Positions 1 to 64,000 of a DNA stretch of 64,000 nt are shown one piece after another; the first letter of the stretch is position 1, and every line of letters starts with the position of its first letter. The DNA lies in contig CAVUDW010000002.1 of NCBI GenBank assembly GCA_963740355.1, positions 2,336,001-2,400,000 on the forward strand, given 5' to 3'. This DNA is from an uncultured Gemmatimonadaceae bacterium. GTDB taxonomy: Bacteria; Gemmatimonadota; Gemmatimonadetes; Gemmatimonadales; Gemmatimonadaceae. The notes beneath the pieces are model-generated. The model was not told the origin of the DNA. It did not search any database and worked only from the letters and a program-made list of their open reading frames with translations. A program made the position numbers and the translations under genes.

Positions 1-1
1 T

Positions 2-127
2 GGTGAGGCACCGGTGGTCGTGACTGGCGCTGCCGGTCGTGAGGCGTTGTCGACTGCGCTGCGCATCGTCACCGACATCGATCGGCACGCCGCCCGATTG
101 CGCGGTGGGGCGCTGAGGCCGGCGTGA
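2..127 (+). CDS. C-terminal end (partial) of probable Gfo/Idh/MocA oxidoreductase
   Basis: Frame 2 reads GEAPVVVTGAAGREALSTALRIVTDI...*, resembling the Gfo/Idh/MocA C-terminal 'PVVTGxxGxxAL' helix; stop overlaps the lpxB GTG start. Confidence 0.5.
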   Translation, partial: GEAPVVVTGAAGREALSTALRIVTDIDRHAARLRGGALRPA

Positions 128-1242
128 GTGCCGCGGAGGTCATGATCGTCGCGGGTGAACCCTCGGGCGACATGCATGCCGCCGCGATGGTGCAGTCACT
201 CCGCGTGTTGCGACCTGACGTGCACCTCGTCGGCGTCGGTGGCGGCCGTCTCGCGGCGGAAGGCGTCGAACTACTCGAGCGTGCAGAACGCATCGCGGTC
301 GTCGGCTTCGTCGAGGTGATCAAGCACCTGCCGATCCTCTCGCGCCTGATGAAGGCGCTCCGCCGGCGCCTGGACACCGGCCGCGTCAAGCTGGTGGTGT
401 TGATCGACTATCCCGGCTTCAACATGCGCGTCGCGCGTGAGGCGTCCAAGCGCGGCATCCCCGTGCTCTACTACATCACGCCGCAGGTCTGGGCGTGGCA
501 CAAGAGCCGTGTTGGCGCACTGCGCGAGACCGTCACCAAGGCCGCAGTCATCCTGCCATTCGAGGAGAAGCTGCTCCGCGACGCGGGCATCGATGCCACC
601 TTCGTTGGTTCGCCGCTGATCGACGCCACGCAACACCTGCCGACACGCACAGAGGCGTGCAAGGCCCTTGGCCTCGATGCGTCACGCCCCGTGTTGTCGC
701 TGTTTCCTGGAAGCCGCGCTGGCGAGATCGGTCGACACCTCGCCGACTTCGTGGCCACGGCACAGGAGATCCAGCGGCTGCGCCCGCAGGTTCAGGTGAT
801 CGTGAGTGCACCGCCCAGTGTCACGATCGATCCCGGTGTCTGTCCCTTTCCTGTCGTGCGCGACGTATCGCACACGGTCTTCCGCGCTTCCACCGCCGCC
901 ATGTGCAAAAGCGGCACGACCACGCTGGAGTCGGCTGTATGCGGTTGCCCGCTGGTGGTGGCCTACCGTACCAGCGCAATGACGTACGCCATCGCCAAGC
1001 GGCTCGTCACGTTGCCGAATATCGCGCTGGTGAACATCGTGGCGGAGCAGCGTGTTGCGCCAGAGTTCATCCAGCACGAGTTGCGCGCCGACATCGTGGC
1101 GCCGGCGCTCCTGCCGCTGCTCGACGAAACGTCTCCCGAGCGCGCGCGCATGATCGAGGCGCTGGCCGCGGTGCGCGTCAAGCTGGGGCATCCCGGCGCA
1201 GCGGTGCGAGTGGCAGCGATGGTCGACGGACTGCTCCCGTGA
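124..1242 (+). CDS. lpxB: Lipid-A-disaccharide synthase
   Basis: AGEPSGDMH, IDYPGFN, PQVWAW, FPGSR, KSGTTTLE motifs. Confidence 0.97.
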   Translation: MSAAEVMIVAGEPSGDMHAAAMVQSLRVLRPDVHLVGVGGGRLAAEGVELLERAERIAVVGFVEVIKHLPILSRLMKALRRRLDTGRVKLVVLIDYPGFNMRVAREASKRGIPVLYYITPQVWAWHKSRVGALRETVTKAAVILPFEEKLLRDAGIDATFVGSPLIDATQHLPTRTEACKALGLDASRPVLSLFPGSRAGEIGRHLADFVATAQEIQRLRPQVQVIVSAPPSVTIDPGVCPFPVVRDVSHTVFRASTAAMCKSGTTTLESAVCGCPLVVAYRTSAMTYAIAKRLVTLPNIALVNIVAEQRVAPEFIQHELRADIVAPALLPLLDETSPERARMIEALAAVRVKLGHPGAAVRVAAMVDGLLP

Positions 1243-1913
1243 GCGAGGTCGCCGAGCTTCAAGGTGATGCGCGGTCGGTGTCGGACGCACGTCGCGCACG
1301 ATGGCTCTCGCTGTTCGGCTCGTGGATCATTCGTTTGCTCGGTGTGACCTGGCGGGTGCGCATGATCGACGCGGGGCCGATCGACCGGATTCGTCATGAT
1401 GGGCAGCCCGTCGCACTGCTGCTCTGGCATGGGCAGCTGCTGCCACTGTTGTATGTGATGCGGTTCCAGTCGATCGCGTGCTTGATCAGCACGCACAAGG
1501 ATGGGGAACTGATCGCCCAGGTCGCGCGACGACTCGGCTGCAAGTTGATTCGCGGCAGCTCATCACGCGGGGCTGATCGTGCACTGCTCGGTCTCGTGCG
1601 CACGTTGCGTGAAGGCTTCACCGTTGCGGTGACGCCAGATGGACCGCGCGGGCCGTACCGCACCTTCGCTCCCGGCGCGCTGGTCGCCGCGCACCGCGCT
1701 GGTGCTCCGGTGGTGGCGTTCGGCGTTCACGCGTCGCGCGCGTGGTACCTGTCGAGCTGGGATCGATTCATGATCCCGAAACCGTTTGCACGGCTGACGA
1801 TCGTGTTCGACGCACCGCACATGGTGCCGGGCGAGTCGTCACGCGACGCAGCGGACGCCGTGCCGCTCTTCGAGGAGCGGATGGCGTTGGTGGCGACTCG
1901 TGCCGCTGGCTGA
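1239..1913 (+). CDS. DUF374 / lysophospholipid acyltransferase-like protein
   Basis: WHG, S.HKDGE, RGSSSRG, TPDGPRGP, SWDRFMIPKPF motifs; GTG start overlaps the lpxB stop. Confidence 0.85.
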   Translation: MSEVAELQGDARSVSDARRARWLSLFGSWIIRLLGVTWRVRMIDAGPIDRIRHDGQPVALLLWHGQLLPLLYVMRFQSIACLISTHKDGELIAQVARRLGCKLIRGSSSRGADRALLGLVRTLREGFTVAVTPDGPRGPYRTFAPGALVAAHRAGAPVVAFGVHASRAWYLSSWDRFMIPKPFARLTIVFDAPHMVPGESSRDAADAVPLFEERMALVATRAAG

Positions 1914-2946
1914 TCTCGCGGACTCGGTCTGGTATGGCGACGCAGCCGCGTCGCGTCTTGCACGCGCAGTGTTGTCGCCGCTGAGCGCGGCCTACGGCGC
2001 GGTGATCAGCACGATCAACCAGAAATACGATGCACGGCCGGCGCTACCTGGCACGATTCCGGCAATCTCGATCGGCAACATCACCGTTGGCGGAACGGGA
2101 AAGACTCCGGTCAGTGCATGGTTCGCGCGCCGCTTTCGCGAGGCTGGCGCGACGCCAGCTATTGTCATGCGCGGCTACGGTGATGACGAAGTGCTCGTGC
2201 ATCGGCTGCTCAATGCCGACGTGCCAGTGTACGCCAATCCCGATCGTCGCGCCGGTCTGGAACTGGCGGCACAGCAGGGGGCCGATCTGGCGATCCTCGA
2301 TGACGCATTTCAGCATCGCCGTGCATCCCGTGTCGCCGACGTCGTGCTCGTGAGCGCGGATCGCTGGACCGGCGACGTGAGATTGCTGCCGTCCGGCCCC
2401 TTTCGCGAGCCGCTTCGAAGCCTGGAGCGTGCGACGCTGGTTCTGGTGACCGTAAAGGCCGCGGCCGAGCCGCGTGTGCGTGCCGCCGAACGCGCAATTC
2501 GGGCCGTGACGAACTCGACTATGGTGACGGTGGATCTCACCCCAGCGTCATTCGTCGCCGTCGAATCGCAGCGCACTGAATCATTGGAAGCGTGGCGGGG
2601 CCGCCGGGTGCTTGCCGTGAGCGGCATCGGTGACCCAAACGCCTTTCACTCTCAGCTGGAACGGATCGGGCTGCTGCCGACGTCATTGTCTTTCGCCGAT
2701 CATCAGAGCTTCGACGCCATCAGCGTCGACCGTATCGTGAAGGCCGCCAATGGCTTGGACGCAGTCGTCTGCACCCTGAAGGACGCAGTGAAGCTCGGGC
2801 CACTATGGCCGGGCTCGTCGGTTCCCCTGTGGTATCTTTCCCAATTGGTCGTTCCGCGCGACGGCGCCGAGGCCCTGGACGAAGCCGTCCGGTCGGTGCT
2901 TGAGGCGCGACGGAGCAGCCACCCTTCTCCCGACCTTTCACGCTGA
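1900..2946 (+). CDS. lpxK: Tetraacyldisaccharide 4'-kinase
   Basis: IGNITVGGTGKTP, RGYG, LDDAFQH, LLPSGPFREP, TLKDAVK. Confidence 0.96.
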   Translation: MPLADLADSVWYGDAAASRLARAVLSPLSAAYGAVISTINQKYDARPALPGTIPAISIGNITVGGTGKTPVSAWFARRFREAGATPAIVMRGYGDDEVLVHRLLNADVPVYANPDRRAGLELAAQQGADLAILDDAFQHRRASRVADVVLVSADRWTGDVRLLPSGPFREPLRSLERATLVLVTVKAAAEPRVRAAERAIRAVTNSTMVTVDLTPASFVAVESQRTESLEAWRGRRVLAVSGIGDPNAFHSQLERIGLLPTSLSFADHQSFDAISVDRIVKAANGLDAVVCTLKDAVKLGPLWPGSSVPLWYLSQLVVPRDGAEALDEAVRSVLEARRSSHPSPDLSR

Positions 2947-2957
2947 CGAGCTGAGCT

Positions 2958-4265
2958 ATGGCGACCGATCTCCGGCTGCCGACCACCAATATCGTCCTTC
3001 CCGACAAGGACCGTTTCCTCGACGAGCACAATCCGTTCGAGGCCATGATGTCGCGCTTCGATCGCGCGGCCGAGTTGCTGGATCTCGATCCCGGCATCTA
3101 CAAGATCCTCCGCAACCCGGAAAAGCAGCTGATCGTCTCGATCCCGGTCCACATGGACAACGGCGATGTCGAGGTCTTCACCGGCTACCGCGTGCTCTAC
3201 AACACGTCGCGTGGACCCGCCAAGGGCGGCATTCGCTTCGACATGCAGGTCAACCTCGAAGAAGTGAAGGCGCTCGCGGCCTGGATGACGTGGAAATGCG
3301 CGGTGGTCAACCTGCCATTCGGCGGTGCCAAGGGCGGCGTGATCTGCGATCCGGGGAAGCTCAGCGTGGGTGAACTCGAGCGCCTGACGCGTCGCTACAC
3401 CTCGAACATCATCTCGTTGCTCGGACCGGACTCTGACGTGCCGGCGCCTGACGTGAACACGAATGAGCGCGTGATGGCATGGGTCATGGACACCTACTCC
3501 ATGCACATGCGGCACACGGCGTCGGCCGTGGTGACGGGCAAGCCCCTCGAACTGGGCGGGTCGGCCGGACGCAAGGAAGCCACTGGGCGTGGCTGCATGA
3601 TCGTCACGCGCGAGGCCCTCAAGGAACTGGGCATGCCGGTGCGCGGCACGACCGTCGCAGTGCAGGGCTTCGGCAATGTCGGATCCACCGCTGCCATGCT
3701 GCTCGAACGTGAAGGCTGCCGGATCACTGCCATCAGTGATCGCACTGGTGGTGTGCACAACCCGCAAGGCGTCGACATCGCCGCAGCGATCGAGTACGTG
3801 CGCCGCAATCGCGACCTCGACGGGTTTGCCGGCGGTGACCCGATCACCAACGACGAACTGCTCACGCTCGAAGTCGACGTGCTGCTGCCGGCGGCGATGG
3901 AGAATGTCATCACGTCGAAGAATGCACCGAAGCTGCAGGCGAAGATCATCTGCGAAGGTGCGAATGGTCCGACGACCGCCACCGCCGATGCAATCCTCGA
4001 GGAGAAGGGAATCTTCGTGGTGCCGGACATCCTGGCCAACGCTGGCGGTGTCACGGTGTCGTACTTCGAGTGGGTGCAGAACCGGGGTGGATACTACTGG
4101 ACCGAAGAGACGGTCAACTCGCGCCTCGAAGAAATCATGACACGGAGCTTCACCGACGTGCGGGCGTTGGCGCGTCAACACAAGGTGAGCATGCGAACCG
4201 CGGCCTACATGCTGTCGATCAGCCGCGTCAGCACGGTGCACAAGCTGCGCGGCATCTACGCCTGA
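2958..4265 (+). CDS. gdhA: Glu/Leu/Phe/Val dehydrogenase (glutamate dehydrogenase)
   Basis: [62 protein letters not shown]. Confidence 0.95.
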
Positions 4266-4268
4266 TCG

Positions 4269-4733
4269 GTGGAACTCGCGCTGGCAGTCGTCGGTCGCGC
4301 GCACGACGCGGTACTGGGTGCCTCGATCGCCGAGTACGAGCGGCGTGCGGCGCGCTACTGGCCGCTGATCGTGCGCGAGGTGAAGGAGGCGGGCGGGCGC
4401 AGCATTGCGCCCGCCGTCACCCGCCGCCTCGAAGGGGAGCGATTGCTGGAAGCCTGCCTTGGACGGGGCGAGGTCGTGGCCTGCGACGAGCGAGGCTCCA
4501 GCATGACCAGCGCCGACTTTGCGACCTGGCTCGGTCGGCTGCGCGACACTGGTGGTGCGGTGACGTTCGTGGTTGGTGGCGCGTTCGGCCTCGATGAAGC
4601 GGTCCGTTCGCGCGCGACACGCCTGCTGGCCGTGGCGCCGTGGACGCTGCCACACGAGATGGCGCGCCTGGTGCTCACCGAACAGCTCTACCGAGCCGGT
4701 ACGATCCTCCGCAATGAACCCTATCACAAGTGA
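4269..4733 (+). CDS. rlmH: 23S rRNA (pseudouridine1915-N3)-methyltransferase
   Basis: DERG, FVVGGAFG, TLPHEMARLVLTEQLYRA, C-terminal PYHK. Confidence 0.96.
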   Translation: MELALAVVGRAHDAVLGASIAEYERRAARYWPLIVREVKEAGGRSIAPAVTRRLEGERLLEACLGRGEVVACDERGSSMTSADFATWLGRLRDTGGAVTFVVGGAFGLDEAVRSRATRLLAVAPWTLPHEMARLVLTEQLYRAGTILRNEPYHK

Positions 4734-5000
4734 CCGGCGAGGCGAGCCGGCGCATGCCCGCGCCGCTGGTGGTGGGCGCTATCTTCGCTCAGCATCGTCT
4801 GTGGCGCGATTGTGCGTCCGGCGCGGTCTCGATGAAGTCTGGAGGTTCGACGTGAGCTTGCACGAACAGCTGATCGGCGACGGAATGAATGTGCGCACAT
4901 CGATCACTCGGCGCGGCGTTCGCCCTGCCATCGCTGGTGCGGACCGCCAACGGTTTGCACTAGGCGTGCACGCCGTTTCGCAGGCCGCCGGGATCTTCCG

Positions 5001-6548
5001 ATGTCGGTGACTCCCACCGTCGAACGGTTGCCGCTGGCGATGAGCCCACTCGCAGCGGCCGTCCGAGATGGCACGCTGCCGCAGGGTACGACCGCCGAGA
5101 TTCCGCGAGATGTGCAGGGATGGCGTACCCACATCGAGATGTGCCGTGAGCCGATGATGGGGCTCGGCTGGGCCAACACGCTGCGCGAGGCGATGCGTCC
5201 AAGTGGCGCCGCCGCGGCGCGGTTGGCGCGCGTGAGCGGCGGGCAGGGTGTGGTCGTGACCACGGGGCAACAGCCAGGCCTCTATGGCGGCCCGATGTAC
5301 ACGATCGTGAAGGCGCTCAGCGCGCTGTCGCTTGCCAATCGGATCGAAGCGGTGACCGGCGTGCCTACCGCGCCGATCTTCTGGGCGGCGACGGACGATG
5401 CCGATTTTGCCGAGGGCGCCACCACCTGGTTGCCGTCGCAGGGCGGGTTGCAGGACGCGCGCATCAGCGCTGCGCCGCCTGACGGCACGATGATGTCGCA
5501 CGCGTTCCTCACCAGCATGGTCGAGTCGAACGAGCTCCTCAAGCGCGCTGCCGCAGGATCGGCCTGGCCGGAAATGATCCGCGCGGCATGTGCCGCGTAT
5601 CATGAGGGCACGACGGTCGGGAATGCCTACGTGGAATTGATGCGCGAGATCCTGATGCCGCTTGGCATCACGGTCTTGAACGCGGCACATCCCAGTGTCC
5701 GGCACCAGTCCGCACCACTGCTGCGTCGTGCACTGGCCGAGGCGGTGGTGATCGATGAAGCGGTCAAGGCGCGCACCATGTCGTTGCGCGCGTCAGGGTA
5801 TGAGCCGCAGGTCGAACTGCTTGATGATCGCGCGTTGGTGTTCGTCGTACGCAACGGCGTCAAGGAACGCGCAACCGTGTCCGGCGCGGCATCGATTCTG
5901 CCGCGGGTGTCGGACGACCTGTTGTCACCGAATGTGTTGTTGCGGCCGGTCGTGGAGCGTGCGCTGCTGCCCACGGTGGCGTACATGGCCGGTCCGGGCG
6001 AACTGGCGTACTTCGCGCAAGTCAGCGCCGTGGCATCGGCGCTCAGCGTCGCCGTGCCGCTTGCCGTGCCGCGCACCAGTGTGCGCATCATCACGCCTGA
6101 CGTGCAGGCCACGCTGACACGGCACGGGCAAGGTGCGAACGACATGCGAGACACCCGTGAATTGGTGCGGGAGCTGGCTGCGAAAGCGACGCCGGATGTG
6201 TCGCTGGGCGCACTGGCCGCGCTGCGGGCGCAGATCCAGGCCACCGCCCGCACTATTCGGGAGTCAGACAGCGCCATTGCGCCTGAGGCGCTGGATGGCG
6301 CAGTGGCGCAGTTCGCACATCGTGCGGATCGCCTCGAGCGGCGGCTGCTGGCGGCATCCAAGCGTGCGATCGGCGACCAACTTCGTCGCGTCGCGCAGAC
6401 GCAGGCGCTCCTCTGGCCGCATGGGTCACCACAGGAACGGGTGGTGAACCCGTTGCCCTGGCTGGCCCGCTACGGCACACCGCTGCTGGAGCAACTGCAG
6501 CGGGCCTGCGACGAGAACGCTGCGTCGCTGGTGCATGGCGAGTCGTGA
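5001..6548 (+). CDS. bshC: Bacillithiol biosynthesis cysteine-adding enzyme
   Basis: TTGQQPGLYGGP.YT..KA, FWAA.DDADFAE, SPNVLLRP, AY.AGPGELAYFAQ, PQER. Confidence 0.9.
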   Translation: MSVTPTVERLPLAMSPLAAAVRDGTLPQGTTAEIPRDVQGWRTHIEMCREPMMGLGWANTLREAMRPSGAAAARLARVSGGQGVVVTTGQQPGLYGGPMYTIVKALSALSLANRIEAVTGVPTAPIFWAATDDADFAEGATTWLPSQGGLQDARISAAPPDGTMMSHAFLTSMVESNELLKRAAAGSAWPEMIRAACAAYHEGTTVGNAYVELMREILMPLGITVLNAAHPSVRHQSAPLLRRALAEAVVIDEAVKARTMSLRASGYEPQVELLDDRALVFVVRNGVKERATVSGAASILPRVSDDLLSPNVLLRPVVERALLPTVAYMAGPGELAYFAQVSAVASALSVAVPLAVPRTSVRIITPDVQATLTRHGQGANDMRDTRELVRELAAKATPDVSLGALAALRAQIQATARTIRESDSAIAPEALDGAVAQFAHRADRLERRLLAASKRAIGDQLRRVAQTQALLWPHGSPQERVVNPLPWLARYGTPLLEQLQRACDENAASLVHGES

Positions 6549-8145
6549 ACCCGTGACAGCACCGCCTGTGCGAAAGCCAGGCGGCTCGGGTGCATCGCTG
6601 GTTGCAGCCGGAGTCCTCATCAGTCGCATGCTGGGCTTCGTGCGCGAAGGGGTCATGGCGCACGTGCTCGGGACCTCCGTGGAAGCAGGAGCCCTGCGCG
6701 CTGCGCTCCGCATTCCGAACCTGCTGCAAAACCTGTTCGGCGAAGGCGCGCTGTCAGCGTCCTTCATTCCGGTGTACGCGCAGGTTGCGCACCGAAGGGC
6801 GTGACGCAGAGGCGGTGAAAGTGGCGGGCGCCGTGTTCACGTTGCTGGCGTTGCTTTCATCAGTTCTGGTGCTTGATCGGCGTCACCTGGTCCGCGGAGC
6901 TGGTGGCGTTGCTGACGCCAGGGTTTACGCCTGCGGTTCGCGCGCTCACGACGACCCTCGTCCGCATCATGTTCCCGGGTGTCGGGCTGCTGGTGCTGTC
7001 GGCGTGGTGTCTTGGGGTGCTCAATAGTCACCGCCGGTTCTTCCTGTCGTACGTGTCGCCGGCGGTATGGAACCTGGCCATCATTGCCGCGGTGTTGTTC
7101 GGTCGACGCACGAGCCTCGATGATGCCGCCCGCCTCGTGGCCTGGGGCGCGATGATCGGCAGTGCGCTGCAATTCCTGGTGCAGTTGCCGGCGGTGCTGG
7201 CGCTGGTGCAGGGCATCAGGTTGCGGCCGTCACTCGATGATCCATCGGTGCGCACGGTGGCGCGTAATTTCGGGCCGGCGCTGATGAGCCGCGGGCGTGC
7301 TGCAGATCAGCAGCTTCGTGGACCTGCAGTTCGCCACCGTCATTTCTGCGCAGGCCGTGGCGGCACTCGGGCTGGCGCAGTCGATCACGCTGCTGCCGGT
7401 GACACTCTTCGGCACGGCGATCACCGCTGCCGCGCTGCCCGCGATGTCGTCGGTGTCGGGTGATCACGACGAACGCAGTGCCGCGCTGCGCCTGCGCCTC
7501 GGAGCGAATCAGCAGCGGATTGCATTCTTCATCGTCCCGTCGGCAGCGGCGTTCGTGACGCTCGGTGACGCCATCGCGGCCGCGTTGTTCCGATCGGGCC
7601 AGTTTCAGGCGATGGCGACGACGTGGCTCTGGGCGATCCTCGCCGGTGCCTCGCTGGGACTGCTGGCTTCGACGCTGGCGCGACTTTACAGCTCGGCATT
7701 CTTTGCGTTGCAGGACACCGGGACGCCGCTGCGATTCGCACTGGTGCGTGTGATCGTCGGCATGGCACTCGCGTATACGCTGGGCATTCGGCTTCCGACA
7801 TGGCTCGGTATCGACACCAAGTGGGGTGCGGCTGGTCTCACGTTCGCCGCTGGTGTCGCCGGGTGGACCGAGTTCGCGTTGTTGCGTCATGCACTGCGTC
7901 GGCGCATCGGTTCGCTGCCTGATTTTGCGCCCTTGCTCTTGCGTCTTTGGGCTGCTGCCGCGGTCGCCGCGGCTGCGACATGGGCCGTGCGGCTGCCGTG
8001 GCTTGGGCGCGGTGGTGTCCCGCACCGGTTCGAGGCGTTGGCGCTGCTGGTCGTGTTTGCAGTGACCTATGGTGTCGTCACGATCTCGCTCGGGATTCCC
8101 GAGGCGACATCACTGTGGAAGCGCATCGCACGTCGGCGCGCGTGA
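6535..8145 (+). CDS. murJ: Lipid II flippase MurJ/MviN, broken by about three +1 frameshifts (probably sequence errors)
   Basis: SRMLGFVRE, RIPNLLQNLFGEGALSASFIPVY, then continuation in successive frames with shifts near 6785, 6872 and 7293; ends with FFALQDTGTP and TM helices. Confidence 0.85.
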
Positions 8146-8185
8146 CGGCACCGCGGCATTCCGTCATGTTCCACTAGATTTCGGC

Positions 8186-10117
8186 ATGTCCGGAATCCCC
8201 GACATCGTCGCCGGCAAGCTGGCGTCCCTCCCCGATTCGCCCGGAGTCTACCTCTGGAAGGATGCGGCGGGCCTCGTCTTGTACGTCGGCAAGGCGAAGA
8301 GCTTGCGGTCGCGTGTGCGCAGCTACTTCGCCAGCGATCACGAGTCGAGCGTGAAGACGCGCCATCTCGTCAGGCTGATCCGCGATGTCGAGACGATCGT
8401 GGTGCCGTCAGAGGCCCACGCGCTGATCCTCGAGAACAACCTGATCAAGGAGTACCGGCCTCGCTTCAACATCGCATTGCGCGATGACAAGTCGTATCCG
8501 TACATCAAGGTCACGCTCAACGAGCCCTATCCACGCGTGTTCGTCACGCGTCGGTTCCAGTCGGATGGCGCACGCTACTTCGGTCCGTACACCGATGTTG
8601 GTGCCATGCGTCGTGCGCTCAACGTCGTCAAGCGCATCTTCACCGTCCGCTCGTGTCGCTACGACATGCCGGCGGAGATGCCCGAGCGGGCCTGCCTCGA
8701 CTGGCACATCGGTCGCTGCAAGGCACCCTGCATCGGCCTCCAGACGCTGCCTGACTACCGGGCGATGATCGGCGACGTGGTCACCTTCCTCGATGGCAAG
8801 CCCGAAGAGGTGACGCGACGTGTGCGTGCGATGATGGAGGCCGCCGCTGCCAACCTGGAGTTCGAGCGTGCCGGTGAGCTGCGCGACGCGTTGCTGAAGC
8901 TGGAGTCGATCGAGGAACCGACGGTCGTGATGCAGGTCGAAGGTGGCGATCGCGACGTTGTTGGTTTTGCGCGCGATGGCGATGACGCCTGTGTGTCGAT
9001 CCTCCGCATTCGCGACGGCAAGCTGCTGGCACGCGATCACCGCTATCTCGCCAACGTCGAGGACGAGCCGGACGAGGCGATCCTCGTCGCCTACTTGCTG
9101 CAGCACTACCAGCACCAGTCGGAGCGCGCACGCGAGGTGTTGTTGCCGTTCGACATGGCAGAATTGCCGTTGGTGCAAGCGGCGCTGCCCGTGTCGCGCC
9201 TGCTCGTGCCGCAGCGCGGCGCGAAACGCGAGCTGATGGACCTTGCGATGCAGAATGCGCGACACTTGCTGGAGGAGATGAAGCTCACGAGCGAGGAGAG
9301 TGACGAGCGTGCGATCGATCCGGTGTATGACCTGCAGCGAGAACTCGGCCTTGCCGTGGTGCCGCGCAGCTTCGTCTGCTTCGACATCTCGCATGCGCAA
9401 GGTCGCGATACCGTCGCAAGCATGGTCTGGTTCGAGAACGGCCGGCCGAAGCGTGCCGAATACCGCAAGTTCAAGGTGGAAGGCGAGTGGGGCAATGACG
9501 ACTTCGCCTCGATGAACGAGGTCGTGACCCGGTACTTCTCGAGACGGGTCGCTGAAGGCAATCCACTGCCTGATCTCTGCGTCATCGATGGCGGAAAGGG
9601 CCAGCTGCACGCAGCCCAGGACGCGCTGGCGGCGATTGGGTTGGCATCGCAGGCGCTCGCCAGCCTCGCGAAGAAGGAGGAGGAAGTCTTCCTCCCCGGA
9701 CGCAGCGAGTCGTTGCGACTCTCGCGTCGCTCACCAGGCCTTCGCCTGCTGCAGATGGCGCGGGATGAGGCTCACCGGTTCGCCGTCACTTTTCAGCGTG
9801 CACGGCGCGCCAAGCGTACTGTGACATCGCAGCTGCTCGAGATCCCGGGGGTCGGGCCCAATCGTCGACGTGCGTTGCTGAAGGCGTTCGGAAGTGTGCA
9901 GGGCGTCAAGGACGCCGGCTTCGATGCCATTGCGGCGGTGCCGGGATTTTCGAAGGGGCTGGCGGCCAAGGTGTTGACGGGGTTGGGCGTTGAACTACCA
10001 GCCTCATTGCCAGTCTCGATGCCAGTCTCGATGCCCGTGCCTGACGACGCCGACGCAGTGCGTGACATCGCCGTCGATCAGAACGACCCTTCATCTTCAG
10101 ACACGATCACCGAATGA
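8186..10117 (+). CDS. uvrC: Excinuclease ABC subunit C
   Basis: GIY-YIG (PGVYL..YVGKAKSLRSRVRSYF), LRDDKSYPYI, FDISH, IDGGKGQL, RDEAHRFA, HhH IPGVGP. Confidence 0.98.
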   Translation: MSGIPDIVAGKLASLPDSPGVYLWKDAAGLVLYVGKAKSLRSRVRSYFASDHESSVKTRHLVRLIRDVETIVVPSEAHALILENNLIKEYRPRFNIALRDDKSYPYIKVTLNEPYPRVFVTRRFQSDGARYFGPYTDVGAMRRALNVVKRIFTVRSCRYDMPAEMPERACLDWHIGRCKAPCIGLQTLPDYRAMIGDVVTFLDGKPEEVTRRVRAMMEAAAANLEFERAGELRDALLKLESIEEPTVVMQVEGGDRDVVGFARDGDDACVSILRIRDGKLLARDHRYLANVEDEPDEAILVAYLLQHYQHQSERAREVLLPFDMAELPLVQAALPVSRLLVPQRGAKRELMDLAMQNARHLLEEMKLTSEESDERAIDPVYDLQRELGLAVVPRSFVCFDISHAQGRDTVASMVWFENGRPKRAEYRKFKVEGEWGNDDFASMNEVVTRYFSRRVAEGNPLPDLCVIDGGKGQLHAAQDALAAIGLASQALASLAKKEEEVFLPGRSESLRLSRRSPGLRLLQMARDEAHRFAVTFQRARRAKRTVTSQLLEIPGVGPNRRRALLKAFGSVQGVKDAGFDAIAAVPGFSKGLAAKVLTGLGVELPASLPVSMPVSMPVPDDADAVRDIAVDQNDPSSSDTITE

Positions 10118-11286
10118 GCACCAACTCGAGCGATACGCATTGGAGCTTGTACTGCAGCGGTTGTGATGCCACCGCGCCTGGTGACGCGCTCGCGTCACTC
10201 TGCCCTTCATGCGGACAGCCGTGGCTGACGTCCATCGCGTTGCCCGCCGATCGCGCGCAGGGGATCGATGCGTCTGCACGTGGATTGTGGCGATATCGGA
10301 GCGTGCTCCCGGTCACCTCCGAGGAGCCGGTGATCGCACTCGGTGAGGGGTGGACGCCGATGTTCGATGTGCCGGCACTGGCAGCCGAACTGGGGATCGG
10401 CCGGCTCTGGATCAAGGATGAAGGGCAAAATCCGACGGCGTCGTTCAAGGCGCGAGGCATGGCGCTCGCCATCACGCGGGCGAGGGCGTTTGGCGTGAAG
10501 GGGGTCACCGTGCCGACCGCAGGCAACGCCGGCGCCGCGCTCGCTGCCTACGCCGCCGCCGCGGGAATGCCGGTACGCATCTATGCGCCACGCACGACGC
10601 CCCCGCCGATTCTGGATACGGTGCTGGCCTTCGGGGCTACGCTGATTCTGGTGGACGGCCACATCGGCGACGCTGGTCGCGAGGCACGGGCGTATGCCGA
10701 CGAACATGGGTGGTTCAATGTGGCCACCCTCCGCGAGCCGTACCGTGTGGAAGGGATGAAGACGATGGGCTACGAGATGGCCGAGCAGCTGGGCTGGCGC
10801 CTGCCTGATGCCTTCGTCTACCCGACCGGCGGTGGCGAAGGCACGATCGGGATCTGGAAAGCCATCGCCGAGATGCAGGGGGCAGGGTGGCTCGATCCCG
10901 CAGAACGGCGACCGAAGGTCATCATCGCACAGGCGGCGGGCTGCGCGCCGATCGTCAGGGCGTTCGAGGCCAATGAGCCGAAAGCTGACCCATGGCAGGA
11001 CCCGATGACCTATGCGAGCGGTTTGCGGGTACCAACGCCACTCGGGGACCGACTCCTGCTCAAGGCGCTGCGCGAGAGCGATGGCGCAGCCGTTGCGATT
11101 GATGACACCGTGACCCGTCGCGAGACGGCACGACTCGCCCAGTCCACGGGCATCGACGCGGCTCCGGAGGGGGGCTGCGCACTCGCGGCCATTGCTGTGC
11201 TCGTTGAGCGGGGTACGCTCGGCCCCTCGAGCGAAGTGGTCCTGTTCAACACGGGCAGCGGGGCGAGTTACCGTTGGCGCAGCTGA
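10114..11286 (+). CDS. thrC: Threonine synthase (PLP fold II)
   Basis: LWRY, LGEGWTP, KDEGQNPTASFKARG, PTAGNAG, EPYRVEGMKT, PTGGG. Confidence 0.85.
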   Translation: MSTNSSDTHWSLYCSGCDATAPGDALASLCPSCGQPWLTSIALPADRAQGIDASARGLWRYRSVLPVTSEEPVIALGEGWTPMFDVPALAAELGIGRLWIKDEGQNPTASFKARGMALAITRARAFGVKGVTVPTAGNAGAALAAYAAAAGMPVRIYAPRTTPPPILDTVLAFGATLILVDGHIGDAGREARAYADEHGWFNVATLREPYRVEGMKTMGYEMAEQLGWRLPDAFVYPTGGGEGTIGIWKAIAEMQGAGWLDPAERRPKVIIAQAAGCAPIVRAFEANEPKADPWQDPMTYASGLRVPTPLGDRLLLKALRESDGAAVAIDDTVTRRETARLAQSTGIDAAPEGGCALAAIAVLVERGTLGPSSEVVLFNTGSGASYRWRS

Positions 11287-11412
11287 AGGAACCGTGGCGA
11301 CGCCGTCGCGGGCTATATTTCATGATTCCGTGAGACGCGTTCAGCAGTGGTGAAGTGCTTCAGCGGACTCGGCATGCCGAGCTCGACCTTACGACCTTTG
11401 GAGATTTGACGA

Positions 11413-12981
11413 ATGGCTTCTTGGACCACTCGCAGCAGCGCACGACGATCGCTGGCCGCGCTGGTTGTATTTGCAACGTCGCTCGGTGCTCAGGCGCCAA
11501 AGTGCGATCTCCCGGTGCAGGCGCACCCCAAGCTGCTGACCGCAGGCCTGGTGTTCAACGGCGTCTTCAAGCCGGGGGCCAAGCCGGAAGACAAGGCGAA
11601 GGCGCTGTCGAGCACCGTGAAGTCGTTGACCGACGACGTGACGGGCTTCCCGGCCCCCATGCAGCCGAGTCGCAACTTCCTGCTGGCGCAAGCGCTCCTC
11701 GTGTGGCTCGATCAGCCGGGCACCGGCTATTCCGAGAATCGCGGCAAGCTTGGCTACACGGCCAATCCCACGGGCATGCAGGACATCCCGGCTGCGCTCG
11801 ACTCGGCCTTCGGTGCCATTCGCTCGGCGAAGCCTGAGTGTGCGGACTCGATGAAGCTCTACACGAATGGCCTCTGGGGTCAGCTGATCAACAAGGCTGT
11901 CACCTTCACCAATTCGCAGCAGCTGGACTCGGCCGAGATCTACGCGCGCCGCTCCATGCTCTTCGACCAGAAGCAGTACTACGCGTACAACATCATGTCG
12001 AACATCGCGCTCGTGAAGGAAGACACGACGATGATGATCGAGTGGTTCGGCAAGACGATCGAAGTGACCTCTGGCTCGTCCGACACGACGGCCATCAAGG
12101 TCCGCGACAACATGCTGATGAACCTTGGTGCGCTCTATACGAACGGTGCACTGTCGGCGACGGGCACGAAGAAGGACTCGCTCAACCGCGCCGCGGTCGC
12201 GACCTACAAGAAGTATCTCGAGTACTACCCCAATGACCTCACCACCAAGCTGCGCATCATGCGCATGTCTGGAGCCGAGCTCGACAGCGCCGGCGCGGTG
12301 AAGTTCGTCGACGAGGTGTTGTCGAATGTTGGCGCTGTGACCGATGCTCAGCTGACCGATGCCGGCAACGAACTGACGAAGAACAAGCTCTATTCGTCGG
12401 GTCTCCGCCTGTTCGATGCCGCGCTGAAGAAGAACCCGAACAGTCGTGACGGGCTCTACAACTCTGCCGTCGCGTTGAACAACCTCGAGCGTTTCGACGA
12501 GATTCGCCCGTACTTCGTGAAGCTGCGCGAGATCGATCCGAACAACACCGGCATCTACTCACTGGCGCGCAACATTCAGGCGTCGCGGAAGCTTGCCGTG
12601 CAGACGACGGCCAACAAGGGTGTGCGTCCGCGTGCGGGCCAGACCATCATGCTGAACCCGGCGCAGCAGGCCCGGATCAAGGTCTTCAACGACTCGCTCG
12701 TGTACTACACGACGATCATCCAGGCCATGAATCCCACCGTCGAGGTGCGCAGCTTCAATGGCACGCCTGATGGGGCAAAGTTCGGCGCGGTGGTTCAGGT
12801 TCCGCCCGACAAGCCGGCCGGTTCGTTCAACATCGTGGTCGACTTCCTCGACGCCACTGGTGCTGTCGTGACGACCCAGACCGTCGCCACAAAGAAGATC
12901 GAGGCCGGCGGCTTCGACACGATTTCGGTGGATGGGAAAGGCGCGAACATCGTCGCCTTCCGATACCGCGTCGCGAAGTAG
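11413..12981 (+). CDS. Exported TPR-repeat protein
   Basis: N-terminal signal peptide, helical TPR-like repeats (..ALKKNPNSRDGLYN, ..IDPNN), beta-rich C-terminal domain. Confidence 0.7.
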   Translation: MASWTTRSSARRSLAALVVFATSLGAQAPKCDLPVQAHPKLLTAGLVFNGVFKPGAKPEDKAKALSSTVKSLTDDVTGFPAPMQPSRNFLLAQALLVWLDQPGTGYSENRGKLGYTANPTGMQDIPAALDSAFGAIRSAKPECADSMKLYTNGLWGQLINKAVTFTNSQQLDSAEIYARRSMLFDQKQYYAYNIMSNIALVKEDTTMMIEWFGKTIEVTSGSSDTTAIKVRDNMLMNLGALYTNGALSATGTKKDSLNRAAVATYKKYLEYYPNDLTTKLRIMRMSGAELDSAGAVKFVDEVLSNVGAVTDAQLTDAGNELTKNKLYSSGLRLFDAALKKNPNSRDGLYNSAVALNNLERFDEIRPYFVKLREIDPNNTGIYSLARNIQASRKLAVQTTANKGVRPRAGQTIMLNPAQQARIKVFNDSLVYYTTIIQAMNPTVEVRSFNGTPDGAKFGAVVQVPPDKPAGSFNIVVDFLDATGAVVTTQTVATKKIEAGGFDTISVDGKGANIVAFRYRVAK

Positions 12982-13090
12982 CTGGGCCCCGTTCCGGCGC
13001 TCGTTCGGGGCGTCGGAACGACATCGCTGGAACGGCGGAAGTCGCTGGCACTGCTTGATTTCCGCCCTCCCAGTTCGTACTTTTGTTGAG

Positions 13091-13127
13091 CCGCGCCCCG
13101 GGTCTCCGCGGGCGCGGTTTCGCTTTG
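13091..13127 (+). terminator. Possible intrinsic terminator
   Basis: ccgcgccc...gggcgcgg stem followed by tttcgcttt, downstream of the TPR gene. Confidence 0.35.
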
Positions 13128-13166
13128 CGTGAAACACGGTTGGCAGGCTGTTTGAGGGAGGGTTGG

Positions 13167-14468
13167 ATGGTTCGTGTGGCGGCCGTCGAGGACGGGCAGC
13201 TTGGGGCAGCATTGGGAATCGTGCGCGGCACTGAGCTGCGGGCGGTCAACGGGCGCGCCATCGAAGACTTTCTCGATTGGGAGTTCCTGACGGCCGACGA
13301 AGCGTTCACCGTCGAGGTACGCCAGCCAGACGGCAGCGAGCACACCTGGCATGTGACACGCCCCGAGGGGGCGTCGATGGGGCTGGAACTCGAACCGCCG
13401 ACCATTCGCCGCTGCGCCAATCGGTGCGAATTCTGCTTCATCGAAGGCTTGCCGAAGGGACTTCGGAAGCCCTTGTACATCCGCGACGATGACTACCGCC
13501 TCTCGTTCGCGTACGGAAATTTCGCCACGCTCTCGAACGTCAAGGAGCGCGACATTGCCCGGATCATCGAGTACCGACTGTCGCCGCTCTACGTCTCGGT
13601 GCACGCGACGCCGTGGGAAGCCCGCAAGGTGCTGCTCAACAATCCGCGCGTGCCGAACATCGTCGAGCAGCTGACGCGTCTGGCCGAGGGCGGAATCCAG
13701 TTCCACGGCCAGATGGTGATCGTGCCCGGCCTGAACGACGGCGCGGTGCTCGAGGAATCGCTGACGGATCTGTGGAACCTGCAGGACGCCGTGATCTCCG
13801 TGGCCCTCGTGCCGGTCGGGTTGACGCAGTTCTCGCATCTCTACACGGGCAAGAGCATGAACCGTGAGGCTGCGCGCGAACTGCTCGACATCGTCGAACG
13901 ATGGGAGAAGCGCGCCCTCGCTGAGCGCGGTGATCGTTGGGTGTACGGCTCCGATGAGCTGTACCTCCTCGCCGAAGCGCCGCTGCCGGATGCCGAGCAC
14001 TACGGCGATTTCCCCCAGATCGAAAATGGGGTTGGCGCGGTGACGTCCCTCCGCCAGCGGATTGCGGAAGGGCTGTCGCGTTTGCCACGTCTCGACGGCA
14101 AGCGCATCGCCGTCGTCACCGGCGTCAGCATGGCGCCGCTGATGCCCCCACTCCTCGAGAGCCTCACCAAGGCGACCGGGGCGGAGTTCGAGTTGCTGCC
14201 CATCGACAACTCGCTGTTCGGTCCGACCACGACCACTGCCGGTTTGCTGGTGAGCGACGATTTCCGTCGCGCACTGGCTGGTCGAACCGATTTCGACCTC
14301 GCGCTGATTCCAGCCGAGAGCATCAACGAGAACGGCGTCTTCCTCGACGACACCTCCTTCGTCGCACTGCGCGAGGAGTTCCCGTTCCCGGTCTTTCCAT
14401 CATACGATTTCATCGACGTCCTGGAGGCGGAACCAGCCGTCGGTTCGTCATTCCGGAGTGCTGCTTGA
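13167..14468 (+). CDS. DUF512 family PDZ / radical-SAM-like Fe-S protein
   Basis: N-terminal PDZ-like segment, CANRCEFCF, DDDYRLSF.YGNF.TL, LSPLYVSVHAT, QIENGVG. Confidence 0.9.
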   Translation: MVRVAAVEDGQLGAALGIVRGTELRAVNGRAIEDFLDWEFLTADEAFTVEVRQPDGSEHTWHVTRPEGASMGLELEPPTIRRCANRCEFCFIEGLPKGLRKPLYIRDDDYRLSFAYGNFATLSNVKERDIARIIEYRLSPLYVSVHATPWEARKVLLNNPRVPNIVEQLTRLAEGGIQFHGQMVIVPGLNDGAVLEESLTDLWNLQDAVISVALVPVGLTQFSHLYTGKSMNREAARELLDIVERWEKRALAERGDRWVYGSDELYLLAEAPLPDAEHYGDFPQIENGVGAVTSLRQRIAEGLSRLPRLDGKRIAVVTGVSMAPLMPPLLESLTKATGAEFELLPIDNSLFGPTTTTAGLLVSDDFRRALAGRTDFDLALIPAESINENGVFLDDTSFVALREEFPFPVFPSYDFIDVLEAEPAVGSSFRSAA

Positions 14469-15781
14469 GTATCCCAATTGTTGCCCTCGTTGGCCGTCCG
14501 AACGTGGGCAAGTCGGCGTTGTACAACCGAATCATCGGCGACAAGAACGCCGCCATCGTCAGTGAAGTCGCCGGCACCACACGTGACCGGCACTTTGGTC
14601 GTGCGACCTGGAACGGGCGCGATTTCTGGCTCGTGGATACCGGCGGGCTGCCGGAAGACACCCTCGATCCGATGGACGTCGAGATCAAGCGCCAGGTGAA
14701 GGAAGCGATCGCCGAGGCGGATCTGCTCCTGTTCGTGACCGATGCGAAGATGGGACTTGTGCCCTCCGACGTGAAGGTTGCCGACCTGATGCGCGAAAGT
14801 GGCAAGCCGTGGCTGCTCGTCGCTAACAAGTGCGATGAATTCGGCACCATAGCCCACTACGAGTTCTACTCACTGGGTGCTGGTGATCCGCACGCGGTGT
14901 CGGCACAGAACAGCGCTGGCATTGGCGACCTGCTCGACGACGTTGTGGCCCAGATGCCGGAAGGCATGGAAGAGGAGCCCGATGCGCTGCGCGTCGCGGT
15001 GATCGGTCGGCCGAATGTGGGCAAGTCATCGATCGTCAATCGCCTGCTCGGCGAAGAGCGCTTGGTGGTCACTGACGTCGCCGGCACCACGCGCGACGCC
15101 ATCGACAGCCCGATGAGTTATCACGGGCGCCGCCTGATCTTCGTCGACACGGCCGGTCTGCGCCGACCGACGCGCATCGACGATGGCATCGAGTTCTACT
15201 CCACGTTGCGCACCCGTCGCGCGATCGAGCGCGCGGAGATTTGCGTGCTGGTGCTCGACGCCACACTCGGTCTCGAAAATCAGGACCTCAAGATTGCGTC
15301 GCTCGCCTTCGAGGACGCCGGCCGCGGCTTGATCGTGGTGGTGAACAAGTGGGATGCGAAGGAAGAGAAGGGCGACAAGTCGGCCGCGCACTTCCAGCGT
15401 GACGCGGGCGAAAAGGTGCCGTATCTCAAGTTCGTGCCTTTCGTCTTCACCTCGGCGCTCACAGGCCAGCGCGTGACGAAGATTCTCGACCTGATCTTCC
15501 AGGTCGAAGCCGAACGGCAGAAGCGCATCCCGACGTCCGAAATCAACGAGACGCTCGAGGAACTGGTGGCTCGTCGCCAGCCGCCGCAGGCCGCAGGGCG
15601 CGAGATCAAGCTCAAGTACGCGACGCAGATCGAGACCGCGCCGCCGTCGATTGGTGTATGGGGAAACCATCCGGAATTGGTGCAGGAGCACTACGTGCGC
15701 TACCTCCACAATGGCTTCCGCGCCGCGTACGGCTTCACCGGTAATCCGCTCCGCATCGTGATGAAGCGGAAGGGCGACTGA
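14465..15781 (+). CDS. der: Ribosome biogenesis GTPase Der (EngA)
   Basis: Two GRPNVGKS P-loops, GTTRD, DTGG/DTAG, NKCD/NKWD, KH-like C-terminus. Confidence 0.98.
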
Positions 15782-16419
15782 TGCACCCCGCGGTGGGCAT
15801 CGTCATCGCGTACCTCGTCGGCTCCATCCCGTCAGCATTCCTGGCGGGCAAGGCGAAGGGCGTGGACTTGCGCACGGTTGGCAGTGGCAACCTCGGTGCG
15901 ACGAATGTGTTTCGCACGCTGGGCTGGAAGATCGGGCTGACCGTGTACATCGCAGACTGCCTGAAGGGATTTCTTCCTGTGGCCCTGCTCCCCAGCGTGG
16001 TCGGCACGACTGAGATCGGATGGCGAATCGCGTTCGGTGTCGCGGCCATCGCCGGGCATGTGAAGCCGATCTTCCTGCTCGGGAAGGGCGGTGGCAAGGG
16101 CGTGGCCACTGCGTCGGGGGTGTTCCTGGCGCTGGCGCCAATGGCCATGCTGTTCTCGATGCTGAGCTTTGCCGCGGTCGTAGCAGCGTCGGGGTATGTC
16201 TCGCTCGGTTCGCTCATCTCGGCTGTTGTACTCGTGTGCGCGGTGGCCGTGCGCGGCACTGGTGGTACGCCATTGCTCGCGACCGTCTCGCTGGTGGCTG
16301 CGTTCGTGTTCTGGACGCATCGGGCAAACATCGAACGTCTGCGCGCCGGTACCGAGCATCGGTTCGGGAAGCGTGGCAAGGCTGCGACCCAGGGGTCGCA
16401 ACAAGGACCTGTGGCATGA
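15781..16419 (+). CDS. plsY: Glycerol-3-phosphate acyltransferase
   Basis: YLVGSIP, GSGNLGATN, GH..P.F..GGGKGVAT, HRANI.RL..G.E. Confidence 0.96.
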   Translation: MHPAVGIVIAYLVGSIPSAFLAGKAKGVDLRTVGSGNLGATNVFRTLGWKIGLTVYIADCLKGFLPVALLPSVVGTTEIGWRIAFGVAAIAGHVKPIFLLGKGGGKGVATASGVFLALAPMAMLFSMLSFAAVVAASGYVSLGSLISAVVLVCAVAVRGTGGTPLLATVSLVAAFVFWTHRANIERLRAGTEHRFGKRGKAATQGSQQGPVA

Positions 16420-17411
16420 CGACTTCGGCCGTGGTTGGCGCAGGCGCGTGGGGAACGGCGCTGGCAGATCTGGTGGCCCGCAATGGCCACCGTACGGCAC
16501 TCTGGGCGCGCGAGACGGATGTGGTGGCGGACATCAATGACCACCACACGAACTCGCGATTCCTGAAGGGCGTCACGTTGTCACCCGATGTGATCGCGAC
16601 CGACGATCTGGTGGCGGCCGTGTCGACGGCCAGTACGATCACCTTCGTCGCGCCGTCGCACGTCTTGCGAGCGGTCATCCGCAGCGCGGCGCACGCGGTG
16701 CGCGAGGACGCGATCCTGATCGTGGCCACGAAAGGCATCGAGCGCGAGACTTTTGCGTTGATGACCGACATCGTCGCCGAGGAGTTGCCCGGTCGACCGG
16801 TGGTTGCGCTGAGCGGTCCGAGTTTCGCGGCAGAAGTTGCGCAGCGGCAGCCAACGGCCGTCGTCGCGGCCAGTCGCGAGGAAGCGGCCGCGCTTCGCAC
16901 GCAGCAGCTCTTTTCGTCGCCGGAGTTCCGCGTCTACACGCAGCGCGACGTAGTGGGTGTGGAGCTCGGCGGCGCGCTGAAGAACGTGATGGCGGTCGCG
17001 ACCGGCGTCCTCGACGGACTCGGCCTTGGCTTCAATCCACGCGCGGCATTGATCACGCGCGGTCTCGCCGAGATGACGCGTCTCGGCGTCGCACTCGGCG
17101 CCGAACCGTTGACCTTCGCCGGGCTGGCTGGCATCGGTGACCTCGTGCTGACCTGCACGGGATCGCTGAGCCGCAATCGCACCGTCGGCGTGGAGATCGG
17201 GCAGGGCCGACCAATCGCGGAAGTCCTGCATGCGCGCGAGACCATTGCCGAAGGTGTCGTCACGACGCAGAGTGCCCATGCCCTGGCGTTGTCACGCGAT
17301 GTGGAAATGCCGATTGTCCGGACAATGCACCGCATCCTGTTCGAGGCGATGCCGCCGAGAGATGCCATTGCCGAACTGATGGCGCGCGCACTGCGCGCGG
17401 AGAGCGATTGA
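16416..17411 (+). CDS. gpsA: NAD(P)H-dependent glycerol-3-phosphate dehydrogenase
   Basis: GAGAWGTALA, ATKGIE, LSGPSFA, GGALKNV, GDLVLTC...SRN. Confidence 0.97.
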   Translation: MTTSAVVGAGAWGTALADLVARNGHRTALWARETDVVADINDHHTNSRFLKGVTLSPDVIATDDLVAAVSTASTITFVAPSHVLRAVIRSAAHAVREDAILIVATKGIERETFALMTDIVAEELPGRPVVALSGPSFAAEVAQRQPTAVVAASREEAAALRTQQLFSSPEFRVYTQRDVVGVELGGALKNVMAVATGVLDGLGLGFNPRAALITRGLAEMTRLGVALGAEPLTFAGLAGIGDLVLTCTGSLSRNRTVGVEIGQGRPIAEVLHARETIAEGVVTTQSAHALALSRDVEMPIVRTMHRILFEAMPPRDAIAELMARALRAESD

Positions 17412-17785
17412 TGGCAGTCTCGTCGCGAGAACCAGTGCAAGAGTTCTTCTCCATCGGCGAGGTCTGCTCGCTGACCGAGCTCAAGCCACATGTGTTGCGC
17501 TACTGGGAGGGACAGTTCCGGTTCCTCAGCCCGGCCAAGAACCGTTCCGGCAACCGCGTCTATCAACGCCGCGAAGTCGAGCTGATCCAGCTCGTGAAAC
17601 ATCTGCTGTACACCGAGAAATACACCATCGAAGGGGCCAAGCGGCGCCTCGATGACCTCCGCAAGGCCGGCGAGCTGCGGCCCACTGCGCGACAGGCGCT
17701 GGAAGTGGCCACCTGGCAGGGCATCGAGAGTGAGCTCCGCGAAATTCTGCGTGAGCTGACGGCACCGGTCACGACGGCGAGCTGA
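17411..17785 (+). CDS. MerR family transcriptional regulator
   Basis: FSIGEV...KPHVLRYWE..F..L.P.KNRSGNRVY. Confidence 0.9.
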   Translation: MAVSSREPVQEFFSIGEVCSLTELKPHVLRYWEGQFRFLSPAKNRSGNRVYQRREVELIQLVKHLLYTEKYTIEGAKRRLDDLRKAGELRPTARQALEVATWQGIESELREILRELTAPVTTAS

Positions 17786-18567
17786 TGCTCCGCGCGGTGT
17801 GCGTCATCCCGGCCTATCAGGCAGCGGATACCATTGCCGCCGTCGTGCAGGGAGTGCGCGCGGCCTGCCCAGGCCTCTCCATCGTCGTGGTGGATGATGG
17901 CTCGCGAGATGGCACCTTCGCTGCGGCGACCGCCAGTGGTGCCGACGATGTCCTTCGGCACGAGATCAATCGCGGCAAGGGGGCGGCGCTGCAGACGGCG
18001 TTCGCCCAGGTGTTCCGCGCTGATTCGCCGACCGGTGTGCGATTCGATGCCGTCGTCACCGTGGATGCCGACGGTCAGCACGATCCCGCCAGCCTGCCGG
18101 CACTGCTGCGTGCGCTGGAGCGTGCCGATCTCGTCATCGGAGCGCGACGCCGACGCGGGACGTCGATGCCGCTGCAGCGTCGGGTGGCCAACGCGATCTC
18201 GACGCGTGCCATTGCGTGGTGCGCCGGTCGACCGATCCGCGATGCGCAGTGTGGCTTCCGGGGGATCCGGCGTTCGCTGCTCGAACGCGTACCGCATGTG
18301 GGTGAGCGGTATGAGGCAGAAACGGCTTTCGTCATCCGCGCAGCGCGCACAGGCGCTATCATCGACCAGATCGAAATTCCGACCCGGTATGGTCCACCGA
18401 GCCACTTCCGCCCGTTGCGCGACGCGGCGAGGGTGATCGCGACCATCTGGTCCCACCGCCCATCCCGCACGACGCCCGCATGCGACTCCTCTGCACCAAC
18501 GACGACGGCATCCTCGCCCATGGTCTCGACTGCCTGGTCCGCGCCGCCGAACCGCTTGGGGAGGTGA
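17785..18567 (+). CDS. Glycosyltransferase family 2
   Basis: IPAY, VVDDGSRD, NRGKGAAL, VDADGQHDP, DAQCGFR; the 3' end overlaps surE by 88 bp. Confidence 0.85.
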   Translation: MLRAVCVIPAYQAADTIAAVVQGVRAACPGLSIVVVDDGSRDGTFAAATASGADDVLRHEINRGKGAALQTAFAQVFRADSPTGVRFDAVVTVDADGQHDPASLPALLRALERADLVIGARRRRGTSMPLQRRVANAISTRAIAWCAGRPIRDAQCGFRGIRRSLLERVPHVGERYEAETAFVIRAARTGAIIDQIEIPTRYGPPSHFRPLRDAARVIATIWSHRPSRTTPACDSSAPTTTASSPMVSTAWSAPPNRLGR

Positions 18568-19238
18568 CGGTTGTTGCCCCCGACCGTGAACAAAGCGCCA
18601 CCAGCCACTCGCTGACATTGCACCATCCGCTGCGCCCCGTGCGTCGCGGTGACCGGCGCTGGCAGGTTGACGGCACACCCACTGATTGTGCCATGCTGGC
18701 GATCGAGGCGCTGATGCCGGAGCGCCCGGACTTCGTCCTCAGCGGCATCAATCATGGTCACAACATGGGCGAGGACGTGCTGTACTCCGGCACCGTCGCT
18801 GCTGCCATGGAAGGATTGTCACTGGGCGTTCCCGCTATCGCTCTCAGCTTCGCCGGCGGCGATTTGCGGTCCGACATGACCAAGCTCGATGAACTGGTGG
18901 CGCCGCTGACCGACTTGCTCGGGCACCTGATGTCTCTCGAGATGCCCCGCGGCACCCTCTTGAACATCAACCTGCCCCCGCGTCGTGGTGACGAAGTGGT
19001 CGGTGTGCGACTGACGCGACTCGGTCGCCGCGCCTACTCGAATGCGCTGGCGAAGATGCAGGATCCGTGGGGGCGGCCGATCTACTGGATCGGCGGTGGC
19101 TCGATTTCGTGGGAGGGAGACGCCGATTCGGACTTCCGAGCCGTTCAGGACGGTTACATTAGCGTCACGCCCCTCCATCTCGACCTGACACACCACGCCA
19201 TGCTCGACGCGTCGCACACCTGGTGGCGAGCGCCCTGA
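18480..19238 (+). CDS. surE: 5'/3'-nucleotidase SurE
   Basis: LCTNDDG, VVAP..EQSATSHSLT, GTPTDC, SGIN.G.N...VLYSGTVAAA, ISVTPL. Confidence 0.97.
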   Translation: MRLLCTNDDGILAHGLDCLVRAAEPLGEVTVVAPDREQSATSHSLTLHHPLRPVRRGDRRWQVDGTPTDCAMLAIEALMPERPDFVLSGINHGHNMGEDVLYSGTVAAAMEGLSLGVPAIALSFAGGDLRSDMTKLDELVAPLTDLLGHLMSLEMPRGTLLNINLPPRRGDEVVGVRLTRLGRRAYSNALAKMQDPWGRPIYWIGGGSISWEGDADSDFRAVQDGYISVTPLHLDLTHHAMLDASHTWWRAP

Positions 19239-19897
19239 TGCTCTCGCACGAACTCCGCGGCCCACGGCGTCGACTCATCGAGACGCTGCAGGAAAACGGT
19301 ATTCGTGATCTCGCGGTGCTTCGTGCCTTTGACGAAGTGCCGCGGCACTTGTTCGTGCCCACTGGTGTGCGTCACCGCGCTTACGAAGACGCGGCATTGC
19401 CGATCGGGTCGGGCCAGACGATTTCGCAGCCGAGCATTCACGCGTTGTATCTCGACGTGCTGAAGCTGACGGGGAAGGAGCGCGTGCTCGAGATCGGGAC
19501 TGGCTCGGGCTTCCAGACAGCACTGCTGGCACGACTCGCGGCGCAGGTCTTCACGATCGAGCGAGTGGCGGCGTTGATGGATCGTGCCAAGGATGTGCTG
19601 CGCACACATGGCGTGAACAACGTCTCCTTTCTGGTGGGCGACGGCACCATCGGGTGGCGGGAGTATGGTCCGTACGATGCGATCCTCGTTGGTGCCGGGT
19701 CGCCGACGGTTCCGCAGCCCTTGATCGATCAGTTGGCCGTCGGCGGCCGGTTGCTGTGTCCAGTCGGCGACCGGACGAAACAGGAAGTCGTGCTCGTCAC
19801 GCGCGATCTTTCAGGGATCAAGACGCGCGTGATTACGGATGCGCGATTTGTGCCGCTGGTCGGCACGCACGGCTGGGTTGACGGAGCGCCCACGTGA
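19238..19897 (+). CDS. pcm: Protein-L-isoaspartate O-methyltransferase
   Basis: VPRHLFV, AYED.ALPIG.GQTISQP, VLEIGTGSG, GDG..GW, PYDAI; follows surE. Confidence 0.96.
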   Translation: MLSHELRGPRRRLIETLQENGIRDLAVLRAFDEVPRHLFVPTGVRHRAYEDAALPIGSGQTISQPSIHALYLDVLKLTGKERVLEIGTGSGFQTALLARLAAQVFTIERVAALMDRAKDVLRTHGVNNVSFLVGDGTIGWREYGPYDAILVGAGSPTVPQPLIDQLAVGGRLLCPVGDRTKQEVVLVTRDLSGIKTRVITDARFVPLVGTHGWVDGAPT

Positions 19898-20211
19898 CCG
19901 AGACCCTCGGCCGCATCACGCCCACTGGCACGATCCTGCATGTGATCGTGCATGGGCGCGTGCAAGGCGTTGGCTTCCGGTGGTTCGTGCGCACCGAGGC
20001 GCGACGCCTCGGTCTCGCTGGCTGGGTGCGCAACCTCCCTGATGGCACCGTCGAATTGCGCGCATCGGGCATCGCGCAATTCCTGGCGGCACTGGAGCAG
20101 GCGATCCAGCGCGGCCCTGAGGGGGCTGCCGTGACACAGATTTCGCAGGTCGAGACTCCGGCGCCGGACTCTCGCGCGGACACGCCGTATCCTTTCATCA
20201 TTCTGCGCTGA
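19894..20211 (+). CDS. acyP: Acylphosphatase
   Basis: GRVQGVGFR, GWVRNLPDGTVE. Confidence 0.95.
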   Translation: MTETLGRITPTGTILHVIVHGRVQGVGFRWFVRTEARRLGLAGWVRNLPDGTVELRASGIAQFLAALEQAIQRGPEGAAVTQISQVETPAPDSRADTPYPFIILR

Positions 20212-20747
20212 TGGCTGTTTCAGTCGAGGCACAGGCGCAACTGCGTCGCCTCATTCGGGAAGTCCCGAACTTCCCGAAGCCGGGCATCAATTTTCGTGAC
20301 ATCACGCCGCTGCTGGGCAACTCGCCAGAGTTTGCGCTGGCGATCGTCGGCATGATTTCACCGTGGCGCGATGCACAGGTGACGCATGTGATCGGCATCG
20401 AGAGCCGCGGCTTCATCTTCGGCGCCCCGGTGGCATTGGGGCTTGGCGCCGGTTTCGTGCCGATTCGCAAGCCCGGCAAGTTGCCGTGGACGGTACTGCG
20501 CGAGGCGTATGCGCTGGAGTACGGTACCGATGCGCTCGAGATGCATGAGGACGCACTTCCTGAGGGCGCGCGCGTGCTGATCATCGATGACGTACTGGCC
20601 ACAGGCGGCACCGCCATGGCGGCGGCGCGACTGGTGCACAATGCCGGCGCCTCAGTGGTCGGGTACAATTTCCTGATCGAGATCGAGGCCATCGGTGCGC
20701 GGAAGTTGTTCCCGGGCGTTCGTGTCGAGTCGATCCTGACCTACTGA
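20211..20747 (+). CDS. apt: Adenine phosphoribosyltransferase
   Basis: FPKPGI.FRDITPLL, IESRGF, IRKPGKLP, LEYG, IDDVLATGGT. Confidence 0.97.
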   Translation: MAVSVEAQAQLRRLIREVPNFPKPGINFRDITPLLGNSPEFALAIVGMISPWRDAQVTHVIGIESRGFIFGAPVALGLGAGFVPIRKPGKLPWTVLREAYALEYGTDALEMHEDALPEGARVLIIDDVLATGGTAMAAARLVHNAGASVVGYNFLIEIEAIGARKLFPGVRVESILTY

Positions 20748-20821
20748 CGACGGGCGGCCGTGGCGCTGCGGCGTTGCGGCCCGGCTGACGGTTCGGGAGC
20801 GGAGCGACTATTTTCAGGAAG

Positions 20822-20895
20822 GCCCTCGTAGCTCAGGTGGATAGAGCAGCAGTTTCCTAAACTGTTGGCCGGCGGTTCGAGTCCGCCCGAGGGCA
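20822..20895 (+). tRNA. tRNA-Arg (anticodon CCT)
   Basis: Acceptor stem GCCCTCG/CGAGGGC+A, D-loop TAGCTCAGGTGGATAGAGC, anticodon arm GCAGT-TTCCTAA-ACTGT, T-loop GGTTCGAGTCC; CCA not encoded. Confidence 0.96.
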
Positions 20896-20901
20896 TTTGC
20901 T
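20850..20901 (+). repeat. attL: 52-bp direct repeat (3' part of tRNA-Arg plus 6 nt)
   Basis: cagtttcctaaactgttggccggcggttcgagtccgcccgagggcatttgct, identical to 36791-36842. Confidence 0.97.
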
Positions 20902-20972
20902 AAACTTCTGCAGAGCAATGACTTAGAGCAAGCGGCATTGCCGAGGTTGCTTCCGGGAGGGTTCCTGCCGGG

Positions 20973-21272
20973 TTACGCCAATCCCACCCGCACCGACCCA
21001 CCCGCAGCCGTCACGCGGAAGTAGGGCCAATCGACCCCGACCTTTGTGCGCGTATTGGCTGAGAAACTCTGATTCGCCGCGGTGTCCGTGGAGTCCGCCA
21101 CTGCGGCCGCGGAGTTCACTCGCGAGATCGTGGCCGTCGCGCCGGCGCTGGTGATGATGGTGATGGCGCCCACCCCGCGCAGATCGAGGACGATGCTCGT
21201 GCCGGCCGTGAGTGTGCGCGGTGAGTGTGCATAAGAGCGCTGTTCGATGGTGAAGTCTGCAGGGATCGTCAT
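20973..21272 (-). CDS. Small beta-strand-rich hypothetical protein (99 aa)
   Basis: ATGA-coupled to the terS stop; MTIPADF...VDWPYFRVTAAGGSVRVGLA. Confidence 0.65.
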   Translation of the reverse strand: MTIPADFTIEQRSYAHSPRTLTAGTSIVLDLRGVGAITIITSAGATATISRVNSAAAVADSTDTAANQSFSANTRTKVGVDWPYFRVTAAGGSVRVGLA

Positions 21273-21805
21273 GTGATGGGCTCCGGGTGGATGAGGGAGA
21301 GAACAGCATCGGGCACGCCGGAGACCACAGCATCGGGCACGCCGGAGACCACGGTGATGGGCTGACCGGCGCTGGTGACATCGAGGCTTGAGTGATTGCC
21401 GTACTTGCGTGGGGCGAGCGCCGCCACGTACCACCGTCTGGCATCGAATCGCAACCGAGAACGGGCGGCAAATTCGTGATTCGGACGCTCGACACCCTGG
21501 GCGTCCGTGAATCGGTCGCCGCTCGCGTCGTCAGCGATCGCCAACGCGTCTTCGGCGATGGCGTCGACCTGCATCTCTCGCACGCGCGCGTAGCGTTTCG
21601 CGTTCTCAGGGGATTGATCCCGCCACTCGTACACAGCCCGTGGGTTGACCGCCTCGGCCTTGCAGGCACGGCGCACCAGTTCTCCCAGCGCGACCCGCTC
21701 GAGGACGCGCTTCACGCGCGCGTCCGTGGTCTTGGCCAGCATTTTCGCCGGGGCCGAGATCGGGAGGTCAGCCACCATCGCCCGGGTGCTGCGTGCTGGC
21801 GTCAT
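21269..21805 (-). CDS. terS: Terminase small subunit-like protein (Sf6-type)
   Basis: HTH (LERVALGELVRRAC...AVYEW), Y.R.RE.Q.D..AE..L.IAD, RSRLRFDARRW...LAPRKYG; ATGA-coupled. Confidence 0.8.
   Translation of the reverse strand: MTPARSTRAMVADLPISAPAKMLAKTTDARVKRVLERVALGELVRRACKAEAVNPRAVYEWRDQSPENAKRYARVREMQVDAIAEDALAIADDASGDRFTDAQGVERPNHEFAARSRLRFDARRWYVAALAPRKYGNHSSLDVTSAGQPITVVSGVPDAVVSGVPDAVLSLIHPEPIT
21303..21352. repeat. 24-bp tandem duplication in the terS 3' end
   Basis: acagcatcgggcacgccggagacc x2, encoding VVSGVPDA twice. Confidence 0.9.
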
Positions 21806-22167
21806 TCTCGATCGCCCTCGTTCTCTCGCCGCATCCGAGCCACACGTTCGCGGCCCTTCAGCAAAATCTCCGTCAGCGTCTCTCCATTCGATGTGAGATC
21901 GATGGGTTGCGTCGGTTTGCCGTACCCGCGATCCGCGCAGAACGTGAGCGCTTTGACGAAGTGCGGATGATTGTGGTCCTTGAGGATCAGGCACAGCTCT
22001 CGGAGCGTCTCCTCGCTGCTGGCAAGTGATCGCATGTGCGCCACGAAGTCGTCGGTCGGGCGACCAGGTGAAACGCCGCGCCGCGGGTCCGGTCCCTTCG
22101 CGAACGGCTTCCCGCGCAATTTCTTCGGCGCGTTCGTGCCAGCGGTGATCGTGCTGGTGTCGAGCAT
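21802..22167 (-). CDS. DUF5681-like / second terminase-small-subunit-like protein (121 aa)
   Basis: N-terminal GKPFAKG.DPRR..PGRP and C-terminal DRGYGKPTQPIDLTSNGE, motifs seen in phage TerS-like proteins. Confidence 0.6.
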   Translation of the reverse strand: MLDTSTITAGTNAPKKLRGKPFAKGPDPRRGVSPGRPTDDFVAHMRSLASSEETLRELCLILKDHNHPHFVKALTFCADRGYGKPTQPIDLTSNGETLTEILLKGRERVARMRRENEGDRE

Positions 22168-22168
22168 G

Positions 22169-22453
22169 TCAGGCCTCATTCTCAAGGGAAAGGTCGGCGC
22201 GCAGCTGGGCGATCTCTGCGCGTCTGTCTTCGGCGTACTGCTCCGCAAACTCGATCTGTTGCCGCAGCTTCATCGTCCACATGACGCGCCCGAGGAAGAG
22301 GTCGCGCGTGGCGACCGGCGCCGCGCAGCGGTGGAGAGCGTTCCACCACGCGCGGAGTGCGCGGCGCTTCTGTGCCGTGTTCTCTTCGTGGACCGCGAGC
22401 TTGCGTTCGGCCCACGCGAGTTTGTCTGTGATCTCGAGGTGTGGTGTGGTCAT
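22169..22453 (-). CDS. Hypothetical helical protein (94 aa)
   Basis: Fills the gap between the giant gene and the terS-like genes on the same strand; AGAG upstream. Confidence 0.6.
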   Translation of the reverse strand: MTTPHLEITDKLAWAERKLAVHEENTAQKRRALRAWWNALHRCAAPVATRDLFLGRVMWTMKLRQQIEFAEQYAEDRRAEIAQLRADLSLENEA

Positions 22454-22464
22454 GTCTCTCAGCG

Positions 22465-25400
22465 TTAGCGGTGACGTGGTGGGCCAATCAGTGGCGCCAA
22501 GGGATTCGAGGTCGTGCCGTCGATCAGTGCCGTGATGCCCCGCACGGTGCGATCGAGCTGGGTGGCGGGATAGCCGAACAGCAGGCCCGCGGTTTCGTTT
22601 GCCGCACGGAGTGTTGCCGGCGTGACATCACCGCCGCGCGCGATACGGTCGGTCTGCGCTTTCAACTTCCCGATCGAGGCGAACACGCCGGCACCGGCCG
22701 GGCCATCGTAGTCGCCATACCCCTGCATCATCCCGCTCACTTCGCGCCCCAGCGGCACGAGGCTGAGGGCATACGCGGCAATCTCGGCGAGATACGAGGT
22801 CGCGACGTTGTCCGGTGGCTCATCACCACGCAGGGCATCCCGCAGCAGCTTGGTGAGCACTGACGGCAGCACGACGGTGAGCAGCACCACGTTCGTGATG
22901 GCGGCGACTTGTTCACCCCGTGTGCCGTCGCGCAGCGCCAGGCGACCAGACGAGGCGATCAGGTTGTATTGCGTGTTCATGTACGAGTACATCGCGGTCC
23001 AGAGTCGCGCCCAGCCTCGGAGACGCATGACCTGCGCCTGATCCTTGAGCATGCCGTTGCCCTGGCTATCGATCACGGCTTGATCGGCCACCAGCACGGC
23101 CTCGGCTTCTGGCGTGCCGGCGCTAATGGCCTTCTGATACGCGCCAATCCATGACGGCAGGTCGACCACGGTTTGCATCAGCGCGATGCCACGATACGCG
23201 TACTCGGCCAAGCCGCGGTCGAAGGCTTGCTTCGGCTCGATCTCGAAGGTCGCACGCAACGCCGTCATCGCGTCGCGCGACACCGTCGCTTGCCGTTCCC
23301 GCATGAACGCCGACTTCTCGAGGACCATGGCATTCGACTGATTCAGGCGCAGCAGGCTGCCGGTCGATGCCAGGAGACCGCGCGCCGTCCAGCCGTAGCC
23401 AATGCGCGCCGACGTCGAGAGGAAGCCAGTGGGCTGCATGAGCGCCGTCATCACGTTGAAGCCCATGCGCACCAGCGAGACTTTTCGGTTCAGCGTCTCC
23501 GCGATCGCATCCGTGGGGCCGGCAGGACGACCGTTGACCGTGACGTCCGTCAGCGCGCTTTTGATCTGCTCCCACAGTTCCGGTCCGACCGTGGCAATCG
23601 CGCGATCACCCACGTCCGGCGCGCGGAAGAGCACTGCGTTCAGGTCGCGAATGATCTCCTGATGCGTCAGGTCGTGGATCACCTCCCGCACATGCTCCCC
23701 GATCACCAACAGGTCGAGGCGCACCGCGTAGCTGGCCGACTGCACCCGCTCAATCCGACTGCCGTTCCGTGTGCTGCCGCGATGCGCGACGCCGCGCGCA
23801 AAATCCCGCTGCTGCGATTCCAGATCGATCGATTGAATCTGCGCGCTCTGCGTCGGATCGTACTTGAGCCGGTAGTACCCGCCGCGATACTGCGTCCCGC
23901 GCACGACGAACGGAATGGCCTCCACTTTCTCCGGCGCGATCCCATCGATGCGCTTGGCGAGGGCCTCGGTCGCGGGCCAGAACGAATCGAGATAGTCCCA
24001 GACGCCTTGCACCCAGCGCAGTTGGCTGTCCGTGAGGGACTCGCGGAGGCGCTGTTGCTCGCCGTCGCCAATCTGATTGCCATCCCGCAAGCGCTGCTGA
24101 TTCCCTTCGGTGCCCGTGTTGAGCACGACGGCCAAGCGCTGCCGGAGCGTGAGATGCACGACCACGCCAGTCGAGAGGCGCACGGGTGCCGTGGTGGCGA
24201 GCGCCTTGCGGTCCGCCGGCGTGAGCAATGCGTTCACACGCGCCAACGCAACAGCCGCTTCCCGGTTCTGTCGGGCTTCCTCGGTCCCCGCTTCATTGAG
24301 CGGGCGCAGCACATACTGCCACCAGTCGCCGGTCTCATTGCCGCCGCCAATCTGCCGGACGATAGAGGGCAGGGTGCGGAGCGTGGCGAAGCGTTCGCGG
24401 GCGGCCGTCGCGAATCGTGCACGCGACGACATGGCATCCCCACGATCGGGCGCGACCTGGCCGGTGCGATCGAGTTCGTCCATCAGCTTCGTGCGCAGTT
24501 CGTCCTGCGTGTGCTGCTTCGTCAGCGCGAGCGCCTTGCCTTCGCGCGCCGCACCGGTGCCGAGCATCAGCACCGCGTCGCGAAGATCCCGCGTCTGTTG
24601 CACCGTCAGGGACTGGAACGGGATCGCCGGCGTCTCGGTGCCGAGCCCCAACGCGGCGACGATCGGATCACCCTCGGCGGTCTTCTCCGTGATCCAGCGG
24701 GCCAGATCGGCGCGGGCCTCCCATTCGGTGCGCGTGCGCTGCTTCAGGTCGACGCGTTCGAGGAGGCCATCGATCTGCTCGAGCCACGGCTGCCCAATCT
24801 TGCCGATCTTCGCACGGACCGCCGGCTGCGTATACCGGAGCAACTCGCGGCGCGCGTCCCGCATTTCGTTCTGTGCGGCGATCGCTTCCGCATAGAAGAG
24901 ATGATTCAGGAGTTGCCGGCGCTTCGCCAGGTAGGCGCCCTGCTGGTTCCCGGCGACGAGTGCGGCTTCGACTTCGCGGGCGGCCTGTCGCTCGGCGACG
25001 AAGTAGCCATGTGGGCGAATCGTGGCGGCCGTCTGCTTGGCGATCGTGTCGCGGGCGAGTCGCTTGAGACTGGCGAAGGTGACGCCGTCCGCTCGGCTCG
25101 GCACATCCAGGCCACGCACATGGCCGAGCGCGGTGAGTTCTTCCACCAACACCCGCGCCAACCCGTCGTCTGCGGCATCGTGCGCGACAGAGCGAGCGGC
25201 CTGCGCCAGCGCGTTGCCATCGTGCAGGAGATCCCCGTAGTCGCGGGCCATGCTCGCACCCACCTGCTCCCGCACGAGGGCGTCGATCGGCGGCGCCGTC
25301 AGGAGCGCGGCGATCAGCTCGTCCTCCGTGGCAAAGCCGTACTCGATGGCGAAGAGCGTGGGGTCGATGCCGGTGTCGGTGGTCGTCAGCTTCCGTTGCG

Positions 25401-28400
25401 TCAACGTTTTGCGCGCCTCGGCGCCGAATTGCGCCTCGACCCAGGCGCGCGACAGCTTCTCGCCATCGCGCAGCGCAGCCTGTGCTTGATAGACCGGCTG
25501 GCCGAGCAGCTCCGCCCGCAGCGCGTCGGACCGTCGATCGAACTCCATCCGCCATTCGGCACGCGACGCCCGCAGCGTTTCGTTCCGCAGCTGCGCCTGC
25601 AGCTTCGCGGCGAAGGCTTCATATGCGACGGACGCCCGCTGCTGATAGGCCGCGAAGTCGTCCGCACTGCCGCCCACCTGCGCAGCATCCGTCAACTGAC
25701 CTGCGCGAACATCGGCCGCCGCAATCGCACTTTCGCCGGCCACCAAGCGATCGAACACGCCGCGGACTTCCTCACTGATCGGGATATTGAGGCCCGTCGC
25801 GCTGTGATACACGCTCACGATCCACGCACGGAAGCGACCGAACAGGGCCGCCAAGTCTGCCCGGGGCGCTGTGGCCGTCGCCCAATACGATTCGAAGGCG
25901 CGGGCGAACTGCTCGTGCTTGTCGCGCTGGTCTGGCCCAAGCGTCTCACCGGGCTGCAATCCCAGCCACTCGCGGATGGTCTGCGCGTCGGCCTTGAGTG
26001 CCTCGCTGGCGGTGTCCTTCGCCGCCGTCGTCAGCAGCATATCGACGAACAGGTGCGCCGACTCGTGGATGAACGTCGACGGGTTCTTGAGATTCAGGAG
26101 CCCGATTGTGACTTGGTAGCCATCGGGCGAAAACCGGATGTAGCCGTTCGGGTTCGCGTCGTCCTGATGGAACGTGGCGTGCTCGCCATCCACGGCCATG
26201 CCCATCTGAAAGAGCACGTTCCCGGCCGCATCAACCAGCTCGCCAGCGGCATTCAGCGAGGTCCCATCGTCCGCAACGTCCGGCAATGCGTCCGCCTCGA
26301 GGCCGGCGAGCGCGTCACCCTGATAGATGTCCTGGCTGGCGAGTCGATCGATCTCCGCTTGCACGGCCGCATCGGTGCGCACCCGGTCGGATTCGGCCGC
26401 CATGGCCTCACTGATCTGCGCTGGTGTCATCCCACGCGCTACGAGGGCCGCTTCGAGTCGGGCAATCCCTTTCTTCCGGGCCGCGACTCGCCCTTCCGCC
26501 CGCATCGAGCCTTCGGTGCCGACATACGACGAGCCACCGGCCGACAACTGCTGCTCGGAATCCACCGCACGGCCCACGATGTTCTCGGCGCCGTTCGCGC
26601 TGTACGCGGCCAGCAGCTCACGCACGAGCGCCGGTGTCTCCGTGCGAGCCAGCGAGGCATTCGAGCGGAGTGCCCCGGCCGGCGTGCGCGCGGAGGCGTA
26701 CACATCACCGCGGAGCATCGCCGCTGCCTGTCGGCCGCCAACGATCTGCACCACACGCTGCGAGGCGACGTCCGCCACCGACTGCGCGGAGCGATCGGCG
26801 AGTGACCGGTACACCAAGGCGTGCAGCTGCGCCAAGGGGGCAGCCTGATCCGCCTGGACACCCGCGGCCTGCAGTTGTGCCGACACGTTCTGCCGCACCG
26901 CCTCTTCACCCTCGGCCGGCTGTGGCAGTGCCGCCTGCATCTCCTCGAGGAGCCGAGACACTACCGCCGGATCCTGCAACTCGGCAGCCTTCGCCGCCGC
27001 TTCGCGTGCGCTCCAGTCATTGAGGTTTGTCTTCAGGTCTTGCGAGACCGCATCGTGGAACGGTGACGCGGCCAGCTTGGTCGCGTACACATCCATCGGG
27101 ATCGCGACGTAGCCGCCCAACTGCTGCGCCGTGAGGTATTGGCCGGCATCCCCGAGAATCGTTTGTGCCGCCTGTTCCGGTGCGACACCAGACGACTGGA
27201 AGAACGTCGCCCATGCTTCCGCAGGGACGTAGACGGTTGGTGCATCCGGCGCCGCCGCGCGCAGCAATTCCCCCACCGTGTCGGGCGCCTCGGTCAACGC
27301 TTTCGAGCGCCGCATCGTCTCGGACAGTGCGCTGAAATACTCAGCCGTTGCCGTGGCGCGTGCGGCGCGCACATGCTGGCCGGCGTAGTTCGCGAAAGCC
27401 GGTGGGAACCCGAGGACGAGCATCGCCTGGGCGGCCTGCGTGGCGGAGTCCAGCATATCCGCGCCGATGTCAGCAACGCTGTACGCCGATCCGTCAGGGT
27501 TCGCCACGTTGAGGGCGATGTTCGACAAGCCAGGCGCGATCGACTGCAGCGCTTCCGTGCTGGCCTCTTCTGCGATGGACGCCCCCATGCTCTTCGCAAA
27601 GCCGATGACGGCACCGCGTGCGGTGCGTTGTGTCACCGCACGCTCCACGGCCTGCGCTGCGGTGGTGCGGAGCATCGAGGGAATCAGCGACTGCGGCAGC
27701 AGGCTGCGCACGCCCGGCAGTGCATTCACGAGGAACACGTTGCCGACCGTCTCGAGCAACCCGTTCACGAGGCCGACGCCCCACGCCTGCGCACGCGCCG
27801 AGCGTTCGCTGATCGCATTGCCGGCCACCGTGGTGGAGCGCATCAGCCCATCCAGCGTCATCGCCCCTTCCGCCCGCATGGACGAGAGGAACCCGCCCGC
27901 CAGCGCGCCCGCCTGTGCGCCAGCTGCCGCACCGGCTGGCACGGTCACTTCTGCAAACGGGCCACCCGCCAAGCCCGCCGCCGCACCGAGTGTGCCGCCA
28001 ATCGCAGCCCCGGTGCCTGCGTCCAGAATACCGCGAATCATCGACGGGGCGGTGACGGTCGCATTGCGGACCACATTCGCACCGAATCGAGCCAGCGACG
28101 GCAACCCGGCGGTCGCTGCATCCACTGCGGCCGCCGTGGCGGTCGGATCCATCTGCTGCCGAGCCAAGGCATCCGACTGTGCATTGAGCAACGCGTTCTG
28201 TTCTGAGGTGGCACCCGACACCATCTGCTCGAAGCGCGCATCCACCACGTCAGTGTTCATCTTCCACGAGGCACCGAACGCCGTCACCGATCGCTGCAAC
28301 ATGCTTGGCGCGCGGATCGTCATCGGCGACTGCTTCAGCAACCACGACGCGGCGGCCATCGAGGGCAGATCATCCTGTACCTGCGCCGCCTTGATGGGAT

Positions 28401-28692
28401 TTGAAAGCCACACTGCGAGCGCGCTGTCCTGGCGGATCAACTCGGCGTGGCTGTCGGGTGCCATGAGCCGCGCCGGCGCCGATGCCGGATCGATCCCGTA
28501 GGCGCGGGCCACATTTGCGTTGGCGCGCGCGGTCGGCGCTGGCGTCTGCTTCGCGAGTTCGAGTGACGTGGTTGCGCGCTGCTGCTGCGCGGCATGCCAT
28601 CCGGCGACACGCTGCAGCTCGGCTGACACTTCGTCATCGACAGACAGGAGCGGACGACGAAGCGGGTTTGGGTCAATCCGAGGGCCGGTCAT
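22465..28692 (-). CDS. Giant (2075 aa) internal virion / DNA-ejection-like polyvalent protein with HExxH metallopeptidase-like module
   Basis: Gly/Ala zipper near the N-terminus; STFIHESAHLF...HEQFARAFESY...F.RFRAW...VY; C-terminal GGYY..YDP, GFN..TA..Q, D.P.W.GAY.KA, ADQAVIDSQG blocks recalling epsilon15/BPP-1-type podophage core proteins. Confidence 0.75.
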   Translation of the reverse strand: MTGPRIDPNPLRRPLLSVDDEVSAELQRVAGWHAAQQQRATTSLELAKQTPAPTARANANVARAYGIDPASAPARLMAPDSHAELIRQDSALAVWLSNPIKAAQVQDDLPSMAAASWLLKQSPMTIRAPSMLQRSVTAFGASWKMNTDVVDARFEQMVSGATSEQNALLNAQSDALARQQMDPTATAAAVDAATAGLPSLARFGANVVRNATVTAPSMIRGILDAGTGAAIGGTLGAAAGLAGGPFAEVTVPAGAAAGAQAGALAGGFLSSMRAEGAMTLDGLMRSTTVAGNAISERSARAQAWGVGLVNGLLETVGNVFLVNALPGVRSLLPQSLIPSMLRTTAAQAVERAVTQRTARGAVIGFAKSMGASIAEEASTEALQSIAPGLSNIALNVANPDGSAYSVADIGADMLDSATQAAQAMLVLGFPPAFANYAGQHVRAARATATAEYFSALSETMRRSKALTEAPDTVGELLRAAAPDAPTVYVPAEAWATFFQSSGVAPEQAAQTILGDAGQYLTAQQLGGYVAIPMDVYATKLAASPFHDAVSQDLKTNLNDWSAREAAAKAAELQDPAVVSRLLEEMQAALPQPAEGEEAVRQNVSAQLQAAGVQADQAAPLAQLHALVYRSLADRSAQSVADVASQRVVQIVGGRQAAAMLRGDVYASARTPAGALRSNASLARTETPALVRELLAAYSANGAENIVGRAVDSEQQLSAGGSSYVGTEGSMRAEGRVAARKKGIARLEAALVARGMTPAQISEAMAAESDRVRTDAAVQAEIDRLASQDIYQGDALAGLEADALPDVADDGTSLNAAGELVDAAGNVLFQMGMAVDGEHATFHQDDANPNGYIRFSPDGYQVTIGLLNLKNPSTFIHESAHLFVDMLLTTAAKDTASEALKADAQTIREWLGLQPGETLGPDQRDKHEQFARAFESYWATATAPRADLAALFGRFRAWIVSVYHSATGLNIPISEEVRGVFDRLVAGESAIAAADVRAGQLTDAAQVGGSADDFAAYQQRASVAYEAFAAKLQAQLRNETLRASRAEWRMEFDRRSDALRAELLGQPVYQAQAALRDGEKLSRAWVEAQFGAEARKTLTQRKLTTTDTGIDPTLFAIEYGFATEDELIAALLTAPPIDALVREQVGASMARDYGDLLHDGNALAQAARSVAHDAADDGLARVLVEELTALGHVRGLDVPSRADGVTFASLKRLARDTIAKQTAATIRPHGYFVAERQAAREVEAALVAGNQQGAYLAKRRQLLNHLFYAEAIAAQNEMRDARRELLRYTQPAVRAKIGKIGQPWLEQIDGLLERVDLKQRTRTEWEARADLARWITEKTAEGDPIVAALGLGTETPAIPFQSLTVQQTRDLRDAVLMLGTGAAREGKALALTKQHTQDELRTKLMDELDRTGQVAPDRGDAMSSRARFATAARERFATLRTLPSIVRQIGGGNETGDWWQYVLRPLNEAGTEEARQNREAAVALARVNALLTPADRKALATTAPVRLSTGVVVHLTLRQRLAVVLNTGTEGNQQRLRDGNQIGDGEQQRLRESLTDSQLRWVQGVWDYLDSFWPATEALAKRIDGIAPEKVEAIPFVVRGTQYRGGYYRLKYDPTQSAQIQSIDLESQQRDFARGVAHRGSTRNGSRIERVQSASYAVRLDLLVIGEHVREVIHDLTHQEIIRDLNAVLFRAPDVGDRAIATVGPELWEQIKSALTDVTVNGRPAGPTDAIAETLNRKVSLVRMGFNVMTALMQPTGFLSTSARIGYGWTARGLLASTGSLLRLNQSNAMVLEKSAFMRERQATVSRDAMTALRATFEIEPKQAFDRGLAEYAYRGIALMQTVVDLPSWIGAYQKAISAGTPEAEAVLVADQAVIDSQGNGMLKDQAQVMRLRGWARLWTAMYSYMNTQYNLIASSGRLALRDGTRGEQVAAITNVVLLTVVLPSVLTKLLRDALRGDEPPDNVATSYLAEIAAYALSLVPLGREVSGMMQGYGDYDGPAGAGVFASIGKLKAQTDRIARGGDVTPATLRAANETAGLLFGYPATQLDRTVRGITALIDGTTSNPLAPLIGPPRHR

Positions 28693-30443
28693 CGAACCAC
28701 CTGCTCAAGGAGCGCGCGTGCGCTCGCTGCGGTGAGTGTGTCAGGAATTAGCCCGCGCGCGCGCAGTGCGGCGTACCGCTCGACCATCGCGTCCGTGATG
28801 CGCGGTGCGGCAATGCCAGCAACCGCCGCCAGTGCTGGGATCGTCTGTTCGCGGAACGCGGTCGCGAGCCCCGGAGCGATGCGCGCGAGCGGCACACGAA
28901 AATCACTTCGGTCGTCCGGTGCGACATCAGCCGGGAGCGCGATCGTGTTGCTCGTGCCCCAGTCATCGCGCGTCAGCACGCGCATTTTGAGCGGCTGCAT
29001 CACGAGCGTGTCGTATTCATCCGGCGTCAGGTCGCGCCCCAAGTGCTGCGCCACGGCGGCCCGGCGCGTGTCCGCTTCACGCGCGAACCGCACGTACGTG
29101 GCATTGGCCATGATCTTCTCGGCGGGGTCACTTGCCTTCGTGATGCCGAGCTCCCGGGCGGTCACCTTCGTGAGATCGTCGAAGCCAATCACCGCACCAC
29201 TCTTCACGCGCTGCGCTGTGGTGGCATTCGGTTGCGCACCGCGCCACATCCCGAGCCACCGCTCGCCATCGGGCACGCTCATACGCTGGATGTATGCGAG
29301 CGCCTGATCACGTGGGATGCGCTGAAGGTCGTCTTCCCGCATCGAGAACGCCTGGCCGGCGTAACGGGGGTCAGTCGCCGGCGGACGGCCGGACGCGGCA
29401 TGAATCAGGTTGTCCGCCAACCCACGCGAGATGGCGAACGCCTGGTCACTCTTCGAGAGACCATCCCATCCGACGGCGATTGCCTGCTGTACGATGGTCT
29501 CGCCGCGGTGCGCGCGCGCGCGGTCAATCTCCTGCTCGCGCTCTGCCTCTTCCCGCCCATAGATGCCCAGCGCATGCTCGCGCACCTTGCCCGACGTGTT
29601 CGCCCGGATGAAGTCGCGCGCGGCCCGACCATTCACGCCGTGCTGCGCGACCGCGGTATCTGCAACCGTTTGTGCCCTCATCAGATCCGTCTGCTGGCCC
29701 AGCGCCTGCTCAAGCTGCACCGCGTCGTCCGGCGCAATTGCGCCCCTCTTCGCGCGGAACAGCTGGTCGGCGGCCGTGACCTGATCCGATGCGAGGAGGC
29801 GCTGCACCGCGCCGGCGTAGAGCGAGGACACGGCCTTGTCTCGATTGGCGGCGACAACTTCCGGCGCATGCCCCTGCAGTGTGCCCAGCCGCTCCACGCC
29901 GACCATCACATCCGCCTCTGCCTTCCCGAGGGCCTGGACGTTGTTCGGATCCACCATGCCACGCGTGATGGCTGAGGTAATCGCGGTCTTTGCGACATCC
30001 AAGTCATAGACCGCACGTTCGCGCAACTCGTGACGCTGCAGCGAACCGTTCAGGGAATCGCGAAGCGCCGCCAAGCGCGGCTGCACCAACTGCCGTTGAT
30101 ACGCGGTCAAGTCTTTCGTTGACGCGCCGGCCTCGCGATCGAACACGGACAGGATGGCGTCACTCACACCGATGGCGTTCTTCCCCTGCTTGGCAAACGC
30201 GCCGCGTTCGGGATCGCTTAGCGCCTCCGTAATGAACGACGACAGGCGTGATTCAACCGCCGTAACCCGTGTCTCATCCGCCTTCCGCCGTTCCTGGACG
30301 ACGAGTGCTGCGAGATCGCCACCGGCCTGCTGCAGTGCCCCGCCTAACTGCCCGAAGGGATTCGGGTTTACGCTGTCGCGTTGCGGAGCGCTCAGTGGCC
30401 GAAGACCCGTCGAGATGGTGGGGACAACTGGGACATGAGGCAT
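28689..30443 (-). CDS. Putative internal virion / ejection protein (584 aa)
   Basis: MPHVPVVPT... N-terminus, L.DPE.G....GKNAIG motif, long helical body; lies directly upstream of the giant protein as in podophage ejection operons. Confidence 0.65.
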   Translation of the reverse strand: MPHVPVVPTISTGLRPLSAPQRDSVNPNPFGQLGGALQQAGGDLAALVVQERRKADETRVTAVESRLSSFITEALSDPERGAFAKQGKNAIGVSDAILSVFDREAGASTKDLTAYQRQLVQPRLAALRDSLNGSLQRHELRERAVYDLDVAKTAITSAITRGMVDPNNVQALGKAEADVMVGVERLGTLQGHAPEVVAANRDKAVSSLYAGAVQRLLASDQVTAADQLFRAKRGAIAPDDAVQLEQALGQQTDLMRAQTVADTAVAQHGVNGRAARDFIRANTSGKVREHALGIYGREEAEREQEIDRARAHRGETIVQQAIAVGWDGLSKSDQAFAISRGLADNLIHAASGRPPATDPRYAGQAFSMREDDLQRIPRDQALAYIQRMSVPDGERWLGMWRGAQPNATTAQRVKSGAVIGFDDLTKVTARELGITKASDPAEKIMANATYVRFAREADTRRAAVAQHLGRDLTPDEYDTLVMQPLKMRVLTRDDWGTSNTIALPADVAPDDRSDFRVPLARIAPGLATAFREQTIPALAAVAGIAAPRITDAMVERYAALRARGLIPDTLTAASARALLEQVVR

Positions 30444-31114
30444 CAGGCCGCCTTCTCGTGGCCGCGCATCTCACCGAGAATCCGGGCGAGTTCGGCGCTG
30501 CTCGCACGCAGTGGGGCGCCGAGGTCGAACGACGGGTTCACGATCGCTGGCCCGCCATACGTGTGGACGTGGACGCCTTCGCGCATCAACGCGACGCTCA
30601 CGAGCGTGACCATGTCCAGCGTCGGGAGCGCGGCCGCGGATCCGGGGTGCAGGGCGATCAGATGGTGCCGCGCTGTGTGTTGCGCGCGATCGACCGCCTT
30701 GTACGCGACGCCAAGCGCCACGATTGCCGCTTCGAGATCTGGCACGCCATCGCTGGAACGCGCGATCGCGTCGGCAGCGGCCGCGATCTGGGTGTCACGT
30801 TCGGCGCGGAGGACGCTCGCGTGCGCATCCTCGACGGCAAAGCGCGCACGCGACTGCCCCTGCGCCGCGGCATCCAGCGATGCCCGGGCGTTGGCGAGGG
30901 CCGTCGTCTCGATCTTGCTGTCCTCGGCATCGCCGGCAATCACAAGATCTTCCGCGCGACCGGCGCGATTCTCGGCATGTGAGACTTCATCCTGCGCGAG
31001 GCGGACACGTGCGTCGGCTCGTTCGGCCTGTGCCTGCGCATCGGTCAACGCCTGGCGGGCCTTGCTGAGGGCGCGGGTGGCAGTTGCAACGCCGTCGGTC
31101 GTGGTCTTGGTCAT
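30443..31114 (-). CDS. Ala-rich coiled-coil protein (223 aa)
   Basis: GGAG RBS, heptad-like helical N-terminal half, TGATG coupling to the next gene. Confidence 0.7.
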   Translation of the reverse strand: MTKTTTDGVATATRALSKARQALTDAQAQAERADARVRLAQDEVSHAENRAGRAEDLVIAGDAEDSKIETTALANARASLDAAAQGQSRARFAVEDAHASVLRAERDTQIAAAADAIARSSDGVPDLEAAIVALGVAYKAVDRAQHTARHHLIALHPGSAAALPTLDMVTLVSVALMREGVHVHTYGGPAIVNPSFDLGAPLRASSAELARILGEMRGHEKAA

Positions 31115-31200
31115 TAGAGGCTCCAGCTGGGGTAAGAGTCGCGGGCGGAATGCCAGCGGGGTGCAGCAGTTTTTGCGGCAGATTCGTGCGAACTGGGTGG

Positions 31201-31656
31201 TTAGGCAGCGGTCGAGAGGACGGCGACCGTTTCGATCACGGAAGCGCAATCGAGGACATCGAACAGGGCGAGAAGCTCGGCCTGCGGACGGAGAAGGCCT
31301 CCGTCGACCTCACGGACTCCGGCGCGTTCTTCGAACCGCTCGCGCTCGTCGATCGTGAGAAGACACAGCTGCAGGTGCGCAAAGCCGGCGGCGGTCCCGG
31401 CGATGGAGTGCACGTCGGTGGATGCCTGCTGGAACCGCGTCGCCCCGCATTCCATGTGGCGCGCGATCTCCCGGCGGACCTGTGGCTGGCGCAGGTAGAT
31501 GCGCAGCTCGTGCGTCAGGACGTCCGGGGGTTGGATGGCGATTCTCGGTGACCCGTCGGGCACGAGGGCCGCCACGCGCACCGTGGCGCGATGCAGGACC
31601 AGGTGCGCGAGCACACGACGGGCACACTCGAGCGTGCCGACAAGCTGGACGCTCAT
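31201..31656 (-). CDS. Hypothetical phage/satellite protein (151 aa)
   Basis: GAGGAGG RBS; ERFEERAGVREVDGGL..QAE motif seen in replication-module-associated phage proteins. Confidence 0.65.
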   Translation of the reverse strand: MSVQLVGTLECARRVLAHLVLHRATVRVAALVPDGSPRIAIQPPDVLTHELRIYLRQPQVRREIARHMECGATRFQQASTDVHSIAGTAAGFAHLQLCLLTIDERERFEERAGVREVDGGLLRPQAELLALFDVLDCASVIETVAVLSTAA

Positions 31657-31695
31657 TCGAATGCCTCCTCGAGCTGCAGCGTGGCAGCTGCTGGG

Positions 31696-31891
31696 CAGGA
31701 CGATAGGACAATCAGGACATGATTTAGAGCCCTCCGCATTACACGAACCAGCGAACCGCTCATGTACCGATACTTTGTGAATAATTGTCCTGATTGTCCT
31801 GTTGATTGGCTGCGCACTTGCTTTCGTGTTGTTGCATAAGCTTTTGCGGCGCAGGACAATCCGCAGGACAAAGACAGGCCGGCAAGACAAT
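31696..31891. other. Putative satellite replication origin (iterons)
   Basis: About 8 copies of a CAGGACAAT-like 9-mer in both orientations, including a perfect 15-bp inverted pair (31705-31719 / 31786-31800), in AT-richer non-coding DNA just downstream of the helicase. Confidence 0.7.
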
Positions 31892-33433
31892 TCATGTGAA
31901 ATGCTCGCTGCTGGTGCCCGACGCGTAGGGCTTCAGCTTCAATCCAGTCCGGTACTTCTGGCCGCCACGCTTTTCGCCGCCGATGCCGCGGTCCGTCAGT
32001 TTCCGGCCGAACACGTTGTTTGACACCGGCGTATCACCGCGATGCTCGCACCAGTGTTTGTAGGCCGTGTACAGGTTTCCGGCCAGCACTTGCGCTGCCG
32101 GGTCGCGGGTGCAGCGTTCGTCGATGAACTCAGCCATGACGTCGGATTCCTCGCGATAATTCTCCGTCGCGTCCTTCACGGCCTTCGGGAACGGCAACCC
32201 GGTCCGGTACCACTGGATCGCGCCAGACACCGCCCACGCGAGGACGCCGGGCAGTTCGGCCCGCAGCACTTCGTCCAGATTCTTCTCGTCTTCCTCGTCA
32301 GGGATCTGCACGTTGAACGGCACCAGCCGCATCCGGCGCCACAGGCCATCGCCCCCGCCGTGAACTACAGGCCGATGGTTCACCGCCATCCAGAGCGTGA
32401 GCTCCGGCGGAAACTCGATCTCCTTGCTGAACAAGTGCCGCGCCGTGATCGTGTCGCCGCCTGTGATCGCTTTCACGAGCGCTTCGTTCAGTCGCTTGCC
32501 TTCACCGGCTTCGGCTGTTGTCACGATGCGCGTGCGGTAGAACCGCGCGATGTCTCCGCGTGCGCCACCGACGGTGCCAGGTCGATCAAGAAAGGTTTCG
32601 AAGTCGGCGTGCACGGCATACTCGCCCCCCAGCCATCGCATCATCTTGATGAACAGGGACTTCCCGTTCCGGCCTGTACCGAGAAGCATGATCAGGCATT
32701 GCTCCAGCGTGTGACCCGTGAGGCTGTAGCCGGCCGCGATCCGCAAGAAGTCACGCACGTCATTGTCGGGTGCGACGCGGGCAAGAAAGGACATCCACCG
32801 GTCACACCGTGCCTGAGGTTCGTAAGGCACACTGACAAGCTTCGTGTAGTGATCGCCTCGGTCATGCTTCTTCAGCACGCCAGTACGCAGGTCAATCGTC
32901 CCGTTCAGAACATTGAGCACGTCGGGGTTTGAGTCCCAGTCTGCCGGGTTTCGTACGATCGCTGGATTGAAACGCGCAATCTTCAGTATCTGCTCAATCC
33001 CACCCGCCGACTCGCACTTGTCGGCCCACCTGAGCAGGGCTTGACGCTGGCCTTTGTCTTCAGCCGCCTCACCGGCGGTGCGAACTTCTCGAATCGTTGA
33101 TTGAGCGCGTTGCGAGGCCACAACCCCGCCATCGTCGAGTGCGAATCGGCGGCCGTCCCACACCCGCCACCCGCCAGAGGCGGCATCGTGTCGCACATCG
33201 TGCTTGTGATCATCAACAAAGCGATCCGCGTTGCCGAAGTTCGTAAGCGGGTACTGATGCCCTTCGCTAGCCAGCTCGTGTGAAAGTTTGTGACCTTCCG
33301 TGCAGCGATCCTCCCCCGTCTCTTCGGTGACGAACCCTGGGCAGCCGAGCGTAGGGCAGCACGCCGTATCGACGCCCTGCTCGAGCCGGAGCCGTGCGGC
33401 ACGGCTGTCTGGAAGGCGACGAGCAGCGGTCAT
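31892..33433 (-). CDS. P4-alpha/D5-family SF3 helicase (primase-helicase C-terminal type) with N-terminal Cys/His cluster
   Basis: D5_N (LTNFGNADRF, W.VWDG), LNV.NGTIDLRTG, Walker A GTGRNGKS, KAITGGDTITARHL, NHRP, WRR..LVPF. Confidence 0.9.
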   Translation of the reverse strand: MTAARRLPDSRAARLRLEQGVDTACCPTLGCPGFVTEETGEDRCTEGHKLSHELASEGHQYPLTNFGNADRFVDDHKHDVRHDAASGGWRVWDGRRFALDDGGVVASQRAQSTIREVRTAGEAAEDKGQRQALLRWADKCESAGGIEQILKIARFNPAIVRNPADWDSNPDVLNVLNGTIDLRTGVLKKHDRGDHYTKLVSVPYEPQARCDRWMSFLARVAPDNDVRDFLRIAAGYSLTGHTLEQCLIMLLGTGRNGKSLFIKMMRWLGGEYAVHADFETFLDRPGTVGGARGDIARFYRTRIVTTAEAGEGKRLNEALVKAITGGDTITARHLFSKEIEFPPELTLWMAVNHRPVVHGGGDGLWRRMRLVPFNVQIPDEEDEKNLDEVLRAELPGVLAWAVSGAIQWYRTGLPFPKAVKDATENYREESDVMAEFIDERCTRDPAAQVLAGNLYTAYKHWCEHRGDTPVSNNVFGRKLTDRGIGGEKRGGQKYRTGLKLKPYASGTSSEHFT

Positions 33434-33594
33434 CCGCGGCTCCGAACACGCAAGGCGGCGGAGGTGACAAGACGATCGATCTCGTCGATTTGCACGGGCG
33501 CGTCGTCCGCAAACGACCACTCGGTCAGGATGCGAACCACCGTCACCTTCGGGTTGCCCTTCGCCGGCTCTGCTGCCGGCTTCTCGGTGCTCAT
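33430..33594 (-). CDS. Small hypothetical protein (54 aa)
   Basis: MSTEKPAAEPAKGNPKVTVVRILTEW...; ATGA overlaps at both ends. Confidence 0.5.
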   Translation of the reverse strand: MSTEKPAAEPAKGNPKVTVVRILTEWSFADDAPVQIDEIDRLVTSAALRVRSRG

Positions 33595-33791
33595 GCGGAC
33601 CGCCGCGCTGGCTGTTCGTCGCGAAGAGCGGCGGCGTCCATGAACAGCTTGCCGAGTGCCCGGATTTCGTGCGCGGGCATCGGGTCAAGCCCGGACACGA
33701 TTGCCACGATTTCAGGGAAGAGCCAGCGATAGAAGGCCGTGCCGTTGCCTGGCACCCTTGCACGTCGCGGGCGGATATGTACACTTTTCAT
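33591..33791 (-). CDS. Small hypothetical protein (66 aa)
   Basis: MKSVHIRPRR...; stop overlaps the next start. Confidence 0.45.
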   Translation of the reverse strand: MKSVHIRPRRARVPGNGTAFYRWLFPEIVAIVSGLDPMPAHEIRALGKLFMDAAALRDEQPARRSA

Positions 33792-33859
33792 CTCAAGCCT
33801 CGACTTTCGAAACGCGTCCCGCCTGGCCGGCATATGGGGCGCGTTTCGCGTTGGTGGGG

Positions 33860-34129
33860 TCAGGCAGCGGTGAGTGCGACGTCGCGTGCGCTGGTACTGC
33901 GGAATCGCGGACGACTCGCGAGCCAGGCGTCGAGATCGGCAACGCGATAGCCGAGGGCCTTGGTGGAAATTTGTACGAACTCGGGGCCACTCCCTTCGCC
34001 GCGCATTCGCGCCAGCGTCGGGACCGACAGGCCGCAGTACTGCGCGGCGTGATTGGGGCGCAGCACTGGTACCGAGACCGAAGCCGGCATGGCTGTCGGC
34101 GCTCGCTTCTGCCGTTTGTCGTGAGTCAT
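33860..34129 (-). CDS. AlpA / excisionase-like winged HTH regulator
   Basis: LRPNHAAQYCGLSVPTLARMR..GSGPEFVQI..KALGYRVADLDAWL; GGAG RBS. Confidence 0.88.
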   Translation of the reverse strand: MTHDKRQKRAPTAMPASVSVPVLRPNHAAQYCGLSVPTLARMRGEGSGPEFVQISTKALGYRVADLDAWLASRPRFRSTSARDVALTAA

Positions 34130-34614
34130 CGCGTTCTCCGTGTATGCGGTGGCGGGAATGTCAGTGAGCGTCAGGTCGTGTCACTCGACTCAACACAAGC
34201 AGCAGCCCACTCCGCCGCCTATGGCAGGTGTAGTGCTAGTTCACTAGTCATCATCTGGGCTCTACTCGTATCACTGCACGTCGTGCGTTGACAGAAAGAA
34301 CGCCCCGCATTGGTGCCGGATGTAGCCGAAGTGAAGCCGCGCTACACTAGTCGAACAGCTTGTACTCCGTCTGCGCCCAGTGGTGTGACGGGTATGCAGA
34401 ACTCCCGAGCGAATGCAGGGCGCACTCGTCGGGAGTTCTCTCGTGCGTCATTCCGCGCCCGTATGGGCGCGGACTCACGACGTCAGCCGTCCGATCGCAC
34501 TCGGCGGCGTCGGTCTCACCATGCGCCAAGTGTTGCCACGGCGCTCGAGCACGACGATCGCGCGGCCGAGGATCCACGCGATGTAGCGCGTCGGGTGAGC
34601 GTGTGGGCCGCGGG

Positions 34615-34836
34615 TCATTCGGCACACTCCCGCAGGAGCTTCGGCGACGCCGGCACGAGCATGACGCGGAGCCCTTCAAGCGTTGGCGACAGCACCTCGC
34701 CGTCGATCACGCCGACCGTGTTGCCATTCAGGGCCGTGCGGATGACCTCCGCCTCGTACTCCTGCAGCTCCCACGGGTGCGCGGCGCGAATCGGCACCCA
34801 GCTGCAGTAGTTCATGACGATCATGCCGCGGCTCAT
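34615..34836 (-). CDS. Small hypothetical protein (73 aa)
   Basis: MSRGMIVMNYCSW...; ATGA-coupled to the upstream ORF. Confidence 0.45.
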   Translation of the reverse strand: MSRGMIVMNYCSWVPIRAAHPWELQEYEAEVIRTALNGNTVGVIDGEVLSPTLEGLRVMLVPASPKLLRECAE

Positions 34837-35234
34837 TGTGCTGTCTCCGGCAGGGCCGGCAACGCAGCTGCCGCAGCATTCAACGCAGCGACGAAGCGTC
34901 GAAAGCTCTCTGGCGTCAGCGACCCCAAGTAGCCGTCGTCTCCTCCGCAGATCGTGTAGTGACGCTGGGGGGTGGTGGCATTGTTGTCGCCGATCGTGAG
35001 TTTCACGTCCACCCACAGGCGCACGTCGGGTCCTGTGCCCTCGCCAGACTGTGCCGCGGTCAGCGTCCACAGCATGTACTCGTCCTTCGGCAGATCAGCG
35101 AAGGCCTCGACGGTGTGCGACGCGATCACGGTTTTCGGGGCGTCTGCGCTCGAGGGGACGAACGGCGCGCTGGCCGGCGACAGTGCCAGCGTCGGACGGG
35201 TGGCGCGCTGGGCCTTCAGGGGCGTATTCTTCAC
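34833..35234 (-). CDS. Hypothetical protein (133 aa)
   Basis: GAGAGG RBS, GTG start, immediately downstream of the integrase. Confidence 0.55.
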   Translation of the reverse strand: MKNTPLKAQRATRPTLALSPASAPFVPSSADAPKTVIASHTVEAFADLPKDEYMLWTLTAAQSGEGTGPDVRLWVDVKLTIGDNNATTPQRHYTICGGDDGYLGSLTPESFRRFVAALNAAAAALPALPETAQ

Positions 35235-35352
35235 GGTAAGCCTCTCCCCTCACGGGGAAGGTTCGCCGGTCCGTGTCCCCCTCTTCCGCCAAGTTGACGA
35301 GGGATGCGGGCCGGTCTTCGTTTCGGGAGTGCCGCTCCCGATCGGCGTGGGA

Positions 35353-36615
35353 TCAGCCCACGAGTTTGAGTGTCTCGGCGGGTCGTGCCAGGCGCTTCGC
35401 CCGATCCGCTCCCACCGTGTCTGCCGCGGCTTTCATGGGGTCGTCCACCGTGTGCACGTACAGGCTGCTGGTCGCGATGTTGGTGTGACCAAGCAGGGAC
35501 TTGACCGCCGCAGCGGGATAGCGCGCACCGATGTCTGACGCCATGTCGTGCCGGAAGCCGTGCAGCGTGAAGCCGGTGAGCTTCGCCGCATCCCGGATCT
35601 CGCGCCACTGTCGATCGATGTGCCGAACAGGCACGGTCGGATCATCGAAATGGGGCAGCACATACACGTCACTGTGCTTCTCGGCGCGGATCGTCTCGAG
35701 CACGGCGAGGGCCTCCGCGCTGATGTGGCGCTGATCTTCGGCCCGGTCGCTCAGCTTCATGCCTTTGCTGTCGAGGAAGGTCAATCGCTGGCGTTCCCGG
35801 TCGACTTCCACCCAGCGAAGATTGAGGATTTCCGACTTGCGACACCCGGTCAGGAACAGCAGGCGCAGCGCCGCCGGCACTTGCCAGGGCACGCCGTTCG
35901 CCTCGGCCGCGCGCATCGCATCCCCCAAGGCGGACACCTGTGCGTCGGTGAGCGGCACCACACGACGGCGAGGCTTCGGGTAGCGCTTCACGAACTGCGC
36001 GGCCGCAGGGTTCACCGTGATGTGCAACTGTCGGATGGCGAAGGCGAAGAACGCCGACATCGCAACGATCGCGTGGTTGGCCTCGCTCGGCGTCTCGTGG
36101 AGGTCCGTGTGCAGCGCCTGCATGTCGGCCGGCGTCACCAGCGTGATCGGCTCGGTGCCAAAGTTCGGAATCAGGTGGACCGTCAGCAGGCGGTCCACCT
36201 CCCGCACGTGCTGCGGGTCGCAATCCTTTCGTAGTTCCGCCAGGTACGTCGTAACGAGCTCGCTCACCGTTGGCACCGCCGCCCGCTTCTTCTTGTCGTC
36301 CTGCGGACGCTCGCCCTTGCTGAGCCGACCACGTGCCGACGTCGCCAGGGCTGCGGCCTCTGTGATGGTGATGTCACCATACGTGCCGAGCGTGAGCCGC
36401 CGGTATTTCGCCTTTCCGCTCGCGCCACGCGCCGCTGACTTGCCACCGATCGCATCGCGGAAGCGCAGCGCGAAGACTTTCACGCCGCTCGGGTACACGC
36501 GGACATGGAACCCCTTTGGCGCCTCGAAATACGCGTCATACGCCACCCCAGAGGGCTTCAGCGCATCAACGCTGGTCTTCCGGGCAGGGATTTTCGCCGG
36601 CGGTTTGCGAGGCAT
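35353..36615 (-). CDS. int: Tyrosine recombinase / integrase with N-terminal arm-binding domain
   Basis: GFHVRVYPSGVKVF...RRLTLG.YG (arm domain), LTGCRKSEILNLRW, LHGFRH, LLGHTNIATSSLYVH catalytic motifs. Confidence 0.96.
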   Translation of the reverse strand: MPRKPPAKIPARKTSVDALKPSGVAYDAYFEAPKGFHVRVYPSGVKVFALRFRDAIGGKSAARGASGKAKYRRLTLGTYGDITITEAAALATSARGRLSKGERPQDDKKKRAAVPTVSELVTTYLAELRKDCDPQHVREVDRLLTVHLIPNFGTEPITLVTPADMQALHTDLHETPSEANHAIVAMSAFFAFAIRQLHITVNPAAAQFVKRYPKPRRRVVPLTDAQVSALGDAMRAAEANGVPWQVPAALRLLFLTGCRKSEILNLRWVEVDRERQRLTFLDSKGMKLSDRAEDQRHISAEALAVLETIRAEKHSDVYVLPHFDDPTVPVRHIDRQWREIRDAAKLTGFTLHGFRHDMASDIGARYPAAAVKSLLGHTNIATSSLYVHTVDDPMKAAADTVGADRAKRLARPAETLKLVG

Positions 36616-36790
36616 GGTGCGCGGGTTCGCGTGAGGGTTCCAGCAGGGTTCCTCGGAACCCCACAACACGATAACGCCTGACAACACTTGATGTCAACAG
36701 CGAACGCGAACCCGCGAAGAATGCCTGTAGAATATGCGTGTTTTTGATATCATCAGATATCAGCACATGCCGTTGCAATGCCGTCGCCAA

Positions 36791-36842
36791 CAGTTTCCTA
36801 AACTGTTGGCCGGCGGTTCGAGTCCGCCCGAGGGCATTTGCT
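36791..36842 (+). repeat. attR: 52-bp direct repeat (tRNA-Arg 3' fragment)
   Basis: Identical to 20850-20901; lacks the tRNA 5' half. Confidence 0.97.
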
Positions 36843-36850
36843 CGCTTGCA

Positions 36851-38023
36851 TCAGACGAACGCACCGATCCCTGTGATCGCACGCCCGACGACCAGCGCCG
36901 TCATCTCGTTGGTCCCTTCGTACGAGTAGATCGCCTCGGCATCGCTGAACAGCCGTGCTGCGCCGTGTTCGAGCAACACCCCGTTGCCGCCCATCATCTC
37001 GCGCGCGAGTTGCACGGTTTCGCGGCAGTGGAACGCGCAGAACTGTTTCGCCAGCGACGTGTGCGCATCCGTGGCCAGGCCGGCATCCTGAAGACGAGCC
37101 GCCCGCAGTGCCATGCCGAGCATTGCAGTGACGTTGCCGAGCATGCGAACGAGCATCATCTGCACCAGCTGAAAGCCGGCGATCGGGCGTCCGAACTGCT
37201 GGCGTTCGCCGGCATATCGGAGGGCGTGCTCGTACGCGCCCATCGCACACCCGACGGCCTGAAACGCCACGCCGATCCGCGCCGCACTCAACACACGCGC
37301 CGTGTCTGCAAAGCTCGATGCCGCGGCAAGCCGGTCGGCCTCGTCCACGCGCAGGTCCGTCATGGTGATCCAGCCAGACGCGAGCGCTCGCTGTGAAATC
37401 TTGCCGGTCATCAACCGCGCAGTATAGCCGGGCAGGGACGTCCGGACGATGAAGCCCTTCACCCGGTCGTCGGCCTCGTCACGGGCCCAGATGATGACGA
37501 CGTCGGCGAACGTCGAGTTGCCGATCCACTTCTTCTCTCCGTTGAGGACCCACGTATCGCCTTCGCGTCGGCACCGCGTGGTCAGGCCGCGAGCGACGCC
37601 ACTCCCCACCTCTGGTTCGGTGAGGCCGAAGCACCCGATCTTCGAGAAGGTACGGAGTTGTGGCAGCCACTCCTCGCGTTGCGCGTCCGAGCCGAGCAGC
37701 AGGATCGATCCGAGGCAGAGTCCACCATGCACTCCGAAGTAGCTCGCCATCGACGGGTCGACACGCGCCAGTTCCATCGAATACAACCCATCGATTGTGG
37801 CGCGATTGCTTGCGGCGGATTCGAAATAGTGCGCGAGCGGATCGAGAGCGTGGAATCCTGCGAGCGCGCCATGATAAAACTCACCCCGATCCCAATGGTC
37901 GTCCGCGACCGGCGCGATATCGCGTTCGAGCACATGGCGCATCGCGAGGCGCCGACGGTTTTCATCGGGGGTGAGCGTGTCGAACCAGGCGTAGAGATCG
38001 ATCGGTAGCGTGGCGGGGGGCAT
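36851..38023 (-). CDS. Acyl-CoA dehydrogenase (glutaryl-CoA dehydrogenase / ACX4-like)
   Basis: FGLTEPEVGS, LNGEKKWIGN, RQQFGRPIAGFQLVQ, GGNG, YSYEGT. Confidence 0.92.
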   Translation of the reverse strand: MPPATLPIDLYAWFDTLTPDENRRRLAMRHVLERDIAPVADDHWDRGEFYHGALAGFHALDPLAHYFESAASNRATIDGLYSMELARVDPSMASYFGVHGGLCLGSILLLGSDAQREEWLPQLRTFSKIGCFGLTEPEVGSGVARGLTTRCRREGDTWVLNGEKKWIGNSTFADVVIIWARDEADDRVKGFIVRTSLPGYTARLMTGKISQRALASGWITMTDLRVDEADRLAAASSFADTARVLSAARIGVAFQAVGCAMGAYEHALRYAGERQQFGRPIAGFQLVQMMLVRMLGNVTAMLGMALRAARLQDAGLATDAHTSLAKQFCAFHCRETVQLAREMMGGNGVLLEHGAARLFSDAEAIYSYEGTNEMTALVVGRAITGIGAFV

Positions 38024-38062
38024 CGGAGGTCCGGGAGGAGTCGAACTAGTGGCGGCGAGCGT

Positions 38063-38108
38063 GACTACGATGGGACTACGATGGGACTACGATGGGACTA
38101 CGACGGGA
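38063..38108. repeat. 11-bp tandem repeat, about 4 copies
   Basis: gactacgatgg x3 plus gactacgacgg, overlapping the stop of the AMP-binding gene. Confidence 0.9.
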
Positions 38109-39471
38109 GTTGTCGGCGATTGATTTCGCCCTTGGATGTGCGCACCCAGGTGTCGACGCCGACACACACGGTGCTTCGCAGATACGCATCGAGGCCACCC
38201 AATACGGCTCGAATCTCGTCGTGGGCGACCGGCAAGGCGTCGTGTGTCGAGTACAGCACCTGCAGCGAGACGCCGTCATCGGCAGGGGCCACGACGACCT
38301 CGGTGAGCCGCGCGACGCGTTGCCGAAGCGCCGCCTCGATACGCGGTGCGTCGACCAGTTTCCCGTTCGCGAGCTTGAACGACAGCGTGGCACGACCGAG
38401 CAGCGTGTAGGCACCGTGCTCGAACGCGACGAGATCGTCCGTCCGCTGCCACCGGGGCGCCGCAAGTGCATGGAACGCCCCGTTCTCCCAGACCCCCTCG
38501 CAGGCATTCGGCCCTCGGAAGGCGAGCACTCCGTCCTCATCGATCCGCACGTCACAGCCGATCGGTCGGCCCAGGAATGCAGCGTGAAACTCGCCCGGCT
38601 GACCGAGCATGATCCCGGGGCTCGCTTCTGTCTGCCCATAGCCGATGCGCAGCCGAGTGCCCGACAACGTGGCCGCGAGCGTGGCGTCGATTGGCGCTCC
38701 GCCAATCAGGCCTCCCTCCAGCGCGCGAAGGAGATTCAAGCCGGCATCGCTGGCAGCCACCCGACGCGCGATCAACGGTACCATGCTGATGTTGGTCACA
38801 GCCTGTTCGCGGGCCGTCGCGATCATCGCGTCGGTACTGCGCGCTGCATCACGTGCGATCACGATACGTCTGGCGCGAAGCAGCGCGGGCATCAGGCCGA
38901 GCACGAGTCCAAACGTGTGTGACCACGGCAGGACGCAGAACACGCTGCCGCCGTCGACGGCCAGATGCGGAAGATGGCTGTTGAGCACCGACAACACGCC
39001 AGCCTCCGACAGCGCGAACCAGCGCGGCGTCCCTGCCGTCCCTGAACTCCGCATCAGGAGGGCGATCGCGTCGGTGCGCTGCGAAGTGGTGCGCGGCTGC
39101 ATCGGCCCGCCTGGTGGCCCGCCCGTGCGGGAGGGGACGGCGACGTTCTGGTGTGCCGAGGTCGCGGCAATGGCAATCCTGGCATCGAGCGTCTCGAGCA
39201 ACGGCGCCACCTCTTCGCCTTCCGGCACAGGCACCAATGTCAGGCCGTCGGCCAGCGAGGCCACCAGCAGCTGCGCAAACGCGGCGCCGTTCGGGAGCGC
39301 GCAGATCACACGGTCCCCGCGCGTGATGCCAGCGCGCCGCAGGGCCCGCGACCAGTCATTGGCACCATGATGCAACGCGGTCGCCGACCACCGAACGCCA
39401 TCCGCGATCAACTCCGCGGTGCCGCACGTATCGAAGAGCTCCTGGAGTGCGGAGTTCCCGGTCATCCTCAT
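38098..39471 (-). CDS. AMP-binding (ANL family) acyl-CoA synthetase-like protein
   Basis: RSSGTAGTPR P-loop, LPWSHTFG, GGAP, GYGQTE, RTDDL. Confidence 0.85.
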   Translation of the reverse strand: MRMTGNSALQELFDTCGTAELIADGVRWSATALHHGANDWSRALRRAGITRGDRVICALPNGAAFAQLLVASLADGLTLVPVPEGEEVAPLLETLDARIAIAATSAHQNVAVPSRTGGPPGGPMQPRTTSQRTDAIALLMRSSGTAGTPRWFALSEAGVLSVLNSHLPHLAVDGGSVFCVLPWSHTFGLVLGLMPALLRARRIVIARDAARSTDAMIATAREQAVTNISMVPLIARRVAASDAGLNLLRALEGGLIGGAPIDATLAATLSGTRLRIGYGQTEASPGIMLGQPGEFHAAFLGRPIGCDVRIDEDGVLAFRGPNACEGVWENGAFHALAAPRWQRTDDLVAFEHGAYTLLGRATLSFKLANGKLVDAPRIEAALRQRVARLTEVVVAPADDGVSLQVLYSTHDALPVAHDEIRAVLGGLDAYLRSTVCVGVDTWVRTSKGEINRRQLPS

Positions 39472-39535
39472 CCGTCACGCATCCCGACGATCATCTCGGA
39501 ACGTACTGCCGCGGACGCGAGGACAGCAGGATACA

Positions 39536-40465
39536 TCACCGCCCCGTGGACCAGAGCTGGGGCAACTGTGCGACGTCGAGCGGCGTCGGTGTGGCTTGCA
39601 ACCCGCCAAGCCACGCGGCTTCGCCCAGCACGCGCTGTGCGGTCCATCCCGCCGCACGGAGCGCGGCGATCGAGGTGTCCCCTTTCGATTTGCTCAGTTT
39701 CGTGCCATCGGGGTGCCGCACCAGTGGATGATGGAGCACAAGGGGTGGAGCTGAACCGTCGAGCGCTCGGCGCAGGAGCACCTGTCGACCGGTAGATGGC
39801 AACAGATCATCACCCCTGATGATCACATCCACGCCGTGCGCCATGTCGTCGACGACGACCGCGAACTGATACGTCCACTGTGCAAGCCGGTCGCGAAGCA
39901 GGAGATCGCCGCACTGACTGGCCGGTACCTGCTGCTGCGGGCCGTGCCGAAGGTCGTCGAACTCCACCGCCACGTCAGGCAGCACGAGCCGACGCGCGGG
40001 TGTCTCCGACAGCGGGACATTCGCGTCGCGACAGGTGCCGGGATACCGAAGCTCCGAGTCGCTCGTGCCGTGCGCTGCAATCTCGCGGCGGGAACAGCGG
40101 CAGGCATAGACGAAACTCGTGCGACTCAGCGCCGCCAACGCTGATGCATAGTGTTGCGCCCGCTCCGACTGTCGCACGGGATCGGCAATGCCGTGCGCGG
40201 CATTGTCGCTCTCGAGCCCAAGCCAGTCGAGATCCTCGAGAATGCCTGCGGCAAAGGTGGCTCTCGATCGCTGGGTGTCATGGTCCTCGATGCGCAGCAG
40301 CACGCTGCCGCCGAACGCCTTCGCCACGCTCCAGACGTACACCGCGTTCACGGCGTGGCCGAGATGGAGCTGGCCGGTCGGCGCCGGCGCGAATCGTGTG
40401 CGCCACCGCGTCGGCAGCCGCGTGGCCAGTCGCGCTCGAAGCGCCGTACGATCAGCTTCAGTCAT
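39536..40465 (-). CDS. gluQ: Glutamyl-Q tRNA(Asp) synthetase
   Basis: RFAPAPTG.LHLGH, LRIEDHD, Y.C.CSR, YPGTCR, YQFAVVVDD, RGDDLL, KLSKS; no anticodon-binding domain. Confidence 0.9.
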   Translation of the reverse strand: MTEADRTALRARLATRLPTRWRTRFAPAPTGQLHLGHAVNAVYVWSVAKAFGGSVLLRIEDHDTQRSRATFAAGILEDLDWLGLESDNAAHGIADPVRQSERAQHYASALAALSRTSFVYACRCSRREIAAHGTSDSELRYPGTCRDANVPLSETPARRLVLPDVAVEFDDLRHGPQQQVPASQCGDLLLRDRLAQWTYQFAVVVDDMAHGVDVIIRGDDLLPSTGRQVLLRRALDGSAPPLVLHHPLVRHPDGTKLSKSKGDTSIAALRAAGWTAQRVLGEAAWLGGLQATPTPLDVAQLPQLWSTGR

Positions 40466-40535
40466 GGCAGAAGTCACTGCGCGCGAATCTGCGCCAGTGA
40501 GGCAGCCGCCACAATGGTCTCCTCAGCCCCAGGTC

Positions 40536-41147
40536 ATGGCGTACGACAAGGCATACTTCGACAAGTGGTACCGCAGTCGTCAACATCGAGTCCGCAGCCC
40601 GGCGCAGATTCGCCGGATCGTGAATTTCACCGTCAGCGCTGCCGAGTACGTCCTCGATCGCCCCATCCGCACCGTGCTCGATGTTGGCGCCGGCGAGGGG
40701 CATTGGCAGCCGATCCTGAAGGCGATGCGGCCGCGACTGACGTACGTCGGCGTCGAACCCAGTCGGTACGCGGTCGATCGGTTCGGCAAGCGCCGCGGAC
40801 TGCGACTCGGCTCCGTGGAATCACTCGATGCGTTGCACTTGCACGAGCAATATCCCGAGGGGTTCGATCTGGTGGTCTGCTGCGGCGTGCTGAACTACGT
40901 GCCGAACCCTCTCATTGGATCGGCGCTCGAAATGCTGCAGGTGCATACCAGTGGCTTGGCCTGGCTCGAGATCTTCACCCAGCACGATGAAATCGAGGGG
41001 GATGTTGCAGCGCTCAAGCCGCGGCCTGCGTCATGGTATCGTGGCCAGTTCGAGCGCGCCGGCCTCGTGCCATGTGGGTTGCATCTGTACGCACCACGCG
41101 ATCGTGCGGCAGGCCTGACGGCGCTCGAGACTGGCCGCATCAGCTGA
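40536..41147 (+). CDS. Class I SAM-dependent methyltransferase
   Basis: YDKAYFDKWY, VLDVGAGEG, FDLVVC.GVLNY. Confidence 0.85.
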   Translation: MAYDKAYFDKWYRSRQHRVRSPAQIRRIVNFTVSAAEYVLDRPIRTVLDVGAGEGHWQPILKAMRPRLTYVGVEPSRYAVDRFGKRRGLRLGSVESLDALHLHEQYPEGFDLVVCCGVLNYVPNPLIGSALEMLQVHTSGLAWLEIFTQHDEIEGDVAALKPRPASWYRGQFERAGLVPCGLHLYAPRDRAAGLTALETGRIS

Positions 41148-41210
41148 CCGACGCACCGTTTGCTGTCCGTTCATTTTCTGTTGTCCGTCCCACTTTGCGC
41201 CCCGTCTCAC

Positions 41211-44200
41211 ATGCGCTCGATATTGCTCGCCCTGACCGTGTTCTCTGCGACGACCATTGGTATGGCGCCGTCGCTTTCCGCGCAGTCGGTCGATTCGACG
41301 ATGTTCCAACAGCTGCGGTGGCGAAACATCGGGCCACATCGTGGCGGACGCACGGTTGGCGCGGCGGGCGTTCCCCAGCGGCCCGGTTGGTTCTACATCG
41401 GCGTGAACAATGGTGGCGTCTGGCGCACGACCGACTATGGCAGAGTCTGGACGCCGATCTTCGATGACCAGCCGACCGGCTCTATCGGTGACATAGCGGT
41501 CGCACCATCCAACCCGGATGTGCTTTGGGTTGGCAGCGGGGAAGGGCTGCAGCGCCCGGATCTATCCACCGGCGACGGAGTGTATCGGTCGGAAGATGGT
41601 GGACGCAGTTGGGTCAATACCGGACTGCGTGACGCGCAGCAGATCGCGCGTGTCGTCGTGCACCCAACTGATCCGCGTCGTGTCTTCGTGGCGGCGCTGG
41701 GCCACCCGTATGGGCCCAATACCGAGCGTGGCATCTTCCGCACGCAGGACAATGGCGCGACCTGGGAACGCGTGCTCTATCTGGATGAAAACACCGGCGG
41801 CATCGATCTCGCGCTCGAACCCGGCAATCCGTCGGTCGTCTACGCAGTGCTCTGGTCCGCGCGGCAGGCGCCGTGGGAGGTCGGTTCGTCCTGGACGAAA
41901 TCGTCACAGAATGGACTGTACAAGAGCAGCGATGGCGGGACGACATGGCGCAAGATCGGCAATGGGCTGCCGTCGGCGGCCGACGGCCTTGGTCGCATCG
42001 GCATCTCGACGTCGGACAGTCGACCGAATCGCCTCTATGCAGTCGTCGGGAGTCGTGTGAAGAGCGGGATCTATCGATCCGACGATGCAGGCGAGAACTG
42101 GACGATGGTGAATGCCGATCGTCGCCTCTGGGAGCGGGATGGCGACTTCAACGAGATTCGTGCCGATCCGTCGAACGCAGACGTGGCCTACATCGCAAAC
42201 GTCGTCACGTGGAAGACCACGGATGGCGGCGCCACCTTCACGGCGATGCGCGGTGCACCGGGTGGTGATGACTATCACCGCATCTGGGTGCACCCCACCG
42301 ATCCGCGACAGTTGCTCATTACCAGCGACCAGGGGGCGATCATCACCGTCAATGGTGGTGAGACCTTCAGCAGTTGGTACAACCAGCCTACCGCACAGCT
42401 CTATCACGTGAGCGCTGACAATGCCTTCCCGTATCGGGTCTGCGGCGGACAGCAGGAGTCTGGCTCGGCCTGTGTTGCGAGCCGCGGCCGGTATGGGCAG
42501 CTCTCGCTGCGTGACTGGACGCCGGTCGGCGTCGAGGAATACGGCTACGCGGTGGCTGATCCGAAGGACCCGGAGATCGTGTACGGTGGCAAGGTGACCC
42601 GGTTCAATCGCCGGACGGGACAGGTGCAACAGGTCGGCCCCAAGCCGCTGCGTGAACCGGGGTATCGGGTTGTGCGTACCGCGCCAGTCGTGTTCTCCGA
42701 GTACGACTCGACGACACTCTATTTCGCGTCGAACGTGCTCTGGTCGACGCGGAACGGTGGCCGCACCTGGGCACAGCGCTCGCCAGACCTGACGCGCCCT
42801 CGCACGACGGTTCCCGGAAACCTTGGCGTGTTCACGGCAGATGATCCGGAGAAGGGCGCCCATCGCGGTGTCATCTACACCATCGCGCCATCACCACGTG
42901 ATCCGCGCGTCGTGTGGGTCGGCACCGACGATGGGCTGATTCACGTCACCAGCGACAGTGGGAAGACCTGGCGTGACGTGACACCACCGCAACTCACGCC
43001 GTGGTCGAAGATCTCGATCATCGATGCCTCGCACTTCGACGCGAACGTGGCATACGCCGCAGTGAATACCTTCCGGCTCGATGACCTGCGCGCGCAGATT
43101 TTCCGCACGCGCGACAAGGGGCGGACATGGGAACGTGTAGTGACTGGAATCCCGGACGGCGGCATCGTCAACGTGGTGCGCGAAGATCCCGTGCGGCGCG
43201 GCTTGCTATTCGCAGGCACGGAGCGCGCCGTGTACATGACGCTCGACGACGGCGCGCATTGGCAGTCACTGCGTCGTAACATGCCCGCAACATCGATTCG
43301 CGATCTCGTAGTGAAGGACGAAGACCTCGTCGTCGCGACGCACGGCCGCTCGTACTGGATTCTCGACGGCATCGCGTCGTTGCGCCGAATGCCGCTCACT
43401 GGACCGACGGCCCCCGCGCTCTACCCGAGCGAGTTTGCGTGGCGGGTGCGCTGGAATCTCAACACCGACACCCCGATCCCGCAGGAAGAGCCGGCAGGGC
43501 AGAACGCCCCCGAGGGTGTTGCGCTGGACTACACGCTGCCCGCAGCGGCGCAGCGCGTTCAGATCGATATTCTCGATGCCGGCGGTGAGCTGGTCAGGCG
43601 ATACACGAGTGCGGACGCGATCGCCCCGCCTCTCCCGGACCGCAACATCCCCGACTACTGGATCAGGCCTCCGACGGTCGTGAGCTCGGCCGCTGGCAGC
43701 CATCGGCTCTACTGGGACATGCGATTTGCACCCTCGTCCAACGCCGACCTCAGCTATCCGATCGCTGCAGTGCTTCACGACACGCCGGCCGATCCGCGTG
43801 GCGCAATGGCTCCGCCCGGTTCGTACCGAGTGCGGTTGACGGTCGACGGCGTCACGATCGAACGTCCGTTGCGGCTGCGGGCCGACCCAATGCTTCGCGT
43901 GAGCGAGGCCACCCTTCGCGCGCAGGGTCGCCTGGCGCGCACTCTCAGTGATGGGCTCACCCGTGCGGGATCGGCTCTTGCACAGCTGGCTGACGTCCGG
44001 AAGGCAATTGCTGCTCGTCAGGCCACGAACAAGGCCGTTGGGGTGCTCAGCCGTCTCGACTCGCTCACGCGGGCGGTGGAGGGCGGGAACAACGGCATTG
44101 CCCCAGCCGCTCGACTGCTACCGGAACTCCAGCAGCTGTTCGAGCAGGTGGATTCGGTGGATGAGTTGCCGACTACAGCGGTCTCTGCCGCAGTCAAGGA

Positions 44201-44324
44201 ACGTTTGGCGAGGATGGCGGCGCTCGAAAGTGGCGTCGCCGCGCTTCAAAAGGTTATCAATCGTGAGATCAATCCGTCTCTCAGGGAGGCGGGGCTCGAC
44301 CCGATCGGCTCGACGAACCGCTGA
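41211..44324 (+). CDS. Secreted BNR/Asp-box (VPS10 / GH74-like) beta-propeller protein
   Basis: Signal peptide, WRNIGP.RGGR, many S.DGG.TW Asp-boxes, ATHGRS.WILD. Confidence 0.88.
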   Translation: MRSILLALTVFSATTIGMAPSLSAQSVDSTMFQQLRWRNIGPHRGGRTVGAAGVPQRPGWFYIGVNNGGVWRTTDYGRVWTPIFDDQPTGSIGDIAVAPSNPDVLWVGSGEGLQRPDLSTGDGVYRSEDGGRSWVNTGLRDAQQIARVVVHPTDPRRVFVAALGHPYGPNTERGIFRTQDNGATWERVLYLDENTGGIDLALEPGNPSVVYAVLWSARQAPWEVGSSWTKSSQNGLYKSSDGGTTWRKIGNGLPSAADGLGRIGISTSDSRPNRLYAVVGSRVKSGIYRSDDAGENWTMVNADRRLWERDGDFNEIRADPSNADVAYIANVVTWKTTDGGATFTAMRGAPGGDDYHRIWVHPTDPRQLLITSDQGAIITVNGGETFSSWYNQPTAQLYHVSADNAFPYRVCGGQQESGSACVASRGRYGQLSLRDWTPVGVEEYGYAVADPKDPEIVYGGKVTRFNRRTGQVQQVGPKPLREPGYRVVRTAPVVFSEYDSTTLYFASNVLWSTRNGGRTWAQRSPDLTRPRTTVPGNLGVFTADDPEKGAHRGVIYTIAPSPRDPRVVWVGTDDGLIHVTSDSGKTWRDVTPPQLTPWSKISIIDASHFDANVAYAAVNTFRLDDLRAQIFRTRDKGRTWERVVTGIPDGGIVNVVREDPVRRGLLFAGTERAVYMTLDDGAHWQSLRRNMPATSIRDLVVKDEDLVVATHGRSYWILDGIASLRRMPLTGPTAPALYPSEFAWRVRWNLNTDTPIPQEEPAGQNAPEGVALDYTLPAAAQRVQIDILDAGGELVRRYTSADAIAPPLPDRNIPDYWIRPPTVVSSAAGSHRLYWDMRFAPSSNADLSYPIAAVLHDTPADPRGAMAPPGSYRVRLTVDGVTIERPLRLRADPMLRVSEATLRAQGRLARTLSDGLTRAGSALAQLADVRKAIAARQATNKAVGVLSRLDSLTRAVEGGNNGIAPAARLLPELQQLFEQVDSVDELPTTAVSAAVKERLARMAALESGVAALQKVINREINPSLREAGLDPIGSTNR

Positions 44325-44481
44325 GGCGGCTCTAAATTAGAAAGTTCTGATACTTTGCGCCGGTGGAAGTCGTCTGGTATTGGGCGGGGCATCCGCCAAG
44401 CTTTCGGCACTGGTCGATCGATCTGAGTGCCTCACTCCTTCCGTTGTACTGCACCGTGATTGCGACGTAGCGATCACAGGG

Positions 44482-45495
44482 ATGGATCCAGTGGGAATGG
44501 CAGCGCGATCCGATTACGACGCTCACGCCGGCTTTGTCGGTGCGGCGCGTCTCGCTTGGCAGGGGCCGCATCCCTGGCATCAGGGTGAGCGCGTGTGGAG
44601 CACGACGAACAGTCAACTCGATGTGTGGATCGAGCTGCTGCATACGCTCAACCTCGATCCGGCGCCTGTACTGCTGCCGACGCTTTGCGCCGACTTCGAG
44701 GGCGACCAGTGGACACACTCTACTGTCGCACCGGCCGATCTCTGGGCCTGCTACGGCATCGCTGTCGACGAGATGTTCGTGTGGCGTCCATTGCTGGCGC
44801 ACTTCGTCGAACAGCTCGACCGCGGTAACGCCGTGCTGGTCGAGGTCGATGAGTTCCACCTTCCTGACATGGTTGGCAGCAGCTACCAGCGCGCACACTG
44901 CAAGACGGTGATCGCGGTGACCGGCTACGACCGTAACGCGCACCGGTTGCGATACCTGCACGGTGCCGGTGGTGCCGAAGTCGACGGGGACGATCTCGAC
45001 GCGCTGATCACGGCGGGCATTGGCAGCGCCCAGCTGGCGCCGACCGCACGCATCGTGAAGCTGGATCGGCTTGCCCCACGGACGGATGCAGAACGGGCGG
45101 TTCTTGGAGTTGCACTCGCGCGCTTTCACGCCACTCGACTTCCAGTGCGTAATCCGGTGCGCGCCTTCGCCGACGCGCTCCGCGCGCATGGTGCCTGGTT
45201 GGCCGGTGGCGATGCGGAGCACTACCAGAAATGGGCCTTCGCGACGCTGCAGCAATGCGGTGCGGCGTTCGAGCTCAGTGCGGATGTCTGCGCCTGGCTG
45301 GCGAAGCATGGCGAGCCAGTCGAGGGTGCTGTCGCGCCGCTGCGTGCCGTGTCGCAGTCGGCGCGGGTGCTGCACCAGCGTCTCGTGCGCGTGTCACAGT
45401 CAGGGCGCATGCCCGATGTCTCGGCGACCACCGACGACATGGCGCGCGCCTGGGATGATGCGATGGCAATCCTGCGACCGCGCTACGCCGACTGA
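44482..45495 (+). CDS. DUF1839 family protein
   Basis: TN..D.WIELLH.L.LDP, DFEGDQWT, LVEVD.F.LPD..G.SY...H.KT.I, FATL.QCGAAFEL. Confidence 0.75.
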   Translation: MDPVGMAARSDYDAHAGFVGAARLAWQGPHPWHQGERVWSTTNSQLDVWIELLHTLNLDPAPVLLPTLCADFEGDQWTHSTVAPADLWACYGIAVDEMFVWRPLLAHFVEQLDRGNAVLVEVDEFHLPDMVGSSYQRAHCKTVIAVTGYDRNAHRLRYLHGAGGAEVDGDDLDALITAGIGSAQLAPTARIVKLDRLAPRTDAERAVLGVALARFHATRLPVRNPVRAFADALRAHGAWLAGGDAEHYQKWAFATLQQCGAAFELSADVCAWLAKHGEPVEGAVAPLRAVSQSARVLHQRLVRVSQSGRMPDVSATTDDMARAWDDAMAILRPRYAD

Positions 45496-46043
45496 TCGCG
45501 CACGTGACTGAAGGGCGTCAGTCGGCTCCAGTCGAGCTGCCGCTGTCGCACTGAAAAGCGCTGTGCACAGGCGGCAAGCGCAACATCTGCCACGGATTCG
45601 CTTCCGGCGGCGCAGTGAATCCAAAGAAGGGCGTGCCCGTCTGATGCGCTCAAAGCGACGCTGGTCGGCGACCCGAAACGAACTGTCGCGCGCGGGACAC
45701 GGTCATCCGAAGCCGCATCGACGAGGGCTGTAAGCGGCGCGACCTCAGCAGGCGTGACGCCGATCAGGCGCGACAACAACGATGGCTTCGCGCTCGACGC
45801 GACCCGATCCGCCGGACCCGCGACCGATTCGATTGTGCGCAGAAGTTCGTCGCACAATGCTGTGAAATCTTCGTCCCATCGGGCATCGGTGTCGCCAAAC
45901 TCATCGAAGCCCGCCTCCGACATGCACACGTCGGCATTCACCGGTGTCGGCCAGATGACGATGCAACGCGTCGCCAGCATCGCGTCCATTGGTGCGACGT
46001 CCAGCGGCACGTCATCCCAGTAGACGGCTGTGATCTCGCTCAC
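45483..46043 (-). CDS. Hypothetical protein (about 186 aa)
   Basis: Long ORF continuing the aminotransferase operon; no recognisable motif. Confidence 0.5.
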   Translation of the reverse strand: MSEITAVYWDDVPLDVAPMDAMLATRCIVIWPTPVNADVCMSEAGFDEFGDTDARWDEDFTALCDELLRTIESVAGPADRVASSAKPSLLSRLIGVTPAEVAPLTALVDAASDDRVPRATVRFGSPTSVALSASDGHALLWIHCAAGSESVADVALAACAQRFSVRQRQLDWSRLTPFSHVRDQSA

Positions 46044-46068
46044 GCTACGACCGTCGTCGCGACGGGGA

Positions 46069-47169
46069 TCACCGTCCGAGCTGACGGGCGAGCACACGGC
46101 GCACCGCTGCCAGGCAGCCCGCGAGTCCGGTGACCGTATGATCGCCCATGTGCCCGATTCGGATCGTCTTCTCGCGAAGCGGACCGTATCCAGCGCCGAT
46201 GACATAGCCTTCATCGGCCACGCCGGCCGCAACGGTGCTGCCCTTCAGTGCGGGTGGCAGCGTGATGCAGGTCACGGTTGGTGAACGGCCGGACGCTGGA
46301 GCGAGGACGCCGAAATCCGGGTCGAACTCGTCGCGCAAGGTCGATGCCCACTCCAGCGTCAACGCCTGCATCTGCCGATGGCGATCCCACCGTTGCTCGA
46401 TGCCTTCCGCCGCAATCGCCTCGACCTGCGCCGCCAGCGCGTAAAAGAGCGAGATGGCCGGCGTGTTCGGCGTCTGGTTCTTCACCGCGTACTTCTCGAA
46501 TTCCACGAGATCGAAGTAGGTGCCGCGATCAACGTTGTCTGCCGCTGCAGCGATGAACGATGCACTCGCAACACCGAGCGCGAGGCCAGGCGGCAGTGCC
46601 AGCGCCTTCTGCGATCCGGTGAACGCAAAGTCGAGCTGCCATGCGTCGGTCTCGAGTGGTGCGCCCGCGAGGCCAGTCACACTGTCCACCAGTATCACAC
46701 CCCCGCCGGCGTGGACCGCGCGAGCAATGCTCTCGATGTCATTCATCGCGCCGGTGGAAGTTTCGGAATGCGTCAGCGTCACCACGCGTGCACCAGTCGA
46801 TTCCATCAATTGCGCGACCTGCTCGGCCGTGTGATGCAAACCGAGCGGGATGTCATCGCGAACTACGTCCCGCCCACAGCTCGAGGCCACCTGTGCGAAC
46901 CGTTCGGAAAAGGCGCCATTCACCAGCGACAGCACGCGACCTGCAGGTGCGCAGCGAATGGCGCCCTCCATCAGTCCCGTCGCGGACGCCGATGCGATGT
47001 AGACGGGGCGCGTTGTCCGGAAGATCGTTCGCAGCCCCGCATCGCAGCGAGCGTAAATTGACTCGAAGGCGGCGCCGCGATGCGGCAGCATGGGACGCGT
47101 CAACTCTGCCAGAATCTCCGGACGTACTTCCGTTGGTCCGGGGAGAAAAAAGGTGCCGTCTGTCAGCAT
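46069..47169 (-). CDS. Class V PLP aminotransferase (alanine-glyoxylate / serine / phosphoserine type)
   Basis: FLPGPT, S.TG.MEG, NGAFSERF, HSETSTG, VDSV, GSQKALALPPG, RIGHMG. Confidence 0.9.
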   Translation of the reverse strand: MLTDGTFFLPGPTEVRPEILAELTRPMLPHRGAAFESIYARCDAGLRTIFRTTRPVYIASASATGLMEGAIRCAPAGRVLSLVNGAFSERFAQVASSCGRDVVRDDIPLGLHHTAEQVAQLMESTGARVVTLTHSETSTGAMNDIESIARAVHAGGGVILVDSVTGLAGAPLETDAWQLDFAFTGSQKALALPPGLALGVASASFIAAAADNVDRGTYFDLVEFEKYAVKNQTPNTPAISLFYALAAQVEAIAAEGIEQRWDRHRQMQALTLEWASTLRDEFDPDFGVLAPASGRSPTVTCITLPPALKGSTVAAGVADEGYVIGAGYGPLREKTIRIGHMGDHTVTGLAGCLAAVRRVLARQLGR

Positions 47170-47816
47170 CAGGATCCGAGCACGATTGGAGTGAGCGATG
47201 CAAAGTCCGCAACTTCACCGGCGGCGCGCGCCACCACGGTCTCGCGACGCACGATCCCGGTGAACGCGAGGAATCGGTCCACCGTCGACACGAGTTCTGC
47301 ATCGGTTGCACCGTCGCCGACCGCAAGAACCGGCCGGGGCAGCGAGAGCGACTGGACCACGATGGGCTTCCCACCACGACGCGCCAGCGGCGAGTTTTCG
47401 CGGACCGCAGTGGCAAGATCGTCCGCGTCATACTCGACGTCCACGGCCCACACGTCACCGGGCTCGATCCCGAGCCACTCGGCGAGCGGAAGCAACGCGT
47501 CGCGCAATCCGCCACTGACCAGCACCACGCGTACGCCTGCCTGTCGCCACGAGCGCACGGCGGCCTGGACACCAGGCAGTGCCATGTCGATATACACGCG
47601 CGATAGTTCCAGGATTTCAGCGCGCGACGGTCGGATGATCTGGAGACGCCGGCCATACACTTCATCCAATGGCACGCGTGACTCCATGGCATCCGCGGTC
47701 AGCGCGGCAACGGTGCTCGCCACACGCTGATCACGTTGCTCAGCCAACCAATCGATGCCCTCGATGGCCGACACGGTCGAGTCGACATCGAGCACGACCG
47801 ACTTGAACTGCGTCAC
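47169..47816 (-). CDS. serB: HAD-IB phosphoserine phosphatase-like protein
   Basis: DVDST...EGID, LVSGG, VGDGATD. Confidence 0.8.
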   Translation of the reverse strand: MTQFKSVVLDVDSTVSAIEGIDWLAEQRDQRVASTVAALTADAMESRVPLDEVYGRRLQIIRPSRAEILELSRVYIDMALPGVQAAVRSWRQAGVRVVLVSGGLRDALLPLAEWLGIEPGDVWAVDVEYDADDLATAVRENSPLARRGGKPIVVQSLSLPRPVLAVGDGATDAELVSTVDRFLAFTGIVRRETVVARAAGEVADFASLTPIVLGS

Positions 47817-49186
47817 AGGATGTTGCCCTGTGCCAGGAGGTTATGCGGATCGAGCTCACGCTTGATCGCACGCATCATGGCTTGCTGTGTTCCCGACATC
47901 TGCAACGGCAGCCAACGCGACTTGATCTTGCCGATGCCGTGCTCGGCTGCGACTGTGCCGCCGAGTGCAATCACGGCGCGCAGCGTCTCGCTGACGGCAT
48001 CGGTGATCAGCTCCCGTTCCGCAGTGTCGCGCGCAATGAAGTTCTGATGCGGATGGCCGTTGCCCGCGTGGCCAAAGGTGACCGGCGGCTCGAGTCCGCG
48101 CGATGCGACGGCCGCGCGTGACGCCGCGAGTGCGTCACCCAGCCGATGATACGGGACGGCCCAGTCGGTCGAGATGCGCCGGCCACCATTTGCGCGATGG
48201 GGCGCGGCGCGCTCATGCATCGTGGCTGGCACGGCATGTCGCAGCCGGCGCGCGTCGCGCAGCGCTGCCTCGGTGTCGTACACGCGAATGTCGTCATCCA
48301 GCGCGTGGTGATACATGGCAAGCTCGAGCCACGCGTCCAGCGGCGGTTCGTCGGCGTCTCGTCCTGACAACTCGGTATAGATCAACGCCTGCGCGCTGGT
48401 CGCCCATCCTGCGTCCTGCGCCGCAACGCGCGCAATCGACAGCGCGCCGGCATCGAGGAACTCGAGACAGCGAGGGGAGAGCTCGGCAGATTCACGTGCC
48501 GCGATCACGAACGCCAGCGCGTCGGACTCGGTCGGGAAGGGGATCGAAAGGCCGATGACCCACGCGGGCAGCGGAAGCAACGACAACTCAGCTTCCAGTA
48601 TGACGCCGAGTGTGCCTTCGCTGCCCACGAACCAGTCCACCAGGTCGTGCACTGGTGCGTATCCCACCGTGTTCTTCTCGAGGGACGGGCGACGTAACTC
48701 GAGGACATCACCGTTGATCAGTGCGACGGTCAGCCCTCGCACATGATTGCGAATTGGGCCGTAGCGCAATGAACGAGCGCCAGACGCGTTGCACGCGATC
48801 GCTCCACCAATCGTGCAATCCTCTTCGCTGGTGGGATCGGGCGCCAGCAGGAATCCGTCCGACGCAAGCGTTCGCTTCAGCGGACCTAGCAACTCACCAG
48901 CCCCGACGCGCACGGTGCGCGCTGCCCGATCGATGTCATGAATGCCAGCGACGTTACGCAGTGACAGCAACATCCCGCGATCCGTCAGCGACGCCGCTGT
49001 CGTGCTGGTCTGTCCGCCGGCTGTCGTCACGGGGGTGCGATCACGCGTGGCCTCGACGAGCAGCTCCACGACCTCGCCACGCGCTGACGGCCGCGCGACG
49101 GAGTCTGGAATCAGTTCCAACCCAGACGCGTCACGGCTGACACTCTGTCGGACATCGACATCGGTCGTGACGAGTGCGCTGGTCAT
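47813..49186 (-). CDS. FAD-linked oxidase/dehydrogenase (GlcD / D-2-hydroxyglutarate dehydrogenase family)
   Basis: PDPTS...TIGG.IACNASG, VGSEGTLGVI, FGHAGNGH.H, AEHGIGK, K..LDP.N.L. Confidence 0.85.
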   Translation of the reverse strand: MTSALVTTDVDVRQSVSRDASGLELIPDSVARPSARGEVVELLVEATRDRTPVTTAGGQTSTTAASLTDRGMLLSLRNVAGIHDIDRAARTVRVGAGELLGPLKRTLASDGFLLAPDPTSEEDCTIGGAIACNASGARSLRYGPIRNHVRGLTVALINGDVLELRRPSLEKNTVGYAPVHDLVDWFVGSEGTLGVILEAELSLLPLPAWVIGLSIPFPTESDALAFVIAARESAELSPRCLEFLDAGALSIARVAAQDAGWATSAQALIYTELSGRDADEPPLDAWLELAMYHHALDDDIRVYDTEAALRDARRLRHAVPATMHERAAPHRANGGRRISTDWAVPYHRLGDALAASRAAVASRGLEPPVTFGHAGNGHPHQNFIARDTAERELITDAVSETLRAVIALGGTVAAEHGIGKIKSRWLPLQMSGTQQAMMRAIKRELDPHNLLAQGNIL

Positions 49187-50814
49187 GTGGTGTGTGCGCT
49201 CTCGGTCGCACCGCCGAAGCGCACGATCGTCGCCGTCCGCACGTCGGGCAACGCCATCAGGCGTTCGCGCAGCGCTGGCGCCACGACACCATCGACGGAG
49301 ATGGCAGCGAGGGCTTCGCCGCCCTGCGCAAGGCGGGCCTGATGATATTCGGCGATGTTCACCTGGGCATCACCCAGCACGGTACCAACACGGCCGATGA
49401 CACCAGGCACGTCGTTGTTGGTGAGCACGATCATCGTCTGTCGCGGCGTCACATCCACATGGAATGCACCGATCCGCGTCACGCGTGCAGCTCCGCCCGG
49501 TGGCGCCATCGCGACGACGCCGATCTCGCGCACGCCGCCGCCAAGCGACACATCCACCGTTGCGGTCCGCTCCTTGTCGGAGAGTTCGCCGATCGACAGC
49601 TCGATGCCGCGCGCTTCGGCCATGGCGCGGGCGTTGATCAGGTTGAGTCGCCCGTCGTCGATCACCCCTTCCAGGATTCCCGCACAGGCTGCAGAGAGCA
49701 GCGCAGCACCGGCGCCGATGAGGTCGGGGCTCACGCGCAGTCGCACGCGCTGGATGATGCTGATGCCCTGGTCGAGCAGGAGCGCTCGCGCGATCGCCGC
49801 CGCTCGCTGCGAAACCAGCAGCGCAGGCTGCAAGTCGCGCCACTCCGTACCAGACACGGAAGCCACATTCAGTGAGCGAGTGAGCTCACCATGCAGCAGC
49901 GCGTCACGCACCGCTTCGCAGACGTCGACGGCCACATTGCGTTGCGCCTCCGCGGTCGACGCGCCAAGGTGCGGCGTGAGCAACACGTTCGTCAGCGACC
50001 GCAAAGGGTGGTCGGCCGCCAGGGGTTCCTGTGCGAAGGCGTCGATGCACGCACCGCGCAACACGCCGCTTTGCAGCGCCTGCGCCAGCGCACCATCGTC
50101 AACGATGCCGCCGCGCGCGAGATTGCATACCACCGCGCCAGCCGGCATGCGCGCCAGTTCACGCCGGCCGATCATGCCTGTCGTCTCCGGTGTGAGCGGT
50201 GTGTGGATGGTCAACACATCCGCATCCGGCAGCATCGCCTCGAGTGATGGCGCACGCGTGATCTTCAGGGCCCGGAATCGCTCATCGCCGACGTAGGGAT
50301 CGTAACCGATCACGTCCATGCCGAACGCATGCGCGCGCATCGCGACCTCTGACCCGATCCGGCCCACACCAACGATGCCGAGCGTGCGTCCCTTCAGCTC
50401 ACTGCCAAGAAGGGCTGATCGATCCCATCGGCCTGCGTGCATGGAAGTATCCGCGCGGACGATATGGCGAAACAGTGCGATCAAGGAGCCGAACAACAGC
50501 TCCGCCACGGCGATCGTATTGCCCGCCGGCGCATTGATGACCGCGACACCCAGCTCGGTCGCGGTCGCCATGTCGACATTGTCCACGCCGACGCCGGCGC
50601 GCCCAACCACACGCAGCTTGGTGCCGGCGCGCAGCAGCTCGCCGCTGATCCGCGACGCACTTCGACCCACGATCGCATCGTACGCCGGAATTCGCGCGAG
50701 CAACTCGGCGGCGGGGAGGGTAGGGACCTCCTCGACCTGCAACCGAGGCTCAGACATCAAGAGTGCAAGACCGTCAGGATCGATCTCGTCCGTCACCAGC
50801 ACGCGATATCGCAT
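49183..50814 (-). CDS. serA: D-3-phosphoglycerate dehydrogenase (with ASB and ACT domains)
   Basis: GRAGVGVDNVD, NT.AVAE, G.GRIG, H.PLT.ET, N.ARGG, TPHLGAST.EAQ, N.DVPGVIG.VG. Confidence 0.96.
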   Translation of the reverse strand: MRYRVLVTDEIDPDGLALLMSEPRLQVEEVPTLPAAELLARIPAYDAIVGRSASRISGELLRAGTKLRVVGRAGVGVDNVDMATATELGVAVINAPAGNTIAVAELLFGSLIALFRHIVRADTSMHAGRWDRSALLGSELKGRTLGIVGVGRIGSEVAMRAHAFGMDVIGYDPYVGDERFRALKITRAPSLEAMLPDADVLTIHTPLTPETTGMIGRRELARMPAGAVVCNLARGGIVDDGALAQALQSGVLRGACIDAFAQEPLAADHPLRSLTNVLLTPHLGASTAEAQRNVAVDVCEAVRDALLHGELTRSLNVASVSGTEWRDLQPALLVSQRAAAIARALLLDQGISIIQRVRLRVSPDLIGAGAALLSAACAGILEGVIDDGRLNLINARAMAEARGIELSIGELSDKERTATVDVSLGGGVREIGVVAMAPPGGAARVTRIGAFHVDVTPRQTMIVLTNNDVPGVIGRVGTVLGDAQVNIAEYHQARLAQGGEALAAISVDGVVAPALRERLMALPDVRTATIVRFGGATESAHTT

Positions 50815-50940
50815 GCATCTCCAGGGCAGGGGGTATCGCGTTCAGCTCGGCGATTCCCTGAAAGATATCAAGCCCGGCAACCGTACTGAGGCCGCAGCAC
50901 TGGAGGAGCAGCGGCAGGCGACATGCCTGGTCCGCAATGC

Positions 50941-50970
50941 AAAACGCCCACGGCGCAAGCCGCGGGCGTT
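50941..50970 (-). terminator. Probable intrinsic terminator after the NlpC/P60 gene
   Basis: aacgccc-a-cggc-gcaa-gccg-c-gggcgtt hairpin with a short U tract on the - strand. Confidence 0.55.
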
Positions 50971-51002
50971 GAACTCGAGCACGACACGTGGCGCTGTTCA
51001 GC

Positions 51003-51716
51003 TCACGGAATCAATTCTGACTTTGCGGTCGTCGTGTCGGCGTCAGCCACCAATCGGATGGCACCCTTGAAGCGCGCCGCACGAGTGTTGAGCAGGCTCT
51101 CGACGACTCCAACGCCTGGCCGGCTGGCGTGAACGTAGCGGCCGTTACCTGAATAGATCGCGATGTGCGTTATCCGGCGGCCGGTCCCGAACGTCAGGAG
51201 ATCGCCCGGCTTCATGCGATCGAGATCGCGCCCGATGCGAATGCCGGTGTACGCCTGCTCGTTCGCCGTGCGGGGGAGGCTGACATTGAGCCATGACATC
51301 ACATACTTGACCAACCCGCTGCAATCGAAGGCACGACCCGGCGTTTCAGCGCCCCAGACGTACGGCGTGCCGATCTGCTGGCGGGCCACCGAGACGATCG
51401 AGTCACGCAAGGCATCCGCTGAGTCGGACATGAACGACGCTTGCGCCACATCCGGAACGATCGGCCCTGAATAGACGTGGCGGCTGCGGGCGCGGCGCCC
51501 CTTGGCGGTCCGTCGCGAAGTAACGCGGGAGGCAGCGCGAGAGCGGCTGCGCGTTGCGACGGCTTTTTGCTTCTTTCGGGTCGCCGTGGCGACCGGCTTC
51601 TTGCCCCGAGGCTTCTCGGCTGCCGCGCTGTTCGGCGTGGCGATGACGACCGCCACGATGCCGAGGAGCAGCACGAGGCGGCGCAGGGCAGTGGCTAGAG
51701 AGTTCGGCATTGGCAT
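51003..51716 (-). CDS. NlpC/P60 (C40) cell-wall peptidase
   Basis: Signal peptide, basic linker, GTPYVWG, FDCSGL, LPRTA, PGDLL.F, HIAIY.G...HAS. Confidence 0.92.
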   Translation of the reverse strand: MPMPNSLATALRRLVLLLGIVAVVIATPNSAAAEKPRGKKPVATATRKKQKAVATRSRSRAASRVTSRRTAKGRRARSRHVYSGPIVPDVAQASFMSDSADALRDSIVSVARQQIGTPYVWGAETPGRAFDCSGLVKYVMSWLNVSLPRTANEQAYTGIRIGRDLDRMKPGDLLTFGTGRRITHIAIYSGNGRYVHASRPGVGVVESLLNTRAARFKGAIRLVADADTTTAKSELIP

Positions 51717-52032
51717 GGAGGTAAGGGTACCTGAACGCATCACCGAGCACAGCGGGCTCTCGACGACTCCTGCGGCGGAGACTGACCAGGCACTCAGCCG
51801 GGCCGATCCAGACCGCGCTCCACAGGGGTGACGACAGCCCGCCGGCCGGGGTCACGGAAGCGAGTGTCGACAGAGGGACCCCCGGTCGGAAGCGGGGCCA
51901 TCCGGGGCGTCTCCGCTTGTCGTCCGCGTCCCAACCCGTCAACTTGTTCGGCTACTGCCGCTCCGCCTCGTTTCTGGTGGAGCCGAACGCCTCGGGACGC
52001 CATCTGGCGGCCTCGTCTCCAGACCTGCAACG

Positions 52033-52662
52033 ATGTCGGAATTCGAAGAGGGCGGGCTCGACTCGCTCGCGAGCTGGTTCAAGAGCAATCAGAAAATTGT
52101 CTCGATCGCGCTCGGCGGATTGGTTGTGGCCGCTGCGGCGATCGTCATTTGGCAGAAGTCGGCGGACACGAAGATCGACAATGCCGAGCGTGCGTTCTTC
52201 ACGGCGCAGACGGCTGCGTCGCAGAATCCGGCGAATGCCGCGACCGAGCTCGAGAAGGTGGCGACACGGTATGCCGGTACATCGGCTGGCGATCGCGCCA
52301 CGTTGCTGCTGGCGCAGTCGCTGATGAGCTCGGGGAAGACTGCCGACGCCCTGAAGAAGCTGGAAGCGCTCTCAGCCAGTGGCGGCGCGAGCCGCCTCGG
52401 ATCGACGCTGCAGACGTTGATGGCTGCAGCCTACGAGAACCTGAACCGACCGGCGGATGCGGCCAAGGCCTACCTGGCGGCTGCCGATGCGAGCTTCGGG
52501 GACGCCAAGATCCAGCGACAGGCCGACGCCGCACGGGCGTACATGGCGGCGGGAAACAACGCTGAGTCCATGAAGCTCTGGACGGAGCTGGCGAAGGACG
52601 ACAAGGGTCCGTTGGCTGCCGAAGCGCATGTCCGGTTGGGCGAGCTGGCCGTCAAGCAGTAG
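52033..52662 (+). CDS. Membrane-anchored TPR protein (YfgM-like)
   Basis: N-terminal W.K.N followed by a TM helix and TPR-like helices. Confidence 0.7.
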   Translation: MSEFEEGGLDSLASWFKSNQKIVSIALGGLVVAAAAIVIWQKSADTKIDNAERAFFTAQTAASQNPANAATELEKVATRYAGTSAGDRATLLLAQSLMSSGKTADALKKLEALSASGGASRLGSTLQTLMAAAYENLNRPADAAKAYLAAADASFGDAKIQRQADAARAYMAAGNNAESMKLWTELAKDDKGPLAAEAHVRLGELAVKQ

Positions 52663-52681
52663 TCGACGTTCGATCGATTGT

Positions 52682-52720
52682 CGTCGGGCCCGATTGATCG
52701 GTGATCAGTCGGGCCCGACG
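52682..52720 (+). terminator. Strong hairpin after the TPR gene
   Basis: cgtcgggcccgattgatc-ggt-gatcagtcgggcccgacg, 18-bp stem with one G-U pair; no U tract. Confidence 0.5.
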
Positions 52721-52974
52721 CGTGTGTGCCCGCTGACTGCTCGAGGTGTTTGTCGGCATTGATGCGCCGCCGCGAGTCGGGACCCGTCAGACGGATCTTG
52801 CAAGCTGACGACTCTCCGCCGGAAGCTGCCCGAGAATCGGACTTGGTGCTGTCCGTTTTGGCGTGTGGTTCGGTGATCAGATAGCGACGTCTGTTGAGGC
52901 GAGGTAAGTCGCTCACCGTTGGGGATTTGCGCAGTGCTCCGGGAGCGATTTGACCGTCACGCCGCCGCCACACG

Positions 52975-53002
52975 ACTTCTTATAAGAAGTATTATGTAAA
53001 CT
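52975..53002 (+). other. dif: dif site (XerC/XerD chromosome dimer resolution)
   Basis: ACTTCTTATAA-GAAGTA-TTATGTAAACT: 11-6-11 layout, XerD arm identical to B. subtilis dif, AT-rich, intergenic. Confidence 0.85.
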
Positions 53003-53008
53003 ACACAG

Positions 53009-53027
53009 GGTGGAAAACTGTGGATAA
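53009..53027 (-). promoter_or_regulatory. Tandem DnaA-box-like sequences
   Basis: TGTGGATAA at 53019-53027 (perfect TTATCCACA on the - strand) preceded by GGTGGAAAA at 53009-53017. Confidence 0.55.
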
Positions 53028-53210
53028 GTGCCTCTTTCCGGCCTGTGGTGTGGAAAGTCGCCTCGGTTCCGCACAAATCGGCTCCGGGCACCGTCACGGC
53101 AGCGTCACAGACCTCGTCTGCCACTTTCGACGAAAATCAAGGCCTCGGCCGACAGAATTGTCAGCCATTTTCGGCGGGAAACACGCGCCGAAGTGCCCCG
53201 CAGCCGCCCC

Positions 53211-54059
53211 CTAACGCACGTCGCGCAGGACGCCGTCGTAGACCACGCGACCTTCGCCCGAGAGCTCGCTCCAGCCGGCGTCGACACCATCCGGCAAGCG
53301 CACCGTCAGCACGCGATCACTGGCGGTTCTGAGACGCACCGGCGACTCCGAAGCGGCGGCTCCCCAGGCGATCAAACAGGCTGCCGTTGCAACCGACCCA
53401 GTGCCGCAGGCATACGTCTCACCTTCCACGCCGCGCTCGTACGTCCGGATGCGCCATTCGCCGACGTCGGCGCCTGGGCTGACGAAGTTGACGTTCGCGC
53501 CCTCTGGCGCGCGCTGCGCCCCGTACCGCAGGATCCGACCGCGAGCTGCCACATCGATCGCACTCACGTCGTCGACCTGCACCACGAGGTGCGGAACGCC
53601 AACCACCGCGTAGCCAATGCGGAGCTCGCGTGGCGCGGTGCCTTCGGGAGCCTGCACCTCGAGCGCAGTCACTGGCGCGAGCCGGATCGCCGCCACGCCA
53701 TGGGCATCGATCGATGCGGCAATCAGTCCCGCGTCAGACATGAAGTGAAACATCTGTTCACGTGTCGCAAGTCCAAGCCGCACAGCGCTTTGCGCTGCAC
53801 AGAGTGAAGCGTTTCCGCACAGCGACGCGCGCGTACCATCGGCGTTGTAGTACCGGATGGCAAAATGCGCCTCATCGGACTCGGCAATGAACACGACGCC
53901 ATCAGCGCCGATGCCAATGTGCGGCCGGCAGATGGCGGCGATCATTTCCGTGGTCTCCAGCGGATCGGCCGAATGCCCGCTCGAGCGCGAATCGAAAAAG
54001 ACGAAGTCGTTCCCCGACCCCGACATCTTCCAGAAAGCGCGTCCGGTTCCGCTCGTCAT
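53211..54059 (-). CDS. dapF: Diaminopimelate epimerase
   Basis: FWKMSGSGNDF, GIGADG, YYNADG...LCGNA, GVPH, NVNF, RTYERGVEGETYACGTG. Confidence 0.96.
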   Translation of the reverse strand: MTSGTGRAFWKMSGSGNDFVFFDSRSSGHSADPLETTEMIAAICRPHIGIGADGVVFIAESDEAHFAIRYYNADGTRASLCGNASLCAAQSAVRLGLATREQMFHFMSDAGLIAASIDAHGVAAIRLAPVTALEVQAPEGTAPRELRIGYAVVGVPHLVVQVDDVSAIDVAARGRILRYGAQRAPEGANVNFVSPGADVGEWRIRTYERGVEGETYACGTGSVATAACLIAWGAAASESPVRLRTASDRVLTVRLPDGVDAGWSELSGEGRVVYDGVLRDVR

Positions 54060-54808
54060 ACTCGGCCCGTGATCGACCACCAGCGGAGACGCCAGACCAT
54101 CCAGATCGCCTCGCGCACGATGCGCTTGGACATCTTGCTCTCGCCTTCGGTGCGATCGGTGAAGACGATCGGAATCTCGGCGATCCGGAATCCTTTCTTC
54201 CAGGCCCGGAAGCTGACTTCGATCTGGAATGCGTAGCCGTTCGATCGCACATCATCGAGATCGATCGTTTCCAGCACGGTGCGGCGGAAGCACTTGAAGC
54301 CGCCAGTCGCATCATACAGCTGCAGGCCGGTCACAGTGCGCGCGTAGATGTTGGCCGCATAACTGAGCATGAGTCGCGTCATCGGCCAGTTCACCACCGT
54401 CACCTTGCCGTTCCGATACCTCGAGCCAAGGACGAGGTCGGTGTCCTGAATGGCGCGCAAGAACTCCGGCAGGTGTCCGGGATCGTGCGAAAAATCGGCG
54501 TCCATCTCGAAGATGAATGCGTAGTCCCGTGCGAGCGCCCACTTGAACCCGGCGAGGTATGCAGTGCCGAGTCCCATCTTCTTCGCGCGATGGAGCGCGT
54601 GGACACGGTCGTTCGTCTTGGCGATTTCATCCACGATGGCCCCTGTACCATCCGGCGAGCCATCGTCCACGATCAGCACCGACAGCCGCGCATCCTGCGA
54701 CAGCACAGCTTCGATGATCCGGGCGACGTTTTCGCGCTCGTTGTACGTCGGGACGATGACCAGGGCACGTTCCTTCGTCACCGCCTCGAGCAATGCGGGT
54801 GCCGTCAC
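54056..54808 (-). CDS. Polyprenol monophosphomannose synthase (GT2, DPM1-like)
   Basis: VPTYNEREN, VDDGSPDGT, GLGTAY..GF, MDADFSHDP, DATGGFKC, GYAFQIE. Confidence 0.92.
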   Translation of the reverse strand: MTAPALLEAVTKERALVIVPTYNERENVARIIEAVLSQDARLSVLIVDDGSPDGTGAIVDEIAKTNDRVHALHRAKKMGLGTAYLAGFKWALARDYAFIFEMDADFSHDPGHLPEFLRAIQDTDLVLGSRYRNGKVTVVNWPMTRLMLSYAANIYARTVTGLQLYDATGGFKCFRRTVLETIDLDDVRSNGYAFQIEVSFRAWKKGFRIAEIPIVFTDRTEGESKMSKRIVREAIWMVWRLRWWSITGRV

Positions 54809-57186
54809 GCGGTCTTCCTCCGGTCGGTCACGACGCCACCAGCCAGGAGCAGCAGCGCGAGGCCGAGCGCGATCAGCGTGATGGTCTTCCCCTTCTCGTA
54901 GCTGGCACTGGTGAATCGCAGCTCGATCGACTTCGCGCCGGCTGGCAGCGGAACGCCAATCAGCGAGTACATGGCTCGCGACGCGGTCACCGGCTTGCCG
55001 TCGACGGTCGCGTTCCAGCCGGGATAGAAATTCTCCGACACGACTAAAGCAGAGCCTGCTGGAGCTGGCGCGCCGAGTGTAATCGAAATGGCGCCGGGAT
55101 CATACTTCGTCACCGAGACAGGGAGGTCAAGCGGCGCCGGCGGAGCGGCGAGCTGTGCTGCCTTCACGTCGGCGCTGTCGTTGAAAATCGCGACGGAGTG
55201 CACTGGGAATCGCGGGTCGAGCACGGTGGTCAGTGTCACGCTGTCGGCGGCCTTGATGATCGCCGGCGCGACCCACGCAGCGCGGTTGTCGCCCGGCAGT
55301 TCGTAGACGTACACGGTGGACCCATGTGCATCACGTACCGGACCGGCCACGAGTTTCGTGCCTTCGAGCGGAAACTTGGCGACATCGGTGAGGAAGAACC
55401 GCGAATTCGAGAGTGCCCAGAAGTTGGGATTCGCGAGTTGCGGGTACCCTTCCTCTTCGTGGCCGATCAGGTCGTCGTAGCGGCGGAGTTCGTTGCCGTG
55501 GTAGCCCTTCGTCTGCCGAATCCCGTGGGCCATCAACCCGCTGTAGCCAAGCTCAGGATCACGCGGCGGACCACTCCGCTCGATCGCGACGTCGATCACA
55601 CGCCCGGGCTCGGTCGCCGTCGCCTTCTTGATGTATTCGATCGCGGGATCGGAGGCGAAGGAAACACTGGCTGGCTTGCTGAATGTCCAGTACGTGCGCA
55701 TCACGCTGGTGAGATCGAGCGCGACCAGCACCACCAGTGCCCAGCCTGCAACGGTCGGCGTGAGCTTCTGGCTGCCACGACCAAAGGCCACGGCCAGCAC
55801 CAGCGCGGCGAAGAACATCGCCCGCACGCTGCCCATCATCAGGTCGCTAGCGTTGCGCGTCACCAGTTCGGCGACTTCTGGGGCTGCGAAGGCGCCAGCA
55901 ACCCCGGAGAGCATTCCCGTCACGCCAAGCAGGAGGATGGCGCCGATGCTCGCGCCGGCCGCGGTCAGGAATCGCCGCGACAGCGCCTTTTCCAACAGCC
56001 CCTGTGCCCCGTACCCGGCCAGGACGGCCATCGCGAACGTGGCCACGAAGAATACGGTACTCGGAGCCCGGAAGAACTTCGAGCCAGGGACGAGGGCGTA
56101 GATCAGCTCATAGAAGGGCGTGAAGCCACCCATCGCCCAGAGCGTGAAGAGCACCACGAATCCGCCCCAGAAATACACATCACGCGAGCGGACTTTCGAG
56201 CGAAACGCCGCCACCACGAGCAGCCAGACGGCAGCACCGATGTATTCGCTGTGGTGGTGAATCCGATTCGGGCCCCAGTACTTGTCGAGAATGCCGGTGA
56301 ATTCAGGAATCAACGTATTGAACAATTCAACCGGCGGAAACGAAAACGATGTCGCGAACGCATAGTCCCGTCCGCCGGCGCGCGGAGAGAACGGCGTGTA
56401 CTCCATCACGGGCAGGTACTGGATCGCGCTGATCGCAAACCCAAGGACGATTGCGCCGAGTGCGAATGCGAGCCGCCGAATCGCGATCGGGCGCGCGGGT
56501 CCCGCGAGTCCGAGCCCAAACGCGAGATACAGTGCGAACACCCCGCAGCCCATCAACATGTAGCTCATCAACTGCGGGTGCGGGCTCAGCATGCCGAGTC
56601 CGACGATGACCGCCAGTCCCCCCCATGCGGCGTTCTTGCCGTCGCGAATGCCACGGACCAGGCACAGCATCGCCAGTGGCAGCATCGCACCGACGAAGAT
56701 CTTGCCATCGTGGCCGGGATTGACGTACGACGCGTTCCAGCCGCTCAACATGTAGGCGACCGCGCCAACCAGAGCACCGAAAAATCGCAGGCCCAATGCG
56801 CGGAGAAAGACGTACGTGGCAAATCCACCGAGCATGTAGTGGATGATCATGCCCCACGTCATGGCCGCATCGGTCGGCATGGCCATCCGCAGCAGCGCTG
56901 TCGGATAGAAGATGTCGCCGTGCATTGCACCGACATACGGCATGCCGCCAAACAGGTACGGATTCCAGAGCGCGAATCCACCCGTCGCACGCAGCACCTG
57001 TGCGCCGAATTCGCGGAAGGAATACCCGGCGATGTACTGGTCGCTGTAGATGTTGACGAGGAACTGACCGCTGAGCGCCGGATAGGCCAGCAACATCGTG
57101 CCGACCACGCAGGTCAGCAGCGCGAGCAGCCACGCATTCCGGGGGTCGTTCGTCTGGGTCGTGTTCGAGTCAGGCAGCAGGGCCAT
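54805..57186 (-). CDS. YfhO-like multi-pass membrane protein (GT-C type)
   Basis: LWNPYLFGGMPY, many TM helices, FRAP, C-terminal SENFYPGW.ATVDG...GV.LPAG...L.F followed by a TM helix. Confidence 0.8.
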   Translation of the reverse strand: MALLPDSNTTQTNDPRNAWLLALLTCVVGTMLLAYPALSGQFLVNIYSDQYIAGYSFREFGAQVLRATGGFALWNPYLFGGMPYVGAMHGDIFYPTALLRMAMPTDAAMTWGMIIHYMLGGFATYVFLRALGLRFFGALVGAVAYMLSGWNASYVNPGHDGKIFVGAMLPLAMLCLVRGIRDGKNAAWGGLAVIVGLGMLSPHPQLMSYMLMGCGVFALYLAFGLGLAGPARPIAIRRLAFALGAIVLGFAISAIQYLPVMEYTPFSPRAGGRDYAFATSFSFPPVELFNTLIPEFTGILDKYWGPNRIHHHSEYIGAAVWLLVVAAFRSKVRSRDVYFWGGFVVLFTLWAMGGFTPFYELIYALVPGSKFFRAPSTVFFVATFAMAVLAGYGAQGLLEKALSRRFLTAAGASIGAILLLGVTGMLSGVAGAFAAPEVAELVTRNASDLMMGSVRAMFFAALVLAVAFGRGSQKLTPTVAGWALVVLVALDLTSVMRTYWTFSKPASVSFASDPAIEYIKKATATEPGRVIDVAIERSGPPRDPELGYSGLMAHGIRQTKGYHGNELRRYDDLIGHEEEGYPQLANPNFWALSNSRFFLTDVAKFPLEGTKLVAGPVRDAHGSTVYVYELPGDNRAAWVAPAIIKAADSVTLTTVLDPRFPVHSVAIFNDSADVKAAQLAAPPAPLDLPVSVTKYDPGAISITLGAPAPAGSALVVSENFYPGWNATVDGKPVTASRAMYSLIGVPLPAGAKSIELRFTSASYEKGKTITLIALGLALLLLAGGVVTDRRKTA

Positions 57187-58132
57187 CGGGTGTCGTAATG
57201 GAGGAGCGGCGACGCAGTGAAGAGCCGGGGAGAAATGCGAGCCCCGGAAGTATTTCGAGCACGGTCAGCCAGATACGTGATGCCGCTGCCAGCAGTGCGG
57301 CATCAGCGGGAGTCGCCAGATGCAATGAAATCAGGAGGCTCGTCAGTGCGGTTTCACGCACCCCAAGACCACCAGGAACCACCAGCGCGAGAAAACCCAG
57401 CAGATACGACGACGTGTAAACTGCCAGCGCCGCCAGTGAGATGCCACCGCCGTGCCCGAGGAGTGCGTTCCAGAAGATCCCGAATCCGATCCCATAGGCG
57501 ACCCAGGCCGCGACATTGGCGCCAAAGACAAGCAGCAGCGTCGCCCGTGTGATCACCGGCATATCAGGCATCGGCTGGCGGAACAGGCGAGTGCCCTGCC
57601 GGACTGCCCAGACCAGCAGCACCGGTCCGTACGCCAACCCGATCACTGTTGCCGCGACCGTGACCCACGCCCCCACCCGCAGTAATGGATACGCCGCGAG
57701 CAGCTCCCCTGCCCCGGCCAACGCCACCACCGCGAATCCAGCCGCCAGGTTCACGAGCTGCATGATGATCGCTGAGCCAGTCGCCGCGATCGGTGACGCG
57801 CCGGCCTCCTTCGCCAGCACGGCCATCGCCCCGATCGACCAGAACTTCCCGGGCACATACTTGCCCAGGCTGGACACGAACCAGATCCGCGACGCATCGC
57901 CAACGCCGAGGGGGCTCCGCCAGGTCCGCAGCAGCAGTCGCCATGACGCGATCAGGACCGCGTATCCAGCAGCGATGCAGCCGCTCGCCAGGACCAACCC
58001 CGCCCACGACGGCTGCAGCGCGGCTGCACTGGCTCGAATTGCGTCCCATTGGCGCGATACGAATCGGACGACGAGAACCGCGATCGCAAGCGCAACGGTG
58101 ACACGCAGCGCTGTGCGAACCTCAGCGCGCAC
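57170..58132 (-). CDS. Lysylphosphatidylglycerol-synthase TM domain / flippase-like membrane protein
   Basis: W..LL, SSLGKYVPG, PGGLGVRE, SR.W. Confidence 0.8.
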   Translation of the reverse strand: MRAEVRTALRVTVALAIAVLVVRFVSRQWDAIRASAAALQPSWAGLVLASGCIAAGYAVLIASWRLLLRTWRSPLGVGDASRIWFVSSLGKYVPGKFWSIGAMAVLAKEAGASPIAATGSAIIMQLVNLAAGFAVVALAGAGELLAAYPLLRVGAWVTVAATVIGLAYGPVLLVWAVRQGTRLFRQPMPDMPVITRATLLLVFGANVAAWVAYGIGFGIFWNALLGHGGGISLAALAVYTSSYLLGFLALVVPGGLGVRETALTSLLISLHLATPADAALLAAASRIWLTVLEILPGLAFLPGSSLRRRSSITTPDGPAA

Positions 58133-59303
58133 GCACGATGCCTCGGCGTGCCGCCTCGTAGACACTGCGATACCGTTCCGCGACGGCGGCTGGCGCGACG
58201 AGCTCCATCATGCTGGCCCGACCCGTTGCCCCCATCGTCGCTCGACGTCCGGCGTCTGAGACAATACGGTTGATCGCCTGGCTCCATGCGCTCGGATCGT
58301 CGAGCGCGTCGAGCAGCGCACCGGTCACACCATCCTGCACGATGTCCGGCAGGCCACCAGAATTCGCGGCCACGACCGGCGTCTCGCAGAGCAGCGATTC
58401 CGCCGCGACGAGACCGAACCCTTCGTCTCGAGACGGCACCAGTGTGCACGACGCCTGCGCGTAGAATGCGGGCATGTTGTCGCGCGATTGGTGCCCATGC
58501 CACGCGATGCGATGGGCAATGCCGAGTTGTGCGGCAAGGGCGTGCAATGCGCTGGCATCGGGGCCGTCGCCAACGACGTCGAGGTGTATCTCGTCGGGGA
58601 GATCGGCGAGGGCGCGAAGCAGGACGATTGGATTCTTCTGCGCATTCAAGCGACCGACGAACAGCAGGCGCGGCGGAGTTGCGCGGATGGCCGCATTGGC
58701 GGCGAATCGCTGCACGTCAGCAGGCATCGGGGCCACCGTCACCGGCGCGGCCGTCAACGGCCGGAGGCGATCGGCAAGCCAGCGACTGACGGTGGTCACT
58801 GCCACTGCGCGACCAAGTGCGAACGATGCCAGCGACGCCGTCATGCCGGTGGCCATGCGTGCATCACTCCCATGCGACGTCACGACCAGCGGCACCCTCG
58901 AACGCGCCGAGATGCTCCCGATGGCGAGCGCCGACGGAAACCACCAGTGGGCGTGCACGATGTCGATGTCACCACTCGCCAGTCGATGGCGTGTGGCACG
59001 GCGCAGTGATCCCATCAGGCGCAGCAGTGCGCGCTTGCCGCGCGTCGATCCCTTGACCTGCTCGGCCATCGTGCCTGTGTAGGCGAGGGTTTCGTCTGCC
59101 TCGTCGCCGTAGCGAACTCGATGCACGTGGATGCCGTCCACGATGTCACGTTCCGGCAGTCCACTGGCGTGCGGTGCGATCACTTCGACCGTGATGTCGA
59201 CGGTGGCCAGCGCCTGCGCCAGGTCGAGCAGGAAGCCACCTGCCGCGTCGCCACTGGAGCGCGGAAAGTTGTGCGTGACGAACAGGACGCGACGAACGGT
59301 CAC
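58122..59303 (-). CDS. Glycosyltransferase family 4
   Basis: HAHWWFP, TSHGSD, FVGRL...K, EGFGLVAAES..C.TPVV...GG..DIV. Confidence 0.9.
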   Translation of the reverse strand: MTVRRVLFVTHNFPRSSGDAAGGFLLDLAQALATVDITVEVIAPHASGLPERDIVDGIHVHRVRYGDEADETLAYTGTMAEQVKGSTRGKRALLRLMGSLRRATRHRLASGDIDIVHAHWWFPSALAIGSISARSRVPLVVTSHGSDARMATGMTASLASFALGRAVAVTTVSRWLADRLRPLTAAPVTVAPMPADVQRFAANAAIRATPPRLLFVGRLNAQKNPIVLLRALADLPDEIHLDVVGDGPDASALHALAAQLGIAHRIAWHGHQSRDNMPAFYAQASCTLVPSRDEGFGLVAAESLLCETPVVAANSGGLPDIVQDGVTGALLDALDDPSAWSQAINRIVSDAGRRATMGATGRASMMELVAPAAVAERYRSVYEAARRGIVRAR

Positions 59304-60373
59304 GAGGCGTCGGTGAGGCGCCTCGCGTCCAGCTCGCGGCGAATCTCGCGCAGTTCGGCGCGCTGCACGGCGATCATCTCACCGAGAAATCCGCCGACGA
59401 AGAGGACAGAACCGACGATGATGCAGGTCTCGATCAGGTTCAGCATCGGGCGGAAGCCGACACCGGCGAAGATCCGGATGCCGAGCGCAATGATGCCGGT
59501 GAGTACACCGATGAAGAACAAGCCGGCGCCGAGCAGGCCGAAGAACAACAGCGGCTTGCGGCCAAAGCGCAGCTCGAACCAAACGGAAAGCATGTCGATC
59601 ACGCCGACCGGGATCCGTCCGATACCGAACTTCGACTTGCCGGCGTTGCGCGGGTAGAGCGGCACCGGAATCTCGGTGACGCTGAATCCCTCGAAGTGTG
59701 CGATCACGATCATGTAGCGATGCCAGTCGGGGCGCACCGGCAGGGCATTCATGATCTCGCGACGGTACGCCTTCACACTATTGAGGTCCTTCACCGGCAC
59801 ATCGAACAACGAGCGGCTGAGCCAGTTGTAGATGCCGCTGACGAACGCCTTCTCGTACTTCCCTTCCTTGAATCCGGTGACCATGTCGGCCTGGTTCGCC
59901 AGGATCGGCGCCACCAGGCGCGGGATGTCCTCTGGCTTGAACTGGAGGTCGGCGGGATAGAAGACGAGGATGTCGCCGCGCGAATTGAGCCAGCCTGTGC
60001 GCAGCCCATCGGCGATGCCGCGCTGCGTCCGGTGGCGCACCGCGCGCAGGAATGGGTACTGCTCCTGCAGTCGCTGCAGCACAGCCCAGGAGTCGTCCTT
60101 CGAGCCGTCGTCCACCACGATCACTTCGTAGCGCGTCGTCGAGCCCTTGAACGCGGCGGCCGCCTGCTCCATGAAGAGCGGCAGGTTTTCCGCCTCGTCC
60201 TTCGCGGGCACGAGTACACTGACATCCACACCGGTGTCGGGATGCGAACGCTGCGAAGTGGACATGGCGCGTGCGGTGGTGGTCATGCTGCCCTGAACGC
60301 TACCGGCGAGCGTAGACTCAGCGATGCCGGTGGTGCTTCCAGTGGTGCTTTCGGTGGTGGCCTGGCTGCTCAT
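59300..60373 (-). CDS. Glycosyltransferase family 2 (ArnC/GtrB-like, two C-terminal TM helices)
   Basis: VPAKDEAENL, VVDDGSKD, ADLQ..PEDIP, DLNSVKAYR, R.AG.SK, C-terminal TM helices. Confidence 0.88.
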   Translation of the reverse strand: MSSQATTESTTGSTTGIAESTLAGSVQGSMTTTARAMSTSQRSHPDTGVDVSVLVPAKDEAENLPLFMEQAAAAFKGSTTRYEVIVVDDGSKDDSWAVLQRLQEQYPFLRAVRHRTQRGIADGLRTGWLNSRGDILVFYPADLQFKPEDIPRLVAPILANQADMVTGFKEGKYEKAFVSGIYNWLSRSLFDVPVKDLNSVKAYRREIMNALPVRPDWHRYMIVIAHFEGFSVTEIPVPLYPRNAGKSKFGIGRIPVGVIDMLSVWFELRFGRKPLLFFGLLGAGLFFIGVLTGIIALGIRIFAGVGFRPMLNLIETCIIVGSVLFVGGFLGEMIAVQRAELREIRRELDARRLTDAS

Positions 60374-61848
60374 ACGCGCTTCCGCATGCGCGCCGAGAGC
60401 ACGCCGAGTTGGTCACGGTACTTGGCAACGGTGCGACGTGCGATCACGACGCCTCCCTGCTTCAGGATATCGACGATCGCCTGGTCGGTGAGCGGATCCT
60501 TTGCGTCCTCGGCATCGACAAGCTTCTTGATCTGGTCCTTGATGCCACGCGCCGACACATCGTCACCGTCGGTGGTGGACAGGCCGGACGAGAAGAAGAA
60601 CTTGAGCGGAAGCACCCCACGCGGTGTCTGGACGAATTTCTCGTTCGTCACACGACTCACCGTGGATTCGTGCATGCCGATCACTTCCGCCACTTCGCGC
60701 AGCGTGAGCGGCTTGAGGAACTGCACACCCTTCTCGAAGAAGTCGCGCTGGCGCTCGACGATATAGTTCATGACCTTCAGCATGGTCGCCCGACGCTGCT
60801 CGATGGCCTGAATCATCCAGTGCGCAGAGTTCATCTTGTTGGCGATGAAATCCTTGCTTTCGGTATCGTACTTTTTCTTGTCGCGCGCGATGTCCTGATA
60901 GGTGCGGCTGAGCTTGAGCCGCGGCAGGTTGCCGTCGTTCAGGTACACGACATATCGACCATCGACCTTGTCGACGACGAGGTCGGGGATGATGTAGTGT
61001 TCGTTGTCAGGCGCGAACTTGAGGCCGGGCTTCGGGTCGAGCTTCGCGATCTGGTCGGCGACCGCCTGCACTTCCGAGACCGAGATGCCGAAGCGCTTGG
61101 CCATCTCGCTCCAGCGATGGCCAATCAGCTCCTCGAAGCCGTCGCGCACCAGCGCATACGCCACGCTGTCGTCGAGCCCCTGCTGCGACAGCTGCAGCAA
61201 CAGGCACTCGCGCAGGTTGCGCGCGCCAACGCCCGGCGGGTCGAGCTGCTGGATGATCGGCAGCAACGCCTCGACTTCCTCCATCGTGTACATCGGCAGT
61301 TCACTGATGTCGATCCCGGCCGACTCGGCCACGCGCAAGACTTCCGTGTTGACGCCAGTGAGGATCTCGGACAGGTCACAACCGAGATAGCCGTCCTCGT
61401 TGATGTTGCCCACGAACTCGTCGGCGAGATATGCCTGACGCGTCGTGAGCTCGAGCATCTGGACCTGATCGCGCAGGTGATCCATCAGGTCGCGCGACAT
61501 CACCGTCACCGGCTCGATGTACTCGCGCTCCTCGTACTCCTCCTTGCGGCCGCCAGTCTCGAAGCCGTCCTCGAGGATCTTCTGCCAATCCATCTCGTCG
61601 GTGTTGTCCGCCTTTTGTTCTTCAGGCGTCGCAACCTCGAGGGCCTCGATCCCGTCCTCGCTCTCGTTGTCCTCGTCCTCGGGCACCAGCTCGAGGAACG
61701 GATTGATGAGCAGCTCCTGCTGGAGGTGCTGCTGGAGGTCGAGCAGCGGCATGTAGAGGAGATCCATCGCCTGGTACAGGCGAGGATTGACCTTCATCTC
61801 CTGCCGCATGGACGTGCTCTGATTGAGCCCCGTCTTGAAGCCGCTCAT
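60370..61848 (-). CDS. rpoN: RNA polymerase sigma-54 factor
   Basis: NPFLE, DPPGVGARNLRECL, DPKPG, PL.LREVA..IGMHESTVSR, RpoN box ARRTVAKYR. Confidence 0.98.
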   Translation of the reverse strand: MSGFKTGLNQSTSMRQEMKVNPRLYQAMDLLYMPLLDLQQHLQQELLINPFLELVPEDEDNESEDGIEALEVATPEEQKADNTDEMDWQKILEDGFETGGRKEEYEEREYIEPVTVMSRDLMDHLRDQVQMLELTTRQAYLADEFVGNINEDGYLGCDLSEILTGVNTEVLRVAESAGIDISELPMYTMEEVEALLPIIQQLDPPGVGARNLRECLLLQLSQQGLDDSVAYALVRDGFEELIGHRWSEMAKRFGISVSEVQAVADQIAKLDPKPGLKFAPDNEHYIIPDLVVDKVDGRYVVYLNDGNLPRLKLSRTYQDIARDKKKYDTESKDFIANKMNSAHWMIQAIEQRRATMLKVMNYIVERQRDFFEKGVQFLKPLTLREVAEVIGMHESTVSRVTNEKFVQTPRGVLPLKFFFSSGLSTTDGDDVSARGIKDQIKKLVDAEDAKDPLTDQAIVDILKQGGVVIARRTVAKYRDQLGVLSARMRKRV

Positions 61849-61879
61849 CGGCGGCCTCCCGCGCTGGTGTCGCGGTGCA

Positions 61880-63137
61880 TCACGCCACGCCCTTCGTCTC
61901 GTCGCGCGAGAATCGATCGCGCAGACGGGCGGCGAGGGTCGGTCCGAGGTACAACTCGGCCACTGTGTCGTCGAAGACCAGTTCGCGGACGGTGCCGGAC
62001 ACCTTCACCTGGCCGTCGAACATGATGTAGGCCCGGTCGACGATATCCAGCGTCTGCTCCACGTTATGGTCCGAGATGAGGACGCCTATCCCGCGGTGAC
62101 GCAACCCAGCCACGATCTGCTGGATGTCGTGCACGGCGATCGGGTCCACGCCGGCGAACGGCTCGTCGAGCATCATGAACTTCGGCTCGGTGACGAGCGC
62201 ACGCGTGATCTCCAGCCGGCGACGTTCACCGCCAGAGAGCGCGTATGCCTTGCTCTTGCGCAGGTGCTTGATGCTGAGCTCGTCGAGCAGCTTTTCCAGA
62301 CGCTTGCGCCTTCTCGGCCGCCGGCAGCTTGAGCGTCTCGAGGATGGCCAGGATGTTCTCTTCCACGGTCAGCTTGCGGAAGATCGACGGCTCCTGCGAG
62401 AGGTAGCCGATGCCGTTGCGCGCGCGCTTGAACATCGGCATCGCGGTGATGTCCTTGCCGTCGAGGATGATCTTGCCGCTCTGCGGTTGGATCAGTCCGA
62501 CGATCATGTAGAACGTGGTCGTCTTGCCGGCGCCATTGGGACCGAGCAATCCGACGATTTCACCTTGCCGAAGGTGGAGCGCGACGTCGTTGACGACGCT
62601 GCGCTTCTTGTACGTCTTGACGAGCCCCTTCGCCTCGAGCTGCGAGGTGAGCTTGGCCTGCGTGGTTGGCGTGAAGGCGGGTGCGCGGCCGGTCTGGATG
62701 CCGACGTTCTGGGTGGTGCGTCGCCGCACCTCGGCGGTGACCGTCTCGCGATTTTCCTTCACCACGCCCCAGACGGTGCTGAGCACCTGCACCTTCGCGC
62801 CGGGCTGGTCCACGCCGCCGGCGGGCAACGTGATCACACCTTCGGCCACGAGGCGCGGCAGCAGCGCGTCGCGGAGGTGCGCACGCACCTGATCGAGACT
62901 GAGCGTGCCTGCGGCGCGCTCGGCGTCGCGACCGGCTGCCTTTTCGACCAGCAGGTAGTCTTCGCGATAGACGCGTGCCACGTCGTCGAAACGCGCCATG
63001 CCGTCCTCGACATTCGCAGTCGCGAACAACGCGTGCAACGCCATCACCGGTCCTCGGTCATGCGGTGCAAAATGCTCGACGAGCGCGCGAATGCGTGCCG
63101 GGAGTTCGTCGTCAGACGGCGTCGGCTGATCGATCAC
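61880..63137 (-). CDS. lptB: LPS export ABC transporter ATPase with about 165-aa N-terminal extension; one apparent frameshift near 62310
   Basis: [34 protein letters not shown] in one frame; [37 protein letters not shown] in the next; upstream of rpoN. Confidence 0.9.
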
Positions 63138-64000
63138 GGGCGGCCTGGTGCAGTGCGTGAAGGAACCGCGACAGCGGGCTTCGCTGGCGGTCGGGTCGTG
63201 GCGGGCGTCGGCGATGCCGGTGTGACAGGCTTCGTCGTCGCTGGTGCAGGTGTCACAGCTGGTGCCACGAGACTCGCTGGTGTCGTTGCGCCGCCGGGTG
63301 GGACCTTGGTCGTATCGCCTGGCACGGTGAGGGAGTCGCGCACCGGCTCGAGATAGAGGCCGACCGCATGTTCGTCGATCTGGACGCGCGACACGCCGGT
63401 CGAATCCATGACGACGGTGATGCGATCACCACGCGAATAGTTGATGGCCGGTCGATCTGGCGTTCCGCCTTGGGCGGGGACCTGGTATCGCGCGCTGGCG
63501 TGGCCATTGGCCTGCAACTCGCGAAGCTGCGGCTTGGTTGCTGCGCTGTCAGCAGCGCTGGTCGCTGAATCGCGCACCGCAACGACCGGCGCTGTCACCG
63601 TATCCGCCGCTGGCTTCGGGGTCGGCGTGCGCCCGCGGCGCGTAGGCGTTGGGGTTGCAGCTGGACTTGGCGTCGCCGTCGTGCGCGCAGGTGCCGCAGT
63701 CACCCGGCGTGCGCGTGCTGTCGAGTCGAAGAAGGCGAAGATGGTGTCACCCTTCAGCCAGTCCTTTTCACCCGTACGAATCGTGGCGGTATCGGGAATC
63801 GTGGTGGCCACCGCGTCGTGGAAGGCGCGTACTTCGCGCAACTGCTGGTTCGGCATGCGCACGGCAAGCGAGTCCGCGATCAGGTCCCGATCTGGCGACA
63901 CCGCACGCGCGCGCGACTTGCCCCAGATGTAGGCCGCCTGCGCCTTGTTGTTGTCGACACGCAGGTCGATCGTGTCGGCGGTGAGCAACAGGTCGTCACT
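63134..64000 (-). CDS. LptA/OstA-like periplasmic protein, C-terminal part (5' truncated by the window)
   Basis: Repeated ADTI / ADSL / GDTI / GDRI beta-jellyroll-like motifs, G.YLEP end, Pro/Ala/Thr tail; directly upstream of lptB. Confidence 0.7.

Follow-up and report, generated by a model that had tools for sequence, protein, structure and literature searches.

A probable satellite of BPP-1-like short-tailed phages with its own ejection-protein homologues at a tRNA-Arg gene of an uncultured Gemmatimonadaceae bacterium

In the present study, we examined a window of 64,000 nucleotides of this genome and found that a 15,941-bp unit beside a tRNA-Arg gene is quite probably an intact or recently active satellite, a member of a recurring family of parasites of BPP-1-like short-tailed phages. 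The satellite reading had been put forward in the initial annotation, and it is now supported by the recurrence of the architecture in six other genomes, by a circular form of 16.4 kb and by an empty integration site in close relatives. We infer that the element depends on a helper, that its DNA is packaged in helper capsids and that its own ejection proteins enter the particles.

Integration site and gene layout

The element is bounded by direct repeats of 55 nt at 20847-20901 (tRNA-proximal) and 36788-36842 (integrase-proximal, found by direct-repeat search), which differ only at the third base. Within them 52 nt are perfect, starting at 20850 and 36791, so that the start-to-start distance is 15,941 bp, in agreement with the unit first described. 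ARAGORN placed a tRNA-Arg(CCT) gene, the integration target, at 20822-20895 on the plus strand, and the left repeat is therefore the 3' part of this gene. In genomes of the same genus the site is empty, with the flanking genes 0.2-4 kb apart, a single tRNA-Arg(CCT) gene and one copy of the att core; thus the unoccupied attB, which had been proposed as a check, was seen. None of the sequencing runs that were searched for the locus contains it (best share of words 0.10).

All genes of the element lie on the minus strand, in the order integrase, AlpA-like regulator, P4-type D5/SF3 helicase, iterons, coiled-coil protein, 584-aa, 2075-aa, 94-aa and 121-148-aa ORFs, small terminase subunit (TerS) and small beta protein. 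The ORF and family scans (Pfam, PHROG, NCBIfam) thereby confirmed the order and the single strand given by the initial annotation. The called frames are all open with a GC3 of 0.72-0.82, which supports them as coding. The element thus brings genes of its own for integration (integrase, AlpA-like regulator), for replication (helicase beside the iteron cluster) and for packaging specificity (TerS).

The tyrosine integrase with an arm-binding domain (35353-36687, likely start 36615) matched PF00589 (E 2.1e-16), PF13356 (E 4.5e-12) and phrog_1 (E 4.9e-48), and its motifs TGCR, HGFRH, GHT and LYVH are intact in the translation. It is followed by small accessory ORFs (34347-35234), among which one of 133 aa at 34833-35234 has a GC3 of 0.79 and a weak match to DUF6907 as its sole Pfam match, the others being uncertain. 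The AlpA/excisionase-like HTH regulator (33860-34129) was recognised by phrog_66 (E 5.6e-9), while its HTH_17 score of 25.6 bits is under the cut-off of 27. The replicative helicase of P4-type D5_N/SF3 class (31892-33433, in an ORF open up to 33784) matched PF08706 (E 1.3e-27), phrog_1156 (E 3.3e-117) and TIGR01613 (E 2.6e-82), and also DUF5906 and Pox_D5. Only the helicase part is present, without a primase domain; the nearest homologues are 55-58% identical, and many of them have about 730 aa with Toprim domains. Directly downstream of this gene, an iteron cluster (31700-31892) forms a putative replication origin, in which TTGTCCTG and variants occur in both orientations with an A+T-rich spacer. 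The window holds five exact copies of TTGTCCTG, four of them at 31785-31871, against a chance expectation of 1.44, and none of 100 shuffles reached five. We also observed a 151-aa ORF (31201-31656) preceded by a GGAGG ribosome-binding site, with a GC3 of 0.82 and no match in Pfam, PHROG or NCBIfam, which is an addition to the gene list of the initial annotation.

Ejection-protein genes, terminase and neighbouring proteins

Two genes for virion-internal proteins occupy 7,980 bp, about 8 of the 16 kb. Podophages store proteins of this kind inside the capsid and eject them to form a channel for the DNA across the cell envelope. The larger (22465-28692) encodes a giant protein of 2075 aa homologous to Bbp10 of BPP-1; its match to phrog_9880 (E 1.2e-258) covers residues 832-2062, the roughly 1,230 residues that make up the conserved C-terminal region. 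This protein matched 47 phage records, among them BPP-1 bbp10 at 30% identity (E 5e-97), and its closest homologue (P0002, 54% identity) is on a contig of 17,205 bp. An HExxH motif lies at residues 876-880, and H876, E877 and H880 are invariant in 26 sequences. The 584-aa protein (28689-30443) is a homologue of the N-terminal part of Bbp11, with matches to phrog_10475 (E 1.2e-27, residues 30-333), phrog_1044 (E 1.7e-23) and 14 phage records. The initial annotation had likened the two large proteins to virion core proteins, and this homology bears it out.

In phages, the homologues follow the tail-tubular genes and precede the tail-fibre gene, in the order Bbp12-Bbp11-Bbp10. The element has a small, a medium and a giant protein in the same order as BPP-1, as gp33-35 of PhiXacm4-11 and as gp14/15/16 of T7. 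An ejection role of the Bbp10/Bbp11-type proteins is inferred from the synteny with T7 gp14-16 and from one preprint, which names PhiXacm4-11 gp33-35 as candidate ejection (core) proteins (bioRxiv 10.64898/2026.02.16.706137). Searches of PDB sequences with proteins of this type, one of them with a profile, gave no match. Unlike in the podophages, the genes of the present element are detached from tail, portal and capsid genes; the Bbp10 homologue lies outside a podophage structural cassette and inside an integrative replicon, with the coiled-coil gene, the origin and the helicase upstream. Furthermore, the medium protein has no Pfam match and no detectable lytic or transglycosylase domain, no likeness of the small protein to Bbp12 was detected, and the giant is without the extra enzymatic domains of many phage homologues.

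The 223-aa coiled-coil protein (30443-31114) occupies the place that Bbp12, or in the relatives the scaffold-like protein, would take. Its AF2 single-sequence model shows a helical hairpin at residues 2-120 (pLDDT 80-94), with which the fold search was non-specific. Assignment to the Bbp12 type (phrog_418) was not supported, as hhalign gave a probability of 0.4% against a 16-sequence profile and there was no PHROG match; hhalign gave no match to the Bbp18-like profile either.

The small terminase subunit is of Sf6 type (21269-21778, in an ORF open up to 21994); it matched PF20901 (E 2.2e-25) and phrog_1482 (E 5.7e-25), and by tblastn the TerS genes of 103 phage records. The initial annotation had counted two TerS-like genes, of which this one stood. 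The other, an ORF of 121-148 aa (21802-22248, GC3 0.75), was dropped from the class, as it matched no Pfam, PHROG or NCBIfam family; it also had no similarity to the DUF5681 protein of a Rhodoferax element. Beside it, a 94-aa ORF (22169-22453, GC3 0.81) had no match in the same three collections. The last gene encodes a 99-aa beta-sandwich protein (20973-21272) with an ATGA overlap at the TerS stop. It has 81 homologues of about 100 aa, and in a 45-kb viral contig a homologue is flanked by TerL and portal. Its AF2 model has eight strands (pLDDT 91.4), and the fold search gave no specific match (best Z 7.5).

In accordance with the initial annotation, none of the 15 scanned ORFs matched a capsid, portal, TerL or tail family of Pfam or PHROG, and the unassigned ORFs are too short for such proteins because they have only 94-223 aa. 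The initial annotation had also proposed to look for co-resident prophages of BPP-1/epsilon15 type. Profiles of BPP-1 type found no capsid, tail or Bbp12-like gene in the host genome, and three general TerL and capsid families of Pfam had no match there.

Recurrence of the element family

The same architecture was found between tRNA-derived repeats in six other genomes of different lineages. The repeat spacings are 15,810, 15,503, 15,951, 16,712, 14,736 and 17,443 bp (14.7-17.4 kb), compared with 15,941 bp here, and a seventh related locus is cut by a contig end. Of the loci in genomes, 58 had 9 kb or more of sequence upstream of the giant match; tail-tubular B was present at 41 of them and tail genes were absent at 17. 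At 8 of these 17, integrase and/or replication genes adjoin the giant gene, and 6 of the 8 are bounded by tRNA-3' repeats. In addition, an IMG/VR contig of 16,498 bp with terminal repeats of 141 bp closes to a circle of 16,357 bp, which carries int, AlpA-like, replication and Bbp11-like genes and a giant gene reading through the junction. The carriers include at least Beta- and Gammaproteobacteria, an Acidobacteriota MAG and the lineage of this genome. Within a sample of 401 genomes of the phylum, only two had a giant homologue, this genome included, and a first look at 60 relatives, stricter than usual, found none.

The replication modules vary among the copies while the layout is constant. 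Most of the relatives carry a homologue of the scaffold-like Bbp18 and several also one of the cement protein Bbp16, and these never hold the capsid gene that separates the two in phages; neither a scaffold nor a cement homologue was detected in the present copy. The initial view, with capsid, motor and tail borrowed and an own ejectosome supplied, needs amending for the relatives, which also bring scaffold-like and cement proteins.

The giant proteins measure 1862-2075 aa in nine satellite-like elements; in 95 phage loci they range from 1883 to 3413 aa, with a median of 2297 aa. The test of this comparison overstates the difference because kin are not independent. On the giant-protein tree, the satellite copies fall in at least five places among the phage copies, and a single clade was rejected for a group chosen after a first tree had been seen. 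This scatter fits repeated exchange with helpers.

Proposed life cycle, alternatives and known satellites

According to the proposed life cycle, a helper podophage that is not resident in this genome would infect the cell, upon which the island would excise and replicate from the putative iteron origin. The island TerS would direct the helper TerL to island DNA, which would be packaged into helper-built capsids; in the relatives, a satellite scaffold variant would probably shrink these capsids and a satellite cement protein stabilise them. The particles would be loaded with the satellite's own short ('minimal') ejection proteins, whose task would be to bring the 16-kb genome into a further cell. 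Whether this extends to a widespread family of podophage satellites of about 15-17 kb at tRNA genes, with a hijack module aimed at the virion interior, is for us an evenly balanced proposition. In such a family, the helper capsid would be remodelled by a truncated scaffold variant together with a cement protein, and the satellite's minimal ejectosome, in one member also its own tail fibre, would take the place of the helper's. Control over the route and the recipient of the DNA would then pass from the helper to the satellite, and repeated swaps with phages would keep the giant gene matched to the helpers present locally.

Among the alternatives, it seems unlikely that the ejection genes of a satellite or defence island serve mainly for phage interference, with its own transfer being secondary, so that short Bbp10/Bbp11 variants would poison the particles of an invading phage or block DNA entry by related phages. 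Satellites such as SaPI, PLE and P4 commonly interfere with their helpers, the satellite giants are shorter versions of phage proteins, and no resident helper was found. However, the module is always accompanied by int, by replication genes and by TerS-like or DUF5681 genes in a total of 14.7-17.4 kb, a narrow size that looks like a packaging constraint, and a circular form exists. Interference and delivery are mutually compatible.

The perfect 52-nt repeats, the intact integrase motifs and the open frames with coding GC3 argue against an immobile, decayed BPP-1-like prophage from which deletions and rearrangements removed the head, tail, lysis and TerL genes, and we regard such an origin as very improbable. 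It would explain that every phage-like gene has phage homologues and that scaffold and cement genes were not detected in this copy; loss of TerL from the order TerS-TerL-small beta protein, as seen in the 45-kb viral contig, could also have produced the order TerS-small beta protein of the element. Yet TerS lies downstream of the ejection genes here, an order seen at no phage locus examined (a comparison that did not cover the TerS position of BPP-1-like phages). The reduced architecture and size recur in the six other genomes and as a circle, the replication modules differ while the layout is kept, and a full prophage at this site in relatives, which had been named as the sign of a deletion remnant, was not the case. 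Least credible of all, and highly improbable, is a phage-independent integrative element, for example one mobilised by conjugation, whose giant would be a co-transferred 'polyvalent' anti-defence protein. Polyvalent proteins are described in phages and in conjugative elements, and homologues of the giant carry their domains (PF18834, PF18760 and others), but the scanned ORFs include no relaxase, coupling-protein or other conjugation family. TerS and the scaffold-like and cement genes indicate capsids, and wherever the gene context of a giant homologue could be read, it was a podophage structural module or one of these satellite-like elements.

Of the core set of the phage-inducible chromosomal islands (PICIs, both SaPI-type and Gram-negative), the element has a tyrosine integrase, an AlpA-type regulator, a primase/replicase (helicase part only) and a small terminase. 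It resembles the PICIs outlined in the SatelliteFinder paper (PMC10085698) in the integrase at one end, the AlpA-type regulator, the primase/replicase-type gene followed by an origin, the TerS, the single gene direction, the size of about 15-16 kb (about one third of a 40-48-kb helper) and the lack of tail and lysis genes. The same source describes PICIs as typically without other phage-like structural genes, whereas about 8 of the 16 kb here are internal-virion genes. The presumed helpers, BPP-1-like podophages, and hosts outside the usual PICI taxa also differ, and general Pfam, PHROG and NCBIfam profiles found no capsid-morphogenesis gene of the proteobacterial PICI type.

With the P4-like satellites, the element shares the C-terminal domain of the P4-family helicase (TIGR01613), an AlpA-like regulator and an integrase. 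P4 has the assembly protein Sid and the capsid-surface protein Psu, and the relatives combine the same two kinds of protein; general Pfam and PHROG scans of the element gave no family match for Sid, Psu, Delta or Epsilon. The helicase differs in having no primase domain, and neither the helper type nor the ejection module has a counterpart in P4. The cf-PICIs also have some virion parts of their own and borrow the remainder, but what they take from the helper is the tail, their capsid, portal, protease and connectors being their own, whereas the present family contributes internal proteins (in relatives also scaffold and cement) and has to obtain capsid, portal, TerL and tail from a helper. 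The cf-PICI hallmarks (own major capsid protein, portal, head-tail connectors) were found in none of the 15 ORFs, and scans of the genome with BPP-1-type profiles and with the Pfam capsid and TerL families found none either.

The satellite families known so far take over capsid size, packaging specificity or tails of their helpers. Our full-text literature searches found no paper on a satellite carrying envelope-opening DNA-entry proteins, and the family is apparently undescribed so far. If an own ejectosome is indeed loaded into borrowed particles, ejection proteins would be exchangeable between virions, the family would offer a natural system for the matching of the internal core to capsid size, and satellite diversity would extend to podophage helpers and poorly studied phyla. 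A related element (locus L020) is carried by a cultured Paraburkholderia isolate, which makes the satellite-ejectosome idea directly testable.

Boundaries and gene content of the tRNA-Arg element

In the present study, the element was delimited by a scan of 19000-39000, in which one long direct repeat was found at 20847-20901 and 36788-36842 (55 nt with a single mismatch at the third base). This gives an att-type repeat of 52 perfect nt with a spacing of 15,941 bp. The left copy overlaps the sole tRNA of the window, tRNA-Arg(CCT) at 20822-20895, and therefore represents the 3' part of the tRNA, as is typical of tyrosine-integrase insertion. Between the repeats, the long ORFs lie on the minus strand throughout, and third-position G+C (GC3) of 0.72-0.82 favours the frames used against overlapping alternatives. 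The single-strand unit between perfect repeats proposed in the initial annotation was thus recovered by both the repeat scan and the ORF reading.

The gene order was also reproduced by the family scans and GC3. All of the following genes are on the minus strand. The integrase (35353-36687; PF00589, arm-binding PF13356 and phrog_1, E 4.9e-48) is followed by small ORFs and by an AlpA/excisionase-like helix-turn-helix protein (33860-34129; phrog_66, E 5.6e-9, with Pfam HTH_17 slightly below the cut-off). The next gene encodes a P4-family D5_N/SF3 helicase (31892-33433; phrog_1156, E 3.3e-117; TIGR01613, E 2.6e-82) without a primase domain, and many of its closest homologues (55-58% identity) are proteins of about 730 aa with Toprim domains; the open frame spans 31892-33784, and its 117 codons upstream of the likely helicase start have a non-coding GC3 of 0.62. 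Repeats of TTGTCCTG in both orientations cluster around an A+T-rich stretch immediately downstream of the stop codon of the helicase gene. Five exact copies are present in the window, four of them within 31785-31871, against a chance expectation of 1.44 for the whole window, and five copies were reached in none of 100 shuffles. Between these iterons and the gene of a 223-aa coiled-coil protein (30443-31114), a 151-aa ORF (31201-31656) was missed in the inventory of the initial annotation; it is preceded by a GGAGG ribosome-binding site, has a GC3 of 0.82 and matches neither a known family nor the scaffold (Bbp18-like) profile. The 584-aa protein (28689-30443) and the 2075-aa giant protein (22465-28692) come next, followed by ORFs of 94 aa and 121-148 aa, an Sf6-type small terminase, TerS (21269-21778; PF20901, E 2.2e-25), and a 99-aa protein (20973-21272). 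Of the two TerS-like genes initially proposed, only 21269-21778 was confirmed. The other candidate, the 121-148-aa ORF, found no support in the Pfam, PHROG or NCBIfam scans and has no likeness to the DUF5681 protein of a related Rhodoferax element.

For the 99-aa protein, 81 homologues of similar length (about 100 aa) were found, and its model is an eight-stranded beta sandwich (pLDDT 91.4). The protein matched no Pfam or PHROG family (two of 78 family members gave matches, all weaker than E 0.008), and its fold was matched at E 2e-3 or weaker by Foldseek against PDB and BFVD and at background level by VIA-align (best Z 7.5). A role as a Bbp16-like cement protein, unsupported by family or fold searches, was dropped. 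In an IMG/VR contig of 45,008 bp (L185:3634-8856), a homologue lies after TerS and between the large terminase (TerL) and portal genes, and the order of TerS and beta protein in the window looks like such a module without TerL. For the coiled-coil protein, the first 120 residues are predicted to form a long helical hairpin (single-sequence prediction, pLDDT 80-94), which is also a common arrangement, and the fold search returned generic coiled coils only. It was rejected both as a Bbp12-like protein and as a Bbp18-like scaffold (hhalign probabilities of 0.4% and 0.2%). In a preprint, a helical-hairpin shape is described for T7 gp14 and for PhiXacm4-11 gp33 (bioRxiv 10.64898/2026.02.16.706137).

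The two large proteins and their podophage homologues

The initial annotation had likened the two large proteins to virion core proteins, and this is borne out by family matches and by synteny with the Bordetella podophage BPP-1. The giant protein matches phrog_9880 over residues 832-2062 (E 1.2e-258) and is 30% identical to BPP-1 bbp10 (E 5e-97). By tblastn, homologues were found in 47 phage records of 39.5-48.4 kb, including Caulobacter, Pseudomonas, Xanthomonas, Vibrio and cyanobacterial podophages. For the 584-aa protein, matches were obtained to the first 300 positions of phrog_10475 and phrog_1044 and to the 'structural lysozyme' genes that adjoin the giant genes of phages such as Pseudomonas phage HU1; no lytic domain was detectable in it by Pfam scan. 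In BPP-1, the annotated order runs from the tail proteins bbp14 and bbp13 through the internal virion protein bbp12, bbp11 and bbp10 to the tail fibre bbp9, and a metagenomic phage contig keeps the same order with a Bbp11 homologue of 581 aa. In Xanthomonas phage PhiXacm4-11, the syntenic gp33-35, of which gp35 has 2,300 residues, are presented in the preprint as candidates for a core like that of T7 gp14-16 (bioRxiv 10.64898/2026.02.16.706137). Searches of PDB sequences with both proteins and with a 26-sequence giant profile gave no match, and no link to the solved A4 pre-ejectosome (PMC12002296) was obtained. The designation as putative ejection proteins reflects the families they belong to and their conserved gene position rather than a solved structure. 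Many giant homologues also carry 'polyvalent protein' domains (PF18834, PF18760 and others), and an HExxH motif (H876, E877, H880) is invariant in the 26-sequence alignment. The closest homologue, 54% identical, is encoded on a contig of 17,205 bp, and none of the closest primase homologues lies on contigs of that length. No close relative emerged when viral, genome and metagenome contigs were scanned with single proteins or with three sequences; the sole match was an ordinary phage contig (L004).

The giant protein has 1,862-2,075 aa in nine satellite-like elements versus 1,883-3,413 aa (median 2,297) in 95 phage loci, a difference with a Mann-Whitney p of 4e-6 that is overstated since kin are not independent. 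A FastTree phylogeny of the conserved C-terminal region comprised 132 rows (of 143 giants, 11 with incomplete coverage were left out, and L059 is truncated by its contig end). In this tree the nine satellite copies fell in at least five places among the phage copies; L053, the Rhodoferax copy, a circular IMG/VR copy and L058 formed one starred clade, and the window's copy lay on a long branch. In a 43-row subset picked after the first tree, the best tree holding the satellites together was worse by 1,610 log-likelihood units (p-AU 2e-38), a test that is indicative only, because the group was not named in advance. These results fit a history in which satellites and phages repeatedly exchanged the giant gene.

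Related elements in other genomes and the site of this copy

The giant-protein profile identified 258 relatives in one-genome-per-species contigs, of which the best 80 were analysed. Profiles for tail-tubular A, tail-tubular B, the BPP-1-type capsid protein, Bbp12 and Bbp11 were built from these loci and scanned against the 12,272 ORFs in L004-L084. Upstream of the match, 9 kb or more of sequence was available in 58 loci, and tail-tubular B was in phage position in 41 of these but not in the other 17; twelve of the latter were scanned with PHROG and Pfam (seven loci with 125 ORFs and five with 82), followed by marker searches. Two (L018, L082) are phages of another layout, in two (L027, L076) the length of the giant gene places the tail genes beyond the flank, and five (L023, L041, L046, L064, L075) show neither a tail-tubular gene in the flank nor clear satellite markers. 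In the other eight (L020, L037, L042, L043, L053, L054, L058, L059), integrase and/or replication genes replace the head and tail genes. L023 and L041, both from Acetobacteraceae MAGs, combine a Bbp12-like gene, a Bbp11-like gene with a transglycosylase part and a giant gene, and their upstream flanks contain no tail-tubular gene; L023 also has a DNA invertase nearby. These two loci may be satellites, remnants or phages of a different layout.

Wider flanks were examined for five of the eight satellite-like loci, and in four of them direct repeats of 47-48 nt were found, one copy being the 3' part of a tRNA. These are a Paraburkholderia isolate (tRNA-Arg(TCT), spacing 15,810 bp) and MAGs of Rhodoferax (tRNA-Lys(CTT), 15,503 bp), Vicinamibacterales (tRNA-Thr(CGT), 15,951 bp) and Methylotenera (tRNA-Lys(CTT), 16,712 bp). 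Shorter cores at the 3' end of tRNA-Ser delimit L058 (17 nt, 14,736 bp) and a Woeseia MAG element (14 nt, 17,443 bp, integrase at the far end); L053 showed no repeat within the stretch examined, and L059 is interrupted by the contig end. In every delimited element the strand of the giant gene carries genes over nearly the whole length, in the order integrase, AlpA- or Xis-like gene, replication genes, virion-related genes and the giant gene near the far att site. The replication module varies, being an SF3 helicase in the window and AAA_25 helicases or an O-like initiator with a DnaC-like loader elsewhere. The lack of capsid, portal, TerL and tail genes noted initially held in the ORF scans of the element itself, and no capsid, portal, TerL or tail-tubular match was obtained in any of these relatives by profile, PHROG or Pfam scans. 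A similar architecture at tRNA repeats in six other genomes, within 14,736-17,443 bp, argues against a one-off deletion remnant of a prophage.

A free form was also found. The profile had more than 506 relatives in IMG/VR, and among the best 80 analysed, 79 were ordinary phage fragments or uninformative and one was satellite-like. This record (L132; 16,498 bp, classed as having direct terminal repeats, CheckV completeness 38%) has 141 bp common to both ends, inside the giant gene, and closes into a circle of 16,357 bp with a 1,864-aa giant ORF across the junction, together with an integrase, an AlpA-like protein, O-like and DnaC-like replication genes and a Bbp11 homologue. Such elements therefore exist as circles or concatemers, sized like the integrated copies.

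Several relatives retain genes that flank the capsid gene in phages. A Pfam Bbp16 protein, which we take to be the BPP-1 cement protein, is present in the Paraburkholderia, Rhodoferax and Methylotenera elements (E 6e-19 to 2e-27). A Bbp18-like protein of about 170-270 aa, aligning with BPP-1 bbp18 (annotated 'protease', scaffold-like by position), occurs in eight loci, namely these three, the Vicinamibacterales element, L053, L054, L059 and L017, a contig fragment too short for classification. Phage loci such as L030 and L063 have the order Bbp18-like protein, capsid protein, Bbp16, and the satellites have retained both neighbours of the capsid gene but not the capsid gene itself. The satellite Bbp18-like proteins (L086:4179-4844, L087:15786-16454, L092:7535-8152 and L090:7472-7984, among others aligned) lack about 25 residues at the C-terminal end relative to the phage versions and have in common an internal insertion absent in phages, changes which may determine capsid size. 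The Methylotenera element also has a TerS (phrog_4044, E 1e-37), and the Rhodoferax element a DUF5681 protein. In place of the Bbp11 homologue of the others, the Paraburkholderia element has a 695-aa tail-fibre or tailspike-like gene (L086:1645-3732, equal to L020:6287-8569) with an N-terminal adaptor (phrog_1640, phrog_13893) and a weak pectate-lyase-like match, and may thus carry its own receptor-binding protein.

In its own genome (five contigs, 94.5% complete), the giant gene is single-copy. Six-frame ORFs of this genome contained no BPP-1-type tail-tubular, capsid or Bbp12 genes and no match to Pfam Terminase_6N, TerL_ATPase or Phage_capsid; hence no resident helper was found, nor the co-resident BPP-1-like prophage that the initial annotation suggested looking for. 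A second, weak Bbp11-profile match outside the window (C2:1141917-1144112, E 1.1e-10) may reflect only the transglycosylase part of the profile. Giant homologues were found in none of 60 relatives in a stricter first look and in two of 401 phylum-sampled genomes, namely this genome and one contig fragment of 1.5 kb. The flanking genes, 16.1 kb apart here, were compared in 19 same-genus genomes: in 11 they share a contig and are separated by 0.2-4.0 kb, in one they are separated by 8.6 kb, and in the other seven they are on different contigs or one is missing. Each of five same-genus sites examined has one tRNA-Arg(CCT), with the core (at most eight mismatches) present once in three sites, absent in two and never in a second copy. 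The single or missing core and the closely spaced flanks indicate that the element is an insertion absent from the relatives. None of the sequencing runs searched with 20400-21400 held more than 0.10 of its words. In two of the relatives, 8.6 kb and 4.0 kb of other DNA (G002:C90:6000-16400 and G005:C165:27900-33700) lie between the flanking genes beside tRNA-Arg(CCT); neither a second core copy nor any homologue of the element's genes is present there. The contigs of five further same-genus genomes stop right at these flanking genes, and the site looks like an insertion hotspot.

Proposed mode of transfer and classification

The element is integrative and self-replicating, carries a TerS and two podophage internal-virion genes, and has no capsid, portal, TerL or tail gene; its conserved size is roughly a third of that of the phages with homologous genes, which have 40-48 kb. 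A satellite life style is probable. A BPP-1-like helper would provide the capsid, portal, TerL and tail, and packaging would be redirected by the TerS of the island. The island's own short ejection proteins would then be loaded into the particle and deliver the island DNA, a specific role to which we give an even chance. In the relatives, the truncated scaffold variant and the cement protein would fit a small capsid; SaPI and P4 make small capsids by other means. The main rival explanation is that the ejection module chiefly sabotages the helper. Sabotage and delivery are mutually compatible.

The initial annotation had further suggested a possible undescribed satellite class, and a full-text literature search found no satellite described with ejection or internal virion proteins. 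As defined in the SatelliteFinder paper, the PICI core set consists of an integrase, a regulator, a primase-replicase, a capsid-morphogenesis gene and TerS, typically without further phage-like structural genes (PMC10085698). The element has four of these five cores, but its two virion-internal genes break the rule on other structural genes. For this reason, we would file the element as a phage satellite and not as a PICI.

Follow-up and report, generated by a model that had tools for sequence, protein, structure and literature searches.

The giant internal virion protein Bbp10 of the short-tailed Bordetella phage BPP-1 comprises 2052 aa and is annotated as a "crystallin beta/gamma motif-containing protein". 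Relatives occur in Pseudomonas phages AF, HU1 and UFJF_PfDIW6, Caulobacter phages Jess A and RapA, Xanthomonas phage CP2, Cobetia phage Carin1 and Vibrio phages. Table 2 of Hardies 2016 lists Bbp10 as the IVP-D homologue of BPP-1 and classes it with the T7 gp16 ejection proteins; in that paper, the link to T7 gp16 relied on joined intermediate HMMs. T7 gp16 and the Bbp10-type giants are alike in being large and helical, in being encoded after the tail-tube and small internal virion protein genes (directly after them in BPP-1-like podophages), and in their expected ejection. Residues 700–1000 of Bbp10 served as a seed for CLCA_X, a zincin family with the consensus HExxHxxxD (Lenart et al. 2013, PMC3650047). 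Phage satellites of the SaPI/PICI, P4-like, cfPICI, PLE (de Sousa 2023, PMC10085698) and PICMI (PMC10803314) types are built on a backbone of integrase, AlpA-type excisionase and primase. The locus described here combines this backbone with a Bbp10-type giant.

The window, that is, the whole stretch of 64,000 nucleotides that was analysed, comes from an uncultured Gemmatimonadaceae bacterium (GCA_963740355.1 CAVUDW010000002.1:2336001-2400000). It holds an ORF of 2075 codons without interruption, the product of which is called P0001 (Table 1). The GC3 of the ORF is 0.80, compared with an overall GC of 0.65–0.68. Its ATG overlaps the stop codon of the upstream 584-aa ORF by 4 nt, and bbp11 and bbp10 of BPP-1 show the same 4-nt overlap. 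The family phrog_9880 matches residues 832–2062, a C-terminal region of about 1200 aa, with E 1e-258. Bbp10 itself is 30% identical over residues 834–2070 (tblastn, E 5e-97); the first 830 aa have diverged beyond the reach of tblastn against BPP-1. Matches were obtained in 47 phage records, BPP-1 among them, and the 30 listed ones are 39–48 kb long. The 105 homologues, mostly from contigs of 40–47 kb, carry LPD22 and variable polyvalent domains. Pfam gave no family for P0001 at E ≤ 1, including the peptidase, polyvalent MPTase and LPD models, and a PDB sequence search gave no match. A direct link between the family profile and T7 gp16 was not detected by hhalign (probability 0.6%). All strong matches are phage virion-cassette proteins, and best matches to conjugation or toxin families were not seen. 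Judged from its sequence, the ORF is a functional gene that encodes a giant internal virion protein of the Bbp10 type, and P0001 is a true relative of the giant, head-packed protein that BPP-1-type short-tailed phages co-inject with their DNA. The original prediction had placed it in the epsilon15/BPP-1 giant core protein family. The BPP-1 part of that assignment is borne out by the E values above; the epsilon15 part, through gp17, comes only from Table 2 of Hardies 2016, and no epsilon15 record is among the 30 listed matches of the 47.

Table 1. Features of the island and of the giant protein P0001 (positions counted from the first nucleotide of the window).
Feature	Position (nt)	Strand	Remarks
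tRNA-Arg(CCT), 20822-20895, with left 55-nt direct repeat, 20847-20901	20822..20901	(+)	
Two small ORFs downstream of the giant: 153 aa, 20973-21434; 148 aa, 21802-22248	20973..22248	(-)	
Giant gene P0001, 2075 aa	22465..28692	(-)	Bbp10/phrog_9880-family internal-virion (ejection-type) polyvalent protein
Conserved C-terminal region common to Bbp10, residues 1001-2075	22468..25692	(-)	
Hydrophobic helix 2, residues 1963-1981	22750-22806	(-)	Kyte-Doolittle 1.43
Hydrophobic helix 1, residues 1929-1947	22852-22908	(-)	Kyte-Doolittle 2.13
HExxH (MPTase / CLCA_X-type) module, residues 845-1000	25693..26160	(-)	Conservation, AF2 model
Short variable linker, residues ~650-840	26173..26745	(-)	Cargo slot of relatives
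Gly/Ala-rich "zipper", residues 221-266	27895..28032	(-)	29 G+A in 46 residues
Divergent LPD22-like N-terminal domain, residues ~40-135	28288..28575	(-)	Colinear alignment with homologues
584-aa protein, Bbp11-like N-terminal half	28689..30443	(-)	phrog_10475 E 1e-27, phrog_1044 E 2e-23
268-aa ORF, coiled-coil-like N-terminus	30443..31249	(-)	Start probably M46 (nt 31114)
229-aa ORF	31201..31890	(-)	
D5-type primase-helicase	31892..33784	(-)	D5_N, DUF5906, Pox_D5
HTH_17 / excisionase (AlpA-like) protein	33860..34129	(-)	
166-aa ORF, candidate regulator	34310..34810	(+)	Sole plus-strand gene of the element
133-aa ORF	34833..35234	(-)	Weak DUF6907 match (E 6e-4, below cut-off)
Tyrosine integrase with Arm-DNA-binding domain	35353..36687	(-)	
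Right copy of the 55-nt repeat	36788..36842	(+)	54/55 identical; element length 15,941 nt

In the family architecture, an LPD22-like head is followed by an N-module that is helical and rich in Gly/Ala. A variable cargo slot and the HExxH module come next, and a conserved stretch of about 1100 aa with a hydrophobic helix forms the C-terminal region. The N-terminus of P0001 has no Pfam match of its own and aligns colinearly with homologues in which residues 45–134 are Pfam LPD22. The Gly/Ala zipper had been predicted at about 27890–28030 and was located there; its G+A count was equalled in none of 2000 composition-preserving shuffles. The 23-residue uncharged run inside it is ordinary (244 of 2000 shuffles). 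Of 32 family members, only nine align well with the long form of the zipper, which P0001 and its nearest relative, P0002, show most strongly. At the position of the linker, relatives carry ART, PBECR, Zeta, RadC, MuF_C and other cargo domains. Homologues resemble the phage-type polyvalent proteins that Iyer et al. 2017 (PMC5512222) described, in which zincin-like MPTase domains occur. These homologues carry LPD22, ART-PolyVal, PBECR3/5, Zeta_toxin, RadC, MuF_C and LPD3/23/37, and the predicted polyvalent nature agrees with P0001 having such relatives. P0001 itself does not combine several unrelated effector or enzymatic domains: it has the HExxH module and the divergent head, and no domain was found in its linker. 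By its recognisable domains, it is a "chassis only" version with a nearly empty cargo slot and no recognisable cargo enzyme. The expected hydrophobic segments of the C-terminal region are present in P0001 as two helices, one of which is hydrophobic family-wide. Helix 1929–1947 is hydrophobic in all 32 aligned homologues (mean KD 1.14). At 1963–1981 all 32 rows are filled, with a mean KD of −0.15 and 29% charged residues, so the hydrophobicity of this helix is a trait of P0001 and not of the family.

The conserved region of the family opens with the HExxH...HE..A..E.Y module. HESAH had been placed at nt 26053–26067 with HEQFARAFESY downstream; the position is exact (residues 876–880, in the sequence HESAHLFVD), and the second motif comprises residues 926–936 (nt 25885–25917). 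Among 101 homologues, H876, E877, H880 and Y936 are each conserved in 100, H926 in 97, E927 in 101 and E934 in 98. Because they are near-invariant, these are not chance motifs. HESAHLFVD fits the HExxHxxxD signature of CLCA_X (Lenart et al. 2013, PMC3650047), with D884 as the aspartate. The AF2 model of the module (pLDDT 78.8) has a β-hairpin and five helices. HExxH lies in predicted helix 29–48 and HE...E in helix 81–97, so that HExxH stands on a helix with an acidic residue downstream as the candidate third ligand, both being conserved in the family. Foldseek gave nothing at E ≤ 0.001. The best relevant fold matches are at noise level (the catalytic centre of anthrax lethal factor, Z 3.6; a putative metal-dependent hydrolase, Z 4.2).

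The giant gene makes up 39% of an island of 15.9 kb bounded by direct repeats at a tRNA gene. In six of nine same-genus loci, tRNA-Arg(CCT) lies 20–856 nt from the right-flank gene, and the island is therefore a precise insertion. It is integrated, encodes an integrase together with excision and replication functions, and lacks a full virion gene set, as is usual for satellites. PHROG and Pfam scans of its ORFs revealed no capsid, portal, terminase, tail or lysis gene. Homologues of Bbp12, 13, 14, 16 and 9 were found neither in the island nor in the window's genome, and only the Bbp11-like gene of the podophage structural cassette precedes the giant. The N-terminal half of the 584-aa protein resembles a "structural lysozyme" of the Bbp11 type in its non-catalytic part; in phages, the gene for this lysozyme comes before the giant. 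By tblastn, prophages and L176 have a match in the corresponding place. The protein has no Pfam match and no SLT domain, whereas Bbp11 has one; T7 gp16 itself bears a transglycosylase, which both the island giant and its 584-aa partner lack. No family was found for the 153-, 148- or 166-aa ORFs, and the 268- and 229-aa ORFs are of no recognisable family and are not Bbp12/gp14-like. Neither a terminase small subunit nor a pac/cos site was identified in the island, and no packaging-redirection gene (TerS, capsid-size factor) was recognised. No helper phage was found in the window's genome. Sequencing runs gave fragments only, without informative joints. P0001 thus shares with Bbp10 the HExxH module, the C-terminal region, a similar length and the position after a Bbp11-like gene, but its carrier is a 15.9-kb island without capsid, portal, terminase, tail-tube or fibre gene rather than a phage of 40–48 kb.

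We collected 80 genome loci by searching with the giant; that every locus keeps the giant is therefore true by construction. Ordinary prophages, with a tail-tubular B gene upstream of the giant, account for 49 of the 80 genome loci, and podophage structural cassettes for 64 of the 80 viral contigs. The island layout, an integrase and/or replication gene followed by the giant without a tail-tubular gene, was seen in ten of the 80 loci (L021, L034, L036, L040, L041, L049, L051, L056, L057 and L070). The same kind of element thus recurs in at least ten other genomes, and the original hint of a satellite has gained from the discrete tRNA-Arg element without capsid or tail genes and from this recurrence. 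Host genes follow within a few kb past the giant in nine of the ten; L057 stops inside the giant at the contig end, and its downstream side is not visible. The upstream end lies outside the examined locus in five of the ten. A tRNA stands just downstream of the giant in seven, and five kinds of replication gene are represented. In L040, 48-nt repeats flank the island at a distance of 15,951 nt. Islands with both ends visible measure about 14.5–16 kb, as estimated from coordinates (exact only for L040). The related islands carry subsets of accessory virion genes (for a phrog_418 internal virion protein, for proteins resembling Bbp16 cement, Bbp11 or a protease, and for a tail fibre) and also DUF5681 genes. 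In some, a cement-like or protease-like gene is present and the capsid gene that phages have between or beside them is missing. Pfam scans of the island ORFs gave no major capsid, portal or terminase family save one weak Terminase_6N match in L051 (E 2e-6), about 8 kb downstream of the giant and beyond host-type genes. A Bbp13 query detected no tail-tubular gene in the ten island genomes or the window's genome, a result weakened by MAG incompleteness, and matched in all five control prophage genomes. All nine island giants with their ends inside the locus are intact. Their median length is 1929 aa, compared with 2210 aa in prophages. In the tree of giants, island rows are scattered among prophage rows, with eight changes for ten rows (41 of 500 shuffles were as low). 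An SLT domain is present in none of six island Bbp11-like proteins and in 24 of 50 proteins scanned.

Three other explanations of the island were weighed. It could be the remnant of a decayed BPP-1-like prophage, in which the giant is a relic without a role that has not yet broken. The ordinary gene set of such prophages includes all three of the giant, the 584-aa gene and an integrase, the interspersed tree fits repeated prophage decay, and neither a helper nor a packaging gene was found for the window's island. We consider this unlikely, as the 6.2-kb ORF is intact with a coding-type GC3, and the integrase and repeats are also intact. Decay would need two separate deletions each time, one of Bbp13/14, two to three genes upstream, and one of the tail-fibre gene immediately downstream, and would have led to the same outcome in ten further loci with five different replication modules. 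Against it also stand the span of about 14.5–16 kb of the islands with both ends visible, the intactness of every island giant with its ends inside the locus, and the cement-like or protease-like genes kept without a neighbouring capsid gene.

Alternatively, the island may be mobile or helper-dependent, with the giant and the 584-aa protein acting inside the cell as dominant-negative look-alikes that poison BPP-1-like head or ejectosome assembly and are dispensable for delivery of the island DNA. Satellites often interfere with their helpers. The island versions are cut down, being shorter, without cargo domains and with the SLT-less Bbp11-like proteins noted above, and no cognate phage is present in the island genomes. 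This state is not specific to islands, because complete phages such as L176 also have SLT-less Bbp11-like proteins and short giants. PADLOC matched none of the known defence families. Both the catalytic HExxH residues and the entire C-terminal region are retained, as expected for a working virion protein, and interference as the sole role of the two proteins appears quite improbable. An integrative mobilisable element moved by conjugation, with the giant as a co-transferred effector like the ArdC/TraC1-type polyvalent proteins, is very improbable. MPTase-domain polyvalent proteins do occur in both conjugative elements and phages (Iyer 2017, PMC5512222), and integrase and primase genes are found in such elements too. 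However, the island has no relaxase, coupling protein, T4SS or oriT-type gene, the giants of most of the collected loci and contigs lie in podophage structural cassettes, and the partner genes in related islands encode virion proteins.

Because the giant lies in a mobile island of 15.9 kb without capsid or tail genes, the locus points to a phage parasite equipped with an injection protein of its own, and we infer that it is a satellite of BPP-1-like podophages. On genomic grounds, the islands probably constitute a family of phage satellites whose members provide the injected protein themselves. In line with this satellite reading are the homology to the phage family, the shared local order of the Bbp11-like gene and the giant, and the conserved HExxH module; counting against it, neither a helper phage nor an excised circle or particle is known for any such island. 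Upon helper infection, the island would excise and replicate, and its DNA, about one third of a helper genome of 42–45 kb, would be packed into helper-made heads along with its own giant and 584-aa partner. SaPIs and P4 likewise have a size near one third of the helper genome. In the next infection, the two proteins would leave the particle before the DNA. The C-terminal region of the giant may then help to build a trans-envelope conduit, and the HExxH domain, as a Zn peptidase, may process either the giant or a target. The original prediction had likewise proposed that the giant would form the inner-membrane channel and possibly process itself. More tentatively, and with slightly more doubt than confidence, we propose that such islands are widespread, undescribed, tRNA-integrating satellites of about 14.5–16 kb that parasitise BPP-1/epsilon15-like podophages in several phyla and remodel the interior of the helper virion. 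They would do so with a stripped-down giant, often together with Bbp11-like, gp14-like, cement-like or tail-fibre genes, and satellite particles would inject satellite-encoded proteins instead of the cargo-laden polyvalent protein of the helper. The giant gene would have been exchanged repeatedly with local helpers, which would not be resident prophages.

Besides the shared backbone, the island resembles known satellites in its tRNA integration and the lack of a full virion gene set. It differs from them in its presumed helpers, BPP-1/epsilon15-like podophages, and in the large share of the element taken up by one gene. Known satellites take capsids, tails and packaging enzymes, and none has been described as bringing proteins that are co-injected with DNA. 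The terms "ejection", "injection" and "internal virion" are absent from the main text of de Sousa 2023 (PMC10085698), and our full-text literature searches retrieved no report of a satellite family encoding ejection or internal virion proteins. In annotation, "defective prophage" is not a sound default for an integrase/AlpA/primase island with a single huge ORF. If the satellite reading is true, the ejectosome would be a new target of molecular piracy, and the islands would provide naturally occurring "minimal" forms of a giant virion protein. Comparison of island giants, with the chassis only, and helper giants, with the chassis plus toxin-like or enzyme cargo, would separate the parts for delivery from the parts for conflict.

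The giant protein P0001 is encoded by an uninterrupted frame of 2075 codons with a third-position GC of 0.80 (surrounding region, GC 0.65–0.68), and its ATG overlaps by 4 bases the stop codon of the upstream gene for a 584-aa Bbp11-like protein. Antisense to it, on the plus strand, lies an open frame of 1210 codons (23173–26805) that was passed over by GC3-based gene picking; shadow frames of such length often occur in high-GC coding DNA. Pfam gave no match to P0001, even at E ≤ 1. PHROGs returned a single very strong match, to phrog_9880 (function unknown; E 1e-258, residues 832–2062). When P0001 was compared by tblastn with 50,697 phage records, 47 matched; the 30 listed among these are records of 39–48 kb. 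They include Bordetella phage BPP-1, whose giant virion-cassette protein Bbp10 is 30% identical over residues 834–2070 (E 5e-97), and other matches listed include phages of Caulobacter, Pseudomonas, Xanthomonas, Vibrio and Cobetia. These two matches confirm the membership of the BPP-1-type giant family proposed in the original prediction, and the identification of the protein is firm.

A large protein database yielded 105 relatives, mostly on contigs of 40–47 kb; the closest, P0002, and P0003 are 54–55% identical and lie on 17.2- and 14.5-kb contigs. Among 80 viral contigs with giant relatives, 64 were normal phages, and no terminal repeats were present in the nine short whole viral contigs checked. 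No close relative emerged when genome and metagenome collections were scanned with single proteins. A three-sequence profile retrieved one metagenome locus, L176, an ordinary phage. One isolate contig contains two different BPP-1-like prophages (L037 and L052), which are separated by approximately 145 kb and each encode a giant.

Fifteen of the 105 relatives were taken into a Pfam scan. LPD22 lies at the start of 12 of them, and the region between this head and the conserved C-terminal region carries variable domains (ART-PolyVal, PBECR3/5, Zeta_toxin, RadC, MuF_C, LPD3/23/37 and ddrB-ParB). The scanned relatives are thus phage-type polyvalent proteins in the sense set out in Iyer 2017 (PMC5512222), a kinship that had been predicted. 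P0001 itself matched none of the relatives' LPD22 or polyvalent domain models. Its residues 35–650 are colinear in the alignment with the N-termini of LPD22-bearing relatives, and the slot ahead of its HExxH module is short, with no recognisable domain. Judged by its sequence, P0001 is a chassis-only member of the family.

Both predicted motifs were found in the translation, HESAH at residues 876–880 and HEQFARAFESY at 926–936. Among 101 homologues, H876, E877 and H880 are kept in 100, H926 in 97, E927 in 101, E934 in 98 and Y936 in 100. The sequence HESAHLFVD agrees with HExxHxxxD, the consensus of the CLCA_X zincins, a family among whose seeds Lenart 2013 (PMC3650047) places Bbp10 residues 700–1000. 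Two AlphaFold models of the module (68 and 115 aligned sequences; pLDDT 78.5 and 78.8) predict a β-hairpin followed by five helices, with HExxH on the first helix and HE...E.Y on the third. Fold searches with the first AF2 model (261 aa) gave coiled coils only, because a long helix dominated it. With a trimmed 158-aa model, Foldseek gave no match at E ≤ 0.001. The best VIA matches (Z 6.3) were unrelated helical proteins; noise-level scores went to the catalytic centre of anthrax lethal factor (Z 3.6) and to a putative metal-dependent hydrolase (Z 4.2). Look-alikes in the ESM Atlas were polyvalent-protein fragments, and serve as leads only. The predicted zincin-like module therefore holds as a conserved motif, while the fold searches returned noise; the putative zincin assignment comes from motif, conservation and literature rather than from an established fold or metal site.

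The predicted Gly/Ala zipper was borne out in composition: residues 221–266 contain 29 G+A in 46 residues, a richness equalled by none of 2000 protein shuffles. The 23-residue uncharged run within it is unremarkable (reached by 244 of 2000 shuffles), and the long zipper is well aligned in only 9 of 32 family members. Kyte–Doolittle peaks lie at residues 1929–1947 (2.13), 1963–1981 (1.43) and 304–322 (1.33). Of the hydrophobic C-terminal segments anticipated, helix 1929–1947 is common to all 32 aligned members, but the family as a whole lacks hydrophobicity at 1963–1981 (mean Kyte–Doolittle −0.15).

The BPP-1 gene order is bbp14, bbp13 (tail), bbp12 (internal virion protein), bbp11 (SLT "endolysin"), bbp10 (giant) and bbp9 (fibre). 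Table 2 of Hardies 2016 gives Bbp10 as a homologue of IVP-D, the T7 gp16-type ejection protein, in the epsilon15 subgroup. We did not reproduce a direct tie to T7 gp16, which the family profile matched at a probability of 0.6%. PDB sequences gave nothing meaningful with P0001 or the 32-sequence family profile, and no solved structure matched either by sequence. Gene position and the literature are thus the grounds for inferring a virion location and ejection of P0001.

The carrier of the giant gene is an island rather than a phage, bounded by 55-nt repeats 15,941 nt apart and flanked by housekeeping genes. The island encodes an integrase, a 133-aa ORF, a 166-aa ORF, an HTH_17 excisionase-like protein, a D5 primase-helicase, 229-aa and 268-aa ORFs, the 584-aa protein, the giant and two small ORFs; all are on the minus strand except the 166-aa ORF. 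The small-ORF region beside attL also holds a 24-nt tandem direct repeat (21296–21343; two copies, 92% identical). The 229-aa and 268-aa ORFs match no family in Pfam, PHROG or PADLOC, nor are they Bbp12/gp14-like. In phages the giant is preceded by a structural lysozyme, and it is the non-catalytic part of this enzyme that the 584-aa protein matches with its N-terminal half (phrog_10475, E 1e-27); a Pfam scan found no SLT domain in the 584-aa protein.

Features of the window island and of two related loci, and accessory genes of the ten island loci
Feature	Location	Coordinates (strand)	Remark
tRNA-Arg(CCT)	window	20822–20895	tRNA gene at island end
Left 55-nt repeat	window	20847–20901	3′ part of tRNA-Arg(CCT)
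Right 55-nt repeat	window	36788–36842	54/55 bases identical to left copy
Giant gene (P0001)	window	22465–28692 (−)
HESAH codons	window	26053–26067
584-aa gene	window	28689–30443 (−)	Bbp11-like
695-aa tail fibre or spike	L021	6485–8572 (+)	just before giant; isolate genome
Protease-like gene (phrog_458), then Bbp16 cement-like gene	L021	5373–6038, 6048–6488
Protease-like gene (phrog_458), then Bbp16 cement-like gene	L041	5170–5787, 5798–6262
Bbp16 cement-like gene	L021, L041, L049, L057
phrog_418 internal virion protein	L034, L070
Bbp11-like gene without SLT	L034, L036, L040, L041, L051

In six of nine same-genus loci this tRNA is found 20–856 nt away from the right-flank gene, and in three no tRNA showed within the flank; the island is therefore an insertion. 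The window's genome (94.5% complete) contains no second giant copy and no homologue of gp14, Bbp16 or Bbp13. Two DNA sequencing runs offered short contigs only, and neither a bridging piece nor an excision joint was present among them. One run matches at 100% identity. The other, from another study's metagenome (X2), has short contigs approximately 90–96% identical to the giant, the 584-aa gene and the integrase, over window positions 23752–35866, and so a related island exists in another population.

Scanning one genome per species with a profile gave 163 relatives, from which 80 loci were kept. Ordinary prophages with a tail-tubular B gene upstream of the giant account for 49, and 21 were short, cut off or unresolved. 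The remaining ten lack a tail-tube gene (L021, L034, L036, L040, L041, L049, L051, L056, L057 and L070). In these an integrase and/or a replication gene is followed by the giant, and then by host genes in nine, L057 stopping inside the giant at a contig end. A tRNA gene lies just past the giant in seven, facing it as in the window, and L040 ends in 48-nt repeats with a spacing of 15,951 nt. Five kinds of replication gene occur among the ten (D5 or PrimPol-D5, AEP/AAA_25, RepB-DUF5906, IstB/DnaC-like and an O-like initiator). Pfam scans of their ORFs found no major capsid, portal or terminase family except in L051, where a weak Terminase_6N match approximately 8 kb downstream of the giant, beyond host-type genes, may belong to another element. 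A Bbp13 query matched none of the ten genomes, several of which are MAGs, and all five control prophage genomes. DUF5681 was absent from BPP-1 and the two prophage genomes searched, giving no tie to packaging.

With a median of 1929 aa, the giants of islands are shorter than those of prophages (median 2210 aa; Mann–Whitney p = 6e-5, rows not independent). In a FastTree of the C-terminal region they are interspersed with prophage giants, and one clade (L049, L036 and L056) consists of island giants only. Fifty proteins encoded just upstream of giants fall into a class of approximately 700–800 aa, mostly with SLT (24 of the 50 carry SLT; one has Peptidase_M15 instead), and a class of approximately 530–640 aa with no muralytic domain. 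All six island proteins are in the latter class.

Taken together, the island is most likely a phage satellite of BPP-1-like podophages that would supply its own giant injected protein. This reading is based on the integrase, AlpA-like excisionase and primase backbone, on virion accessory genes without core virion genes, and on its size, roughly a third of the genome of the presumed helper; the same ratio holds for SaPIs and P4. The island could instead be a decayed prophage, but the 6.2-kb ORFs are intact, and the architecture is repeated and size-convergent with unrelated replication modules. Rival accounts would make it an interference element, its proteins poisoning helper assembly, or a conjugatively mobilised element. 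The window's genome contains no cognate phage. The satellite reading is to be taken with the caution that the loci were themselves retrieved by the giant, half of the islands were not seen end to end, several genomes are MAGs, and no helper, circle or particle is known.

Earlier publications cover both the protein family and its HExxH module (Hardies 2016; Lenart 2013; Iyer 2017). Full-text literature searches gave no report of satellites encoding ejection or internal virion proteins, and the main text of the satellite census of de Sousa 2023 (PMC10085698) does not contain "ejection", "injection" or "internal virion". In L041 and L021 the cement-like gene comes directly after the protease-like gene, no major capsid gene lies between or beside the two, and the pair are candidate capsid-remodelling genes. 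In L021 the cement-like gene adjoins that of the 695-aa protein, whose N-terminal 130 aa resemble a phage tail-fibre adaptor domain and which has a weak pectate-lyase-like match. L021 would be a satellite-like element that has its own receptor-binding protein.
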